In this document: positions 1-64,000 of the stretch, one piece after another
Numbering within the stretch: position 1 is the first letter of the stretch
How the letters are laid out: every line of letters begins with the position of its first letter
NCBI GenBank assembly: GCA_963664115.2
Contig: CAXWPJ010000002.1
Coordinates: 640,001-704,000 of the forward strand
Length of the DNA stretch: 64,000 nucleotides
Reading direction: 5' to 3'
Source of the DNA: Terriglobia bacterium
GTDB lineage: Bacteria > Acidobacteriota > Terriglobia > 20CM-2-55-15
Made by a program: the position numbers and the translations under genes
Notes under the pieces: generated by a model
Database searches by the model: none
What the model was told of the DNA's origin: nothing
The model's input: only the letters and a program-made list of their open reading frames with translations

Positions 1-2812
<2,812 letters not shown>

Positions 2813-2831
<19 letters not shown>

Positions 2832-3352
2832 CTCGCCGTGTCGGAAATGTCGCCCTGTTGCTGATGGACGTCGATGGAGTTCTGACCGACGGGAGAGTGT
2901 GGTTTGTGCCTGATGGTGGGGAACTCATCGAAGTGAAGTCGTTCAACGTTCTTGATGGAGCCGGTATCGCGCTGGCGCACCGCGTGGGCCTGAAAACCGG
3001 AGTTGTGTCGGCCCGCACTTCTCCCGGCGTGAGAAAACGGGCTGAAGAGTTGTCCATCGAGTTTGTCTATCTCGGTGTTCGTGACAAGAAAACCGCTCTG
3101 GCAGACATTGTGAGAGAGAGCGGTGTCGCGGCCGAGAACGTGTGCTTCATGGGCGATGAGGTTGTGGATCTTCCCGCCATGACCCGGGTTGGATTTCCAG
3201 TGGCTGTTGCGAATGCGGTTCCCGAGGTCCGTTCCCGCGCCGCATATGTGACCGAGGCTTCCGGCGGCAACGGCGCCGTGCGGGAAGTGATTGAGTTGAT
3301 CTTGAAAGAGCAGGGCAAATGGGATGGGGCCATCGAAGAGTTCTTGAAGTGA
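2813..3352 (+). CDS. kdsC: KDO 8-phosphate phosphatase (HAD superfamily)
   Basis: DVDGVLTDG HAD motif I, FMGDEVVDL, GGNGAVRE; overlaps the kdsA end. Confidence 0.93.
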
Positions 3353-3430
3353 GACGGGAAGTATAAGAATTATCAGTCGGAACCCGAAGAAGTTTGCTCT
3401 CGTAACTTTTAACTCTCAATTTCCCCCGCC

Positions 3431-3493
3431 AAATCCGCAATTGGTTGTGCTCCTGATTCAAGGGCCACCGACCTTTCCTGAACTTCCTGAAGC
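3431..3493 (-). repeat. Diverged copy of the 3' end of the lipoprotein gene at 6208-6828
   Basis: Gapless alignment to 6221-6283 with 48/63 identical bases (hand count); translation LQEVQERSVALESGAQPIAD vs LQEVRERSVALETSAQLIVD. Confidence 0.8.
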
Positions 3494-3541
3494 TCAGACT
3501 GAATTGATAATAGAGCCAGACGGCGAGGCTGATGATTTCGG

Positions 3542-3581
3542 CCGGAAAACGATGCTGAGATCCGGAAAACGATGCTGAGAT
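3542..3581. repeat. Perfect 20-bp tandem duplication (CCGGAAAACGATGCTGAGAT x2)
   Basis: Read directly: 3542-3561 equals 3562-3581. Confidence 0.95.
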
Positions 3582-3838
3582 AACGAGATCGGCGATTCGT
3601 CATCCCGTTGGTGTGCCACCTGGGAACTTAACCTGACAATGCCACCTCACCAATGACTCGCTCCACCGACCAGAAAATCGGGCGATTGGTCGATGTTCTT
3701 ACCATTTCGCCAGCCACAGCTTGCAAACGCCAAAATCTTTGATTTTATTGACAGGTAAACGCCCGGGGCTATATCGTCTTTGGCAGATCCAACCCAGAAA
3801 TCATGTCTTTAAACAGTACGGTCAATTTGGGGGCGTCT

Positions 3839-4243
3839 ATGAAGAAGGTATACACAGTTTTCCTCGTTCTGGCAGGCTTGTTGACGGCCGCCGCTCCGCT
3901 GTTCGCGCATCATGGCCGAGGGAATGCGTTTGATATGGAGAATCGACGTACAGTAACAGGCGTCGTGTCGGAAGTCTTATGGCGGAATCCACACGTGCGG
4001 ATTATGGTGGACGCGCCGGGCGAGGACGGTGAAATTGTAAACTGGTCTTTCGAAAACACCGGCACGGCCAACCTGGCACAGGCGGGCTATAACCGCGGTA
4101 CGCTGAAAGTCGGCCAGCCGATAACGGCCATTTTCAACGGCGCCGCCAACGGATCGCCGGTTGGAATCATCGTCATGTTCATCGACGAGGAAGGAAGAGA
4201 GTTGATGTCGCGCATAGGCGGCGGCGGAAATCCTCTTGACTGA
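3839..4243 (+). CDS. DUF6152-like exported small protein
   Basis: Signal peptide ending LFA|HHG, then GVVSEVLWRNPHV and LKVGQPIT; ATG at 3839 preferred over 3803 because it gives a clean signal peptide. Confidence 0.75.
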   Translation: MKKVYTVFLVLAGLLTAAAPLFAHHGRGNAFDMENRRTVTGVVSEVLWRNPHVRIMVDAPGEDGEIVNWSFENTGTANLAQAGYNRGTLKVGQPITAIFNGAANGSPVGIIVMFIDEEGRELMSRIGGGGNPLD

Positions 4244-4294
4244 TCCGACGATATGACAGTTTGTGCGGAAAGCTCAGAGGAGGAGGATCGAGAA

Positions 4295-5227
4295 ATGCGA
4301 AATCGCCTGGCAAACGTACCGACAGGTTTCGTGTGGTTGCTATTATTTTTGGTGTCCACCGTCCTTGCGTTTCCATCGGTGACGCTGGCCCGAGTGCAAG
4401 AAGAAAAAGATTACGGCTTACGGACTTACTCAGACAAGCCGTTCTCAGAGGATGGGTTCATCACGCCGGAATCGTCAGCTGAGAGCGGCGGATTGGAAAC
4501 GGCTGCGATCCGGTTTGATCCCCAGGATCTGTCGGGAATTTATAGATCGGTTGCCGGAGGGTGGGAGTCGCCCGGTCCGAATGTCCCGCCGATGACTCTG
4601 GAGGGACGGGCGAAGCTGGCCGAGCGTGTTTCGCCCGACAACGTCCCCAATCCAGCGCTTGGGAACGATCCGCAGTTCTTATGCGCTCCGCAGGGTTTTC
4701 CACGGCTGTGGCTCGATCAGGAGCTAATCGAAAACATCCATCTGGAAGACAGACTGCTGCAGTTGTCCCAGTGGGACCAGACCTTGCGCGAAATCTGGAT
4801 GGACGGGCGACCCCTGCCCACGCCAGAGGACATCGCTGAACTGGGCCAAACCTTCTACGGATATTCGGTCGGCCGGTGGGAGGGAGACACGCTTATCGTC
4901 GAAACCGTTGGACTCGATGAGAGAAACTGGATCGACGATGACACGGGTTACCCGTTCAGTTCCGGCGCACGGTTCGAAGAGCGTTACAGACGCGTAGCTC
5001 CAGATGCTATCACTGTCCAATATACGCTGTACGATCCGCAATATTATGCCACTCCCTGGGTCGGTGACTCTAAACCGTGGAGACGAATGCCCCGAGCATT
5101 CGTGACTCATGTTGGATGGTTCGGCTTGTATTCGGGGGTCACGGAAGCAATCTGTGCGCCGATGAACGAAGCGGAGTTCCATCTTCGGAACGAACCCGCA
5201 TACGCAGATTTACCGCAGCCTGATTAG
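4295..5227 (+). CDS. Exported hypothetical protein (DUF6152-associated family), paralog 1
   Basis: GGAGG RBS before ATG 4295; signal peptide; DLSGIY, DPxxxCxPxGFPR, REIWMDGR, GYSVGRWEGDTLIVET, FEERY, YDP..Y..PW. Confidence 0.8.
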   Translation: MRNRLANVPTGFVWLLLFLVSTVLAFPSVTLARVQEEKDYGLRTYSDKPFSEDGFITPESSAESGGLETAAIRFDPQDLSGIYRSVAGGWESPGPNVPPMTLEGRAKLAERVSPDNVPNPALGNDPQFLCAPQGFPRLWLDQELIENIHLEDRLLQLSQWDQTLREIWMDGRPLPTPEDIAELGQTFYGYSVGRWEGDTLIVETVGLDERNWIDDDTGYPFSSGARFEERYRRVAPDAITVQYTLYDPQYYATPWVGDSKPWRRMPRAFVTHVGWFGLYSGVTEAICAPMNEAEFHLRNEPAYADLPQPD

Positions 5228-5365
5228 GGTGCTTTTGAGGTTTCAATGCCTCATTTCGCCCTCCGGAAGGCGTCGCTGGAAAACCGCAAGGTCCCCCGTC
5301 TGCGTTTTCTGTACGCCAGAGATTTGAACATGAGAAGCCCCGTACCGGAAAAGGAGATTTGAAAA

Positions 5366-6172
5366 ATGCGAAGTCGTTTCGCGACTCTAAAAGCCTCCCT
5401 ATGGATGCCCGTTATCGTAACGGTATTCGTTCTTCTCCTGACAGATGCCGGTGCAGGCGCTACACAAGCCCAGGGGGGCGGACTCGACCCGCGTGATCTT
5501 TCCGGAATCTACGTGCGGACGGGCGGGGATCCTGGCTTTGGTCCTGTGGACAGCATGCCGCCTCTGACGGCCGCAGGCGAGGCGAAGCTGAGGAGTGTGA
5601 TTCTGCCAGGCCCCAGCCGACACCCCCTGGCACGGGAGGCCAGCAACGCCGCTCCTTCAAACGATGCCTCCCTCAGCTGCAATCCGAAAGGGCTTCCCCG
5701 GCTGTTGCTCGAATCGAGCCACCAGGAACTGATCACTCTGCCGAATCGTATTGTACAAGTCTGGAACCAGGAACGAAGACCGCGTGAAATCTGGATCGAC
5801 GGGCGGGATGTGCCGTCACCTGACGATATCAACAATCTGGGACTCACCTGGTACGGACACGGGGTCGGTGTCTGGGAGGGCAACACCCTCGTCGTCAACA
5901 CAGTCGGTATCGACGACAGAGCGTGGCTGGATTCGTTCGGTTTTCCGAGAGGGTACGACGCCCGTGTGGAGGAGCGCTACGAACGTGTCGATGCCAACAC
6001 ACTGCAGGTTACGGTGACACTCTACGACGAGGAAATGTACACGAGCCCCTGGGTGTCGGACGTGAAGACTTTCACAAAGGAAACCCGGCAGAACGTGACC
6101 CGGCGCGGGTGGTACGGGTTGTTGGGAGGAGTCCCACAAGAAATCTGCTTTCCGAAGGCGCCGAACCGCTAG
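5366..6172 (+). CDS. Exported hypothetical protein (DUF6152-associated family), paralog 2
   Basis: AGGAG RBS; same motifs as 4295-5227 (DLSGIY, CNPKGLPR, REIWIDGR, WEGNTLVVNT, EERY). Confidence 0.8.
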   Translation: MRSRFATLKASLWMPVIVTVFVLLLTDAGAGATQAQGGGLDPRDLSGIYVRTGGDPGFGPVDSMPPLTAAGEAKLRSVILPGPSRHPLAREASNAAPSNDASLSCNPKGLPRLLLESSHQELITLPNRIVQVWNQERRPREIWIDGRDVPSPDDINNLGLTWYGHGVGVWEGNTLVVNTVGIDDRAWLDSFGFPRGYDARVEERYERVDANTLQVTVTLYDEEMYTSPWVSDVKTFTKETRQNVTRRGWYGLLGGVPQEICFPKAPNR

Positions 6173-6207
6173 ACACACGGGCGTGCGGGAGCCGTGGATC
6201 TCACACG

Positions 6208-6828
6208 TCACTCATTTCCAAAATCCACAATCAACTGCGCACTTGTCTCCAGCGCCACCGACCTTTCCCGGACTTCCTGCAGCAGAATGAAAGCACCCGA
6301 GTAGTCACCGCCGTCGTAAATGTCCTCCGCCTCGTTGAGCGAGGCGAAAATGCCAGCCAGTTCATCCTCGAACGATTGAATTTGCTGGCGCGTGATGGCA
6401 CCGCCAAGGGCGGCATCCACCGCTTCAAAGGTCGCCCGAAAAGCCAGCTGGGACGTGGGCAACGCCCGCTGCGCTTGCTCGAAAACGTCGGCCTTGTTGA
6501 CCTCGGCGATCGCCTGCGCCTGGCCGGCCTGCTCGAAGGCGAGGGCCAGGAATTCGAGCGCCCCGTCGTAGTTTCGGCCCCATACCGGCAGCTGCTCTTG
6601 CCGGGCGATGGCGAACTCTCCGCTTTCCAGATTGAATTGAGCCACTTCGAATTCCCCTGGCGCGTATATGTCCGCTTCGAAGTCCGCTGCCCCAGCGACG
6701 GCTTCACGTGTTTGCTGGAGTTCGAGCACGGGCTTTTCCGCACAACCGGCGAATACACTCAAACTCATCCCGAGACCCAGTAACAGCAGATGACTCCGAT
6801 TGCCAGGTCCGGGGCGCGTGTGAATCAA
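6208..6828 (-). CDS. Helical lipoprotein (possibly DUF4398-like)
   Basis: Lipobox VFAG|C followed by an Ala/Glu/Gln-rich helical region (ADIYAPGEF); overlaps the stop of the PQQ gene. Confidence 0.65.
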   Translation of the reverse strand: MIHTRPGPGNRSHLLLLGLGMSLSVFAGCAEKPVLELQQTREAVAGAADFEADIYAPGEFEVAQFNLESGEFAIARQEQLPVWGRNYDGALEFLALAFEQAGQAQAIAEVNKADVFEQAQRALPTSQLAFRATFEAVDAALGGAITRQQIQSFEDELAGIFASLNEAEDIYDGGDYSGAFILLQEVRERSVALETSAQLIVDFGNE

Positions 6829-8546
6829 TCCCCTAGCCTGAAGACCATCAGGATGTTACTCCCGTTCGGGGTTCTCAGTTCGGGGTACAATTCGGCCAGG
6901 TGGTCAGTACCCGCCGTGTTGCCACCCACAGCCACCGCAATGTACTGGTTTCCGTCCACAGCATAGGTTATGGGATAGCCGCTTACCGGCGCACTGAGCG
7001 GTGTCTCCCAGAGCACGCTACCGGTTCGAGCATCGAGCGCCCTGAAGTAGCGGTGCAGATCTCCCACAAAAACCAATCCGCCCGCTGTGGTCAGGACCGA
7101 GCCCAGCGCGGCCCGCTGATCATAGGTCCACAGAAAGTCTCCTGTCGCGGCTGAAACCGCTGCCAGCCTTCCGACCTGGCCGTTCGAACCTTCCATATGC
7201 CGGAGTTCGCTGTAGTCCGCACCGGAGACGCTTTCCTCCAGAGGTACGACCTCGAAGATCGTACATTCGTTGCTCACCGTGCTGTATACAGCCTCGGTCA
7301 TGGGATTGTAGGCGTTCGTCTGAAACAGCTTGCCGCCGCGCATTCCCGGGCATACCAGCGGAGCGTCTCCGATATTCCTCGGAATGATCTCATCGTTCAT
7401 CGTGACTCGGCCGGTCTCCGTGTCGATGTCGTCGTAGAGGTTCTGGAATGTCACCAGCTGTTTGTGAAACAGATACTCTCCGGTCTCTCGATCCAGGGCC
7501 CACAAGATGCCAGGCTTGCCGAGCAAATACACCACCTTGCGCACGGTGGGGCCGATTGCTACGTCGGCAAGGATGGGATTGTCCTGGTGATCCATGTCGA
7601 AGTTGTCACGCGGCTGCATCTGGAAGAACCAGCGGATGTCTCCGGAGTCGGCGTCGAGAGCCAGAATCGAGTTTGAGTAAAGCAGCGCACCGCTGCCTGT
7701 GCCTTTGTGCAACTCCGGGTAGGGATAGGGGCTGGCTGTTGTCCAGTAGACCAGGTTCAAGTCCGGATCGTAGCTTCCGGTCAGCCAGAAGGAGGCTTTC
7801 CTGCGCTGCTCGTAAGGCGCTCCTCCCCAGGTTGCGTCGTGCTCTGGGGGATCTTCGGGCCCGGCTACGGATTCCCTCCGCCAGAGTTCCCGTCCCGTAT
7901 CCGCGTCATGGGCACTCAGGAAACACGCGCGAGACGTGCCCGTGCCGCAAGTCAGCCCGGCGAAAACCTTGCCGTTCCCGGCGATGGGTCCGGCAGAGTA
8001 TCGGATTCGGTCGCTGGGGTCCCCGGTCTGGATCTCCCATTCCAGTTCTCCCGTCCTCGCATCCAGCGCAACAAGAAATCCATCCTCAGTCGTGAGAAAG
8101 ATCTTGTCCTCATAAATTCCGAGATTCCGGGTCGTAAGTTCGCCTATGCCTTCCGGCAAGTTTCGTCGGTACTCCCAGATCAACTCGCCCGTTCGCGCAT
8201 CGAGCGCCTGCACCACTCCATGGGTGTGAGGCAGGTACATGACGCCCCGGTATACGATGGGCTCTGATTCTTGCTGCCCGCTCTCCATCGCCCACGCCCA
8301 GGCCAGGCGCAAGCTCTGAACATTCTCAGTCGTTACCTGAGCTAGGGGGCTATAGCCGCTGGCACCGTTGTCACGACGCCATCGCAACCAGTCGGCCGGT
8401 TCAGGGTTTTGAAGGACGGCGTCGGTAACCGGAACGAAGTCCGATTGTTGTGCGAGCGCCGCATAAAACGCTCCCGAACCAAGCATCGCGACCAGCGCAA
8501 CCAGCGCAATCTTGAACAGCACCACACGAAACCCTGTCATAGACAT
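6825..8546 (-). CDS. PQQ-dependent dehydrogenase-family beta-propeller protein
   Basis: Signal peptide; GYSPLAQVTTENVQSLRLAW, repeated ALDARTGE..W tryptophan-docking motifs, YDPDLNLVYW, PITYAVDGNQYIAV. Confidence 0.9.
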   Translation of the reverse strand: MSMTGFRVVLFKIALVALVAMLGSGAFYAALAQQSDFVPVTDAVLQNPEPADWLRWRRDNGASGYSPLAQVTTENVQSLRLAWAWAMESGQQESEPIVYRGVMYLPHTHGVVQALDARTGELIWEYRRNLPEGIGELTTRNLGIYEDKIFLTTEDGFLVALDARTGELEWEIQTGDPSDRIRYSAGPIAGNGKVFAGLTCGTGTSRACFLSAHDADTGRELWRRESVAGPEDPPEHDATWGGAPYEQRRKASFWLTGSYDPDLNLVYWTTASPYPYPELHKGTGSGALLYSNSILALDADSGDIRWFFQMQPRDNFDMDHQDNPILADVAIGPTVRKVVYLLGKPGILWALDRETGEYLFHKQLVTFQNLYDDIDTETGRVTMNDEIIPRNIGDAPLVCPGMRGGKLFQTNAYNPMTEAVYSTVSNECTIFEVVPLEESVSGADYSELRHMEGSNGQVGRLAAVSAATGDFLWTYDQRAALGSVLTTAGGLVFVGDLHRYFRALDARTGSVLWETPLSAPVSGYPITYAVDGNQYIAVAVGGNTAGTDHLAELYPELRTPNGSNILMVFRLGD

Positions 8547-8665
8547 TCCTAATTCTCCTTTCCAAGCCCGTCATCTGACGAGGCCGATGTTGACGACACC
8601 CCGTGCCGCTTAGGCTTCGCTGACCGAACCCCGTAGGCCGCACCCGGCTTTTTGAGCGCCTCCGC

Positions 8666-10435
8666 TCAGCGCGGCCGCACCATGAGCTGGATGGCATTCG
8701 ACATTCCACCTTCCGGTGGCGGGTTGAATACACGGATCTCAATCGCGCGATAGCCGACGATCCCAACATTCTGGGCGGGGCCGGGAGCCCGGTACGGGTC
8801 AGGACCCGGTCGTGAGACCAGGCTGGCGGGAAGATCAAATTCCACGCGGCGGGGGCTCGTTACGAATGTTTTCACTGCGATTCCGTCTACATGAATCAGT
8901 GAGGTCAACAAGAATCCGCTGCCCTCGATCGTGACACGGCTTCCCTCACGGCCCGCCTCCACCATGGCCGGCGTGACGGAGCTGAGGACGGGAGCGAACG
9001 TGGATCCGGCCACGGATCGTGATGGTTCGGTGGCGGTGTAGTACTCCGGAGTATAGGTGAGCTCTATCCAACGCCCGTCTTTCATCACCCGTTCTATCTC
9101 TTGCGTGTTCGAAATATCGGCCAGGGGATCCGAGCCCAATACAACCAGATCCGCAAGCTTGCCCGGCTCAATGGAGCCGACGCGGGCAGGGCCGCGCGCT
9201 CCGTTCTTGCCTTCTAACAACTCGGCAGACCATAGCGTGGCTGATTTCAGCGCTTGCATAGGCGTGAGGCCGGCTTCGACCAGCATCTCCATCTCCTGAT
9301 GCACGCTGAGTCCGGGCACTCCGCCGGTTAGGGTGTCTGTGCCAGCCTGAATCTTTCCGCCCGCGTTCACGAAGCGGCGGACAAACTCGAGCACGTTTCG
9401 ATATCCCTCCTCGAACTGGGCGCGATCCGCGTCCGGCAGATGGCTGATGAAGGGCATATTTCCATATCGGCTGGAGAAATTCTTTATCTGCCTGTGCTTG
9501 GCAAGCACGCTGCCCGCGATGTTCTCCGGGAAGTAAACCAGATCAGGATTGCTGATAACGCGATAGTCGTCCAACTCGCGTTGACCGGCGCGCTCGCTCA
9601 ACCCTCCCCACTCATAGACCAGCGTGGGATTGAGATAAACGCCGGCCGCGACCGCATCCGCGATCATGGCGTCCAACACTTCCCAATCGGTCATGAAGGT
9701 CGCCCAGGTTAGAAACGCACCCTGCTGGAAGGCTTGAAGATTTTCCCCCGACATGGCCGCCTGGGTGAAGCCCCAGACATGTTCGATCGAGTCCATGCCG
9801 TCGCTTATGCCTTCCGGCGCGTTTTCTACGTGCCCGAATACCAGGAACCCGGCCCGGTGAACCTCTTCTGCGGCCACGGCATACGCCCTGCGGGAGGCAT
9901 CGTTGTGGGTCGGGAAATGAGCCATGTCCGGTTCGTTCCGAAGCCAGCGTTCGACGGCGCTCTGAATCTCTTCCCGACTGTCGTCGTTTGAGAATCCAAC
10001 CCGATTGCCACTGTGGTAGAGCCTGGGAAGCTTTTCCGAGGTCTGGCTCCGGGCCCTCATTTCGCGATCGAGGTCAGTCAGAGCAACAAGCGACGTCACT
10101 CCGTGATTCAGAAAGAGTTCGCCCATCCAGTCCAGCCAATGGACATGCGAGTCCAGGAGTCCCGGAATCAAGACCTTGCCCTCCAGGTCGACGACTACGG
10201 TACCCGCTGGAACGGGTGAGCCGCCCGGAACAATGGCTGTGATCGTATTCCCCTCGATCAGTACAGCCTGATCGAGGAGCGGCGCGTCGGAAACACCGTC
10301 GATGATTGTGGCACCCTCGAGCAGGAGGGCGCCGGCAGGTTCTTCCTGTGCCCAGCCGGGCGCCCCAGCCAGCAACACCAGACTGAACAAAGCAAGGCTA
10401 CACAGGCAAAAACTCCGATACTTGAAAAGACACAT
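8666..10435 (-). CDS. Exported amidohydrolase with C-terminal IPT/TIG-like domain
   Basis: PGLLDSHVH metal motif, AGTD, GSIEPGKLADLVVL; tail PVLSSVTP..VTIEGSGF..VFNPPPEGG; ATG 10435 has a GGGAG RBS and a signal peptide. Confidence 0.82.
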   Translation of the reverse strand: MCLFKYRSFCLCSLALFSLVLLAGAPGWAQEEPAGALLLEGATIIDGVSDAPLLDQAVLIEGNTITAIVPGGSPVPAGTVVVDLEGKVLIPGLLDSHVHWLDWMGELFLNHGVTSLVALTDLDREMRARSQTSEKLPRLYHSGNRVGFSNDDSREEIQSAVERWLRNEPDMAHFPTHNDASRRAYAVAAEEVHRAGFLVFGHVENAPEGISDGMDSIEHVWGFTQAAMSGENLQAFQQGAFLTWATFMTDWEVLDAMIADAVAAGVYLNPTLVYEWGGLSERAGQRELDDYRVISNPDLVYFPENIAGSVLAKHRQIKNFSSRYGNMPFISHLPDADRAQFEEGYRNVLEFVRRFVNAGGKIQAGTDTLTGGVPGLSVHQEMEMLVEAGLTPMQALKSATLWSAELLEGKNGARGPARVGSIEPGKLADLVVLGSDPLADISNTQEIERVMKDGRWIELTYTPEYYTATEPSRSVAGSTFAPVLSSVTPAMVEAGREGSRVTIEGSGFLLTSLIHVDGIAVKTFVTSPRRVEFDLPASLVSRPGPDPYRAPGPAQNVGIVGYRAIEIRVFNPPPEGGMSNAIQLMVRPR

Positions 10436-10711
10436 TCTTGTGGCTCCCTGTCGCATTTTCATCGTCAAATTTGGGGTTGTACCGGGTGACTTTATCACTT
10501 TGGACCAACGGGAGCAAAGCTGCCCGTAGTTAATCTGCCGCCGCAATCGTCCCATCTTCTTTTCTCCAGTTCAGCGATGAAGTGTGTATTCTTGGACTCG
10601 CTGATCTGGATAGAAATTGGGCACGGAGGCAGATGCCTGCGGATGCAGGTTCCGACAATCGGAGACCTTTGGGAATCTGCCTCCGTTCCGGGAGTTCCGG
10701 GGAAGAACGTA

Positions 10712-12172
10712 ATGTCTTCACAGCAAGACGACAAAGCATCCACGAATAGATCCTTCAAGCTCTATTTGCGCATCCTGACGGGACCCTTGGCCTTCTTGAT
10801 AGTCCAGGCCCTCTCCTTGCCTGGTTTGGAAGCCGGACCTCATTTCGCTCTCAGCTCTTACGCCTGGGTTGTGGCCTGGTGGGCGGCCATGCCGATCCCC
10901 TGGGCGATTACCGGATTCCTGCCCCTGGTACTGTTCCCGCTCGGAGGCGTCATGCCCTTCCGTGAGGTGGCGGCGCTTTACGGCCAGCGGGTATTTCCCT
11001 TTCTCCTGGGAATAATGCTGTTTGGCCACGCTTTCCGAAAATATGGTCTCGCCAGGAGAATGGCGACGAACTTGTTAAGCATCCCCGGGGTGGCAACATC
11101 AGGCGCACGCCTGATCCTGATGATTATCGTCGTGACGGCTATTCTATCGGCCCTGGTCGATGACGCGGCAGCGGTCGCGATCATGATACCGATCGCTCTG
11201 TCTGTGGCCCGATTCGCGGGCGATACGACCAGCGGTAAGACTCCCCGTCTGATGGAAGCATCCGCTCTGGCGGTGCTTTACGGTTCTGCGGCAGGCGGCA
11301 TGGCAACCCCGGCGGGCGTACCTTTTAATCCGCTGGCTATTTCCCTTCTCGATCAATTGACCCAATACCAGATCAGTTTCACCCAGTGGACTCTCACCGG
11401 AGTCATCCTTTCAGTCGCAACTATTCCCGTCTACTACCTGGTTCTGCGATTCATGTCGCCACCCGAAGTGCAGAGCATTCGTGGTGGGGCGGCCTATTTC
11501 AGCGAAGCGAAGCAAGCCCTCGGCCCGATGAGCCGGGGTGAAAAGAACGTTCTTTTCGTCTTGATTGTCATGATCGTCCTCTGGTTCCTGCCGGCCCTCG
11601 TCACGATAAGCTTCCTGGACATCTGGTACGTTCCCCCGGTGGCCATGGTGCTTCTGTTTCTTCTTCCGGTTGACGCTGGCAAGGGCGAAATGACCCTCGG
11701 TTCCAAAGACGTCCAGGAAGGGGTTCTGTGGAACATCCTTTTCCTGGTTGTGAGCGGTACCGCGATTGCCAGTGGACTGGCCAGCCTGGGTATAGCAGAC
11801 TGGATTGGGAGCATGATCTCGGCGAGCGCGTCGGCCGCAGTGCTGCCGTGGCTGGCAGGGCTCGCCACGCCGATCTTGAGCCACCTCACAAGCGGCACGG
11901 CGACGACATCGATGGTGTCCACCATTCTGTTCCCTATGGCCAACGATCTGGGTTACAACGCTGCGATTCTGGCCCGGATCATTGCCGGAACCGCACTGGC
12001 CGTTTCCTTTCCCTGGTCGGGAGCGGGAGCGGGAACTGCATTCGCCTCCGGTGCGATCAGCTTCGGCACGATGTTCAGGATCGGCGTTGTCGCGACAATC
12101 CTCACCATGACCGTCATCACGGTTCTGAGCATGGTGCTGGTACCTGCGCTGGGCGCGTTCTCAATACCTTAG
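10712..12172 (+). CDS. SLC13/DASS family dicarboxylate or anion transporter
   Basis: Many transmembrane segments; GGMATPAGVPFN (DASS GG..T..G.P.N motif); ATG 10712 chosen over the upstream start. Confidence 0.85.
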   Translation: MSSQQDDKASTNRSFKLYLRILTGPLAFLIVQALSLPGLEAGPHFALSSYAWVVAWWAAMPIPWAITGFLPLVLFPLGGVMPFREVAALYGQRVFPFLLGIMLFGHAFRKYGLARRMATNLLSIPGVATSGARLILMIIVVTAILSALVDDAAAVAIMIPIALSVARFAGDTTSGKTPRLMEASALAVLYGSAAGGMATPAGVPFNPLAISLLDQLTQYQISFTQWTLTGVILSVATIPVYYLVLRFMSPPEVQSIRGGAAYFSEAKQALGPMSRGEKNVLFVLIVMIVLWFLPALVTISFLDIWYVPPVAMVLLFLLPVDAGKGEMTLGSKDVQEGVLWNILFLVVSGTAIASGLASLGIADWIGSMISASASAAVLPWLAGLATPILSHLTSGTATTSMVSTILFPMANDLGYNAAILARIIAGTALAVSFPWSGAGAGTAFASGAISFGTMFRIGVVATILTMTVITVLSMVLVPALGAFSIP

Positions 12173-12188
12173 CGAAAGGACTCTTCTG

Positions 12189-13190
12189 ATGAGCCGAACG
12201 GGGCACATGAAACTCACGCTTGCATGCTGGGATTATGACCGGACGCGCCCGATCATGGAAAACCGGGTACGTTTTGATGGTATCGATCTGAATTATTTGA
12301 ACCTCGTGGTTGAGGAAATCTTCTTCCGGCAGATGCGCCATCATGAGTTCGACGTTTCGGAAATGTCGTTTTCTTCTTACCTTGTATCCAGATTCGAAGA
12401 CAGCCCTCCGTTTATCGCCATTCCGGTCTTCCCGTCGCGATCGTTCCGTCACTCCGGCATCTATGTCCACACCAACTCCGGAATCCAGGCTCCCGAGGAC
12501 CTCGTCGGCAAACGTATCGGCTGCGCTGAATACCAGTTGACGGCCAATGTTTGGATTCGCGGAATACTTAACGACGAATACGGCGTCGCACCATCGAGTT
12601 TCTTGACGCTCACCGGTGGCCTGGAACAGCCGGGACGCATCGAAAAGGCGGGCGTTTCGTTGCCTCCCGGCATTCAGTCTGAAGCCATTGGACCCACCCA
12701 GACGCTATCGGAGATGCTGGATCGGGGTGAAATCGATGCGCTGTTTTCTCCACGAGCACCTTCAAGCTTTTTGTCCGGGAGCCCTAATGTCGGACGGCTC
12801 TTCGAAGACAGCTATACGGCCGAACGCGAGTACTATCAGCGGACCAAGATATTCCCGATCATGCACCTGGTGGCAATCCGGAGGGAAGTTTATGAAGAGA
12901 ATCGCTGGGTCGCCCAGTCGCTGCTTAAGGGTTTCGTGGAAGCGCAGCGTATGGCGTATCAGGACCTCCATGAAACAGCTGCGCTCAAGGTCATGCTCCC
13001 CTGGTTGATCCGGCACGTCGCCGATACGGAAGAAATCATGGGTCAGGATTTCTGGGCCTATGGCTACGAATCCAACAAAGAGGTCGTCAATCGTCTGCTC
13101 CGCTATCACCATGAACAAGGACTGTCCGCGCGACAACTGACAGGTGAGGAAATCTTCGCGCCGGAAACACTCGAGTCGTTCAAAATCTAA
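12189..13190 (+). CDS. 4,5-dihydroxyphthalate decarboxylase-like (PhtD/OphC) periplasmic-binding-fold protein
   Basis: LTLACWDYDRT, FDVSEMSFSSY, AIPVFPSRSFRHS, EYQLTANVWIRGIL, IFPIMH, YHHEQGL. Confidence 0.8.
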   Translation: MSRTGHMKLTLACWDYDRTRPIMENRVRFDGIDLNYLNLVVEEIFFRQMRHHEFDVSEMSFSSYLVSRFEDSPPFIAIPVFPSRSFRHSGIYVHTNSGIQAPEDLVGKRIGCAEYQLTANVWIRGILNDEYGVAPSSFLTLTGGLEQPGRIEKAGVSLPPGIQSEAIGPTQTLSEMLDRGEIDALFSPRAPSSFLSGSPNVGRLFEDSYTAEREYYQRTKIFPIMHLVAIRREVYEENRWVAQSLLKGFVEAQRMAYQDLHETAALKVMLPWLIRHVADTEEIMGQDFWAYGYESNKEVVNRLLRYHHEQGLSARQLTGEEIFAPETLESFKI

Positions 13191-13386
13191 TCCAGAAGCC
13201 CGAGACCGGATGGAGGCACTATTGTGCCGGAAGCTGCCGGGGACCGCTCTTCGATGCCCGGCGATCGATCAATCATGTCAAATGATGTCATTTGTCGTCG
13301 CGCTGATCAGGGTCTCCTGATCTTGATCACGACGGTGACTAATGATTGTGAGCTTAGGTAGATAGGTTGTAGAATCCAGTGCGTAA

Positions 13387-13458
<72 letters not shown>

Positions 13459-13496
13459 CTTATCTGTCAATGACTCAGATGATTGGCTGCAAAGTT

Positions 13497-14480
13497 CTAC
13501 CGCGTTTCTACCGCGTTAAGCTCACAAGCCGAATCCAGCGTTTCCACTGCCTCAAGTCGGCTTCGCAGTGATGATTGGGTGTAGACATCCATATGAACAC
13601 CCAGTCCATGCCCCTGCTGATCGCTGATAACTTTCGGGCTTACTCCTAAGTTCTTCCATCAGGTTCGAGTGGGTTCGACGCATTACATGGAAGTCCACCC
13701 AACCGAGACCGACTCGCTCAAACACTGGCCGAATGTGTCGACGCATGAGGTTGTCCTTGGCAAGGGGAGTTGTGAGCCGTTCTGATGGAAATAGCCACCC
13801 ATCAGGTTCGGTATCCGGGCTTTGTCGCTTCCATTCCTCCATTATCCTGCTGCGCGCTAGATGACAGAGCCGCCAGTCTAGGATTCGTTTTCGGCGTATC
13901 TATAAGTCCACGATATATCCGCTCCTGAATATCGACGGATTTGTTGTGGATACGACCCCAACGTAGCCCAAATATTACGCTGGAACGTATCCCCGCAAGG
14001 ATAGCCAGCTTCATGATCAACCGATCCCGTAATGGCAGAACGGTAAACGCCAGCCTGACATCCTCTATACCCATCGTGGGATGTTCCGGCTTCGGACATT
14101 CCTCGGGCGTGAACAACAACGCTGCAGGGTTCTTGTCTGTAATCCCCTCTACGATCGCGGTCTCAAATATTTGATTGAGGTCCCACCGCAGATGATCCAC
14201 GGTGCTGAAAGACATACCGGCCTTCGAGTCTAGGAAGTCCTGTAGCTCGTGCCGCGTGAGACTCCGTAGGTGTCCATTGCCGAAAGTTCCGACGATTTCC
14301 CTGCCAATTCGATCCTTGTTCGTTGCTCCATTTCTTTCTGTAGATGACCAAGTAGACGTTCTCGACGAATTCCTTCACCGTGCAATTTATCGATACCGCA
14401 GAACGGGCATCGATTGCCAGCGTGGCCTGAATGGAGCCAAGTTGACAACATCAGCGGGCAGACCATGTTCTGGAAAATGA
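13497..14480 (-). pseudogene. Tyrosine recombinase/integrase, multiply frameshifted
   Basis: Fragments in different frames: FVENVYL..KKW; LNQIFETA..KNPA..LAGIRS..LRW..TPKT; WLFPS..DFHVMRRT; ISDQQGHGLGVHMDVYTQ (catalytic R, HxxR, H, Y). Confidence 0.88.
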
Positions 14481-14970
14481 GGCTTTGTAACCCTTTTGGG
14501 TAATTGACTTTAATGGGCCTGCTCCATCAGAATATCATCCAAGGACCTAGGCGCTTGACCAATTGAGATCGCGGGCGATTACGGCTGTCAAATTCGATAG
14601 CATCGGCCGGTCGATCAGGGCGGTGTCCTGACCACAGGGAGTGGACGAAATCCGTTCCCCTTCCCGAGCAAGGAGGCAAAGGAGTTTCTCGTAAATAGCT
14701 AGATTCGTTTGAGATATGTTGTTCGCTGTCCGGAGCAAGACGACTCGATCGCGACAGCGAATCCGCCGTTGAAAGCCAGGATCAGGGGCCACACAACCTG
14801 CCAATCTATACCTCTTTATCCTTAGGTCTAGTTTGATCTGCGCTTGCGCCGGGCCACTGACACTGGACTCGAACGCCGATGCAACTGGAATTTGGTGGCG
14901 GAACCTGGACCCGATTTTTTATTTCGTCGAGTGACGAGCCGGGTTCATCGGTTAGCTCTGGAGTATTGCT

Positions 14971-17385
14971 TTGAATCGTCCCTGGATTCTTTCTGTCCTG
15001 ATCCTGTTCCTGATCGCTGGCATCCCGACACTGGCGCGCGCGCAGTCGTCCGGTAGCGTTGAGGGCTTCATTGCCCTGCCGACCGGAGACCCTGTGGGCC
15101 GTGCAACCGTGCTGCTCTCCGGTCTGGACCGCGTGGCCGAAACCGACGCCAATGGCCGCTTTCGTTTCGACAACGTACCGGTAGGGACATATGGCTTGGT
15201 GGCATATCGGTGGCTCATGTCGGCTGAAGTCGACCAGGTTCTGGTCGGGCAAGGTCAGACCGGGAACGTCCGAATGCAGCTCGGGTCTGCCCTGGTGGTA
15301 ATGGAAACAGCCCGGCCGGCCGATCCGGCAAGGCTTGCCGAAGCCCCCGAAGCAGGTCTGGTGGCGTCGGCAAATTCCCAATCTCTTGAAGTGCCTGTGA
15401 ACGCCGTGCAGAACCGTTCGACCCCGATCAGCACGTTTGATATGACCCGTGCCGGAGCCTCGACGCTCGGCGATGCAATGGATTCCCGACTGGGATTTAA
15501 CACCCGAAGCTTCGGCCAGAGTATCTCGCGGCCAATTTTCAGGGGATTCGATGGAGACCGGGTTCTGATCCTCGGAGACGGACTTTCTGGTGGGTCGCTT
15601 GCCTACCATTCAGGTGACCATTTCGAGCCGTTTGCCCCGGGCACGATCGAACGGATCGAGTTCCTGCGCGGGCCTTCGACGTTGTTGTACGGCAACAGCC
15701 TGGTCGGCCGTGCGATCAATGTCGTCGGACCTGGCCGGACCCGAACGCCGGCTTCGGGTGAAGGCTGGCGTGGGCGCACGTCCTCCGGATTCGGCTTCGG
15801 TGACGCGTATGCCGGCAGTTCTGTCCAGGCCGAGTACGCGAGCGGCAACTGGCAGTTTTCGCTGGCCGGTAGCAGTCGCCGCGCCGGTGATTACGACTCG
15901 CCCCTCGGCTCGGTTGAGAACTCCGGGAACGGTCTGGCCGATGGCTCGGTGGGCATTACATGGTTCGACGACTCCGCGTTCATGGGTTTCAATTACAGCG
16001 TTGGTCGAGGAAGCTATGGCATACCGGTCGCACCCGAATTCCGATCTGCTAACGCAGCGATCCCCATACCGGATGCAGTCGATGTCGAGTTCCGTCGACA
16101 TGGTGTTGAGTTGTTCGGTGGCGCTCGTGCTGAGTACCTCGCGTTCGAGGGTTTCGAATTCTCGGCGAGTTACAGTTACTGGGACCACGATGAAATCGAA
16201 ACTTTCAATGATGTTGGTCCGTCCATCGCCACAAATTTCGGAAATCGGGTCTTGAGTTACCGCGCTTGGTTTGACCAGAAACGAGCCGGTGTTCTCGACG
16301 GCCGAATCGGATTCTCCACCTCGACCAGGGAATATCGGGCGAACGGCCGGGAGCAATTGTTGCCATCGGTCCGCCGTAACAATCTTGCGGTGTTTGCCGT
16401 CGAAGAACTCGATCTCAGTCCGTTTCTGTTAGAGATGGGTGGCCGTATCGATTATGCGGGAGATGGAGTGCGCGGCTTGCTGACCCGCCGGATCAACCCT
16501 CTTGACGCGGACGCCGGATTCGCGCAGGACTTTTTCCGGGGTCGGTCCTTTGTCGGGGGAACAGGATCCCTTGGCGCGAGTGTCCAGGCCTGGGACATCG
16601 GAGAATTCAGGGTCGACCTGACCAGTGGGTACCGGCAACCCGCAATCGAGGAGCTCTATAGTTTCGGTGCGCATGTCGGCCGTCTCACTTTCGACATCGG
16701 CGACGTCACCCTGCGAGCTGAGCGTTCCAACGGGGCCGAGATCTCATTCACCCACACGCGTCCACGGTTCAGTGCCGAGATGGATGTGTTCTATTACGAC
16801 ATCAAGAACTTCGTCTATTTCGGCCTGAACCAGAATTTCTTGCAGGGCCTTATGGAGGCGGAGTACCAACAGGGGCCGGCCCGGTTCAGCGGCGTTGAGC
16901 TGGCGCTGGATTTCCAACTGCACCGTTCAACCAGGCTGAAAGTTGGGATGGAAACCGTCCAGGCCACGCTCAGGGATCTGGGTACCTCCCCTCCCCGGCT
17001 TCCACCGTTTCGCGCAAGGTTCGGTCTGGACTACCGCCTCGGAGGTCTCCGTTTCAGTCCGGAGCTCATCGTGGCTGATTCCCGTGAGGAGGTGTTTTCG
17101 GGAGAGAATCCAACTCCCGGGTACGGACTGGTCAACATGGCCGCTTCCTATACGCTACCCCGCGAAAACATGTCGCATCAATTTGCGTTCAATGTCTTCA
17201 ACTTAGGGGACAAGCTTTACCGGGACCACAACAGCCTGCTCAAGCGCCTGGTGCCCGCATGGGGCCGTGGCTTCCGGATCACCTACGCGATGGAGTTCAC
17301 CAGACCGGCGCCTTCCGGTGGTGCATCGTCTTTCGATCAGGAAGGCCTGGGGTTGGCTGCGGGCGGGCCGACGCCATTGGACTGA
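14971..17385 (+). CDS. TonB-dependent receptor with N-terminal carboxypeptidase-regulatory-like domain (ZnuD-like motifs)
   Basis: Signal peptide; TDANGRFRF N-domain; plug SRPIFRGFDGDRV, GDH, IEFLRGPSTLLYG; barrel end VFNLGDKLY..GRGFRITY. Confidence 0.88.
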   Translation: MNRPWILSVLILFLIAGIPTLARAQSSGSVEGFIALPTGDPVGRATVLLSGLDRVAETDANGRFRFDNVPVGTYGLVAYRWLMSAEVDQVLVGQGQTGNVRMQLGSALVVMETARPADPARLAEAPEAGLVASANSQSLEVPVNAVQNRSTPISTFDMTRAGASTLGDAMDSRLGFNTRSFGQSISRPIFRGFDGDRVLILGDGLSGGSLAYHSGDHFEPFAPGTIERIEFLRGPSTLLYGNSLVGRAINVVGPGRTRTPASGEGWRGRTSSGFGFGDAYAGSSVQAEYASGNWQFSLAGSSRRAGDYDSPLGSVENSGNGLADGSVGITWFDDSAFMGFNYSVGRGSYGIPVAPEFRSANAAIPIPDAVDVEFRRHGVELFGGARAEYLAFEGFEFSASYSYWDHDEIETFNDVGPSIATNFGNRVLSYRAWFDQKRAGVLDGRIGFSTSTREYRANGREQLLPSVRRNNLAVFAVEELDLSPFLLEMGGRIDYAGDGVRGLLTRRINPLDADAGFAQDFFRGRSFVGGTGSLGASVQAWDIGEFRVDLTSGYRQPAIEELYSFGAHVGRLTFDIGDVTLRAERSNGAEISFTHTRPRFSAEMDVFYYDIKNFVYFGLNQNFLQGLMEAEYQQGPARFSGVELALDFQLHRSTRLKVGMETVQATLRDLGTSPPRLPPFRARFGLDYRLGGLRFSPELIVADSREEVFSGENPTPGYGLVNMAASYTLPRENMSHQFAFNVFNLGDKLYRDHNSLLKRLVPAWGRGFRITYAMEFTRPAPSGGASSFDQEGLGLAAGGPTPLD

Positions 17386-17409
17386 TCACACCATATCTGG
17401 AGGAAGAAG

Positions 17410-19056
17410 ATGAAGAAAGCCGATTCCCTGGCTTTTCTCGCGGTGTTTATTTCTCTTCTGCTTTCTGTGCCGACGACGAGGGCTCAGGAAGCGGATTTCG
17501 GCGACATTGAACTCAGGCGGGCGCCGCTTGTCGGGGAGGCCCGGTTGTCGCTGCAGCGGACCGTCGAAATCGCGCTGGAGAGCAACCCCGACCTCGTCGT
17601 GGAAAGGCTCCGAATAGAGCAGTCCCGGGCGGGTGTCGAGGAAGAAAAAGGCGTCTACGACCCAGTCTTTTCCATGTCCGGTCTTGCAGGACGGCGAGAC
17701 AACGTCATCGCGAGTAGATTTTTTCCGACCGGTGAATTCACCGAAGAGAATTTCGTTTACGGTGCCGGCCTGAACGGGGTGACGCACTTGGGATCCCGTT
17801 ACAGTCTGGATCTGAACTATCAACGTCAGATCTCAACGTCGAACACCCAATCTTTGAGTCCCCAGTACTCGGCTACGCTGGATCTGACTTACAGCCAGCC
17901 TCTGTTTCGCGATTTTGGCACCGATGTGACGCTGACCCAACTCCGGATTGCGCAGCGCGAACAGGACATTTCAGAAGAGAATCTGGCGATTGGTCTGACC
18001 AGCCTGATCTTCGAGGTCGTCGAATCGTACTGGAACCTGGTCTTTGCCACCGAGGACCTGGCTGTACGTCGCGCAAGCTTCGAACTGGCTGAAGCTTTGC
18101 TCGAGCAGACCGAAACGCTTTTTGAATCCGGACAATTATCTGAACTCGACGTCCTCGAGGCGCGGGCGGGTGTCTTCGAGCGACGCGAAGACGTAATCCG
18201 CTTCGAGAACCAAGTCGCTGGGGTCGAAGATCTCCTCAAAATTCTGATGTACGCGGACATGGCAGTTGTGAGCGTGACGCCGACCGAGCCGCTGATCGTA
18301 GTCCCCGTAGATCCGAACCCTCAGGAAAGCAACGACCGGGCTCTGGGTCGACGACCCGAGATCTTGAGGCTCCAGACCGTGCTCGAGCAGCGGCAGAACG
18401 AAACGATTTTTGCGTCCAACCAGGTGCGCCCACGCATCGACCTGAACTTGACGTACGGGATGAGTGGGCTGTCGGGAAGACCCAACTTGACACTCGTAAA
18501 TCCTGGAAATCCGCTACAGGGTTTTGCCGGAAGCACCGTCGCCGGTTCGGTGTTTGCGGGCCTGACACGGCCTCTGGGCGCGTTCAATCGGTTCTTCAGC
18601 GGCGACTCCTTCGACAACTGGAGTGTCGAGTTGCGTGTGGAACTACCCCTGCGCAATCGAACCGCTGAAGCCCGACTTGCCAATGCGGGACTGCGCGAGA
18701 AAGAAAGCCAGGTCACGCTGGCCACCGTTGAGGAACAGGTCGTATTCGAAATCCGCCAGGCGCTGAGGGACCTTTCCACGGCAACCGAGAGCATCGATGC
18801 GTCGCGCGAGGCAGTCCGCTATGTTGAGGACCAGCTCGTTGCGACGCGTACGCGGTTCGAAGCCGGCCTGTCAACCAGCTACGACGTTCTGCGTGTGCTC
18901 GAAACGCTGGCCCTGTCACGGCGGCGCGAGTTGCAGGCCTTGACCGACCACAACATTGCCCGCGCTGCGTTGAGTCTGGCCGAAGGCCGTATTCTGGAAG
19001 ACTTCAACGTCGAGGTGGGTGGGGCATCCCGCTCCAATTCGGGGACATCCTTTTAG
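17410..19056 (+). CDS. TolC-family outer membrane channel
   Basis: GGAGG RBS; signal peptide; LSLQRTVEIALESNPDL, YSQPLFR, VVESYWNL, RFEAGLSTSYDVL. Confidence 0.92.
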   Translation: MKKADSLAFLAVFISLLLSVPTTRAQEADFGDIELRRAPLVGEARLSLQRTVEIALESNPDLVVERLRIEQSRAGVEEEKGVYDPVFSMSGLAGRRDNVIASRFFPTGEFTEENFVYGAGLNGVTHLGSRYSLDLNYQRQISTSNTQSLSPQYSATLDLTYSQPLFRDFGTDVTLTQLRIAQREQDISEENLAIGLTSLIFEVVESYWNLVFATEDLAVRRASFELAEALLEQTETLFESGQLSELDVLEARAGVFERREDVIRFENQVAGVEDLLKILMYADMAVVSVTPTEPLIVVPVDPNPQESNDRALGRRPEILRLQTVLEQRQNETIFASNQVRPRIDLNLTYGMSGLSGRPNLTLVNPGNPLQGFAGSTVAGSVFAGLTRPLGAFNRFFSGDSFDNWSVELRVELPLRNRTAEARLANAGLREKESQVTLATVEEQVVFEIRQALRDLSTATESIDASREAVRYVEDQLVATRTRFEAGLSTSYDVLRVLETLALSRRRELQALTDHNIARAALSLAEGRILEDFNVEVGGASRSNSGTSF

Positions 19057-19069
19057 TCTGGAGCCCAAC

Positions 19070-19885
19070 ATGAAATCAACGATTCGAATAATGTGCGGCG
19101 TGTTGGCCCTCGGCGTCGGCTCTGGCCAGTTTCTTGCTCAACAAGCCGCGACCGGTGTCGTGCGAGCCGAAGAGGCCGTCATCGTTCGCAGCGAAGTTGT
19201 GGGCATCGTCGACCAAATCGATGTCCAGGAAGGCCAGCGCATATCGGAAGGCGAGCCGCTCGTGCACCTGCGGAAGGACCTCCAGGAGATCGGTCTCCGC
19301 CTCGCAGCGGCACGGCTGGATCGGGCTGAAGCCACCGCGGCCGCCTCGGAGGTGACGCTTGAGAATGCCCGGCACACTCTGGCACGAGTGGAAGTCGCGG
19401 CAACTGCGCTGACCGAAAAGGAATACGAGGACGTCATCGATGAGGTGCACCGTTTGGAGGCGCTGCTAAAGGCGCAGGAGGCCGAGGTCGTCGAGTTCCG
19501 CGTGGAGCAGGATCTTCGCCAGCAGGAGTTTGACGCCCGCTCGATTCGTGCCCCCTTCGACGGTACCGTCACAGCGGTCTATCTGGTGCGGGGCGACGCC
19601 GTGGCGCCTCTGGAAACGCCGATTCTGGCCCTCGTGCTTCTGGATCAACTGTACGTCGAGCTGGCACTGCCGGTGTCTGAACTCCCCAGACTCGCAGAAG
19701 GCATGCGGGTTGGAATCGACGTGGAAAGCGAAGTCCTTGGCCCGGCCGGACAGGTGGGCGGTGTCATCCGATATATCAATCCCACCGTCGACCCGTCGAG
19801 TCGCACGTTCCTGGTTAAAGTCGGATTTTCCGATCCGCCCGGACAGATCCGACCTGGAATGCGGGCTGACGTCGAGCTGCCATGA
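19070..19885 (+). CDS. Membrane-fusion (periplasmic adaptor) protein
   Basis: Lipoyl half-motifs GIVDQIDVQEGQ and IRAPFDGTV, coiled hairpin, INPTVDPSSRTF, RPGM. Confidence 0.9.
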   Translation: MKSTIRIMCGVLALGVGSGQFLAQQAATGVVRAEEAVIVRSEVVGIVDQIDVQEGQRISEGEPLVHLRKDLQEIGLRLAAARLDRAEATAAASEVTLENARHTLARVEVAATALTEKEYEDVIDEVHRLEALLKAQEAEVVEFRVEQDLRQQEFDARSIRAPFDGTVTAVYLVRGDAVAPLETPILALVLLDQLYVELALPVSELPRLAEGMRVGIDVESEVLGPAGQVGGVIRYINPTVDPSSRTFLVKVGFSDPPGQIRPGMRADVELP

Positions 19886-19912
19886 TGCCTGGAGACATTC
19901 GATAAGGTTTAA

Positions 19913-21775
19913 ATGGAATACAGAGACGAACACCATGATGAGTCGGCGCCGGCCGACCTGATCGACGAGCTGGAAAGCCTTAGACGTTTCAATGGCCCGC
20001 CGGCACAGTTCTGGCCGCTGTTTCTGGAAAAGGCCGGCATGTTGGTGACGGCCCATCTGGCCGTGCTGCTGATGTTTTCCACCGACGACAAGTCCTGGAA
20101 GCGTATGGCCCTGTGGCCTGAGAGCGAGAAGGACACGCTCAAGATGCCGAAGCTGACCGGCGATATCGAGCGGGTGGCCGGTCGTTCCCTGGCCGAACGG
20201 TCCGCGATCAGCTCCGATGATCTTCCACCCGAACTGGGCGATGCCTGCCTGATCGGCCTTCGTCTCGGGACCGGGCAGGATGTCCAGGTCGTGGCCGTCT
20301 TCATCATCGGGAACTCGACCTACACCGATGCCGAAGAGGCGCGAATGCGCCTCAGCCTGATTGCCGATACGCCGAGCCTCTATCAACTCGGGCGCCTGTT
20401 TGACCAGACGCGATCCGATGTCGGCAAGTTCAGCGATTCGCTCGACCTGACGGTCCTGATCAACGACCAGACCCGCTACGTCGCAGCCGCGATGACGCTA
20501 TGCAACGAAGTCGCCTCCCGATTCAACTGCGATCGCGTGTCGCTGGGCTGGTTGAAGGACGGCTATGTCCGGGTCCAGGCCATCAGCCACATCGAACGCT
20601 TCGAGAAGAAGATGGACGTGGTTCAGGCGCTGGAGGCCGTCATGGAAGAGGCTCTGGACCAGGACACGGAAATCGTCTGGCCTTCGCCCCCTGAGGGCCA
20701 CTTCATCACCCGCAGCCACGAGTCGTTTTCGAAACGCGAAGGCGCTTCCGACATCGTGTCGCTTCCGATGCGGATCGAAGGGGTTCCGGTTGCGGTTCTC
20801 ACCTGCGAACGGAGCGGTGATTCGTTCGCTGAAGAAACCGTCCGCGGACTACGACTGCTTTCCGACCTGGCCACACGTCGCCTGGGCGATCTTCGCGACC
20901 GGGACCGGTGGATCGGCGCCCGGGTGGCCGGGGCGGTTCGTGACGGTGCCGGGCGTCTGGTGGGCGTCGAACACACCTTCGCCAAGCTCGCCGGCATCGT
21001 GCTGATGGGTCTTCTGGCGTTCGGAATTTTCGGAACCCTGGAATACCGCGTCGAAGCGCCGTTCGTTCTCAAGTCCGACGATGTCGTCTACGTGTCGGCG
21101 CCTTTTGACGGGTTCATCGATCAGGTGCCCATTGACGTCGGCGATCCGGTGGAACCCGGTGATCTGTTGCTCAGTTTTGACACGCGCGAACTCCTCCTTC
21201 AGGAAGCCACGGCGATCGCAAACCAGATCCGTTACGAGCGGGAAGCCGAGCAGGCCCGGGCCCAGCGCGCAACCGCCGACATGATGATCGCTGAAGCGCT
21301 GGCCGACCAGGCCGGGGCGCAACTGGCACTGGTGCGGCACTTTATTGAACGGGCCGAGGTGCGGGCGCCGTTCAACGGCATTGTCGTGGAGGGCGATCTT
21401 CAGGAACTGTTGGGGACACCGGCTCAAAAGGGAGATGCGCTGTTCCGGATCGCCCGGACCGAGAACCTGTACGCCGAACTCGAACTCGATGAGCGGGACG
21501 CCCAGGACGTGTCGGAGGTGTCGACCGGCGAGATCGCTTTCCTGACCCGCCCGGATCTGGTTTTCCCGATCGTGGTTGAACGGACCGATCCGGTGACGGT
21601 GACCCGCGACGCAGATAATGTCTTCATCGTTCGCGCTAACCTGTCGGGCGAAGCCTCAGACTGGTGGCGGCCCGGCATGAGCGGCATCGCCAAGATCAAT
21701 GCGGGGCGGAGAAACGTCCTCTGGATCCTTACGCACCGAACGATCGATTTTTTGCGAATGTACCTGTGGTGGTAA
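19913..21775 (+). CDS. GAF-domain plus HlyD-family adaptor fusion
   Basis: N-terminal GAF-like region (CDRVSLG, MEEALDQD, SLPM..VAVLTCER), one TM helix, SAPFDG and VRAPFNG lipoyl motifs, RPGMSGIAKI. Confidence 0.82.
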   Translation: MEYRDEHHDESAPADLIDELESLRRFNGPPAQFWPLFLEKAGMLVTAHLAVLLMFSTDDKSWKRMALWPESEKDTLKMPKLTGDIERVAGRSLAERSAISSDDLPPELGDACLIGLRLGTGQDVQVVAVFIIGNSTYTDAEEARMRLSLIADTPSLYQLGRLFDQTRSDVGKFSDSLDLTVLINDQTRYVAAAMTLCNEVASRFNCDRVSLGWLKDGYVRVQAISHIERFEKKMDVVQALEAVMEEALDQDTEIVWPSPPEGHFITRSHESFSKREGASDIVSLPMRIEGVPVAVLTCERSGDSFAEETVRGLRLLSDLATRRLGDLRDRDRWIGARVAGAVRDGAGRLVGVEHTFAKLAGIVLMGLLAFGIFGTLEYRVEAPFVLKSDDVVYVSAPFDGFIDQVPIDVGDPVEPGDLLLSFDTRELLLQEATAIANQIRYEREAEQARAQRATADMMIAEALADQAGAQLALVRHFIERAEVRAPFNGIVVEGDLQELLGTPAQKGDALFRIARTENLYAELELDERDAQDVSEVSTGEIAFLTRPDLVFPIVVERTDPVTVTRDADNVFIVRANLSGEASDWWRPGMSGIAKINAGRRNVLWILTHRTIDFLRMYLWW

Positions 21776-21781
21776 TGATCG

Positions 21782-23935
21782 ATGGCCTTCGGTAATACAT
21801 TCAGCGAATCCTGGCACCGGGTGGCCGGGCTGCGGATCAGCCTGCGGCCCACCGTATCGGCAAGGAAGCAGTTTTTCCGCGGTGAGACCTGGTACGTACT
21901 GGAAGACCCCTTCAACAACAGTTTCTTCCGCTTGCGTCCCGAAGCTTACGAATTCGTTTCCCGCCTGGCACCGGACCGCACGGTTGAAGAGGTTTGGGAA
22001 GGTTGCCTGACGCGCAAACCCGAGGACGCTCCGGGGCAGGAAGACGCGATCCGGCTGCTCAGCCAACTCTATTTCGCAAACCTGTTGTATTTCAAAACGG
22101 CCGGCGACAGCGAGGCGTTGTTTGAGCGGTACCGGCAGCGCCGCCAGCGGGAAACCAAATCCAAGCTCATGTCGATCATGTTCATGCGCATTCCCATGAT
22201 CGATCCCGATCAGATGTTGCGCGCCGTTATGACGGCGATTCGTCTGTTCATCAGCCCGATCGGATTGGCGATATGGGTTGGGGCTCTGGGTTACGCGATC
22301 AAGCTCTTCTTCGACAACTTCGCCGAAGCCGCTGACCAGACCCAGGCCATTCTGGCGCCGTCGAACCTCTTCCTGCTCTATCTGGGCCTGATCGTCACCA
22401 AGACCGTCCATGAGTTCGGCCACGCCATCGTCTGTCGACGGTACGCCGGAGAAGTGCACACGATGGGCATCATGCTGCTGGTGTTCACGCCGATCCCCTA
22501 CATGGACGCCACGTCGAGCTGGTCGTTCCGAAGCCGATGGCAGCGCGCGTTCGTGGGCGCGGCGGGCATGATCTTCGAGCTGTTTGTCGCGTCGATTGCA
22601 ACCGTCGTGTGGGCCAATACCGATGAGGGCACTATACACAGCCTGGCGTACAACATGATGTTCGTCGCGTCGATTTCGACCCTGGTATTCAACGCCAACC
22701 CGCTGCTGCGCTTCGACGGTTACTACATCCTCTCGGACCTGGTCGACATTCCGAACCTGTCGAACCGGTCGTTCCGGCAGATCCGTCACGTCGTCGAGCG
22801 CTACGGATTCGGATACCTGGAATCCGAGAGCCCGTCGGATTCGATGCGCCAGGCCACGCTGCTTGGCGGTTTCTGCGTCCTGAGCGCGGTCTACAAGGTC
22901 CTCGTGTTCACTGGAATCGTTCTGTTCGTGGCCGACAAGCTGTTTCTGGCCGGATTGATCATGGCGGCGGTGTGCGTGTTTGCCTGGCTGGTCGTTCCGT
23001 TAACTCGGCTGCTGACCTACATAGCGACCGGTCCGCACCTGGCGCGGAAGCGGGCCCGCGTTGCCCTGGTTTCGCTCGGTACACTTGGCGTCGTTTTCGG
23101 ATTTCTGGGCGTCTTCCCCTTCCCCAATCATTTCCGTGCCGATGGCGTTCTCGAAGCCGCCCGATTCCAGCTCGTCGCCAACGATGCGTCCGGCTACGTC
23201 GTTGCGGTGCGGACACCACCGGGTGCAACGGTCCAGCCGGGAACCCCGCTGTTCGAACTGGCCGATCCCGAGCTTCAGTTCTCGATCGATTCGGCCGAAG
23301 CCGAGCGTCGGGAAACCCTGGCCTTTATGCAACGGGCCCTGGACAGGCAGATCGCCGAAATTGAGCCGATTCAGAAACGGCTGGACACCATCGAGCAGAA
23401 GATTGCCGACCTGGAACAGGTTCGCGAATCTCTGCTCGTGGTAGCCGCACAAGAAGGTATCTGGGTCGCGGCCGAGTCCGGTCAGCTCGACGGGTCGTGG
23501 GTCCAGCGCGGTTCGATCCTGGGCCAGGTCATCGACGAGGGTCAGTTCCGGTTTGTGGCCGCTGTTCTCCAGGACGAAGCGTCCAACCTGTTCGCCGAAG
23601 CGATTCGAAAGGCCGAGGTCCGTGTTCGCGGACAAGGGGGATTGACCGTCCCGGTCCAGTCCTATGAAGCCATTCCCTTCGAATACCGAAACCTCCCCTC
23701 GGCTGCGCTGGGCTGGCTGGGCGGTGGTGACGTGCCGGTTGCCGCCGATGACGAGACCGGTGTGGCGGCCACCGAGCCGTTCTTCCTGATCTACGCCGAT
23801 CTGGACGACGTGGGTGAGGTGGCGTATCTCCGCGGTCGGCGTGGCGAGATCCGGTTCACCCTGGAGCCGCAGCCGCTGCTGGCGCAGTGGTACACGAAAT
23901 TCCGCCGGTTATTGCAGGAGCGGTACCAGATTTGA
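21782..23935 (+). CDS. PqqD/RRE-like - peptidase M50 (site-2 protease) - HlyD adaptor fusion
   Basis: N-terminal YVLEDP..FFRL..TVEEVW..LSQLY..NLL; HEFGH zinc motif and NANPLLRFDG in a TM region; C-terminal biotinyl/coiled adaptor. Confidence 0.85.
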   Translation: MAFGNTFSESWHRVAGLRISLRPTVSARKQFFRGETWYVLEDPFNNSFFRLRPEAYEFVSRLAPDRTVEEVWEGCLTRKPEDAPGQEDAIRLLSQLYFANLLYFKTAGDSEALFERYRQRRQRETKSKLMSIMFMRIPMIDPDQMLRAVMTAIRLFISPIGLAIWVGALGYAIKLFFDNFAEAADQTQAILAPSNLFLLYLGLIVTKTVHEFGHAIVCRRYAGEVHTMGIMLLVFTPIPYMDATSSWSFRSRWQRAFVGAAGMIFELFVASIATVVWANTDEGTIHSLAYNMMFVASISTLVFNANPLLRFDGYYILSDLVDIPNLSNRSFRQIRHVVERYGFGYLESESPSDSMRQATLLGGFCVLSAVYKVLVFTGIVLFVADKLFLAGLIMAAVCVFAWLVVPLTRLLTYIATGPHLARKRARVALVSLGTLGVVFGFLGVFPFPNHFRADGVLEAARFQLVANDASGYVVAVRTPPGATVQPGTPLFELADPELQFSIDSAEAERRETLAFMQRALDRQIAEIEPIQKRLDTIEQKIADLEQVRESLLVVAAQEGIWVAAESGQLDGSWVQRGSILGQVIDEGQFRFVAAVLQDEASNLFAEAIRKAEVRVRGQGGLTVPVQSYEAIPFEYRNLPSAALGWLGGGDVPVAADDETGVAATEPFFLIYADLDDVGEVAYLRGRRGEIRFTLEPQPLLAQWYTKFRRLLQERYQI

Positions 23936-25917
23936 TCGTTCCCAGCCATGACTACATGCGGACGGCCACGGTGGAACCGCCCGAGTTTCATCGTGGGTGG
24001 GATGGGGCGGCCTACGGCATCGTCGGCGCGTGGAAACGCCGACCAACCACACTCGGCCGCTTCGGGCGCCAGGCGGACCGGATCTATGACATGGCCGGCC
24101 GGCTTGGACATTTGTCCGACAGCGCTCTTCGGGAGCGCATGTCCGGATTTCGGGAGCGATTCCGGTGCCACCGGGTCCGGGATGACGCGGTGGTCTCCGA
24201 GGCTCTGGCCGCGATCGTCGAGGCCGCTGAACGGAGGCTGGGACTGCGGCCATACCCGGTGCAGATCGTCGGTGCCCTGGCCATGGATCACGGATTTCTC
24301 GCCGAGATGGCCACCGGCGAAGGGAAGACGCTCACCGCCTGCCTGCCGATGATCCTGGCCGCCTGGACCGAGCGCCCCGCACACCTGGTCACGGTAAACG
24401 ATTACCTCAGCGACCGCGATGCAACGGAGATGGGTCGCCTCTACGCTTTCTGCGGTGTTTCAGCTGCGGCGGTGACCGCCCCTATGGACCAGCGCGAACG
24501 GTACCGGAACTACCAGAAAGACGTCGTCTACGTCACCAGCAAGGAGCTGGTCGCTGACTTTCTCCGCGACCGGCTGCGGTTGGGCAAACTCGAGCATCCC
24601 ACACGACGGCTGATCGCCGGCATGTTGCCCGGCGGTACCATCCGGCCCGACGAAATCGTGATGCGCGGTCTGGACACCGTGATCGTCGACGAGGCCGACA
24701 GCGTTCTGATCGACGAGGCGGTGACGCCGCTGATCATCTCCCGGGCCCGCGATAACGAGACGCTGCGTGAAGCGTGCCGCATCGCGAGCGAGATTGCAGA
24801 TACGCTGGAGCCCGGCAGCGACTATCAGGTCGATGAGCGGTACAAGGAAGTCCGGATCACCGACGCCGGCGAGGCCCGGGTTCTTGATGCCGCGGCAAAA
24901 CTGCCCGGCGTCTGGCAGGGGACCCTGCGCCGCGAGGAGTTGGTCAAGCAGGCGTTGACCGCGCGCGAATTCTATATCCGGGACAAACAGTACGTCGTCG
25001 ACGACGGCCGATTGACGATCGTCGATGAGTTCACCGGCAGACTGATGCCGAACCGGTCCTGGCGGGCGGGCCTCCACCAGGCCGTTGAAGCCAAGGAAGG
25101 CCTGGATGCCACGCTGCCGACCGAGACCCTGTCCCGGCTGAGTTTTCAGCGGTTCTTCCGGCAGTTCCGGCGAATCGGCGGGATGACAGGGACGGCCAGC
25201 GAAGCAGCTTCCGAGTTCTGGCACATCTACGGGCTGCCCGTCCTTCGGGTCCCGACACACCGGCCGATGGTGCGCGATACGTATCCGGACCGGGTATTTG
25301 CGACCCGGGACGAGAAATTCAACGCGATCGTCGATGAAATCGCGGCCTGTCACGAGTCCGGCCGTCCCGTTCTGGTCGGAACCCGAAACGTCGAAGCCAG
25401 TGAGACTCTCGCCTCACTGCTCCGGTCCCGGAACCTGGAATTCAACCTGTTGAACGCCACCCACCACAGCGACGAAGCACGCATCGTGGCTGCGGCCGGC
25501 CAGCCCGGCAACATCACTATTGCGACGAACATGGCCGGACGTGGGACCGATATCAAGCTGGGCCGCGGCGTGGGAGCCATGGGCGGGCTCCACGTCATTG
25601 CCACCGAGCGCCATGAGGCGCGGAGAATCGACCGTCAGCTCTTCGGACGATGCGCACGACAGGGCGACCCCGGCAGCGCGCGGGCCTATATCAGCGTTGA
25701 TGACGAACTAATCAAGCGCTTTGTGCCGGTCTGGGTACGGAACGGGCTCGAAACTGCCGTTGCCGCCGATTTGCCGGCCGCATCGCAGATGGCGCATAGG
25801 GTGTTTCGATATGCGCAAAAGGCGGCCGAAAAACTCGCATTTCGGCAGCGCGCCTCGGTGCTGCGTGCCGATGAGCACCTGGAACGGAGCCTTGGTTTCG
25901 CCGGTCCCGGCAGCTGA
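23932..25917 (+). CDS. Secondary SecA-like DEAD ATPase (C-terminally short)
   Basis: MATGEGKT Walker A, TVNDYL, IVDEADSVLIDEA, IVDEFTGR, GMTGT, TNMAGRGTDI, QLFGRCARQGDPG; ~660-676 aa. Start uncertain (TTG 23932 overlaps the upstream stop; the track gives 23887). Confidence 0.9.
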   Translation: MIVPSHDYMRTATVEPPEFHRGWDGAAYGIVGAWKRRPTTLGRFGRQADRIYDMAGRLGHLSDSALRERMSGFRERFRCHRVRDDAVVSEALAAIVEAAERRLGLRPYPVQIVGALAMDHGFLAEMATGEGKTLTACLPMILAAWTERPAHLVTVNDYLSDRDATEMGRLYAFCGVSAAAVTAPMDQRERYRNYQKDVVYVTSKELVADFLRDRLRLGKLEHPTRRLIAGMLPGGTIRPDEIVMRGLDTVIVDEADSVLIDEAVTPLIISRARDNETLREACRIASEIADTLEPGSDYQVDERYKEVRITDAGEARVLDAAAKLPGVWQGTLRREELVKQALTAREFYIRDKQYVVDDGRLTIVDEFTGRLMPNRSWRAGLHQAVEAKEGLDATLPTETLSRLSFQRFFRQFRRIGGMTGTASEAASEFWHIYGLPVLRVPTHRPMVRDTYPDRVFATRDEKFNAIVDEIAACHESGRPVLVGTRNVEASETLASLLRSRNLEFNLLNATHHSDEARIVAAAGQPGNITIATNMAGRGTDIKLGRGVGAMGGLHVIATERHEARRIDRQLFGRCARQGDPGSARAYISVDDELIKRFVPVWVRNGLETAVAADLPAASQMAHRVFRYAQKAAEKLAFRQRASVLRADEHLERSLGFAGPGS

Positions 25918-26000
25918 ATTCAAGTTGCTGTCGGGCATTTCCCTAGGGATTATTCCCCTGGAAAAATGAGTGGCGGGGCGTGTTTTTGGCGTGTCACTCC

Positions 26001-26030
26001 TTGACATTATGGTGTCTCATGCGTTAAAAG
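26001..26030 (+). promoter_or_regulatory. Possible sigma70 promoter of the giant gene
   Basis: Perfect TTGACA at 26001-26006 and an AT-rich TTAAAA/TAAAAG 17-18 nt later; the -10 is not canonical. Confidence 0.4.
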
Positions 26031-26075
26031 ATCCTAGCTTTAAAGCTTAGAATTACTGGGAAGAGAAAGCTCAAT

Positions 26076-29000
26076 TTGAGTCGAAAGCAAGACAAAGAAC
26101 GCTACAACCTTGAGAACCTCGAGCCCCGAATCCTACTTTCGGGTGACCCCCTCGTCGGTGCCTTAGCCAGTCTTGCGCCCAGGGAGGCCGACTCTGAAGA
26201 GCCCATTCTCACCTCCGTTCAGGAGGTGACGGTTTCGGAAGAAACGCTCTACGAATCCCACACAACCGACTCGGAACCGTACGATCCGGCGGCCTCGGTC
26301 GACGACATTTTCTCTGGTATGACCGGTGAAGATTCTCTCGCCGATGGTGCCGATGACGCGTCCGATTCCTCCGATTCCAGCGACGTCAATTTCCCGATCG
26401 GCGACGACGAAGCCGCGCAAATTGTGCAAGGCCTCGACGAACTGGCCGGCGTCGGCGAGGTGATCAGCGAGTCTGAAACGCTGACCACACCGCTCGATGG
26501 TCTGGGTGATCTATCACTGGGCGACGTCTTCGGCGTGGGCGAAATTCTGGATTCGCGACTGGCGAAATCGGTGTATGACCACTTCGGTGATGCGGTCGAT
26601 CCGCCCACTGTAGAGGGAGTCATAGAGGCCATCCGAAATGGCCTGACTGCCCTGGGTGAACAGGAAATTTCAGTCAGTTCACTCGAGGGTATAGTTGTGT
26701 CTGGCGGCGAACAGATCCGCTTCGACATCGCCTTCACCCTCCGCCAGTCCGGTCAAATCTTTCTCGATCAAGACCTTACCGATTCCGACGGCGCCGAATC
26801 TACCACCTATACCGCAACGCTGAAAGTCGATTTGAGTTTTGGTGTTGATCAAGGCCAGTCCGACAGCTTTTTCCTCATCATTCGTTCTCTTGAGATCGAA
26901 TTGACCGTGAATCAGCCCGGAACGGGAGCTTCTGAGAGCGGCCGTGTCGAGGTCGGGTTCGCTGGGGCGGCCGGGGCAGACGGCGCGCTCAGCGTCGCCG
27001 AACTCGAGGCGATCCAGTCCAGCGGTGCCGAACTGGAGATCGAGGCGACCGGATCGCTGTTCGATGACGGAAGCGCAGATTTTGCGTCACTGGCTGCGAC
27101 CTCTGCGCTGACCACTTCGGGAGCCGCGACCAGCTTCGTGACGTTGGATGAATCCCCTGCCGCAAGCTCGGCAGTGACCACCAACCTCGCCGATCTGACG
27201 CTTGGGCCCAACTCGATCACGACGTTCAATATCGGCGGCACAACCCCCGGCTCCGGATACGACCAGACTATCGTCTCTGGCGACGTCACACTGGATGGCG
27301 AGCTGGCAATCGTCGTGGCCGCCGGCTTCGGCCCGAGCCTGGGCGATACATTCGACATCGTCACGTTCACCGGAAGTGTGAGCGGCGCATTCGTCGACGG
27401 AACCGGCATCTACGGGTTTGGCGATGGTTCGCTGTTCCTTGAGGTCGTCGTAGAAGACAGTACTGCCGAAAGTGACGGTAAGGTCCAGCTGGAAGCCAAG
27501 ACGGCCCCGGGCGGGAATTTCATAACTTCCAGTACGCCACTGCTCAGCGATGTGCTCGGCCTCTATTACAGCGAGTACTTCACGCTGGGCGCTTCGGTCG
27601 CCATCAGCGGTGAGATCAACATCGGCGGATACGTGACCCTCGCGGGAACCTTTGAATTTGGCTTCAGTCTGGATGAGACGGTCACGCTTGGGACCGGATT
27701 GCCGACGACCCTGACTCCCGAGCTCGTGACCACTGTTGGCGCACAAATCGAATTAGCTCTGGCCACGATCCCGGGTACCCAGATTCTTTCCCCTGATCTG
27801 CAGTCGATCACTGGCCTTCCCGTTGCGGTTCTGGAAATCGGCGGTAGCAATATCCACGCGTTCGTGGGTGTGAACGGGCCGTACTGGACAGACCTGAATG
27901 GAAACGGGGACGTCGATACCGGGGAAACCAACGAAAGTGCCACCGGCCTGGCGATTACCAACGTCGATTTCGGTTACGTTGCGATGCAGTTGCTGCCTTC
28001 GGTTGTGGCCTTGCCCCTCAACGCCCAGTTCTTCCAGGCCTTGAAGGCGACCGCATCCCAGGTGGGGTTGGTGGGCGTCCCCAACGTCGAACTGTCGGTC
28101 GATAACGTTCTGATCGAAGTCAACTCGGGTCCGACCTGGACGGCGCTGGGTGTTAGCGGTGACGGGCCGGCGGTGGTCGACTTTGAAGCTAGCTTCCTGG
28201 CCCAGACTGGAACCGACACGGACGGAGACAGCAAGCACGTTGAGCCGGCTGGCTATGAGGTCGGTACCGGCACGGTGCCGGTTTACATCGACCTGGATGG
28301 CAACGAGCGGCTCGGTGCCAGTGTGGACAACGCGCTGCTGTCGATCGGGGGCAGCGACGGCAAGTTTGTCTATGCGAACGGCAACCTGTCGTTCGAGAAG
28401 GGCCCGACCAGCATCGTGACTGTTGCGACCGGTATCCCGGCCAACATCAATGGAACCCCGGCCGGAGACACCATCGAGACGAATTTCGCGACCCGGACGG
28501 GGTTGAGTGGCAGCAGCGCGACACTGTCGGGCGACATGCAGACGATCAGTAACGTTCAGATGGCCAGTCTTCAGATTGGCGGAAGCGCTATTCAGATCTT
28601 CGTGGGCGTCAACGGGCCATACTGGACAGATTCGGACAAGGACGGCAACGTCGATCCCGGAGAAACCAGCGACAACGCGACCGGCGTGTCGATCACCAAC
28701 GTGAACTTCGGTCTGGTGACGATGACGCCGACCCAGGAACTGCCGCTGTTGAGCAGCCAGACCTTCACGGCGTTGAAGCTGACTGGTTCCCAGGTGGGCC
28801 TGGTTGGAGTCCCTGGGGTGGAGTTGTCGGCCGACAACGTACTGGTGGAGGTCAACACGGGTCCGACCTGGACGGCGACGGGTATCAACGGCGATGGCCC
28901 GGCGGTGGTCGATTTTGCCGCCAGCTTCCCGGCGGCGAACGGCTCCCCGGCCGGTTTCGAGGTGCGCACCGGCACGACATCGACGCCCGTCTATATCGAC

Positions 29001-32000
29001 TTCGACGGCAACGAACGAATCGGTGCGAGCGTGGACAACGCGTTGTTGTCGATCGGGGGCAGCGACGGCAAGTTCGTATACGCCAACGGAAACCTGTCGT
29101 TCGAGAAGGGCCCAACCAGCATTGTGACGGTTGCAACCGGTATACCGGCGAATATCGTTGGAACCGCGACCGAAACGGCCTTGAGAGCGCAGTTTGGTGT
29201 GGCGACCCTCGTAAGTAGCAACGTCACGCTGTCGAACGATCTGCAGACCATCAATAACGTGCAGGTTTCAGGCCTTCAGATTGGCGGCAGCAACATTCAG
29301 ATTTTCGCCGGAGTGAACGGGCCGTATTGGACAGATACGGACAAGGACGGCAACGTCGATCCTGGTGAAACCAGCGACAGCGCGACGGGCGTGTCGATCA
29401 CCAACGTGGACTTCGGGTTGGTGACGATGACGCCGACCGTCGAGTTGCCGCTGTTGAGTGACCAGACGTTTACGGCGTTGAAGTTGACCGGTTCCCAGGT
29501 GGGACTGGTCGGTGTCCCGTTTGTGCAGCTGTCGGCCGACAACGTTCTGGTGGAAGTGAACACGGGGCCGACCTGGACGGCGGCTGGTATCAATGGTGAC
29601 GGGCCGGCGGTGATCGATTTTGCCACCAGCTTCCCGGCGGCGGGCGGCTCCCCGGCCGGTTTCGAGGTGCGCACCGGCACAACATCGGCACCGATCTATA
29701 TCGCTTATGACGGCAACGAGCGGATCGGTGTAAGCGTGGACAACGCGTTGTTGTCGATCGGGGATAGCAGTGGCAAGTTCGTCTATGTGAACGGCGACTT
29801 CTCGTTCGAAAAGGGCCCGACCAGTATCGTGAGTGTCGCGACCGGTCTTTCCAGCGACCAGCTGCCAGGCGTTCCGGCCCTCATAAAAGCGCAATTCTTG
29901 GCCGAGGCGTTCCTGAATCAAACCAACGCGACCTTGTCGGCCGACCTGCAGACGATCAGCAACGTTCAGATGTCGAGTCTGCAGATTGGTGGCAGCAACA
30001 TTCAGGTCTTCGTGGGCTTGGGCGGACCGTACTGGACGGACCTGGATCGCAATGATGATGTCAGTTGGGCATTGCCCGATGGAACCACCCGGACCAACGC
30101 CAACGGCACGCCGATGGCGAATTTTGTCCACACTGATGGCGTCACCTACGGTGACCTCAACGGCGACGGTGTGGTGGATGCGAACGAAACGGCCGAGCTG
30201 AGCGAAAACGCGACCGGATTCGCAATCACCAACGTCAATTTTGGTCTTGTCATGTTGACGCCGACCCAGGAACTGCCGATGCTGGGCAGCCAGACCTTCA
30301 CGGCTCTGAAGCTGACCGCCACCCAGGTCGGTCTGGTGGGCATCGATGAAGTTCAGATCAGCGCGAATGACATCACCGTCAGCGTGAACGTCGGGCCAGA
30401 TTGGACAGGTCTGGCTAGCGGGCAGGGACCGGCGGTCGTTGATTTCGTCAACAGTTACCCGGCTGAAGCCAGCAACACCGACAGCGACAACGATGGACTG
30501 TTGGGCGAGCCGGCCGGCTTCCAGGTGCGTACCGGCACTACATCGGCGCCGATCTATATCGATTTCGACGGCAACGAGCGAATCGGCGCCAGGATCGAAA
30601 AAGTCACGCTGAAGATCTCCGAAGTTGTCCATGCGACCGGCAGCATCGAGTTCCTCAAAGGCCCCGTGCAGAGGGTCGGTCTGACCGGCGGGGGCGATAA
30701 GCAGCTGTCGTTCATGACCATTGGCGGGTCCAACCTCCACGCGTTCATTGGCATGGACGGTCCGTACTGGACGGACCTGGACGCCGATGACGACATCAGC
30801 TGGGCCTTGCCGGATGGGACCACCCGGACCAACGCCAATGGCACGGCGATGGCGGATTTCATCCACACTGATGGCGTCACCTACGGTGACCTCAACGGCG
30901 ACGGCAAAGTCGATGCCAATGAGACGGCTGAGCTGAGCACGGAAGCTGTGGGGCTGGTCATCAACGACTTCGATTTCGGCCTGGCAATTATGTCGCCGAC
31001 GAGCCCATTCGACTTCGTCGACTACTTCGCCCTCAAGGCCAGTGCCGATCAGATCGCTCTGGTGGGTATCGACGACGTGACGATCTCGGGCGAGGACATC
31101 AAGGTCGCAGTCAACCATTCCAGCCCCAGTCTCAAAGGCATACCGATCTTCCCGGTCGTCGATTTCAGCAACACAACTGTCCGGCCGGAGTTCGCCAACG
31201 AGGAGTTGGCGCTGTTCGACCAGAATATCAGCGGACGAATCACGCTTGGCGACCTGGCGACCCTGAATGCAGCACTTCCTGCCGCATCCAGATTCGCCGA
31301 CCTCGCGGGAGTCTCCCTGACCGATGCCACACCGGTCGATCACGAAGGCTTGCTCGCCATCCTGAACACGAACGACGCCGGAGACAGTCGGGGCATCATC
31401 GACATCGACGAAGCCGCGGCGTTGCTCGGCGGTGCGACGGCGGTTTCGCAGGTCGAGAATGCGGACATCGACCTCGATGGCAAGATCGATCCGCTCGGTT
31501 TCGAGATTGGCACCGGCGGCGATCCGGTGTACCTGGACATGAATTCGGTCCTGATACGCGCGCAGGGATTTGTCGACATCAAGATTCTTGATGTCGTATT
31601 CCTGTCCGGCAGTGTCGCCTTTGAACTCGGGCCCATCCACACGGTGACCCTGGCCGACGGCGTGACCACCAAGAGCGTCAGCACGATGACCATCGGCGCG
31701 GCCAACGTGACCGGATTCATCGGTGTAGACGGGCCGTACTGGACCGATCTGGACGGCGATCACGAGGTTTCCTGGTCGGATGCGAACGGCGACCCGTTGG
31801 TCGATACGGATGGTGACGGTGTCGTCGATGCGAACGAGACCTCTGAGCTGAACGGCGATGCAGTCGGCTTCCACGTGACCGATCTCGATATCGGTATCAC
31901 CCTGATGGCCGCGACTGCGCTTAATGATCTGGGCGTATACCTCGCCGCCAAGCTCGACGTGAACAGCTTCGGCCTGATCGGAATCCCCGGGCTTACGGCG

Positions 32001-35000
32001 ACAGGCGCCTTCGAGGTCGAATTGAACCTTGGTTTCGGTGTGTCGGGGGGTGTCAGCCCGATCGATTTCGATGCCAGTTTCAACGAAGTCCACACGCTGT
32101 TCGATGCCATCGATGGTGGTTTTAGTGGCGGTGACGGAACTATCCAGGCATCTGAACTCAACGCTGCCCTCGCTGGAAGCTATACCGGTCCCGCTGTGAC
32201 CACGGTGGACCAACTCCTGGCGGCCATGATCACCGGTCCGGCGCCCCCGCTAAACGGAATTCCTATTGCTGACGTGCAGAACGCTCTCTCCACGTCCTTC
32301 AAGACTGCCAATCCGACAGCAATCGAGACGGCCGACGCGGACGGCGACGGCAAGATCGATTTGGGATTCGAAGTCAACACCGGTAATCCCGCTTCTCCTG
32401 TCGTTATTGACTTCGACGATTTCCTGATCAGCATCCGACTCGGCGGCGAAATCGAATTGCAGGACGTCTTCCGCCTATTTGGCGTTTTCATCTTCGAAGC
32501 GGATCCTTCCAATTTGAAGGCTTTTGTCGCTGCCGGCCTTGAATTCGGCCCCGATGTCGATGCCGCTGAAAGCAGTAAGCTCTTCACCATGAACGCCCTG
32601 GGCGCCCTGGTGATCAACGGCGCCGGTATCGCGGCCGACATCGACGTCTCGGTCTCCGTCGGTGGCGCGATGAGGAGTGTTCTGAGCCTGAACGCGAGTG
32701 CACGGCTGGTATTCAACACCACAAGTGCAGATCAGACGATCACCATACCGGCGCGATTTGTCGATTTCCTGACAGGGTCTACTGATTTGAGCGCGCTCCC
32801 CGTCTCAACACTCGTCGATGGCAGTGACCCAGACTCACCGTTAAGAAGCCTGACCGGAACCCCCGGAACCCCCCTGGATTCTCGGTTTACAGAAAACGCC
32901 GATGGTTCCGCGACTTTCACGATTCCAGGCGGAGCACCCCGGCTGGGTGGCCTTCCTAACGATCCGGCCGGAGAGTATTTCCTCGTTTCCATCAGCGGGA
33001 ATTTGACGATCGCCCAGACCTTCGTCATCAGTGGCGCCTTCCATCTCAAGGTCAGCCCAACAGGGTTAGAGCTTGGGTTCAACGGGTCGCTGGATCTTGG
33101 TGGCTTCGCTTCGGTCAGTGTGGCAGGCGCCGCCGTAATCGAGAACGGTGTTTTCGCGGCGCACGTCAGTCTGAACCTGAATCTCAACGTCGCGGGCGGC
33201 CTCAATATCAGCGGCGGAGCTATACTCGAAATAAATTCCAGTAATGCCTCCAAGACGGTCTTTGAGGCGGACGGGATTACCAGTCATACGATCCTTGCAA
33301 ATACCTTCAAAGTAACAGTCACTGCCACGTTGAATTTGTTCAATGTGTTGACCGCGAACGGGACGGTCACGCTGGGCATAGTGAACGGTAACTTCCTGAT
33401 CGACGTGAACGCCAGCATGAACTTCTTCGGCCTGGCGACCTTAAACGTCACCGGGAATTTGAACACCAACGGCACCTTCCGCTTATCAGGTACTCTCAAT
33501 CTCGATTTAACCGTCGTGGGATTTGGGATTGATGGCAGCATTGGCGTAACACTCACTGAATCAAGCCTCTCTGGGCACGGTTCAGTCGGGCTCGTCATCG
33601 CCGGCCAATCTATCCCCATCGCTTCAGCCAGCTTCAGCCTCAATTGGGTCAGCGGTACTTTTGTTATCAGGGCTGAAGGACCACTCAGTGTATTCGTTGA
33701 AGTCACCGTCACCACCAATCCCTTCAGTTTTTCTGTTACCGGAGGCTTAGGTGTCTTAGATGCCGTGTTTGAAGCGCTGGGCGCTGCCGCAGAAGCCGTC
33801 GGTGAGGCCGTCGTTGCAGCAGCTCAAGCAGTGGTGGGTGCTATTGAAGACCTGGGAGAGGCGATTCTCGACGTTGCGGGAGATATCGTCGATTTCGTTG
33901 GAGGATTTATCTCTGATATCGGTGACGTATTCTCAAGCGTTGCCAATACAATCGCCGGCTGGTTCAGCAGTCGTAAGACCGAGGTCCATCAAGTCTCGGT
34001 CGGTCCAAGATATACATATGGCACAAGCCTGTCAGGCGGAACCTTAACAGTCACCAACAACAGTTCTTCCCAACTCAATCTGGCCATTGTTGGTGGTGAC
34101 CTGATTGTCGATGCGCCAGATTTTACTGAAAGCGTTACCGTCGCTTTCAGAGTCGATTACCACAGAACTTTTGATTCGTCTGGATGGCCTCATACATGGG
34201 GCTGGAACTCCTGGAATGAAGTAGGCCGCACGAACATTAATCGAAACATCACCTTCTCGAATACGAAGAGTTTTGCTGGTGTAACGAAAATTGTCATCAT
34301 CGGAACGAATGGCCCCGAAACAATCGTTCTGGATCCGGCCAGCATCACCATCAATGCAGACGTCTATGGCAATGGTGGTAATGACACTATCGTGACCGGG
34401 CAAGGGCACGACAACGTCTGGGGCGGCGATGGTGGGGACATCATTTTCACTAATGGAGGAAACGACAAATTATTTGGTCAGAATGGCGATGACTTTTTAT
34501 TTGGCGGACTCGGAAACGATGAGCTCTATGGTGGCTCAGGAAAGGATCTGCTAAATGAGAACAAGATAACTCAGACCCTGGCGAGAAGTAATCCGCTAAA
34601 CGAAATTTCAGAAACGAATATCTTAAACGGCGGTTCTCACGACGACATGATCGTAGGGTCGCCGGGAAGAGACACAATAGAGGGTGGAAGTGGGGATGAT
34701 CTACTATTAGGCCTTGCCCATGACGATATCTATGTGTTCAAAAATGGTTATGGAACGGATCAATTTGCAGATGTCGACGGCGCACAATCCAGCGGCGAAG
34801 AGATCCTGGATTTCAGTGGCGTAACAAATGCATTAGACATATCGATGTCTATATCTGGATTTACCGCCAGTGCCGGCACAGGAAACTTACTATCGATTGG
34901 TAATGTCACTTCACCAAATGTTCCGAACTTAGTTGCTGGTTTCGTTTGGATTGATCAAATAAAGCTTGGCTCAGGAAGTGACACGTTTGCGATAACAGCA

Positions 35001-38000
35001 TTACCGTCCAACCATCGCATCGACATTATCGATGTCGGTGGCAACGATACGTACGACTTTGATTTGGATGAAGCCGATGCCGCCCAGAGCGTCGCCGGGG
35101 TGAATATCGACGATGGCGCAGGCGGTGCTGACCAGATCGATCTGGATTTGTTTTCAACAGGCTTTGATATTTACCTGCATCCTCAAGCTGTTCTACTGAA
35201 TAATCTCAACGTAACGTTTACGGGTGTTGAAACGCTCAACCTTACCGATCATGCCGTAGCGACAACAATCACTACCCAGCCAGGTAGCGGACCAACAGAA
35301 CTTCAGGTCAAGTCCGGGGTAACGATTAAGTCGCACACCGGCGGCAATATTGAGTTGCTCGCCAGGGGTGACTTCACCCTCCAGGCCGGCGGGCTCATCC
35401 AGACAACAGGAAACGTCACCATCCGCGGCGATCACACCAACGTCGTTTCGACCACGATTGATCTGCTCGGCACGATCAACGCGGATAACGTAGCGGTGTT
35501 CGGCAACACTCACAACGACACCGTGAACGTCACGAACGTGACCTCCGGCTCAGAAACGACGATTTCGACCAATGCCGGTGACGATACGATTAACATCCAG
35601 ACCATTGACGCCGATACGACCGTTCATGCCGGTACGGGTAACGATACGGTTAATGTCGGGACGCTTGCCCCAGCAACAAACGGAACCGCGAATGGCATCC
35701 GGGCGCTTCTGACCGTCAATGGCGACGGTAACTCAGGCACCGGTGACACGCTCAACGTCGATGATAGGGGAGACGGCGCGAATACCGGCATTTTGACCTT
35801 GGACGATATCGCCGGGCTGTTCGGTTTCGGCGGCAGTATCGACTACGGCACCCTGGAGACCTTAAACATCCACCTGGGAAACGCTGCCGACACCTTCACG
35901 ATCCAGAGCACGCACTCCCAAGCCACGAATCTCAACACGCGGGGCGGGGTTGACACGATCAACGTTCGGAACATTGCCGGCGTGACGACCGTCAACGGCG
36001 GGGACGGCGTCGATACGATCATTGTGGGCACAACGGCACCGACGGCTGGCGGCACCGCCAATGGCATCGCGGCGCACCTGAAGATCAACGGAAACGGGCA
36101 TACGGGTGCCGGTGACACGCTCAACGTTGATGATTTCGGAGACGGCGCGGGCGATACCGGCGGCATGACCGCGACCAGGATCACCGGGATCTTCGGCGCC
36201 GGCGGCAGTATTACCTACACCACCCTGGAGACATTGAAGATCGATCTGGGGACCGCAGGCGATACCTTCACAATCGACGGTACGCATGGTGGACCCACGA
36301 CAGTCAACGCCGGTACCGGAGAGGACACGATCAATATCAACGGATCGACCGGGACGTTGACGGTTAACGGCCAGGAAGACAACGATACCTTTAACGTCAG
36401 GGCAATCGGCGGCCCGGTAACGATCAATGCGGGTGGCGGCGACGATACGATCAACGTCGGCAGCAGCATTGGCGCCAACTTCCCGAACGTGAACGGCATC
36501 GCCGCGTTGCTGACCATCAACGGCCAGGGTGGCGGCGCTACCGGCGACACGCTCAACGTCGATGAGACCGGCGAGACTGTGGGCAACACGGGCGAGCTGA
36601 CCAATAACGAAGTTACCCTCCTGGGCATGGGCGGCAAGATCGTCTACGGCACGATCGAGACCCTGAATATCTCTCTCGGTTCGGGTGGCGATACGTTCAC
36701 GATCCAGAGTACGCACAGTGCCGACACGAACGTCAACGCAGGCTCCGGACAGGATCTGATTGTCATCAACGGAACTTCCGGAACGCTGGTCGTAAACGGC
36801 GAGAATGGTGACGACATTGTCACCGTTAATGCCACGGGCGCGAGCAGTACGACTACGCTGAACGGGCAGTCCGACAGAGACATATTCAATATCAAGGCGA
36901 TAAGCGGCCCCGTAACTATCAAGGGCGGCAATGACGACGACACCGTTAATGTCGGCAGCAACGCATCGGGTACGGTTACAAACAGAAACAACAACCAGAA
37001 CGGAACGGTCGACAACATCAAGGCGCTACTGAAGGTTGACGGCGATGCCCCCTCCGCAAGCGACATCTTGAACATCGACGATACCGGGGATGCTTCCGGC
37101 GACACGGGCCAGCTGACCTCGACACGCATCACCGGACTGTTTGGCGCCGGCGGCAGCATCACTTACGGGACCGTCGAGACGCTTAACATCGATCTGGGTA
37201 CCGGTGACGACAAGTTCAGGATACTGAGCACGCACGCGGGTCAGACCAACCTGAACACCGGCCCCGGCATCGACGAAATCAACGTCGGTTCGAATGCGCC
37301 GGCCGCCAACGGAGACGTCAACGCGATCGTCGGTCCGGTGGACATCGACGGTGATACCGAATTCGACACCCTGACCGTCGACGATACCGGTGACCCGAAT
37401 GCCAATACCGGCGTACTGACCCTGAACACTCTGACGGGTCTCGGCATGGGTTCGGGCATCACCTACGCCGGCCTTGAGGCCATCGAAATCAGCCTCGGAT
37501 CGGGCGGCAACACGTTCCGGATCGACTCGACGCACGAGGGCACGACCCTCCTCAATGCAGGGACGGTTGCCGACACGATCAACGTTCGGACGATCGACGG
37601 TGACACGACAATTAATGGCGAGACCGGTGGCGATACCATCAATGTAGGTTCGACGGCACCGGTTCACGGCGGCATTGTGGACGGTATCCGAGCTGTCTTG
37701 ACGCTCAACCTTGGCGAGGATGGTGACGGCAATGACTTTGACCAGGTAAATGTCGACGACTCGGATGACGAGAATGACAACGACGGCAGGCTCACCTTAA
37801 ATCGGATCACCGGCCTCGACATGGCCGATGGCGACTACATCGACTACTTCGATGCTGAGGATCTCAATATCGATCTGGGCAGAGGCCACGATACCTTCAC
37901 GATCGAGAGCACCCATACCGGAACGACGAAGCTCGACACCGGTCCCGGCAATGACACGATCTACGTCCAGACGATCGCGGGTGAGACAACGATTAACACC

Positions 38001-41000
38001 CAGTCTGGTGACGACACGATCAATGTCGGTGACACGGTCGACAATGTCGATGCTGGAGACGACTACAACACCACCGATCAGATATCCGCGCTCCTGAAGA
38101 TTGACGGCGGGACTCCTCCAGTCGGCAGCGACATTCTGAATATCTTCGATTCAGGCGATACGACCGACAACATCGGCTTCCTGACCGACGATGGGACCAC
38201 AACCTCGATTACGGGCCTCGACATGTCGAACGGCATCGAATACGTCGACATCGAGGAGCTGAACGTCTTCCTTGGATCGGGTGACGACATCTTCAACGTT
38301 TCCGGTACGGGCTCCGAGACGTGGATCTACGCCGGTTCGGGCGACGATGCGGTCAACATCAATCGGATCGAAGATGAAACGGTCGTGTTCGGCCAGACCG
38401 GTGATGATCGATTCCATGTTGCGGTGACAATCGACCAGGCAAGCGGCTTCCTTGTCGACGTCGATGTCAACGCCGAAGATCCGCTCATCGATCCCCGCAA
38501 TACGGGAACGGGTGCAAATGAAATTTCACCGGTCAACATCGCTCGCAACAGTCAGAACCTGATTCACGCCGAACTGACAATTGACGGCCGTGACGGTGGC
38601 GACCAGTACACGATTTGGCTTGCCAGTTCGGGCGCTGCGCTGATCAACGTCTTCGACACCGGCGCGGTCGGTGGAGATTTCCTGACCGTCTTCGGCTCGG
38701 ACGGCGATGATCTGTTCCTGATGCGTGCCGGTTTCGGCTCGAAGGACCTCAGTGCCCCGTACCAGCCGGACACACCTGCCCAGGTCACAGCGTCACGTGC
38801 GGACCTGGTCCCCGGCGACCTGGCTGCCTTTGGCACTGCGCGCGTGGGCCTGGTGGCACTGCTCAATAATGGCCGTCAGAGCACTGCAGCCGACGTCGAG
38901 CGGGTGAACTACAGCCGGAACATCGAGCTGAACTCGGGGATCAACGGCAACCTGATCGTTCAGGGTGTCGGCGGACGCGATGAATTCTACGTCGACGACA
39001 ACCTGGCGCCGACGCAGCTGTTCGGTGGCAGCACGGCCAACTACTTCCAGTTCGGGCAGCTCTACCATTCCCCGCGCGCCGACAACATCTTTGCCGGAAT
39101 TGCCGATATCGCCGACGAGTTCCAGACCGTCGAGACAACCCGCGGATTCCTGAGCAACGGCAACAGCTTCGACCTGACGGCCATCGGCGCCGTCAACGGA
39201 CCGAACGAATTCGTCGTCCTGAACAACCAGGCAACTTTGAACCTGCTTGGCGGCGACGACGACGACATGTTTACGATTCGGTCTTTCGCGCAGGTGGGCT
39301 CGGTGGATTCCTCCCGTCGCGGGGTGGATATCTCGACCGGTGGCGGAACGAACCAGATTGAGTATGTCGTCGGCGCCCCGATCAACATTGACGGCGGCGG
39401 CGGATTCAACACGCTCAAGGTCATCGGCACCGAGTTCGGAGACGATTACGTCGTTACCGAAAACGGCATTTTCGGTGCGGGCCGCACGGTCAACTTCGTC
39501 AACATCCAGCAGCTCGAGATCGATGCGGCCGAGGGCAACGACCGGTTCTTCATCGTCAGTACTTCTCCCGAGACGTCGGTCATCCTGTCGGGCGGTTTGG
39601 GATCGGACGTCTTCTTCGTCGGTGGTGATGCCCCCGACATCATCAGCCGTGACCTGCTGGGTCACAGCGGCATCATCAGCCACGGCGTCGGAAGCGACGA
39701 TGCATCATTCGACGGCACCAAGGTCAATGAGATTTCTGCGAACGTTGGTGACGACGACGAGGCCGGAATCGTCATCACCCAGTCTGAAGGCGACACGGTT
39801 GTCGTAGACGGTGTTCGGAGTGACAGCTACACGGTTGTCCTGACGCGCCAGCCGTCTGCAGATGTGACCGTGACCGCTTCGGCACCGCGCGGACTCGTCC
39901 GCGATGCTAGTGGTCGTGTCGAACTGCGGCCGACGGCGCAGCTTTTCGATTTCGAGATCGGAACCTACGCCGACACCGTCGAGTTAGTCTTTACGCCCGG
40001 CAACTGGGATACGCCGCAAACGGTCTGGATCCAGGCGGCGACCGGTCAACCGCACACAGGCATCACCAACGGATTCATCAGTCACGATGTCGCCGGAGAC
40101 CGCGTGCCGGGTACCACGACCCAGGCCCTGCGTGTGGTCGGTCAGGATCCGAATCGGCTCGTGGACACGAGTGCCAACTTCGGAGGAAACGACAGCCTGC
40201 GTGGCGCGACCGTCGTCATCACCGAAGGTCCTGGAAAGGGTCTGACGCGCAACGTCATCGGAAATACTGACACCACCTTAATCCTCGACAAGCCCTGGTT
40301 CCTGGATGAAGTGTCCGCCGGTTCGGCCGGTTCGGCGGCAAACCAGAGCGACTACGAAGTTCGACTCTATGAAGGCCTTGCGATTCCCGTCGTATCGGTG
40401 AAGGTCTACTTCCCTGACGCCGGAGCCGCCATCATCGCGCCGGGCGGAATCCTGAGCGTGATCGAGCAGCCCGAAGGCGCGGGATACGCGTTTGGTGCCC
40501 GGACCCGATTCGAGGATAGCTATCAGGTAGTTCTGACCGAGCGTCCGGGTCCGGCCGAATCGGTCACGGTGACCATTGACACGGGTTCCAGCGGACTCCG
40601 GGCCAATCAGGCCAGCCTCACTTTCGACGAAAACAATTGGGATCAGCCGCAAACGGTTCGAGTCGCGATCGGATCCGATGACATCGTCGAGAAGACGGAA
40701 CTGCTTGAGATCGAACACTCGATCGCCGGCGAAGCGATGGAGTCGCTCTTCGTTCGTGTCACCGACGGCGATTCGTCGAACGTCGTGGTCACCGAGACCG
40801 CCGGGTCGACCAGCGTCATCGAAGATTCCCTGTCGCGCACCGACATCCCGCGCGCCGATGCCTACGAAATCGTTCTGAGCCGCAGACCGACGTCAAACGT
40901 GGAAATCGTCGTCCGCGCCGAAGGCACGCGGACCAGCAAGGGCCGGGTAGTCAAGTTCGGCGAGCAGGTCGAAGTGGCCACCAACGCCTCCGGTTTCTCA

Positions 41001-44000
41001 AACACGATCACGCTCGTCTTTACGCCCGACAACTGGGATCAGGCGCAGACAGTTCGGGTCAAGGCCCTTAATGACGGTGTGGTTGACGGTGGCGACACCA
41101 AGGTCTTCCCGAGACTGGCTGACGACACGAGCCGCATCCAGGGTCCGCTCCGGATCCAGGGCGGTGGTGGCCAGGGTTCACTGGTTGGTCTGCCGATTCC
41201 AGTCTTGTTGCCCGGCGAGACGAATGAGTTCCTGCCTTCCGGCGCAATCCAGGCCCCGGAGGCAGCCGGCAGTTCGAGCGTCGTCGTCAGCGCTGACGAC
41301 TTGAGCGTCTTCATGATCAAGTACGGTCTGACGTTCGGTCAGGAGGCCGGTGCCGGGACGTTCGACGCTGTGGTAGGAAAGACGCTGCGTATACTCGACG
41401 GCCGGAACGCAACGGAGTTCGACGACCGGTTTGGCCCGCAGCCGGACGAATCTCTTCCTGAAACGTTCAACCCGGCGAATCCGGTCCACCAGCGTCTGGT
41501 GCCGTTCCGCGAGATCTTAGGCGCAACGGATTTGTTGAACGGAACCGTCAGGCTGACGTTCAACCTGAGCTGGAACTTCGCCATGACCGCCGGCGATGAA
41601 TTTGCGCTGATCAATTCCTCTCCGGCGAACTTCTTCGCCGTGGAAGATGACCAGGTCGATCTGATGCTGGTCCTCGACTCCGACGCCCGGAGCGATGAAG
41701 AAGGCCGGCTGATCTTCCATACAGAAAACGACCCCAACGTGGATATTCCGATGGCGAACCGCGGTCAGCTCATCGGTCTTGGCATGCACGACGGCCGGAC
41801 ATTGGGTGAAGGCGCCGGTGCGAAACGGCTGCCGGCGGGCATCGTCTTCGACGAGATCGAGATGCTCGACATCACGCTGGGCGGCGGCAAGGACCACTTC
41901 GTCATCGATGGAACGCACAGCGGTGCGACACGCGTCAACGGCGGAGGCGGTAACGACGTGATCGAGGTGCTCGGAATCTCCGGAGTGACGACGGTAAACG
42001 GCGGTCCGGGTGACAACACGACGACGGTCGGGGATCCGACGACCGACGGACGAACGCTTTCACGCATCGCTGCGCTGCTCAGTGTCGGTGGTGACATTCC
42101 TTCGGCGATCGCCCGGACGACGGTCCGCGGCGAACCCGATGTCTTCGCGCCCGGCGGCGGCCTGATCGCAGCGGGTTCCACCAACGAGCAGGAGATCCTG
42201 ATCAACGCCGGAGGCGGGACGTTCACGATCCGCTTCAAGGGCGTTGTTACCGACCCGGATGCGCTTCCGCCGGCCGGTGTCGAAAGCGCACCGATCAACC
42301 ACGACGCCGACGCTGCGACGATCAAGCAGGCATTGATCGATGTGGGCGGCCTGACCGACGCCGACTTCGAGGTCGTCCGGTTCGGAGACCGCATCGTCAT
42401 CCGCTTCACCGAGACAGGCCAGTTCGCCAAGAAGCCGATGCATGTCCTCGGTACGGGTTCTGGAAACCTGCTCCAGGGCGGCACGAATACGCTGAACGTC
42501 ATCGGCACGGCCGATGCGCTGAACACCTGGGCGGTTCTGACCGAGTCGACGCTGACCGGAATGGGCACGACGGTCCACAACTCGATCCAGACCGTCTTTG
42601 TCGACGACCCGCAGCAGAGGCAGGGCGAAGATGATCTCCGGAAATTCAAGCTGATCTATGACAGTGTTGAAACATCGGAGCTCGACTACTCGTCAACGGC
42701 TGCCGAGATGGAAGCGGCGCTTGAACTGCTGCCGTCGATCGGGGACGGGAACGTCAGCGTTTCCAAGGTCGACAACGTCTTCATCATTCGTTTCCAGGGC
42801 GACCTGACGAATCGGAACCTGGAACTTTCAGCAATTACGACGCGGGCTGAGGACACGCACGTCTTCGTAGGAGTCCGCGAACCCGGAATCGATAAGCTTG
42901 ACCCGACGATCTTCCCGCCGAGCGCCGAGACGCAGGCGAGAAACGATGTCCAGACCGTTCGGATCGACGCGACCGGCGGTACGTTCCGCCTCGAGGTCGC
43001 CGGCGCCTGGACGGGTGACGTAGCCTACAACGCAACGGCCGATGAAGTCCGGGATGCGCTCCAGCGCCTCGTAGGCAGCCAGTTTGCCGACGATGTCTCC
43101 GTCGTCCGGTTTGCCACGACCTACCAGGTGATGTTCCAGGGCCTGTTGCGACAGGTGATGGGCGGCGTCGGAACCGGCCTGATGAAGGTCGATACGTCCA
43201 ACCTGACCGGGACGGCCGTGATCACGACCCGGATGGACGGCATCAACTACTACTACATCGATGAGCTGAATATCGAATTCGGTTCGGGCAGCGATGTCCT
43301 GAACGTCCAGAGCACGTCGGCTGAAGAAACCAACATCGCGCTCCATGACGGCAACGACCGGATCTTTATTTCGTCCGATGCCGACCTGGATCGAAACACG
43401 CTGGCACCGGACGGCGCAGCGTACGCCTTCGACTTCCTGACCGGAAATGTTGATGGCATCGTCGGCGACCTGAACATCGATGCGGGTGACGGCCGGCACA
43501 TCATGATGATCAGCGATGAGTCGACCGAGCTCACGAAGGGTACCGAAGACGATCCGGTTACCATCCAGCGCACAGCGGCGCGGCCCGATGTCGAGATCGA
43601 GATCCTGGGCCTGAACTTCGTCGGCGGGGCGATTCGCTACGGCGCGGCCCCGGCCGGGAACTTCTTCGACGGCATCACACTGTGGGGCGGCCAGAACGGA
43701 AACGAATTCGATATCGATGCCACGCATCGGCGTGATGATGCGACGTGGCGGACGCAGACGACGCTCAACACTGGCGATGGCGCAGATACGGTCAGTGTAT
43801 CGCTGACAGCCGCAGCCGACGGATTCTTCGTTCTGAACACACAGGGAGACGGCGACGACATCGACGCCAGGACCTCGACGCTGCCGATGGTCATCTTCGG
43901 CGGTGAAGACAGCGACACGATATTCGGCGGCCAGGGTGGTGACATCATTTTCGGTGACTTGGGCAGGGTCGTTTACCGTGACGAGATCGGTGACGTATCC

Positions 44001-47000
44001 ACGGTACTCGGTCACGGCGGCACTTTCGACTCGAACAACGGCCGGAAGCTTCCCGCGTACGCCATCTTCACGGTGAATCCTCTCGTCGGCGACGTGGACA
44101 ACATTACGGCCGGAAACGGCAGCGACGTCATCGTTGGTGGTTTTGCCGGTGACACGATTTACGCCAACGAAGGCAACAACACCGTTGTGGCCGACACGGC
44201 GTGGATCGAGATTGACTTCGGCCTGAGTCACACGACGTTGCCAGACGGTCACGCGTCTGCGGTTCCGCTGAGAGTCGAGAGCGTCCTCGATACGACAGAT
44301 CTCCAGCGCGCATGGACGGACTTTGATCTTCCCATCGATCCGTTCACTCCGGCCGACCTGATCGTCGCGATCGACGGCGACACCATCGAATCCGGCTCGG
44401 GCAACGACCTGATCGCGGGCGGCCTGGGCGACGATAGGATCACAGTTGACGGTGGTGCCAACACCGTGCTGGGTGACAACGGTGTCATCACCTTCCAGGA
44501 AGGCACGCGAATCCTCAGCTCTGTCGATTCGACGTACCTGACTCGCAGTGGTGGTGCCTTCATCCAGGGTGGCAATGACACCATCACGACGGGAATCGGG
44601 TCGGACGTCGTGATCGCAGGTCTGGGTGACGACACCATCGATGCCAGCGACGGCGACAACACCGTCCTGGGTGACGACAATATTGTTATTGGCGACGAAG
44701 GTCGGATCACCTATCAGTTGACCAGCGGACTGCGGGACCGGATTGAGAGCCTGTACCTGAACGAGGACGGGTTGTCAGCGCTGGATGCGGATGGCGCTGT
44801 AGTCGGCGACGACACGATCAGCACAGGCGACGGGCACGACGTGATCATTGGCGGCCTGGGCGGACTTACGATTGAGGGCGAGGTCACGATAGCAGCCGGT
44901 GACGGCGACAACATCGTTATTGCCGATGAAGGCTTCATCCAGTACCAGGATCAGGACGACACGGACACGACGTCGGTGCTTTGGGAAGTCTCCAGTCTGT
45001 ACCTGGACAATACCGCTGAGGGCGATACTGATCTGGACACCTTTGTCCAGGGCGGCAACGAGACGATCACCACCGGTACTGGCTCCGACATCATTATTGC
45101 CGGCCTGGGTAACGACACGATCGATGCCAGCGACGGCGACAACGCCGTCCTGGGTGACGACAATATCGTTATTGGCGACGAAGGCCGGATCACCTACCAG
45201 CTGGGCAGCGGACTGCGGGACCGGATTGAGAGCCTGTACCTGAACGAGGACGGGTTCTCGGCGCTGAATGCGGATGATGCGGAAGTCGGCGACGACACGA
45301 TCAGCACAGGCGACGGGCACGACGTGATCATTGGCGGCCTGGGCGGACTTACGATTGAGGGCGAGGTCACGATAGCAGCCGGTGACGGCGACAACATCGT
45401 TATTGCCGATGAAGGCTTCATCCAGTACCAGGATCAGGACGACACGGACATGACGTCGGTGCTTTGGGAAGTCTCCAGTCTGTACCTGGACAATACCGCT
45501 GAGGGCGATGACGATCTGGACACCTTTGTCCAGGGCGGCAACGAGACGATCACCACCGGTACTGGCTCCGACATCATTATTGCCGGCCTGGGTAACGACA
45601 CGATCGATGCCAGCGACGGCGACAACGCCGTCCTGGGTGACGACAATATCGTTATTGGCGACGAAGGCCGGATCACCTACCAGCTGGGCAGCGGACTGCG
45701 GGACCGGATTGAGAGCCTGTACCTGAACGAGGACGGGTTCTCGGCGCGATGCGGATGACGACCGACACGCGAGGCGACGGGGATGACATGGATAATACCG
45801 CGGACTTACGATTGAGGGCGAGGTCACGATAGCAGCCGGTGACGGCGACAACATCGTTATTGCCGATGAAGGCTTCATCCAGTACCAGGATCAGGACGAC
45901 ACGGACATGACGTCGGTGCTTTGGGAAGTCTCCAGTCTGTACCTGGATAATACCGCTGAGGGCGATGACGATCTGGACACCTTTGTTCAGGGTGGCAACG
46001 AGACGATCACGACCGGCGAAGGGGATGACATCGTCATCGCCAGCCTGGGCAACGATGACGTTAAAGCTGGCAACGGCGACAACGTCGTCCTGGGTGACGA
46101 GGGCTCGGTTATGTTCCAGACCGGCAGCGGGTTCCTGCATGGGATCTGGAGCGAATCTCTGAACGAAGCGGGGCAAGCGCCGCAGGAAGCAGATGACGCC
46201 TCCGTCGGCAACGACACGATCACGACAGGTTCCGGGCGCGACTACGTCCTGTTCGGCTCCGGTGACAATTCGGTCGTAACTGGCGCCGGCGATGACATCG
46301 TCCTCGCCGATGGACATATCGACTTCCATGCCGGCACGAACCTGCCGGCGGTACTGCACACTGTGTTCCTCGACGGCAACAACGTGCTCCTGCCGCCGAC
46401 CAACAACGTGCTTGACGGCGGTGAGGACCAAGACATCCTGATCGGCGGATCGGGACACGACTGGATCGAGGCGGGAAGTGGCGATGACATCGTCATCGGT
46501 GACGAAGTCCGGATCAGCTTCGATCAGGGCAGAGCAGAAGATGGCTTCGTTGTCGCGGACTTCATCCAGACCGTGTTCTTCACGCCGCTCGCTCCGGTAG
46601 GGTTGGGCGACCAACCCGTTGGCCAGCTGATTCCTGGCGGCATCGACGCCATTCTCGGCCAGGAGGGTGACGACATTCTCGCCGGTGGATCGCTCGACGA
46701 CGTCATTGACGGCGGAACGGAACGCGATCAGGTGTTCGGTGACAACGTGACGCTCGACCGGCAGGGCCGCCTTGACAACAACTCGAATCAGCGATTCCGA
46801 GCCCTCACCGGTGACGAGATTTATGCGACGGAACTCAACCAGAACGGCGATCTGCTGATCGACCGCACCGACGTCGATGGCGAATACGGGGATCCGGACT
46901 GGGCTGGAAACGCTCCGTTCTGGGCCGACTTTGTCGTCACCGGCCACGATGGCCTGACGACACCGGGGCTCGTCGACCTGGTCCAGAATGACGCGAATCG

Positions 47001-49410
47001 GACCTATGGCAGCGACATTCTCGCCGGCGGCAGCAACGATGACATGATCTTCGGCCAGCGCGGTGAAGACACGATTCAGGGCGACGGATCGGTGTTCTTC
47101 GACGTCTGGAAAGTGAACGTCGATTCCAGTGTCGGCGGATTCGTCGCCGAAACGCTTAACCAATCGACTTTCGAACCCTTGAACGTCGACGGATTCGCCC
47201 CGGTCGGTCTGTTCGACGCCTTCACGTTGCGGCCTGCGGCACCCGATTATCTGCCGGCGTCGTCTGAGGCGGCCACCGACGGCGACGACTACATCGAGGG
47301 TGGTGTCGACACCGACGTCATCTTCGGCGACCTGGGTCAGAATGACATCATCGGGGGCAGCTCCAACCAGTTCGGTCTCGACTTTGCCTGGCAGCGTGCG
47401 GGTCTTTCCTTAACGGCCTTCGCCGCATCCGGTCGGCCCGTCGATGGCAGTGGCGCCGACATTCTGTTCGGTGGTGCCGGCTTGCGGATCGACCACAACA
47501 ACCCGGGCTTCGACAGCGACGACTCTCTGGTGTCCTTCGAAGACCGTCATGCACGGAACGCCAACGTCATCGTGGGTGACAACGGCAACATCTTCCGCCT
47601 CACCGGAACCGGTGGCTTCGACACGGGCGCGAACCTGACATTCAACTACGATGCCCAGGATGTCACCCGTGGCGACCTGCGCGTCAAAGCACGCGGTGTG
47701 GACCTGCTCGATTACTTCCGCTGGACGATCGCCACCGCAGCCGGTGTCGCGGTTCCTTCGCACCTGGGCTTTGACGGTGAGATCGGCGCGGGCGACCTGA
47801 TCCATGGTGGCTCGGGCGACGACGTGATCTACGGCATGGGCGGCGACAACGTGATCTTCGGTCATGGTGGCGACGACGTGATCGTCGGTGGCTACGGTAA
47901 CGACTGGATATCGGGCGGTGTCGGCGACGACGGCATTCTCGGTGATGATGGTGTCATGGCGATCTCCAGAGACAGCAGCGCCTACGGTGAGCCGCTCTAC
48001 GGGATCGATCCGATCGCAACGGGCGAGTTGACTACGGAACTGGCAGCACCTGGACCGGCATTCCACGACATTATCAATGTCGAGGGCGAGTTGACGCACA
48101 CAGCCAGACTGTTCGCCTTCATCTACGAGTTCGGCGGAAACGACATCGCTTACGGCGGTCTGGGCAGCGATTCGATCCACGGTGGCGTGGGCGACGACGC
48201 CCTCTCCGGCGCAGAGGCGCTTCCCGGATACTTCTCCGGCGAGCTGAACGAGTTGCTGAAGGCCACACAGGGCGACGGAAATACCTCTACAGAGCCGTGG
48301 TTCTTCGATACAGCGCCGTTCAACCCCGGAGACATCCTCCAGTACCAGCTGGGCGAAAGCGCCTGGTTCAGGCTCTTTAATCAGCTGGATCCGCTGCGGA
48401 TGATGCTGGTCGACTCTGCCGGCAACCGGGTCGATGCCGCCGACGTGGATATCGCATTGGCCGATTCGAACGGGCAGAATGAAATCGCCAACGTCGACTA
48501 TGACGCCACGAAGTGGTCCAGCGCAGCCACCGGCGAAGAGGTCTTCGACTTCTTCCTGAACTTCGATCCGAACGAGGGTGTGCTGGATACCCGCTTCACG
48601 ACGACAGATCCGCAAATGTCCGACGGCGACGACGTGATCTTCGGCGACCTGGGTAACGACTGGATCGTCGGCGGCACGGGACGCGACCATGTGTGGGGTG
48701 GTGCCGACGATGACGTCCTCAACGTGGACGACAACCATCTGACGACTATCTTCGAACAGCAAGATCCGATCGCTAACGATTCGGCTGACCCGTTCCAGGC
48801 GTATTCGGATATCGGCTATGGCGGAATCGGACGAGATGCCTTGCTGGCAAACACGGGTGCAGATCGAGTCATTGACTGGATCGGCGAGTTTAACAGCTAC
48901 TCGGTTCCGTTCAATCCGTTCGGTGGCCACCAGATCTCACGTCAGATCTCGCCGGGCCTCCGCGAGTTCCTCTATGAACTTGCCCGGGCTGACGGTGCTG
49001 ACCTGCTGGTCGGTGTGGAACGCGGTGGCACACCCGAGCGCAACGGTGAGCCGTTCGGCGAGACAACCGTGGTCACGTCTGCCGATGAAGCATGGGCGGC
49101 GCAGCACGGGGCTCCTCTGGATCAGCAGCCGGGCAGCTATCCGGGACGCCGTGTCCTGATGTTGCGGGAGCTTGAAGGTCCAGTGGCTGGAACGTTGAAC
49201 GTGGATAGCCCGACGACCACCGGCGGTGACACAACTCTTGCCGGAGACTCCTCGACCGGAACGGGCGATACCGCGACGTCCGATGGCGGGGCGACCGGCG
49301 ATGGGACTGGCGGTGACACCGAAACGCCCAGCACCGGAAATAACGGAAACGGCAGCGGTGGTGGGAACAGCAACGCGGGCGGCAACGGCGGCGGTAGCAA
49401 AAAGGAATAG
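26076..49410 (+). CDS. Giant LEPR-XLL / RTX repeat surface protein (~7,790 aa if one frameshift near 45745-45800 is repaired)
   Basis: N-terminal ENLEPRILLSGD; ~235-aa beta repeats; DxDGDG EF-hand-like motifs; GGxGxDxL RTX nonapeptides; Calx-beta/Ig-like modules. ORFs 26076-45758 and 45907-49410 continue the same repeat across a 26-bp-short garbled segment. Confidence 0.88.
27830..31900 (+). repeat. Internal ~705-708 bp (~235 aa) imperfect repeats within the giant gene
   Basis: GTGGACAACGCG anchor recurs at 28323, 29031 and 29736; the GPYWTD motif recurs six times. Boundaries approximate. Confidence 0.85.
44560..46100 (+). repeat. Near-identical 483-bp (161 aa) tandem repeat, about 3 units
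   Basis: GATTGAGAGCCTGTACCTGAAC anchor at 44741, 45224 and 45707 (period 483). Confidence 0.93.
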
Positions 49411-49568
49411 ATCGAGAACTTCAACCCGGGAATTCACTATCCCTTTCCAAGGACCCGAATTTACCGCGCCTCTGCTCCTCGATTCCGAATCCCAGCGGCA
49501 TTAAATTTGCTCGATGAACCGTACGGTCAATCGCGGGCGGTTCTGTGTTTCGCCGCGTCGCTGGAATC

Positions 49569-50042
49569 CTAATCCAACTTGACGCCTGGTATGGTGCTCG
49601 ATCCCGGCCGGATCTGGGGCATATAGATCACACGAAACGGCAGTCTCGTTAACAGATCCGTTTTTCCGCGATCGTCGAGGAAAATCTCAAACCAATAGAC
49701 ACCGGCCATTTCGAATCGTAACTTCATCTTGCAGACGAGATCGCCAACACGGTCGTCATCGCCTTCGAAGTTGATCGCTTGGCGAATGACTTCGTTCGAA
49801 TCGCCCGACGGTGCCACAAGACGGACAACTATCGAGTACAGCCCACGCGTGGCTCCCGACGTCAATTTCATGAACAGGGCGAGTTGATAATCAAATGGCG
49901 GAAGGGTTGAGGGAGGATCCGGTCCCACGCGCACGTGAGTGACCCGATCGATTATCCGGACAGCCGTTTTGATGCCGTCTTTCTCCTCCAATACCTTCTC
50001 GCACAATAGTGCTGTGATGTATGGTCCCTGATTGTCGTTCAT
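49569..50042 (-). CDS. Hypothetical protein (possibly DUF6941-like)
   Basis: ATG 50042 with a purine-rich RBS; ALLCEKV..DG...IIDR and F..AGVYWFEI pattern typical of beta-sandwich proteins in mobile regions. Confidence 0.6.
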   Translation of the reverse strand: MNDNQGPYITALLCEKVLEEKDGIKTAVRIIDRVTHVRVGPDPPSTLPPFDYQLALFMKLTSGATRGLYSIVVRLVAPSGDSNEVIRQAINFEGDDDRVGDLVCKMKLRFEMAGVYWFEIFLDDRGKTDLLTRLPFRVIYMPQIRPGSSTIPGVKLD

Positions 50043-50136
50043 GTTTTCCTGCTCCGCACAGGATTGTACCGTGTACGTCGTCAGAGTAATTGGCACAAAA
50101 TCTCAGTTTTGCTAAGAGATGGTTTTGAAGTTATAG

Positions 50137-50291
50137 TGATTTCGATAACGTAAAAGGGACCCACCCCTGATAGCCTCCCGGCACGTGCCCGGATGAACCG
50201 GCACGGCGGCGGTCTTACTTATGAACCACTAACCTGGGGGTGGGTCCTTTTTACTCGATCGAGGCGGGCTCTTTTTACGTTGTCAAAGCGA
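50137..50291. mobile_element. MITE-like or IS21-end-like remnant
   Basis: Inverted ends TGATTTCGATAACGTAAAAGGGACCCACC and (reverse complement) TCGCTTTGACAACGTAAAAAGAGCCCGCC, plus an internal second motif copy GGGGTGGGTCCTTTTTAC; no ORF. Confidence 0.5.
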
Positions 50292-50606
50292 TTGTAACAG
50301 TCCAGTCCTGAGATTGGCTATCAAGTGGTGGCAATCTCAAAGCTGTCCTGAATAGTTTGAAGAGCTGAAAGAACGTGTGCCCGTGCCCTGACTTTCTGGG
50401 TCAAGTCCTGAGAAATGATCTTCCTGACGTTGAGAACTGTAATTCCTGTTTTCTACCGCGTTAAGAACAGTCTCGAATCGAAATAGCGAAAACCCCGGCG
50501 TTTTAGTGCTTCGGAATGAACACCATGGACGCGGTTGTTCTTAGAGGTGGACCCCATACGTTGGACAGCTTGGCAGCCAATTTAAGGTGGATTCCGCGGT
50601 TCATGT

Positions 50607-51455
50607 TTATGCTGCCGAGGTCAGTGGCCGTGTTCCCGCGTAGGCTTCGCTCGGCGTGAGATCGTCGAGTTTGGAATGCGGGCGGTCGTTATTGTAATAG
50701 TTCATCCAGACACCTATGTGGTGCCGGGCATCTTTGAAGTCACTGAAGGCGTTTAGATAAACGCATTCGTATTTGATCGAGCGCCATAGGCGTTCGATGA
50801 AAACGTTGTCGATCCATTGCCCCTTGCCGTCCATGGAGATCCGGATACCTCGTTCTTTAAGTCGGTCCGTCCAGGCCCTGCTGGTGAACTGGCTGCCCTG
50901 ATCGGTGTTGAAGATTTCCGGACTGCCGTATTCCTCGATCGCCTCGTCGAGGGCTTCAAGGCAAAACGTCGTGTCCTGGGTGTTGGACAGCCGCCAGGAC
51001 AACACCTTCCGCGTATGCCAGTCCATGATCGCGACCAGATATAAGAATCCGTGCGCCATCGGGATATACGTCACGTCGGTAGACCACGCTTGATTCGCCC
51101 GCTCCACGGCAATGTCGTTGAGTAGATATGGGTACACCGGATGAGCCGGGTTTCTCCGGGACGTCTGCGGTGCCACCGAGCGCAGCCCCATCAACCGCAT
51201 TAGTCGGCGTACCCGCTTCCGGCCCACATCGTAGCCGAGACGTTTCAGATGACGCGTCATCTGCCTGGACCCATACCAGGGCATCTTCAGATACGCCTCG
51301 TCGATCACGCGCATCAGGTCCAGATTGCGATCACTCTCACCCCGTGGCCGATAGTACCAACTCGAACGGCTCAACCCGATCAAGTCGCATTGCCGGACCA
51401 CACTGAGCTGCTCATGGCCCGGTTCGACCACCTCGCGCCTTCGACCCAAGCTCAT
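50607..51455 (-). CDS. IS3 transposase OrfB (DDE integrase core)
   Basis: YGSRQM, WSTDVTYI, NTDQGSQF, DNVFIERLWRSIKYE, YNNDRPHS. Confidence 0.93.
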   Translation of the reverse strand: MSLGRRREVVEPGHEQLSVVRQCDLIGLSRSSWYYRPRGESDRNLDLMRVIDEAYLKMPWYGSRQMTRHLKRLGYDVGRKRVRRLMRLMGLRSVAPQTSRRNPAHPVYPYLLNDIAVERANQAWSTDVTYIPMAHGFLYLVAIMDWHTRKVLSWRLSNTQDTTFCLEALDEAIEEYGSPEIFNTDQGSQFTSRAWTDRLKERGIRISMDGKGQWIDNVFIERLWRSIKYECVYLNAFSDFKDARHHIGVWMNYYNNDRPHSKLDDLTPSEAYAGTRPLTSAA

Positions 51456-51733
51456 CGATTGAAGGCTCGTGCTAAAAAATCCCGTTCCACGACCAGTTCA
51501 CCGATCTTGGCCTGCAGGTCTTTGATCTCGTCCTCGTGGTTCCGGGCCGATGGATCCCGGCCTCGCTGGAATCCTTCTTTAACGCTATCAAGCGCATCAC
51601 GCTTCCACTTCGTGATCATGTTCGGATGGATCTTGTACCGCGCCGCCAATTCGGCCATCGTGCCGTCGCCACGCATCGCGGCCAGCGCTACCTTCGCTTT
51701 GAAATCTGCTGAAAAATTCCGTCGTTTCGCCAT
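51452..51733 (-). CDS. IS3 transposase OrfA (HTH)
   Basis: RRNFSADFKAKVAL, ELAARYKIHP, KIGEL..ERDFL; T6 slippery run near the orfA/orfB ATGA overlap. Confidence 0.92.
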   Translation of the reverse strand: MAKRRNFSADFKAKVALAAMRGDGTMAELAARYKIHPNMITKWKRDALDSVKEGFQRGRDPSARNHEDEIKDLQAKIGELVVERDFLARAFNR

Positions 51734-51826
51734 CGTCGTTAGGTCCTCTCATCTATGCAGAGTCCACCTTATAACGCTGTCCTAATTTTGGGGGCCACTT
51801 CTCTTTGTTTTCAATCGACAACCAAT

Positions 51827-51870
51827 TTCCCAAGCTGGACGTCGCGGGTTCGATCCCCGTCTCCCGCTCT
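51827..51870 (+). repeat. att-like copy 1 of the tRNA-Gly 3' half
   Basis: TTCCCAAGCTGGACGTCGCGGGTTCGATCCCCGTCTCCCGCTCT; differs from the tRNA only by a compensatory T-stem pair. Confidence 0.95.
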
Positions 51871-52002
51871 GTAGTTGCAACAACTTGGATGGTGGGCTGA
51901 AAAGCTCTACCGCATTTCTGCTGAAATTAACGCACACACGCCGATCCCAGGATCTACAAGACTTCACGCCGACACTAAAGGGACGGCCGACGTTTCCGCT
52001 GC

Positions 52003-52323
52003 TCAAACCGGCTGCAAAGCTCCCTTCTTGTCGTGGGGATGCGGGGCTATGCGTGCGGCTTGTTTGCCGACCCGATCCTTGGCCATCTCGAGATCGTAGT
52101 GAGCCTGCAGATTAATCCAGTAGCCGTCGGTAGTGCCGAAATACGCCGACAAGAGCACGGCCATTTCAGGAGACACCGCTCGTTTTTCACGCACAATGTC
52201 GTTCACCCGGGGCCGTGGCACGTCGAGTGATTTGGCGAGCGCGTACGCAGACAGACCCACAGGCTCCATGAATTCCTCACGAAGAATCTTGCCCGGATGA
52301 GCCAGTTTGAGCTTTTTTGCCAT
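52003..52323 (-). CDS. higA: HigA-family antitoxin (HTH)
   Basis: HPGKILREEF, LSAYALAK, YWINLQAHYDL; GGAGG RBS before ATG 52323. Confidence 0.92.
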   Translation of the reverse strand: MAKKLKLAHPGKILREEFMEPVGLSAYALAKSLDVPRPRVNDIVREKRAVSPEMAVLLSAYFGTTDGYWINLQAHYDLEMAKDRVGKQAARIAPHPHDKKGALQPV

Positions 52324-52336
52324 AAATCCTCCCTGG

Positions 52337-52618
52337 TCAATGATAGTCCGCAATCTCGACATCGAAAGCATGGCCACCCTTCCATTTGAAGCAGACGCGC
52401 CATTGCCTGTTGATTCGAATGCTGTATTGGCCCTTGCGTTCACCTTTCAGGGCCTCGAGCTGATTGGAGGCCGAAATCGACAGATCCTTGAGATTGCCTG
52501 ATGCATGTAACTGCTGCATCTTCATCAGCGCCCGTTCCTGAATATCGTTCGGAAGCTTCTTGGAATGCTCGCGATCCCAGAGCCTCCCAGTCTCCTTATT
52601 CCCGAACGATCTGATCAT
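52337..52618 (-). CDS. higB: HigB / RelE-like toxin
   Basis: MIRSF, NQLEALKGERKGQYSIRINRQWRVCF, VEIADYH; toxin-first gene order. Confidence 0.93.
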   Translation of the reverse strand: MIRSFGNKETGRLWDREHSKKLPNDIQERALMKMQQLHASGNLKDLSISASNQLEALKGERKGQYSIRINRQWRVCFKWKGGHAFDVEIADYH

Positions 52619-52626
52619 CTGACTCT

Positions 52627-52655
52627 ATGGTAACGCGTCGCATTACTAGCGTCAA
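52627..52655 (-). promoter_or_regulatory. higBA sigma70 promoter with palindromic operator
   Basis: On the minus strand TTGACG (52655-52650), 17 nt, TACCAT (52632-52627); near-palindrome GTAACGCG-T-CGCATTAC at 52630-52646. Confidence 0.75.
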
Positions 52656-52879
52656 TCGCCAACTGGGGGATTTGACAGTTCCGCGCCGCCGCAAGTTGTC
52701 ACGTTTTCAGCGGAAGCGGTCTACGAGTTTCGCCCTGCGGGTCGCTCCGGTTTCGACACTCGGAATCGTGTGCTCCGTTTGTGCCCCATTGATCGGGACG
52801 TTTCAGGAACTCTATAGAACCTATTGCAAGGAATCGACGCCATTGACACCAAAAAATCAGTTTACGATTTAGGGTTAAT

Positions 52880-52923
52880 TTCCCGAGCTGGACGTCGCGG
52901 GTTCGTTCCCCGTCTCCCGCTCT
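52880..52923 (+). repeat. att-like copy 2 of the tRNA-Gly 3' half
   Basis: TTCCCGAGCTGGACGTCGCGGGTTCGTTCCCCGTCTCCCGCTCT; two substitutions relative to copy 1. Confidence 0.92.
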
Positions 52924-53233
52924 TTGGAATCCGTAACTTAAAGGCCCATCCGAAATCTGTACTCCATCCATCTAGTTGTCATTTGGGTGTGGTCTGAGTG
53001 TTGGGTACTGCTTTTGTATGGTCTGAGTGGGCCCGAGGGTGGGTTGTGTGGCAAGGATTGGTTTTTTTTGAGGGACCTGAAGTGGACGTTTTGCTAGGAG
53101 AATTATTGCCAGCATCGCTTTTCAGCAGGAGGCGATGAGATAGAAAAACGAACAGCGTATGGGCCGGTATCAGTGTTTCGCTGGTGGCGGCTATCGTGGT
53201 TTCTTCATCCCCTGATCAGTCCAGGAGGTTCCA

Positions 53234-53524
53234 ATGAATAAGGGAAACTTGATAGAACGAATCGCCGAAAAGACGAATCTGTCCAAGACCACGGCCGCAG
53301 ACGCATTGAATTCTGCACTCGAATGCATCGAGACGGCACTGAGTGAAGGCGACAATGTGTCGCTTGTCGGTTTCGGTACTTTCGCAGTCTCAGAACGGAA
53401 GGCCCGGATCGGTCGCAATCCGCAGACCGGCGCTGCTCTTCAAATACCCGCGCGAAGAGTTGCAAAGTTCAAACCTGGCGCGAATCTGAAGAAGCTTAAT
53501 GGAGTCGGTGGTGGAAACGGCTAG
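53234..53524 (+). CDS. hup: HU-family DNA-binding protein
   Basis: MNKGNLI, VSLVGFGTF, RIGRNPQTG, KFKPG; AGGAGG RBS. Confidence 0.95.
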   Translation: MNKGNLIERIAEKTNLSKTTAADALNSALECIETALSEGDNVSLVGFGTFAVSERKARIGRNPQTGAALQIPARRVAKFKPGANLKKLNGVGGGNG

Positions 53525-53664
53525 TTTGTTTTAGCGTGCCGTTTGTAGCCCGTCAGAGCATTATGTTCAGAATGCGCTGAAAAACTAAGAGACACTTTGA
53601 AAGAGAAGGTTCGGATTGTGTTGGAGGGGTCACGAGGCGAAACGGGTGTGGACCGAACGCCACT

Positions 53665-53853
53665 TCAAGTGACCACGACGATCTTGCCTTCGGCCCGGTT
53701 CTCTACCATGCAGCGGTGCGCATCGACGGTCTCCATGAGGTTGATTACCTGACGAATTCTCGTTAACTTGACAGTACCAGTATTCAGGATGTCGCGCGTG
53801 AGGATTGACTCGTCGGTCAAGGTGAACTTGACAGTGCGTCTTCTGCCTACCAT
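53665..53853 (-). pseudogene. Remnant of a zinc-binding dehydrogenase / quinone oxidoreductase C-terminus
   Basis: QVINLMETVDAHRCMVENRAEGKIVVVT* resembles the MDR-family C-terminal tail; the rest of the gene is absent. Confidence 0.5.
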
Positions 53854-53974
53854 TATCAGGCCGCGTGACGCTTCGATCGAGTTTCCGAAGGGTGCGGGGT
53901 TCGGCGGCGGACACGCCCGGCGATTTGCACCACCGCAACGCCGGGTTCACTAATTCCCTTGTGGGAGGATATTC

Positions 53975-55024
53975 ATGACGGATCTTGATCGTCGAAGCTT
54001 TCTGACAAAAGTCATCGCGTCGCTGGGTCTGGCCGCAACGGCGAACGTCGACTCTCTGGCAGCGGCTGCTCAGGTGGCGCCTGCCGCGACCAACCGTATC
54101 GACGTGCACCATCATTTCTCGCCGCCGGCCTGGATTGCTGAAGTCTCAGGACGGCCCCTGCTCAACCCGGCAAACCCGAGATGGACGCCCGAGCAATCGA
54201 TTGAGGACATGGAGCGGGGTAACTGCGCGGCCGCCATGATTTCCATCACCAACCCGGGCTTGTACTTCGGTGATCGAGCGGTGACGCGTGACCTGGCTCG
54301 CGCATGCAACGAATACGGCGCGGAGCTGGTGCAAACCTATCCGACCCGCTTCGGTCTGTTTGCCGCCATGCCGTTGCCCGATGTGGACGCGACGCTGGCC
54401 GAGATCGAGTACGCCTATGACACGCTGAACGTGGACGGCATCGGCCTGATGACGAGCTACGACGAGAACATCTGGCTGGGCACCCCGGCGTTCCGGCCCG
54501 TGATGGAGGAGCTCAACCGGCGCAACGCCGTGGTCCACGTTCACCCGACGGCCGCCAACTGCTGTCGGAACCTTTCATATGGCGTGAATCCGGGGAGCAT
54601 GGAGTACGGGACCGACACGACCCGCGCCATCGTGGGCGTGTCTTTCAGCGGCGACGCGGCAATGTTTCCCAACATTCGGTTTATCTGGTCGCACGCCGGC
54701 GGGTCGCTGCCGTTCTTGGCCGGCCGCATCCACCGAGCCTCGCGCAACGCCACCGACCGCCTGCCGAACGGCTTTCTGCAAGTCGCCAGCCAGTTCTATT
54801 ACGACACGGCAGGAGCCGCTAATCGGGGCGCACTGGTTTCGCTGCTGGAACTCGTGGGGACGGACCACGTCATGTTCGGGACCGATTTTCCGCCGGGTGG
54901 GACCATACAGGCGATGGCCGAGGCCCTGCGGACACTGAACCTCTTCAACGACAGCGATCTCAGGGCGATCGAGCGCGACAACGCGGTGCGGCTCATTCCA
55001 CGACTCAGGAACTCGATTGCGTGA
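53975..55024 (+). CDS. Tat-signal amidohydrolase_2 family protein (ACMSD / aromatic decarboxylase-like)
   Basis: DRRSFL Tat motif; IDVHHH, VHVHP, SHAGG, FGTDFP. Confidence 0.87.
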   Translation: MTDLDRRSFLTKVIASLGLAATANVDSLAAAAQVAPAATNRIDVHHHFSPPAWIAEVSGRPLLNPANPRWTPEQSIEDMERGNCAAAMISITNPGLYFGDRAVTRDLARACNEYGAELVQTYPTRFGLFAAMPLPDVDATLAEIEYAYDTLNVDGIGLMTSYDENIWLGTPAFRPVMEELNRRNAVVHVHPTAANCCRNLSYGVNPGSMEYGTDTTRAIVGVSFSGDAAMFPNIRFIWSHAGGSLPFLAGRIHRASRNATDRLPNGFLQVASQFYYDTAGAANRGALVSLLELVGTDHVMFGTDFPPGGTIQAMAEALRTLNLFNDSDLRAIERDNAVRLIPRLRNSIA

Positions 55025-55218
55025 TGTGATCTGTGGCGTTGCGTGTCCTCTGCTGTGCGCCTGCAACCAAAACAGCGACACGATCATCAATTTTAGTGTC
55101 GATCAGGCGACCGGCTCGTTGGCGACTCCTGTGCCGGATCTGCGGCAGCAAGGTGTTGTACAATCGAAACTCCTGATCACGAGAAAGTGAGACATACAAA
55201 GAGAGTGAGACACACGAC

Positions 55219-56049
55219 ATGATAGAAATTATCGACAGCGAGCAAAAAACCAGGACCCCGATCGAGGAAGGGCAGGTGAGGAAGGTTCTCGATCCATCCG
55301 AGGACGGAACCCGGGTTCAGGTCGCCCTCAAGAACGTGGAGCCGGGCAAGACATCTCGCCTGGCTGCCAGTGACAGGACGCAGGTCGTCTACATCCTGGA
55401 AGGGACCGACGCCAAGCTTACCTACACGAGGGCCGGCACCACGACCGAGCACACCGCAGGGCGGCGGGCCGGCGTCTATCTGGAGCCCGGCGAGGAAGCG
55501 ACCGTCACCGCGTCTGAAAGCGGGCTGAGTCTTCTGCTTGTCAACGTGCCGAAGTACACGGGCAAGGCCACGGACGACGACTCACCGGCCGGCTACTTCT
55601 TCGAAGAGGCGCAACTCAGGTCGCTGATCGACGAGCGAAGTATCCGCGAGCGGACCTTCTGGGTGAACAAGGAAACGGGCATGTCCGGCTCCTGGGACCT
55701 GCAGCTCGGCCGCATGCGCTATGAACCACTTGCCGCCTCTCCCCGGCACGTCCACGTAGCCTCGGAGACCAGCTCGATCCAGCCGGAGCATTTCTACTTC
55801 ATCGAAGAAGGCACTGGAGAAGTGAAGCATGACACCGGCAGTCTTCCCGTGGGTCCCGGAAGCCTGGTGTTCATCCCGGCGGGCGAATGGCATCAGCTGA
55901 TCGCGTCCGAGACGGGATTCGATTACATCGAATTCCAGGCACCTTTCGACTTCGCCAGCACCATGGATGCCGATCCTCTCGGGAAGAACTGGTATATCAA
56001 GGGGACCGACGACGGAACAGGCAAGCCTGAGCTCTGGGTCCAGAGCTGA
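55219..56049 (+). CDS. Cupin-domain protein
   Basis: HVH..EHFYFIEEGTG and GSLVFIPAGEWH cupin motifs. Confidence 0.8.
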   Translation: MIEIIDSEQKTRTPIEEGQVRKVLDPSEDGTRVQVALKNVEPGKTSRLAASDRTQVVYILEGTDAKLTYTRAGTTTEHTAGRRAGVYLEPGEEATVTASESGLSLLLVNVPKYTGKATDDDSPAGYFFEEAQLRSLIDERSIRERTFWVNKETGMSGSWDLQLGRMRYEPLAASPRHVHVASETSSIQPEHFYFIEEGTGEVKHDTGSLPVGPGSLVFIPAGEWHQLIASETGFDYIEFQAPFDFASTMDADPLGKNWYIKGTDDGTGKPELWVQS

Positions 56050-56117
56050 GCGTCCGGCGACTCTGCCCTTATGATCGGTGTCGAGCTGGCGTAGGGGATT
56101 CGCGTCCAAATTTCTTC

Positions 56118-56154
56118 AGCTCGACGTCGCGGGTTCGATCCCCGTCTCCCACTC
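56118..56154 (+). repeat. att-like copy 3 (most degenerate) of the tRNA-Gly 3' end
   Basis: AGCTCGACGTCGCGGGTTCGATCCCCGTCTCCCACTC, immediately before core-like genes resume. Confidence 0.85.
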
Positions 56155-56238
56155 CGGAATCCCGTCGCATGGACAGTGTGTTCAGGCTGTGCTCTTTAGA
56201 AGTGTGCGCGTGTCCGTTTTCCTCGATCTGACCGGCCA

Positions 56239-57420
56239 GTGAATACAACAGAGCAATTCTTCGCCCCCTGCCCCAGAGGTCTTGAGACCGTTCTCGCATC
56301 GGAACTCGAGGCCCTCGAAGCCGAAGCTGTCAAGGCGGTGAAAGGCGGCGTTGGGTTCAGAGGTCCCTTTTCGATCTGTTACACGATCAACCTCGAAAGC
56401 CGCATCGCCAGCCGTGTGTTGTGGCGAGTGGGTTATGCGCGCTACAGTTCCGAGAAGGACATTTACGAAGCGGCGTGTGGTGTGGAGTGGTGCGATTGGT
56501 TCGATGCGAGCCGGACCATACGGGTCAACGTTTCTGCGATCAGGAGCCCGCTCCAGAGCCTGGATTTCACAACCTTGCGAATCAAAGACGCGGTGTGTGA
56601 TGTCTTCCGCGCAGTGACCTCAAGACGCCCGGACGTGAACACTCGAAACCCGGATGTGCGCATCCATGCTTTCCTGACGGCCAACGAATGCACGTTCTAC
56701 CTCGATACTTCAGGCGAGGCGCTGTTCAAGCGCGGCTATCGTGTGGGCAGGGGCGAGGCGCCGATGCGGGAAAACCTGGCGGCCGGCATCCTGCGCCTGA
56801 TCGCTTGGCAGCCCGGAGTGGCGCTGTTGGACCCGATGTGCGGGGGCGGCACTCTTCTGACGGAGGCCGCCATGATAGCCGGCGACATGGCGCCGGGTGG
56901 GTACCGCCGCTTTGGATTTGAAAAGCTCAAGGTTCATGACGCCCGGGCCTGGCAATCCCTGCGTGACCGTGTATGTGCACGGAAGAAGACCTTGAATGAA
57001 ATCGCGATCTACGGCAGCGATCAGAGTAGCGACGCCATCAATTTGGCACACGAGAATCTCGCCGCCCTGGGCATGGAGAAGGGCGTCAGCCTGAAACGCG
57101 TGAACGTACTCGAAACGTCGCCACCGGTCCCATCCGGTCTCATCGTCACCAACCCGCCCTATGGCGTGCGTATGGATGAAGAGAAACGCCTGGCTGAGTT
57201 TTATTCCCAGCTTGGCAACGTCCTCAAGAAGAAATACAGCGGCTGGACGGCCTATATCCTTACTGCCGACATGCGATTGCCCAAATTGATCCGCTTGAAT
57301 GCTTCTAAACGGACTCCGCTGTTCAACGGAGCCCTCGACTGCCGGCTGTTCGAGTTCAAATTGGTGGCCGGGAGCAACCGAAAGCCCCGAACAGCGCTGA
57401 CCCCGGCCGAGCGCGGCTGA
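56239..57420 (+). CDS. THUMP-domain rRNA methyltransferase (RlmL-like)
   Basis: CPRGLE, SRIASRVL, LDTSGEALFKRGYR, APMRENLAA, DPMCGGGT, TNPPYG. Confidence 0.9.
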   Translation: MNTTEQFFAPCPRGLETVLASELEALEAEAVKAVKGGVGFRGPFSICYTINLESRIASRVLWRVGYARYSSEKDIYEAACGVEWCDWFDASRTIRVNVSAIRSPLQSLDFTTLRIKDAVCDVFRAVTSRRPDVNTRNPDVRIHAFLTANECTFYLDTSGEALFKRGYRVGRGEAPMRENLAAGILRLIAWQPGVALLDPMCGGGTLLTEAAMIAGDMAPGGYRRFGFEKLKVHDARAWQSLRDRVCARKKTLNEIAIYGSDQSSDAINLAHENLAALGMEKGVSLKRVNVLETSPPVPSGLIVTNPPYGVRMDEEKRLAEFYSQLGNVLKKKYSGWTAYILTADMRLPKLIRLNASKRTPLFNGALDCRLFEFKLVAGSNRKPRTALTPAERG

Positions 57421-57426
57421 CTTCGA

Positions 57427-58326
57427 ATGCCAAAACCGAATGATGGCGACCCGCCGGTGCCTCCGCCTTCTCGCCTGTACCTTCCCAAGCTGGAATCTCC
57501 TCCCGCGACGATACTGGAACACCTGATCGGGCATTTCCCTCGAGTGTCCCCCGAAACATGGCGCAGCCGGAGCGCGCGCGGGGTGATCACGACGGATCAT
57601 GGTGACCGCGTCACCGAAAACACGCCGTATCGTCACGGCATGACGATCTTCTATCGGAGGGAGCTTGCCTCAGAACCGGAGCCGTCCGAGGAAGAGACTG
57701 TTCTTTACAGGGATGACGAGATCCTCGTCGCCGACAAACCCCACGGGATGGTCGTCACGCCTGCGGGCGACCATGTCGAGCGCTCGCTGCTGGTTCGTCT
57801 CCAGAGGCGAACCGGCTTGAACACGCTCGTACCCGTACACCGGCTGGACCGGGAGACTGCAGGGTTAGTTCTGCTGAGTGTGAATCCGAATACGCGTTCG
57901 CAATACCATGCGCTGTTCGCCGATCGGACTATAGCAAGGGAGTACAGCGCTGTGGCGCACCTTGACGGTGTACCAGCGAAGCGAGCGTGGCACGTCAACA
58001 ACCGGATAGAGGCCGGCGAACCGTGGTTCAGGAAACGGGTGGTCGACGGGCCGCCGAACGCTGTTACGGTCATCGAGCTTGTCGACGCCGGGAAAGGCGT
58101 CGGGCTCTTTCGGATCCGGCCAAAGAGCGGGAAGAAGCACCAGATCCGGGTCCATATGGCGTCGATTGGATTTCCAATCGCCGGCGACCGACTCTACCCC
58201 GAAATAAGGGACGGGAACGACAGTGAATTACCGCTGCAGCTGCTCGCGCGAGGCTTGGAGTTTTCCTGTCCGTTGAGCGGAGACTCCCGGAAGTTTCAAT
58301 CGGCAAGAGAGTTGGTGTGGAGGTGA
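57427..58326 (+). CDS. RluA-family pseudouridine synthase
   Basis: DKPHG, HRLDRETAG (catalytic Asp), GKKHQIRVHM, GDRLY. Confidence 0.92.
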   Translation: MPKPNDGDPPVPPPSRLYLPKLESPPATILEHLIGHFPRVSPETWRSRSARGVITTDHGDRVTENTPYRHGMTIFYRRELASEPEPSEEETVLYRDDEILVADKPHGMVVTPAGDHVERSLLVRLQRRTGLNTLVPVHRLDRETAGLVLLSVNPNTRSQYHALFADRTIAREYSAVAHLDGVPAKRAWHVNNRIEAGEPWFRKRVVDGPPNAVTVIELVDAGKGVGLFRIRPKSGKKHQIRVHMASIGFPIAGDRLYPEIRDGNDSELPLQLLARGLEFSCPLSGDSRKFQSARELVWR

Positions 58327-58470
58327 GACCAGATTCCAGCATCGAGGCAAGTATCTATTCTAGGGCCGTTTTAGATGTGATAAGAGTAGCTCGACATCGA
58401 AAAGTCGAGGACCGGACGTGGACGGAAGCGGATGGTTTTATCGAACGTTGAGCGACAGTTGGAGGCAAAC

Positions 58471-59523
58471 ATGAGTCGGACGCGCATCGTAGGGGCGGGG
58501 ATCATCGCACTGTGGGTTGGATTGTCATTTGCGGCAGCTGCCAATGCGCAGACCATATTCACGACCGAGGATTTTCGCCAGGATCGCGAGCACTGGACCG
58601 ATCCCGCCTATTACAGGAACAACACGGCCCGGGAGTTGACGGACATGCAGGTCAACAACCGGTATGGGGAAGAGGGCTCCGGCACAGACAATTTCGAAAT
58701 TAAGAGTCCATATCCCTACCCGACTGCCGAGGAACACTATGCGGCCTGGCTCGAAGCTGCGAACGGTGGAACCAGCCACACGCTTCAAACCTTGCCGGAC
58801 TGGGACGGGCTCTGGGGTGGAGGTGGCAGCTGGCTTGGAAGCCGAAACATACAGGCCAGCACAATTGCTGCTGCCATGACGCCCCTGTATCAAGAGTATT
58901 ACGTCCAGCAGGTCAAAGCCGAGGCTGAAGGCCGTCATTGGTGGGCCGCAGCGTTTTGTCTTCCCGACGGGTTAATCCGTGCCGTACAGCGTGCGCAACA
59001 GTTTATTGTCCGTCCGAACCAGGTCACGTTCATCAGCGACATGCTCACATCTATTGAGGTCCGCTGGATCTATACCGATAGCAGGGGGCATGCACCTGAG
59101 GACTTTCAGTTTCCGCAGTGGCTGGGCGAATCGATCGCGTTTTGGGACGGTGATGCGCTCGTCGTGCACACCAACCAGATCCGGCAGTGGAATGCCACGC
59201 ACTCGATGTTCGAATGGAGCGGCCAACTGACAACGGTCGAACGCTACGAGCGTGTCGACGATTCGCTCATTGGAGAGATTACTCTGTATGATCCGGTGGC
59301 ATTTCTCGAACCGCTGCATGCCGATTTCAGGTACAACCTTCAGACCAACCCTCAAACCCGGCCCGTCTTCAGTACGTGTACCGACACTAACGGACCGGCA
59401 AGCAATATCTATGTGAACGAAGAGGGTATTCTCGATGAGCGTACGCCGGGAACCCCCGGATATTGGGATCCCACCGATCCCCGTCCGTGGGCCGGGCATT
59501 ACGCCATAGGAGAGAACCGATAA
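58471..59523 (+). CDS. Exported hypothetical protein (DUF6152-associated family), paralog 3
   Basis: GGAGG RBS; signal peptide; PDWDGLW, FCLPDG, RWIYTD, GESIAFWDGDALVVHT, VERY, YDP. Confidence 0.75.
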   Translation: MSRTRIVGAGIIALWVGLSFAAAANAQTIFTTEDFRQDREHWTDPAYYRNNTARELTDMQVNNRYGEEGSGTDNFEIKSPYPYPTAEEHYAAWLEAANGGTSHTLQTLPDWDGLWGGGGSWLGSRNIQASTIAAAMTPLYQEYYVQQVKAEAEGRHWWAAAFCLPDGLIRAVQRAQQFIVRPNQVTFISDMLTSIEVRWIYTDSRGHAPEDFQFPQWLGESIAFWDGDALVVHTNQIRQWNATHSMFEWSGQLTTVERYERVDDSLIGEITLYDPVAFLEPLHADFRYNLQTNPQTRPVFSTCTDTNGPASNIYVNEEGILDERTPGTPGYWDPTDPRPWAGHYAIGENR

Positions 59524-59601
59524 GCTGATAGAATTTGTTCAGGAGATCGGACAGGAATCGCGTCAGATCATGACAGGACACGACAAAGAAGAGAGGATGC
59601 C

Positions 59602-59970
59602 ATGAAGAAAACTGTTGTCGTAACTGGGCTGGCTATCGGACTGGCCCTCAGCACAACGACGCCGGTACTGTCCCATCATTCACACGCAATGTTCGACCAC
59701 CTCGTCGAGGTCACGATCACTGGAACCGTAACGTCTTTCTCTTTCCGCAACCCTCACGTCTTTCTGTATGTCGATGCCCAGGGTGAGGCCGGCGAAGTTG
59801 TGAGCTGGGTCATCGAAATGTCCAATATCGGAAACACGATTCGACGGGGCATCGGGGGCTCGACTTTCAAACCGGGTGACATCATCACCGTCACCATGAA
59901 TCCTCTGAAGAACGGCAGGTTTGGCGGCAACTTTACTTCGATAGCAACGGCGGACGGTAAGACTTACTAA
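59602..59970 (+). CDS. DUF6152-like exported small protein
   Basis: Signal peptide ending VLS|HHS, GTVTSF..RNPHV, FKPGDIITV. Confidence 0.78.
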   Translation: MKKTVVVTGLAIGLALSTTTPVLSHHSHAMFDHLVEVTITGTVTSFSFRNPHVFLYVDAQGEAGEVVSWVIEMSNIGNTIRRGIGGSTFKPGDIITVTMNPLKNGRFGGNFTSIATADGKTY

Positions 59971-60149
59971 CAGGAGCCGGAACACCGCTCGTCCTCTACA
60001 CTCGTGCAGGCACCCCCAGCCACTGCGACCCTCAGAGTACGACGTCGCTTGTCATAAGCGCTTCATCATCGTTTCCCCGCGGTCCCTCGCCGTTCTATCG
60101 AAATGATCTTTATCATATACTGAGTCCATTACCGGAGGAGAGTGTCACC

Positions 60150-60770
60150 GTGAGAGTCCACTACGGGTTGATTCTGGTTCTTGCAGTCGGCTTGTTGTCG
60201 GTATCGACGAGTGCCGGTCAGGAACTGGAACTGTCCCGCAAGGTGATCGAAATCGAGGGACATCCCACACGGGGACCGGTGGATGCGCCCGTGACGATCG
60301 TCGAATTCGGAGACTTCGAATGTCCTTACTGTGGCGCATTGTTTACGACCCTGCAGGCGGTTCAAAGGAACTACCCGGACCAGGTTCGACTCGTGTTTCG
60401 GCAGTTCCCACTCATTTTTACGCATCAGCACGCGCAGAAGGCAGCCGAAGCGTCCTTGTGCGCCCATGAGCAAAATCAATTTTGGGCGTACCACGACTCT
60501 TTGTTCAGAGGCCAGGATGACATCGCTGTCCCGGCTTTAAAGCAGCGTGCGGTGGATATGGGCCTCGACACGGGCCGGTTCAATGAATGCCTGGATTCGG
60601 GTGTCAAGTGGGTCGATGCCGAGCACGACATCGACGACGGGGTGAACGCCGCGGTGTATAGCACGCCGACAATGTTCATCAACGGTCTGATACTCGAAGG
60701 CAGCCATCCTTACCAAAGCATCATTGAAGTGGTCGAGTCAGAACTGGAACGCATCGCCCTAAGCCGGTAA
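60150..60770 (+). CDS. DsbA-family thioredoxin-fold protein
   Basis: GGAGG RBS; signal peptide; GPVDAPVTIVEFGDFECPYC, FPL..H, STPTMFING. Confidence 0.92.
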   Translation: MRVHYGLILVLAVGLLSVSTSAGQELELSRKVIEIEGHPTRGPVDAPVTIVEFGDFECPYCGALFTTLQAVQRNYPDQVRLVFRQFPLIFTHQHAQKAAEASLCAHEQNQFWAYHDSLFRGQDDIAVPALKQRAVDMGLDTGRFNECLDSGVKWVDAEHDIDDGVNAAVYSTPTMFINGLILEGSHPYQSIIEVVESELERIALSR

Positions 60771-60827
60771 ACTCATGCGATCCAAATTCCAGACCTTATG
60801 ATCCAAAAACTGTAGCTTAGGGGGACC

Positions 60828-61964
60828 ATGAGACACCCAATACTTCTGTCACGCACTGTTGTACTGCTTGCCGGCCTGCTCGTAACCGCTTCCGGCGTCG
60901 CACAGACTCTTGAACCTTCAAAGATCGACGTGTCCGAACTCGGCCCTCAGGTGGGAGAGATCGTCCCGGATTTCAGCTTGATGGACCAGAACGGAGAAAC
61001 CTGGACGCGTGAATCGATCATGGGACCGAACGGTGCGATGCTGGTGTTTGTCCGCTCGGCTGGTTGGTGACCATATTGCCGAACGCAGCTCGTGGAGCTG
61101 CAAAGTCAGGTCGAAGAGCTCGCCGAACGGGGTATCGGGCTGGCCGTGATCAGTTACGATGCGGTCGACGTTCTGACCGCGTTCTCCCAGGATCAGGCAA
61201 TCACCTTCCCGATGCTGTCGGACCTCGGTTCCGAGACGATCCGAAGATTCGGTATTCTCAATTCGGTTCCGGAATGGGCCCTCGGGCCCAACAGCGATGA
61301 TCCTGCCGTAGCTGCCGATGTCGCGACCTACGTATCGGTCGTCAATCCAAGGGAACTTATGATCGGCATCGCGTTTCCGGGCACCTTCATTCTCGATACC
61401 GACGGTCGCGTGTCGTCGCGGTATTTCGAAGATTTCTATATCGAACGGAATACCGTGTCGAGCATTATCATGCGGCTTGGGGGTGGGGAAGCCCCCGTTG
61501 AAGCCACGAAAATATCCACTCCGCAACTCGACATCACGACCTATCCAAGCGACGCGGTTGTGGCACCGGGCAATCGTTTTTCGCTGGCTCTTGACGTCCA
61601 GCCGGGCCCCGGAATGCATGTCTATGCGCCCGGTGCGACCGGCTATCAGGTGATCTCCCTGAAGATCGATCCTCAGCCTTTCGTGAGAATCCGGTCGATG
61701 GAGTACCCCGAATCGGCGAACTATTATTTTGAGCCCCTGGACGAGACGGTGCCGGTCTACGAAGAACCATTCAAGCTGATCCAGGAGATCGTCCTGGAGG
61801 GTTCACCTCGGGCACAGGCGGCGTTTCGTGAACAAGAGTTCCTGACGCTCACAGGCACAATTGAATACCAGGCCTGCGACGCCAGCATCTGCTACATCCC
61901 CAGCTCCGTACCCGTTTCGTGGACCCTGTCGCTCGAGGGTTTGTTGCGTCGACAGCCACGCTAA
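60828..61964 (+). CDS. Probable selenoprotein: AhpC/TSA-type redoxin (UxxC) fused to a DsbD N-terminal-like domain
   Basis: ORFs 60828-61070 and 61092-61964 are in frame; TGA 61068-61070 falls in RSAGW-U-PYC-RTQL; SECIS-like hairpin follows; C-terminal GMHVY and YQACDASICYIP. Confidence 0.85.
61085..61101 (+). other. Bacterial SECIS-like hairpin
   Basis: GCAGCTC-GTG-GAGCTGC, a perfect 7-bp stem whose G-starting loop begins 21 nt after the UGA. Confidence 0.75.
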
Positions 61965-61971
61965 GTGTTTC

Positions 61972-61999
61972 CCTGAGAAGGGGCTCGCCCCTTCTCAGG
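61972..61999 (+). terminator. Strong hairpin after the selenoprotein gene
   Basis: CCTGAGAAGGGG-CTCG-CCCCTTCTCAGG, 12-bp stem; lacks a clear U tract. Confidence 0.55.
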
Positions 62000-62251
62000 A
62001 GCTTCACCAACTCTCAAGGTCCTAAAACCGTTTATTCTGCCAACCGACTCGTGACACCGCGATCATCGCGGCCCAGCCGAATCAGGCGGTCCATGCCACC
62101 GTCATCGATAGCCGATTTGATCATCTTGACGTTATCACCGTCAACGCGTCAAACATGCACATTTTCGTCCCACCACCCGGCCTTGTTGTGTGAGTCGTTG
62201 TTATCTAACAACGACTTAAACAAAGGGCTGAATTATGCATTGATTAAAGAC

Positions 62252-62267
62252 ATAAAGATATGTTTAT
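62252..62267. promoter_or_regulatory. SahR-type operator
   Basis: ATAAAGATATGTTTAT is one mismatch from the palindrome ATAAAGATATCTTTAT and lies 9 nt upstream of the ArsR-methyltransferase start. Confidence 0.7.
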
Positions 62268-62276
62268 ATACTTATC

Positions 62277-63299
62277 GTGGCTTGGCCCTCGAATCTCCCG
62301 TTGTTGAACGCCGTACATTGCTTGTGCGCGATTGCCGAGCCCACACGTCTGCGTTTGATCCATCTATTGGCCCAGGGAGAACTGACCGTCAGCGAGATCA
62401 GTCAGATATTGGGTCAGAGTCAGCCTCGTGTCAGTCGGCATCTAAGGCTGCTGTTGGACGGCGGCTTCGTGGCGCGCCTTCCTGAAGGCGCATGGGTATT
62501 CTACCGGCTGGTTGACGCGGGTACCCGGAGCACCGCCGCAGACCTGGCGAACATGCTCGTTGAGAGGCTTGACGCGGGGGATCCCGTTCTTGCCGGTGAT
62601 CTGGAACGATTGACGTCGGTCAAGGCGGAACGGGCGGCAGAAGCGTCCGCCTATTTCGAAGCGCATGCCACCGACTGGGTGAGGGTGCGGGCTCTCTATC
62701 AACCGGTCGCCAAGGTTGAAGCTGCGATGCGTGAGCTTCTCGGACCGCAGTCGGTCGATTTTCTGGTGGATTTCGGTACCGGTACAGGGCGTGTCCTGGA
62801 GGTTCTGGGCGGCCTGTATCGGCGTGCGGTCGGGTTTGATACGAATCACGCCATGCTGAGTATTGCGCGTGTAAATTTGGATCGGGCACAGATTCGTCAT
62901 GCACGCGTGCAACATGGAAATTTCCTGTCCCTGCCGAGATCGTTGGACGAACCTGATGTTGTTGTGATCCATCAGGTCCTGCACTATCTGGACGATCCTG
63001 GGGCGGCTGTTGGGTCGGCTGCACGCCTGCTCGGGCCGAACGGTCGACTTTTGATCGTCGACTTCGCTCCTCATGAGATGGAATTTCTCCGAACGGAACA
63101 TGCGCATCGCCGACTGGGCTATTCTGACGACGAAGTGTTCGAGTGGTGTCGGGGGGCGGGACTCGAAGCCCAGGAGGTCCGTCAGGTCAAGCCACCCCGG
63201 GAACGATCCGGGGAAGTGTCGTCACCCGCCGTATCGCTGTGGCTTGCCTGCCACCCTGCGCATTCGGGCTCCGTCGAAGACCTGGAGATGGCCGGATGA
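62277..63299 (+). CDS. sahR: ArsR-HTH plus SAM-methyltransferase-fold regulator (SahR-like)
   Basis: EPTRLRL, ELTVSE, QSQPRVSRHL; VDFGTGTGR, HQVLHY, LLIVDFAPH; directly upstream of metF. Confidence 0.85.
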   Translation: MAWPSNLPLLNAVHCLCAIAEPTRLRLIHLLAQGELTVSEISQILGQSQPRVSRHLRLLLDGGFVARLPEGAWVFYRLVDAGTRSTAADLANMLVERLDAGDPVLAGDLERLTSVKAERAAEASAYFEAHATDWVRVRALYQPVAKVEAAMRELLGPQSVDFLVDFGTGTGRVLEVLGGLYRRAVGFDTNHAMLSIARVNLDRAQIRHARVQHGNFLSLPRSLDEPDVVVIHQVLHYLDDPGAAVGSAARLLGPNGRLLIVDFAPHEMEFLRTEHAHRRLGYSDDEVFEWCRGAGLEAQEVRQVKPPRERSGEVSSPAVSLWLACHPAHSGSVEDLEMAG

Positions 63300-64000
63300 G
63301 CCGGGTGAAGACTGACACGGTCAAACCACCCCGCGTGTCGTTCGAGTTTTTTCCTCCCCGAACGCCTCAGATGGAGGTAGACCTCTGGCACTCAGTTCAA
63401 CGACTTGAGCCGCTCGAGCCCGCGTTTGTTTCGGTGACCTATGGTGCGGGTGGAAGTACCCGCGAACGCACGCACGCGACCGTCAAGCGAATCGTTAAAG
63501 AAACACCGTTGGACGTTGCCGGACACCTGACGTGTGTCGCCGCTTCACGTGAGGAAGTAAATGCGGTGATTCGGGATTACTGGAACGTGGGAGTGCGGCA
63601 CGTTGTCGCTTTGCGGGGCGATCCGCCGGCAGGGCCGGGCAGCGACTATAAACCCCATCCAGAAGGCTATGCCACGAGCGCCGATCTGGTAGCAGGGGTC
63701 AAACAGTGTGCGCCGTTTGAGGTCAGCGTCGGTTGCTACCCTGAAGTTCATCCCGAGGCCGCGAGCCCGCAGGCCGATCTGGAAATGCTCAAACGCAAGG
63801 TGGACGCCGGCGCGGACCGCGCGATTACGCAGTTCTTTTTCGAGGCGGACGTGTTCTTGCGGTTTTTGGAGAGGGTGCGCGGGGCCGGGATCACGATTCC
63901 GATTGTTCCGGGTATCATGCCGATTCCCAACTTCAAGAACATTCAAAAATTTGCGGCTAAAGTAGGGGCCAACATACCGGTCCGGCTGAGGAAGATCTTA
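63296..64000 (+). CDS. metF: 5,10-methylenetetrahydrofolate reductase (3'-truncated by window edge; absent from the ORF track)
   Basis: Manual translation from ATG 63296: VSFEFFPPRT, FVSVTYGAGGSTRERT, HLTC, ALRGDPP, YPEVHPEA, KVDAGA..AITQFFF. Confidence 0.95.
   Translation, partial: MSRVKTDTVKPPRVSFEFFPPRTPQMEVDLWHSVQRLEPLEPAFVSVTYGAGGSTRERTHATVKRIVKETPLDVAGHLTCVAASREEVNAVIRDYWNVGVRHVVALRGDPPAGPGSDYKPHPEGYATSADLVAGVKQCAPFEVSVGCYPEVHPEAASPQADLEMLKRKVDAGADRAITQFFFEADVFLRFLERVRGAGITIPIVPGIMPIPNFKNIQKFAAKVGANIPVRLRKIL

Follow-up and report, generated by a model that had tools for sequence, protein, structure and literature searches.

A TolC-type gene module lacking a local ABC transporter, with a short SecA-like ATPase and an M50 protease joined to an RRE domain, adjoins a giant LEPR-XLL protein in a Terriglobia bacterium

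The analysed stretch of 64,000 nucleotides from a Terriglobia bacterium, referred to as the window, contains six ORFs in the same orientation (14971-25917) with intergenic gaps of 24, -38, 27, 6, and -49 nt. In this order, the domains are those of a TonB-dependent receptor (TBDR), a TolC/OEP protein, a periplasmic adaptor (MFP), a GAF protein with HlyD, a Peptidase_M50 with MFP, and a SecA_DEAD/PP_bind/P-loop protein without SecA_SW (Table 1). The gene for a giant RTX protein begins 158 nt further downstream, an arrangement described correctly in the original prediction. The module itself encodes TolC, three MFP domains, an M50 protease fused to an RRE domain, and a short SecA. The predicted absence of ABC and RND proteins was found among all 27 proteins scanned with profiles, up to position 59,523, and secY was not detected among them either; the 139 window ORFs of at least 100 aa are mostly alternative overlapping frames. 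A promoter and terminator scan of the locus did not exceed chance level. The likely start codons of the MFP and SecA genes are ATG 19070, yielding 271 aa with a signal-peptide-like N-terminus, and TTG 23932, respectively. A single-sequence fold of the GAF-HlyD protein was unusable (pLDDT 36.5).

Table 1. Features of the locus and their positions in the window
Feature	Position	Strand	Size	Basis and remarks
TonB-dependent receptor (TBDR)	14971..17385	+		PF00593; adjoins module
TolC-family outer-membrane channel	17410..19056	+	548 aa	PF02321 157 bits in two stretches; TIGR01844 under cut-off
Stand-alone periplasmic adaptor (MFP)	19019..19885	+		TIGR01730 129 bits, cut-off 94.9
GAF-domain protein with C-terminal MFP	19913..21775	+	620 aa	PF01590, PF13437, PF16576; predicted TM helix 356-374 (hydropathy)
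RRE, M50 protease and MFP	21782..23935	+	717 aa	PF02163; NF041824 158 bits
Short SecA-like ATPase	23887..25917	+		Profile hits, motif comparison, tree
N-terminal leader of giant, basic stretch and LEPR-XLL motif (YNLENLEPRILLSGD)	26076..26150	+		NF012209 above cut-off
Giant acidic RTX/beta-repeat protein, candidate cargo	26076..49410	+	~7,786 aa	Assembly break discounted
In-frame tandem repeat	44622..46100	+	3.1 x 483 bp	Third copy contains garbled stretch 45748-45799

The TBDR had been counted among the genes of the system. Apart from this locus, it was found beside a module solely in the closest relative, whose copy is disrupted by an insertion, and no match adjoined the other modules checked. 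The host genome encodes two paralogues elsewhere. On account of this restricted neighbourhood the TBDR was rejected as a system part, and it probably lies outside the export system.

The giant protein starts with (M)SRKQDKERYNLENLEPRILLSGD and matches the LEPR-XLL family NF012209 with 31.4 bits (cut-off 17). In an alignment of 20 leaders, E16 and R18 are invariant. The protein is acidic, contains RTX repeats and a single Cys, and hydropathy analysis revealed no hydrophobic segment or signal. Its C-terminus is of low complexity and rich in Gly, Ser, and Thr; C-terminal signals of type I secretion systems (T1SS) are not known to be identifiable by motif. With the RTX pore-forming toxin family NF033943, scores of 77 and 62 bits were obtained versus 1000, and only the Ca-binding repeats matched.

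The window itself shows the gene predicted to encode about 7,800 aa as two ORFs, 26076-45758 (6,560 aa) and 45907-49410 (1,167 aa). They are separated by a garbled stretch of 52 nt in the third copy of the tandem repeat. This stretch has zero depth in the contigs of four out of four public runs, where it is bridged in frame by 78 nt, and is nearly uncovered in four further runs. The bridging contigs showed about twice the depth of the unique flanks in all four runs. Since the bridge restores the frame to about 7,786 aa, the predicted length is most likely right. A natural split of the gene was rejected because the run contigs bridge the break, and an assembly error is the most likely explanation; the comparison was made with contigs instead of raw reads, and the runs are perhaps not from the assembled sample, which leaves some room for a real strain-specific lesion.

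The RRE-M50-MFP protein carries an RRE domain (PqqD fold) at residues 17-104, approximately. The zinc ligands of M50 proteases, HExxH and NxxPxxxxDG, are present in this TM protein as HEFGH (210-214) and NxNPxxxxDG (304-313), and all 62 out of 62 compared cases keep HExxH and D312 unchanged. In a structure model (pLDDT 76), the RRE domain is predicted to form a winged fold of a three-strand sheet and three helices, matching 6jx3, a lasso-peptide B1 protein with bound leader (Z 9.3, rmsd 3.0, 84 aligned), 5v1u (Z 9.0), and PqqD (Z 8.5). The MFP part matched MFPs (Z ~14). Foldseek returned only MFP matches for the whole model, and the comparison that gave the Z scores listed no structural match for the M50 domain alone, a test of little power. 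Most top homologues carry a precomputed PF05402 annotation, and one orthologue (L002) scored 21.2 bits (cut-off 23.4). The RRE-M50-MFP protein is the invariant core of the module.

Its best NCBIfam match was the daptide RRE-site-2 protease NF041824 (158.6 bits), below the cut-off of 300. The daptide leader peptidase MpaP joins an RRE to a site-2 protease of the intramembrane type, and MpaB/C cannot process the daptide leader ELExMEAP without L(-7) and M(-4) (Ren et al., bioRxiv 10.1101/2023.03.08.531785, available text). The architecture here is alike, and LExLEPR resembles ELExMEAP; aligned by eye, the hydrophobic spacing of LENLEPR is the same. Unlike MpaP, the protein misses the family cut-off, is fused to an MFP, and has a giant protein as putative substrate, and daptide clusters, as far as this text describes them, use ABC transporters and modifying enzymes, unlike the module. 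When RRE-M50 (residues 1-345) was predicted in complex with a 43-aa leader, a value of 0.57 was obtained versus 0.00 for the best of three controls, with contacts agreeing to at least 84% and partner pLDDT of at least 58. This gives weak support for binding, and likeness to solved RRE-leader complexes may explain the value; the mark was reached by 116 out of 157 solved and 2 out of 215 mismatched pairs, at values up to 0.60 by 18 solved and both mismatched ones. LEPR-XLL is a plausible export signal, as had been proposed, with the RRE domain as candidate reader.

The short SecA retains Walker A, DEAD, motif VI, and the preprotein cross-linking domain, and ends about 85 residues past motif VI, compared to 316-351 in most housekeeping SecAs. 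It lacks the wing domain and, of the two-helix finger, the C-terminal part. These are the elements pushing the substrate in canonical SecA, in which the wing and C-terminal regions are used with SecY. Since a housekeeping SecA is encoded elsewhere in the genome (C4:167922-170666, a 915-aa frame, 38% identical), the short one is not its sole copy. The tree also agreed with the prediction: 11 housekeeping SecAs, the host's own included, were separated from 21 short ones as one clade with support of 100 and a branch of 1.45. Chlorobium chlorochromatii also carries a SecA of the short clade. SecA2 families were matched below cut-off (TIGR03714, 511 versus 930; TIGR04221, 427 versus 725).

In a search for related loci, eight out of 18 contained a short SecA, the other ten a housekeeping SecA. 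SecA-linked M50 proteins form a single clade (29 rows, support 99), and short SecA adjoins 24 out of 25 high-scoring proteobacterial M50 loci. Tagged proteins linked to SecA-type M50s have a median length of 8,640 aa (n=22) versus 3,658 aa in the comparison group (n=9), with classes assigned by M50 score and related genomes not being independent. In genomes in which only one SecA was found, SecA-less modules adjoin LEPR-type proteins between 776 and 7,165 aa long; in Acidobacteriota, such modules adjoin small repeat peptides. Short SecA is therefore optional across the module family and marks one module clade; it is not the core motor. The claim that it drives export found no support as stated, given these SecA-less modules and the missing wing and finger part.

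Four phylum samples with a total of 874 genomes were searched for the tag and the M50-HlyD protein, which was present in 168 of them; its homologues fill no fewer than 5,384 clusters with E <= 1e-60. Among tag-positive genomes, 62 out of 66 carry M50-HlyD, in keeping with the predicted dedicated ABC-less module tied to LEPR-XLL proteins, and a tag match was obtained in four out of 706 module-negative genomes. In the host's own phylum (301 genomes), five contain a full-length orthologue and four the tag, all within these five (one, G146, is unpublished). M50-HlyD was detected in 21 out of 22 tag-positive Planctomycetota (58 of 201 genomes overall), in all 33 tag-positive Pseudomonadota (59 of 221), and in four out of seven in the phylum of a Desulfobacterales locus, L007 (11 of 151). 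For Pseudomonadota, 34 out of 55 tag genes share a contig with a listed M50-HlyD gene, 31 of them within 12 kb, gene length allowed for. The four exceptions are a genome whose unambiguous LEPR protein lies where a contig ends (G623), one with a truncated short SecA (G645), and two with doubtful tag matches (G505, G659). No tag match was obtained in 106 out of 168 module-positive genomes, 35 of which represent the acidobacterial paralogue; the NF012209 search missed clear motifs at two loci (L005, L059). Counts alone were used, because related genomes are not independent and Fisher tests overstate significance. A search of the 201 planctomycete genomes with PF07595 (Planc_extracel) was uninformative, yielding four matches with at most 41 candidates per genome scored.

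T1SS such as HlyB-HlyD-TolC, or LapBCE for giant RTX adhesins, combine TolC and an MFP with acidic, Cys-poor RTX cargo devoid of a Sec signal. The locus shares the TolC-family channel, the MFP, and a candidate cargo of this kind. It differs from T1SS by the absence of a cognate HlyB/PrtD-type ABC transporter, by three MFP domains, two of them fused to GAF or RRE-M50, and by a conserved putative signal at the N-terminus. T1SS is the nearest characterised kind, with motor and signal being different. The host genome encodes a C39-type ABC protein with a HlyD-like partner twice, unlinked to the locus and under cut-off (TIGR01846, 412 versus 725 bits), and five TolC-family ORFs, so that an ABC transporter could act in trans in the host. 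HlyB and HlyD, the types covered by this test as distinct from PrtD- and MacB-type pumps, were not found above cut-off in five out of five module genomes, and no ABC exporter adjoined a HlyD-like match in three of these (G310, G428, G456).

As a gene set, the module belongs without peculiarities to a locus type published in 2015 from in silico analysis (PMC4452313, Kamneva, Poudel and Ward), consisting in the available text of TolC, MFP, GAF-HlyD, M50-HlyD, and short SecA without ABC transporter. SecA as the ATPase in place of an ABC ATPase and M50 as the pore were already proposed there, and this part of the prediction is accordingly not new. Common features are a second SecA_DEAD protein without SecA_SW besides housekeeping SecA, its separate clade, and neighbouring M50/HlyD, GAF/HlyD, HlyD, and, there sometimes, OEP genes, with ABC transporters absent. 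In contrast to the present analysis, neither a substrate nor a leader nor an RRE domain is mentioned in that text, Acidobacteria are not listed, and SecA-less modules are outside its subject because it is anchored on SecA. The available text of a review (PMC8277102, Chem Rev) contains nothing on this gene set, and no cargo, leader, or leader reader for it was found in open-licence literature. Omnitrophota giant proteins contain SecA domains without scaffold and wing, suggested to aid export (bioRxiv 10.1101/2023.11.21.568195); a wing-less SecA motor is likewise associated with a giant, but is fused into it, whereas a separate gene is present here, and M50, HlyD, and TolC are unmentioned in the available text. 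In Chlorobium, the LEPRxLL giants Cag_663 and Cag_665, which carry the same N-terminal motif (NF012209) beside tolC, leave the cell without a known transport signal, and C-terminus-first export by SapC/TolC/HlyD was proposed (bioRxiv 10.64898/2026.03.19.712371). The available text draws no link from the motif to the RRE-M50 protein.

We are inclined to regard the locus as an ABC-independent TolC exporter in which the RRE binds the LEPR-XLL leader, M50 cuts, the adaptors pass on the chain, and short SecA is accessory. By analogy to RiPP leaders, the cytoplasmic RRE would probably bind LENLEPRILL as a beta-strand, and, as proposed for MpaP, the M50 site seems rather likely to cleave at or just past the motif. 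TM segments of RRE-M50-MFP and GAF-MFP could provide the inner-membrane passage and three MFP hairpins dock on TolC, a step for which the arguments are balanced; export would therefore proceed from the N-terminus. Ca2+-driven folding of RTX repeats outside the cell acts as a ratchet in T1SS, and folding of RTX/beta-repeats could do so here. Short SecA, which one module clade would have gained once, might or might not add ATP-driven feeding for the largest cargo. More tentatively, and with some doubt, RRE-M50-MFP could itself be inner-membrane receptor and translocase, defining a distinct secretion class built from RiPP parts, which would export cargo N-terminus first via TolC without ABC, RND, or MFS pump, the cargo ranging from repeat peptides of about 100 aa to proteins exceeding 15,000 aa; in one branch, a truncated SecA would have been recruited to drive the largest bacterial proteins known as a processive motor.

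The absence of canonical substrate-pushing elements from short SecA speaks against the ABC-independent exporter, and the module contains no known pore protein; no M50 fold is known to act as a protein-conducting pore. An unlikely alternative with some weight is a two-step route, in which SecYEG receives the cargo from RRE-M50 and short SecA in a SecA2-like manner, and MFPs and TolC then take it from the periplasm across the outer membrane. Housekeeping SecA could then serve SecA-less modules, and the Chlorobium symbiosis proteins, concluded to wait in the periplasm without the partner (bioRxiv 10.64898/2026.03.19.712371), fit two steps better than one. The leader, however, has no hydrophobic core, short SecA lacks the regions used with SecY, and only one of the three MFPs is without attachment to an inner-membrane protein.

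LapA is controlled by LapD/LapG through anchoring and release. Less probable still is a comparable device here, with the RTX protein leaving C-terminus first through a canonical ABC-type T1SS encoded elsewhere, while the module holds the leader and M50 cleavage sets the protein free under GAF or PilZ control. The RTX repeats, the C39-ABC/HlyD-like pair of the host, the GAF domains, and a PilZ gene in one SecA-less planctomycete module would suit this arrangement; the results for HlyB, HlyD, and MFP-paired ABC exporters in module genomes argue against it, as do three MFPs, often accompanied by an own TolC, and several candidate cargoes without RTX match. That short SecA is the obligatory motor threading cargo through an M50/HlyD complex is improbable, even with intact ATPase motifs and cross-linking domain, its regular presence at proteobacterial M50 loci, and the shared expression cluster of Cag_1676 secA and the Chlorobium giants (same preprint, available text), since SecA-less modules adjoin tagged proteins of 2,521-7,165 aa in single-SecA genomes; within its own clade it could be essential. 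A signalling or regulated-proteolysis module, in which GAF sensor and site-2 protease would process the protein without exporting it, is very improbable because three MFP domains are conserved and TolC is frequently linked, although GAF and M50 domains are typical of signalling and acidobacterial paralogues adjoin response-regulator-like genes (identified by eye).

If the reading as an ABC-independent exporter is correct, cargo, leader, and leader reader would be supplied for the cargo-less gene set of 2015, and the orphan LEPR-XLL motif would gain a function as an export tag of about 25 residues, open to direct testing. RiPP leader recognition would be tied to protein secretion, and an export route would be explained for some of the largest bacterial proteins, including the Chlorobium symbiosis protein of 36,806 aa.

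Tight packing of six genes ahead of the giant gene had been read from the sequence, and ORF and domain scans confirmed it. Genes for a TBDR, TolC, an MFP, a GAF-HlyD protein, an M50-HlyD protein and a SecA-like protein of 676 aa are mutually no more than 27 nt apart, and the giant ORF begins 158 nt downstream of the last. The original prediction also held for the absence of ABC and RND proteins, none being found among the 27 window proteins scanned, and for the LEPR-type start, since the giant ORF begins LSRKQDKERYNLENLEPRILLSGD and reaches 31.4 bits with the LEPR-XLL tag model NF012209 (cut-off 17). The giant itself, expected at ~7,800 aa, appears as two ORFs of 6,560 and 1,167 aa in the window. 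The break consists of 52 nt of garbled sequence, located in copy three of a 483-bp repeat. In four out of four public runs this stretch is without any contig cover, and a bridging contig, at a depth of ~2x single-copy, has 78 nt at the break; four further runs agree, with almost zero cover over the stretch. Therefore, one ORF of ~7,786 aa is most likely, although it is split in the assembly as given. The protein is acidic, contains one Cys and RTX repeats, and lacks a hydrophobic segment. The host genome comprises 4.9 Mb, is 97% complete and is taken to be acidobacterial from its closest relative, a Terriglobia genome that shares the locus.

In the closest relative, G301 (loci L001, L131-L133), two LEPR-XLL giants stand in tandem, their frames being 5,957 and 7,897 aa long. 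The frame of each changes within the late repeat region that is also affected in the window giant, and the TBDR gene is broken by a transposase-like insertion (IS identity by eye). From the comparison of sequences the cargo looks mosaic with a conserved N-terminus. The elements flanking the locus, where GC is lower on both sides, are consistent with an acquired island.

Features of the window and of other contigs and loci
Feature	Location	Observation
Module genes	window 17410-25917	
Giant gene	window 26076-49410	
Part of giant gene	window 27400-34600	residues ~450-2850; unmatched (E < 1e-30) in those parts of the closest relative's giants that were compared
GC minimum	window 34-36 kb	GC down to 0.51
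Integrase-like fragment	window 13802-14215	one flank of locus; by eye, no Pfam match
rve-family transposase	window 50607-51455	other flank of locus
Orphan paralogous M50-HlyD gene	host contig C4:44265-46553	763 aa, 26% identical; transposase-like ORFs adjoin; no GAF or MFP partner seen nearby
~12-kb segment (L129, L130)	host contigs C10:368001-388000 and C9:2001-22000	same ORF sizes on both; C39-ABC and HlyD-like pair beside IS1380 transposase
PilZ-domain gene	L094:7820-8236 (planctomycete SecA-less module)	between tagged protein and GAF-HlyD; similar ORF in L101

Searches for the M50-HlyD protein and the tag covered samples of four phyla, with thresholds that were not uniform across samples (E <= 1e-24, 1e-20, 1e-40 and 1e-30 for M50; 0.001, 0.001, 0.01 and 0.01 for the tag). 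The proposed co-occurrence was borne out: M50-HlyD is present in 62 of 66 tag-positive genomes, and a tag match in 4 of 706 module-negative ones (874 genomes, among which kin are not independent). Among 301 Acidobacteriota genomes, five contain an M50-HlyD orthologue and 35 more a weaker paralogue. Four of the five, or three of four if G146 is left out, account for all tags in this sample, and the fifth encodes a giant with EELERRILLS, oriented away from the module. For Planctomycetota (201 genomes), M50-HlyD was detected in 58, the tag in 22 and both in 21; the corresponding numbers are 11, 7 and 4 for the phylum of the Desulfobacterales locus L007 (151 genomes), and 59, 33 and 33 for Pseudomonadota (221 genomes). 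As to the module-negative genomes with a tag, the short SecA of G645 is truncated and lies at a contig end, the matches in G505 and G659 are doubtful, and G623, a fragmented assembly, is a true exception. The converse link is weaker (tag in 62 of 168 module-positive genomes), partly because the 24-position tag model misses clear motifs. A group of Pseudomonadota (G661-G785) possesses M50-HlyD genes of the two types, in numbers of up to five or more, and tagged proteins of up to 19,427 aa.

In the model of the M50 protein (pLDDT 76), a domain of three strands and three helices at the N-terminus precedes a TM region and an MFP. This domain resembles lasso-peptide RREs and PqqD in fold, with middling Z scores (9.3, 9.0 and 8.5); the match spans the entire RRE chain and agrees with PF05402 matches on homologues. 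HExxH, N304 and D312 are unchanged in 62 out of 62 M50 sequences from four module types. The top NCBIfam match, under the cut-off, is the daptide peptidase family. For daptides, Ren et al. (bioRxiv 10.1101/2023.03.08.531785) propose that an RRE-site-2 protease cuts off a leader with the motif ELExMEAP. Complex prediction lends weak support to binding of the leader by RRE-M50, with a score of 0.57 compared with 0.00 for the best of three controls, contacts agreeing to at least 84% and partner pLDDT being at least 58. Of the reference pairs, 116 of 157 solved and 2 of 215 mismatched ones reached the mark used, but those that did so with 0.60 or less include just 18 of the solved pairs and both mismatches. 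Similarity to RRE-leader complexes of known structure may account for the pass.

We lean slightly towards a mechanism in which the RRE domain would bind the LEPR-XLL leader, which would be cut at the M50 site. The chain would then reach TolC through an assembly made up of the free MFP and the two MFP fusions anchored in the membrane, and Ca2+-driven folding outside the cell would ratchet it out, with the short SecA as an accessory that would help to feed the largest cargo. What was observed is the gene content, the folds, the catalytic residues and the co-occurrence; binding, cleavage, route and energy source we infer.

The first alternative, a two-step route via SecYEG, is considered unlikely.

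As anticipated, the short SecA is not the housekeeping copy, a separate full-length SecA being present in the host genome. A quick tree of 32 rows, which excluded G146 and a second copy of the window and had two labels corrected after inspection, placed the 11 housekeeping SecAs together in a clade (support 100) that a long branch separates from the 21 short proteins. The short SecA retains Walker A, DEAD, motif VI and the cross-linking domain, and the wing domain is absent. It ends at an LGFAG motif aligned to IGLRGY at the finger tip; thus, the second helix of this two-helix finger is gone.

Anchor-and-release with an ABC transporter in trans appears still less probable. Eight ABC exporter ORFs are present in the host genome, and a C39-ABC gene adjoining a HlyD-like gene, in two copies under the HlyB and HlyD cut-offs, is a possible partner of the module here. 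HlyB/HlyD families over cut-off were found in none of five other module genomes, three of which are also devoid of an ABC exporter adjoining a HlyD-like match. The ~12-kb segment on two host contigs is either a real duplication or an assembly artefact.

That the short SecA acts as an obligatory motor is very doubtful. High-scoring proteobacterial M50 loci have this SecA as a neighbour in 24 of 25 cases, the remaining locus stopping at a contig edge, and tagged proteins are longer where they go with the high-scoring class (median 8,640 aa, n=22, vs 3,658 aa, n=9; some cut at contig ends). Near low-scoring proteobacterial M50 loci no short SecA was located within 1.5 kb (0/5). When ten low-scoring loci were followed over 20 kb, a very large ORF lay beside or near M50 in every case, MFP and/or GAF-HlyD matches were present in eight, SecA was absent, and no ABC exporter adjoined the module. 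Five genomes with SecA-less modules and tagged proteins of 2,521-7,165 aa have one full-length SecA each, and G455, G468, G485, G502 and G161 likewise have a single one. As SecA-less modules adjoin tagged proteins of this size in single-SecA genomes, the short SecA counts as an optional component of the module, and the initial view of it as required driver is not supported in that form. In a tree of hand-picked M50 rows with a weak root, the SecA-linked M50s fall into a single clade of 29 rows (support 99) amid SecA-less ones.

The window M50 clusters with proteobacterial sequences, apart from other acidobacterial ones, which would fit horizontal transfer. SecA-less TolC/MFP/GAF/M50 modules adjoining LEPR-type or DUF4347 proteins, with a single SecA per genome, were noted at L105 (G455), L107 (G468), L094 (G485) and L164-L173; the PilZ gene at L094 hints at possible c-di-GMP control. 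A signalling module only, the last alternative, is hardly credible.

A third module type, without SecA or giants, was found in Acidobacteriota, where small leader-plus-repeat peptides adjoin 14 of 25 loci, a 15th being doubtful. These GAF-MFP / MFP / RRE-M50-MFP modules adjoin ORFs of 54-210 aa, most of which share an N-terminal leader followed by near-perfect repeats of 6-12 residues; one bears a LEERIAP motif, and no Pfam or NCBIfam family accounts for them. The peptide-type loci are L024, L025, L027, L029, L031 (from G023), L032-L034, L040, L041, L043-L045 and L047; L102-L104 belong to this group as well.

The same gene set was described by Kamneva et al. 2015 (PMC4452313), who pointed out the absent ABC transporter, suggested SecA to be the ATPase and M50 the pore, and name Methylobacterium extorquens AM1 as a carrier; the main text, as far as available, names no substrate, and the cluster table could list giant neighbours. 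According to a 2026 preprint (bioRxiv 10.64898/2026.03.19.712371), two LEPRxLL giants of Chlorobium chlorochromatii, said to be without known signals, are transferred to the partner cell, and a recently acquired secA (Cag_1676) is listed in their expression cluster. This species carries a secondary SecA in the 2015 tree (PMC4452313), presumably the same gene as Cag_1676. Nothing further on the link between tag and module was found in the literature searched. The locus belongs to a module already published in silico, to which a likely cargo, its leader and a candidate leader reader are added here, new within the reach of our searches. The system is real, widespread and uncharacterised.

Follow-up and report, generated by a model that had tools for sequence, protein, structure and literature searches.

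The window analysed here (the whole 64,000-nt stretch) carries a single reading frame on the forward strand that extends from ATG 60828 to TAA 61964 and contains one internal TGA (61068-61070), found in the context RSAGW-U-PYCRTQ. Read as selenocysteine (Sec), this TGA leads to a 378-aa product of 60828..61964, in which U81, C84, C350 and C355 are the only Cys or Sec residues. The sequence-only reading of this DNA had located a TGA exactly at the first Cys position of a CxxC and had quoted a series of motifs from the readthrough product; UPYC indeed stands at 61068 within AGW-U-PYC-R, and every quoted motif has been recovered in the translation. Ordinary ORF calling splits the gene into two pieces, 60828-61070 (80 aa) and 61092-61964 (290 aa), the second of which has its called start at GTG 61092-61094, i.e., in the loop of the hairpin described below, and we judge this start to be mis-called. 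A Shine-Dalgarno-like GGGGG (60820..60824, +), putatively functional as judged by sequence, ends 3 nt before the ATG. It is followed by a predicted cleavable signal peptide (aa 1 to ~25, 60828..60902), as suggested by the hydrophobic N-terminus and the low pLDDT of aa 1-30, an AhpC/TSA-redoxin domain of the thioredoxin fold (aa 42-196, 60951..61415; PF00578 86.9 bits, PF08534 47.4 bits) with the U81-P-Y-C84 active site (61068..61079) and P184 at the cis-Pro site of thioredoxin-type oxidoreductases (61377..61379), and a DsbD-alpha (nDsbD)-like domain (61497..61934; PF11412 30.8 bits, cut-off 25) with the pair C350-x4-C355 (61875-61892), all on the forward strand. A 12-bp hairpin lacking a U tail (61972..61999, +; z -4.63) is found 3' of the stop codon and may act as a terminator or stabilise the 3' end; the terminator scan does not list it, and the promoter scan has returned no sites. 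In RNA run X17 the gene has been covered in 11 of 30 bins by short, mostly divergent pieces, which therefore give no evidence of expression. Upstream on the same strand lies a DsbA/ScsC-like gene (PF13462) with a CPYC motif (60150..60770), preceded at 58432-59970 by a DUF6152 gene and a gene for a 363-aa secreted protein with no Pfam match. Past an AT-rich intergenic stretch, 62277-64000 presumably encodes an ArsR-methyltransferase regulator followed by metF, and at 52003-52618 (-) the motifs, as in the former case, suggest a HigB/HigA-type toxin-antitoxin pair beside tRNA-like remnants.

The source genome (a Terriglobia-like Acidobacteriota assembly of 4.9 Mb, 97% complete, with Terriglobia MAGs at ~82% identity as closest named relatives) has been searched for the machinery of Sec insertion, as the sequence-only reading had advised, and all four components have been found: selA, selB, a selD that itself contains an in-frame TGA, and a tRNA-Sec with the anticodon tca. 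In a protein search the seven best matches have been ~290-aa pieces with 81-100% identity, followed by full-length relatives with 54-62%. An alignment of 102 proteins, in which the 378-aa protein has been included with U written as C, shows Cys at column 81 in at least 90% and an invariant C84. The DNA matches covering this column (E<1e-20, n=174) comprise 108 TGA and 66 TGY and no other codon, and removal of identical 78-nt contexts has left 155 distinct loci, which divide into 99 TGA (Sec) and 56 Cys, the latter being full-length orthologues; the Cys/TGA pairs that had been anticipated for homologues are thus abundant. TGA has been observed in 68/68 GTDB matches, in 21 of 26 loci from relatives and in 18 of the 79 metagenome loci that a Cys query had retrieved, with TGY in the rest of all sets. 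The carriers belong to Acidobacteriota, to Pseudohongiellaceae and other Gammaproteobacteria, to Gemmatimonadota and to Planctomycetota. Of the 68 carrier handles, two of which are duplicates so that 66 distinct genomes are represented, 61 have selB above its cut-off, as do all 16 carriers rated at least 90% complete. The seven misses include one genome of 68% completeness in which both copies are Cys (G020), the other six having no quality figure shown. For a quickly built tree, eight of the 155 loci have been left out because of a short or over-long downstream frame; the remaining 147 need seven Sec/Cys switches, at least four of them forced by strong branches, the root of the tree not being established. 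The concern that reads might show TGC or TGT has been met by the contigs of two public runs (X2 and X3), which agree with TGA and span it with no differing letter among the differences listed, although either run may equal the source sample.

The hairpin that had been noticed downstream of the UGA, GCAGCTC-GTG-GAGCTGC at 61085-61101 (+), has been confirmed as a bacterial SECIS apical hairpin with a GUG loop (61092-61094) that begins 21 nt past the UGA. According to the text of a recent review (PMC13188914), the bSECIS model asks for a stem of 4-16 bp, a loop of 3-9 nt with an early G, a distance of 16-37 nt from the UGA and an MFE of at most -7.5; with its 7-bp stem, GUG loop, 21-nt distance and -11.6 kcal/mol, the hairpin fits this model. 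A 31-nt segment around it gives z = -2.24, with 5 of 200 shuffles equally good, and in a 58-nt segment another fold wins (z -0.39). Genome-wide, 5,862 of 156,378 TGA trinucleotides (3.75%) satisfy a simplified SECIS rule, and 13 sites remain when UxxC and a frame open for 60 codons in both directions are required as well; since SECIS-like hairpins follow so many genomic TGA, conservation has been taken as the real test. The loop GU is retained in 99/99 Sec genes vs 16/56 Cys genes, the C21-G29 pair is intact in 99/99 vs 19/56, and the mean MFE is -9.9 in Sec genes and -5.8 in Cys genes, the common core being a 6-bp stem that closes a five-base loop. Silent Gln/Leu codon pairs in the Sec genes occur as CAG/CTG (48), CAA/TTG (43), CAG/TTG (4) and CAA/CTG (1), so that the silent positions pair as G-C in 48, A-U in 43 and G-U in 4 of 96 genes with a single mismatch; these counts are of sequences and not of evolutionary events, and by eye the tree shows the pair switching in about five separate places. 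The hairpin is thus retained, with compensatory silent changes, in Sec genes and decays in Cys genes. A lower stem formed by UGAC and GUCA, which had also been suggested, has been rejected: GUCA is present at 61105-61108, but the pairing appears in none of the MFE folds, and its A-U pair is found in just 11 of 99 Sec homologues. With the TGA/Cys column, the conservation of the SECIS and the Sec machinery in its support, the hidden selenoprotein proposed by the sequence-only reading is a well-supported prediction, in which the comparative data carry the case and not the hairpin alone, and the UGA at 61068 is predicted with near certainty to encode Sec.

Regarding the architecture, a redoxin fused to a DsbD-alpha-like domain had been proposed from the letters, and this is supported by PF00578, PF11412, the fold matches and the conserved Cys pair. 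Pfam places AhpC-TSA at 42-196 and DsbD_N at 245-359, both above cut-off, while NCBIfam gives no family at its cut-off for the 378-aa protein. The AlphaFold2 model of the whole protein has a mean pLDDT of 91 and a pTM of 0.84; its Foldseek matches are all Prx/ResA-like among the matches listed (33 of 500), with BCP, AhpE and ResA as fold matches of the redoxin domain. Modelled alone, the alpha domain reaches a pLDDT of 96 and finds its best fold matches in nDsbD (1L6P, 3PFU, 6DPS) and ScsB-alpha (6C29), which hold the top 10 ranks with a modest TM of 0.45-0.56; a profile search of this domain against PDB sequences has given no match at E<=1. Over 145 aa it shares 28% identity with the alpha domain of a full acidobacterial DsbD. 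Both C350 and C355 are kept in 146 of the 147 homologues covering them (92/92 Sec, 54/55 Cys). The transmembrane beta domain (PF02683) has not been found in the 378-aa protein, which is therefore no full DsbD or ScsB. Export, claimed from the start, gains support as a prediction by a hydrophobic leader in 89/95 Sec and 47/55 Cys homologues with a callable start, as scored by an 11-residue Kyte-Doolittle mean of at least 2.0, a measure of hydrophobicity; with its predicted signal peptide the protein is very probably exported. The anatomy is that of a predicted exported two-site disulfide relay, and its role would probably be a reductive one.

In the source genome the selenoprotein is the sole PF11412 (DsbD-alpha) match, and the sole DsbD_TM (PF02683) match is a separate 240-aa CcdA that has no redox neighbour. 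Among 41 related genomes a DsbD_TM gene has been found in all and the fusion in 20, and in 16 of these 20 carriers the membrane proteins are solely CcdA-sized. The surroundings of ccdA or of stand-alone alpha genes have been compared in 20 regions. In five Terriglobia genomes of other families, the genes for CcdA, a TlpA-like redoxin and a separate alpha domain are neighbours in that order and make up a three-piece DsbD (L192, L193, L194, L195, L209; CcdA is fused to TlpA in L193, and lgt lies in between in L195). At the ccdA loci of the window's own family (L201-L206, L210, L211) no adjacent TlpA or alpha gene has been called in 8/8 cases, nor in the source genome; of the eight loci, two end at a contig edge, and in two (L202, L211) ccdA itself has not been tagged by the crude ORF picker. 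A second source of alpha has been observed in 5/20 fusion carriers vs 16/21 non-carriers (p=0.002, by a hand tally in which kin are not independent), but within the window's family this pattern vanishes (4/17 vs 3/8, p=0.64), and both alpha searches have missed known alpha genes. Alpha looks dispensable because five near-complete family genomes (G005, G006, G008, G012, G016; 94-100% complete) have CcdA and no alpha was found in them. Many carriers also possess a full DsbD or ScsB (~600 aa in Vicinamibacterales, ~980 aa in Pseudohongiellaceae), so that replacement alone does not account for the fusion; one genome has both the ccdA-TlpA-alpha operon and the fusion (G031). The ~980-aa DsbD/ScsB-like proteins of two Pseudohongiellaceae loci (L185:1664-4582, L189:1178-4213) have been seen to contain two tandem alpha domains.

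Since CcdA is alone and no other alpha has been found here, and since ccdA-TlpA-alpha operons exist in other Terriglobia, a split DsbD is a likely frame for these genes, and we give about an even chance to the protein being its soluble 'gamma plus alpha' half. CcdA in the membrane would then reduce the U81-C84 site of the Sec domain, which would pass electrons to C350-C355 in the alpha domain of the same chain, and this pair would pass them onward to envelope proteins, for which the genome's DsbA/ScsC-like and ResA/TlpA-like proteins are candidate clients. Since a Se-S bond is more reducing than an S-S bond, the chemistry favours this direction. A pathway from CcdA via a thioredoxin-like protein to a separate alpha has been proposed in the text of Cho et al. 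(2012; PMC3322552), and the 378-aa protein would fit its last two parts in one chain.

In the main rival reading the flow would be reversed, with a separate gamma (a TlpA or that of a full DsbD) reducing alpha, and alpha recycling the fused Sec domain as the terminal reductase of envelope disulfides or sulfenic acids. Separate TlpA/ResA-like genes of the source genome (C9:849461, C10:131851) encode proteins that could act as gamma and feed alpha, two genomes have kept ccdA-TlpA with the fusion at another place (G030, G038), and the Sec domain is a member of the Prx-like 1 group with only weak likeness (domain E 2.5e-8 to 0.02) to the TlpAs of the operons. Because of this distance and of the genomic TlpA/ResA proteins, the direction has to be divided between the two flows: from genomic evidence, that from CcdA via the Sec domain to alpha is evenly balanced in our estimate, and the reverse one is possible, if rather doubtful. 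Against the latter, alpha would have to reduce a selenenylsulfide, which is probably uphill, the family's ccdA has no TlpA neighbour in 9/9 loci seen, and the domain order of the fusion is the same as the TlpA-alpha order of the operon, while in its favour DsbD-alpha and ScsB are described as normally reducing thioredoxin-fold clients including PrxL (PMC3322552). Returning to the flow from CcdA through the Sec domain to alpha, a wider view may be put forward tentatively: the gamma-alpha intermediate missing from the history of DsbD fusions may exist, on selenium, and with a lone CcdA it may replace DsbD in many Terriglobia and provide marine Pseudohongiellaceae and Vicinamibacterales with an additional specificity of alpha.

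A relay dedicated to the adjacent DsbA-like protein, as the sequence-only reading had imagined, is improbable. The two genes lie on the same strand, 57 nt apart, and both products have predicted signal peptides; moreover, the genome's DsbA-VKOR pair is located elsewhere, VKOR adjoining a different DsbA paralogue, so that the neighbour could be a reductive client of alpha. DsbB has not been found in the source genome. However, among the 155 loci (0.1-4 kb of flanks) the DsbA-like gene adjoins the selenoprotein gene in just three genomes, each from the genus of the window, two more genomes of this genus lack it in their 4-kb flanks, and the source genome has five PF13462 matches. As a conserved partner the neighbour has been rejected, the adjacency being genus-local and sequence likeness missing as well. 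A conserved operon has likewise been rejected, as the commonest neighbours are unrelated secreted proteins: an unnamed secreted family, which resembles the 363-aa protein of the window, recurs at 29 other loci, a PQQ propeller and an alginate-export protein at 13 each, and an RraA-like protein at 11.

Still a little less probable is a periplasmic selenoperoxidase with true peroxiredoxin activity and alpha as built-in reductant, even though AhpC/TSA, AhpE and BCP are the best Pfam, PDB-sequence and fold matches and homologues are called 'peroxiredoxin' in databases. The PxxxTxxC motif is missing from SAGWUPYC, in which S77 occupies the Pro site and U81 the Thr site, and P184, presumably in the cis conformation typical of the family, stands where peroxiredoxins have their catalytic Arg and is Pro in 159 of 160 homologues, a correspondence drawn by eye against the genome's own Sec-Prx. 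This true Sec-Prx (C9:594041, +) has TxxU and an Arg at the equivalent site. All Prx equivalogs score far under their cut-offs on the 378-aa protein, and identity as a peroxiredoxin has been rejected on these grounds; the related PrxL is, according to the text of Cho et al. (PMC3322552), devoid of peroxidase activity. A nonsense mutation, an assembly error or two separate genes, to which the 290-aa database entries and four homologues broken in other ways (L061, L097, L149, L152) might point, are refuted by the comparative data, i.e., by TGA/TGY in 174/174 matches, full-length Cys orthologues, SECIS covariation, co-occurrence of selB and contigs identical across the TGA.

Further Sec genes have been noticed alongside. 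Likely selenoproteins of the source genome are an exported single-domain T-U-PFC redoxin with an almost identical hairpin (C9:74840, -), a W-U-PNS redoxin (C12:~242700, +), a W-U-PYC redoxin whose frame seems broken downstream (C2:~298980, -), the TxxU peroxiredoxin at C9:594041 and SelD (C9:453301, +). The genome-wide scan has added two candidates with UxxC, a hairpin and a plausible redox context, TF-U-VVC (C2:360043, +) and KSPS-U-GCC (C5:202820, +). Genomes of the same genus have up to three paralogues (L099, L100, L102, L097, L098), namely the Sec orthologue, a second Sec copy, which in one case contains an internal TAG, and a Cys copy that is shorter. At window positions 61060-61123 the summed contig depth is 800-1200 vs 6-18 downstream, and many other genes from the same metagenomes have a stretch of ~45 nt with UGA and SECIS in common and different flanks, so that an almost identical recoding cassette is in use among distant Prx-like selenoprotein genes.

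The present assignment corrects a systematic mis-annotation across Acidobacteriota, Gammaproteobacteria, Gemmatimonadota and Planctomycetota, in which the closest database proteins are 290-aa N-terminal truncations that miss the signal peptide and the active site. It also makes available a clean SECIS from nature that is doubly constrained by coding and for which the Cys genes serve as controls. Should the split-DsbD interpretation be true, the 2012 proposal of a route from CcdA via a thioredoxin-like protein to alpha becomes testable with two genes, and the Cys orthologues make this feasible without Sec machinery; if the gamma-alpha intermediate is true as well, a selenoprotein would sit at the hub of envelope reduction.

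Compared with known systems, the Sec form and the selenoprotein class are not new. In Dataset S1 of Zhang and Gladyshev (2008; PMC2398784), all 13 RSADWU reads follow the '#Prx-like 1' header and precede that of '#Prx-like 2', of which about 11 belong, by eye, to the same subfamily, and JCVI_READ_1599685 extends through the alpha-domain cysteines; these GOS reads have been filed under 'Prx-like 1'. The fusion had been called unusual, a word that should be softened, as the family is large (2,793 matches among 7,996 candidates scored) and its Sec form is in the 2008 dataset. The present protein shares PF00578 (86.9 bits) and UxxC with the 'Prx-like 1' selenoproteins (PMC2398784; Table 1 of PMC13188914), for which a DsbD-alpha fusion is not described in the text consulted there: the main text of the 2008 paper contains no occurrence of 'DsbD', the legend of its Fig. 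S1 does not have this fusion among its four, the 119-family table of the 2026 review (PMC13188914) lists Prx-like UxxC families and no such architecture, and the available text of PMC12013277 and PMC1794560 does not mention DsbD. No description of a fusion between DsbD-alpha and a Sec redoxin has been found in the open literature searched. The sole DsbD-related selenoprotein in the 2026 catalogue, as tabulated (PMC13188914), differs by a rhodanese domain and a UxxxxU motif, and the 378-aa protein has no match to NF045694. With PrxL, TlpA and ResA it has in common an exported Prx-like or TlpA-like fold with a CxxC-type site, which in these proteins is reportedly reduced by ScsB or CcdA; they are single-domain Cys proteins, unlike the two-domain Sec fusion, and the ResA equivalog scores 37.4 vs a cut-off of 170. 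With DsbD, ScsB and CcdA (PMC3322552) it shares an nDsbD-type alpha domain, in which the Cys pair is conserved, and a redox domain of the thioredoxin fold. DsbD and ScsB, however, have the membrane beta domain in the chain, which the present protein has not, and the gamma of DsbD is of the Thioredoxin_7 type, whereas here an AhpC/TSA-type domain precedes alpha and carries the Sec. In the forms listed in the text of Cho et al. (PMC3322552), separate alpha, CcdA and beta-gamma occur and a gamma-alpha form does not. New, in all likelihood, are therefore the undescribed DsbD-alpha fusion architecture of a known selenoprotein class together with its lone-CcdA context, and the predicted place of this protein in envelope electron transport.
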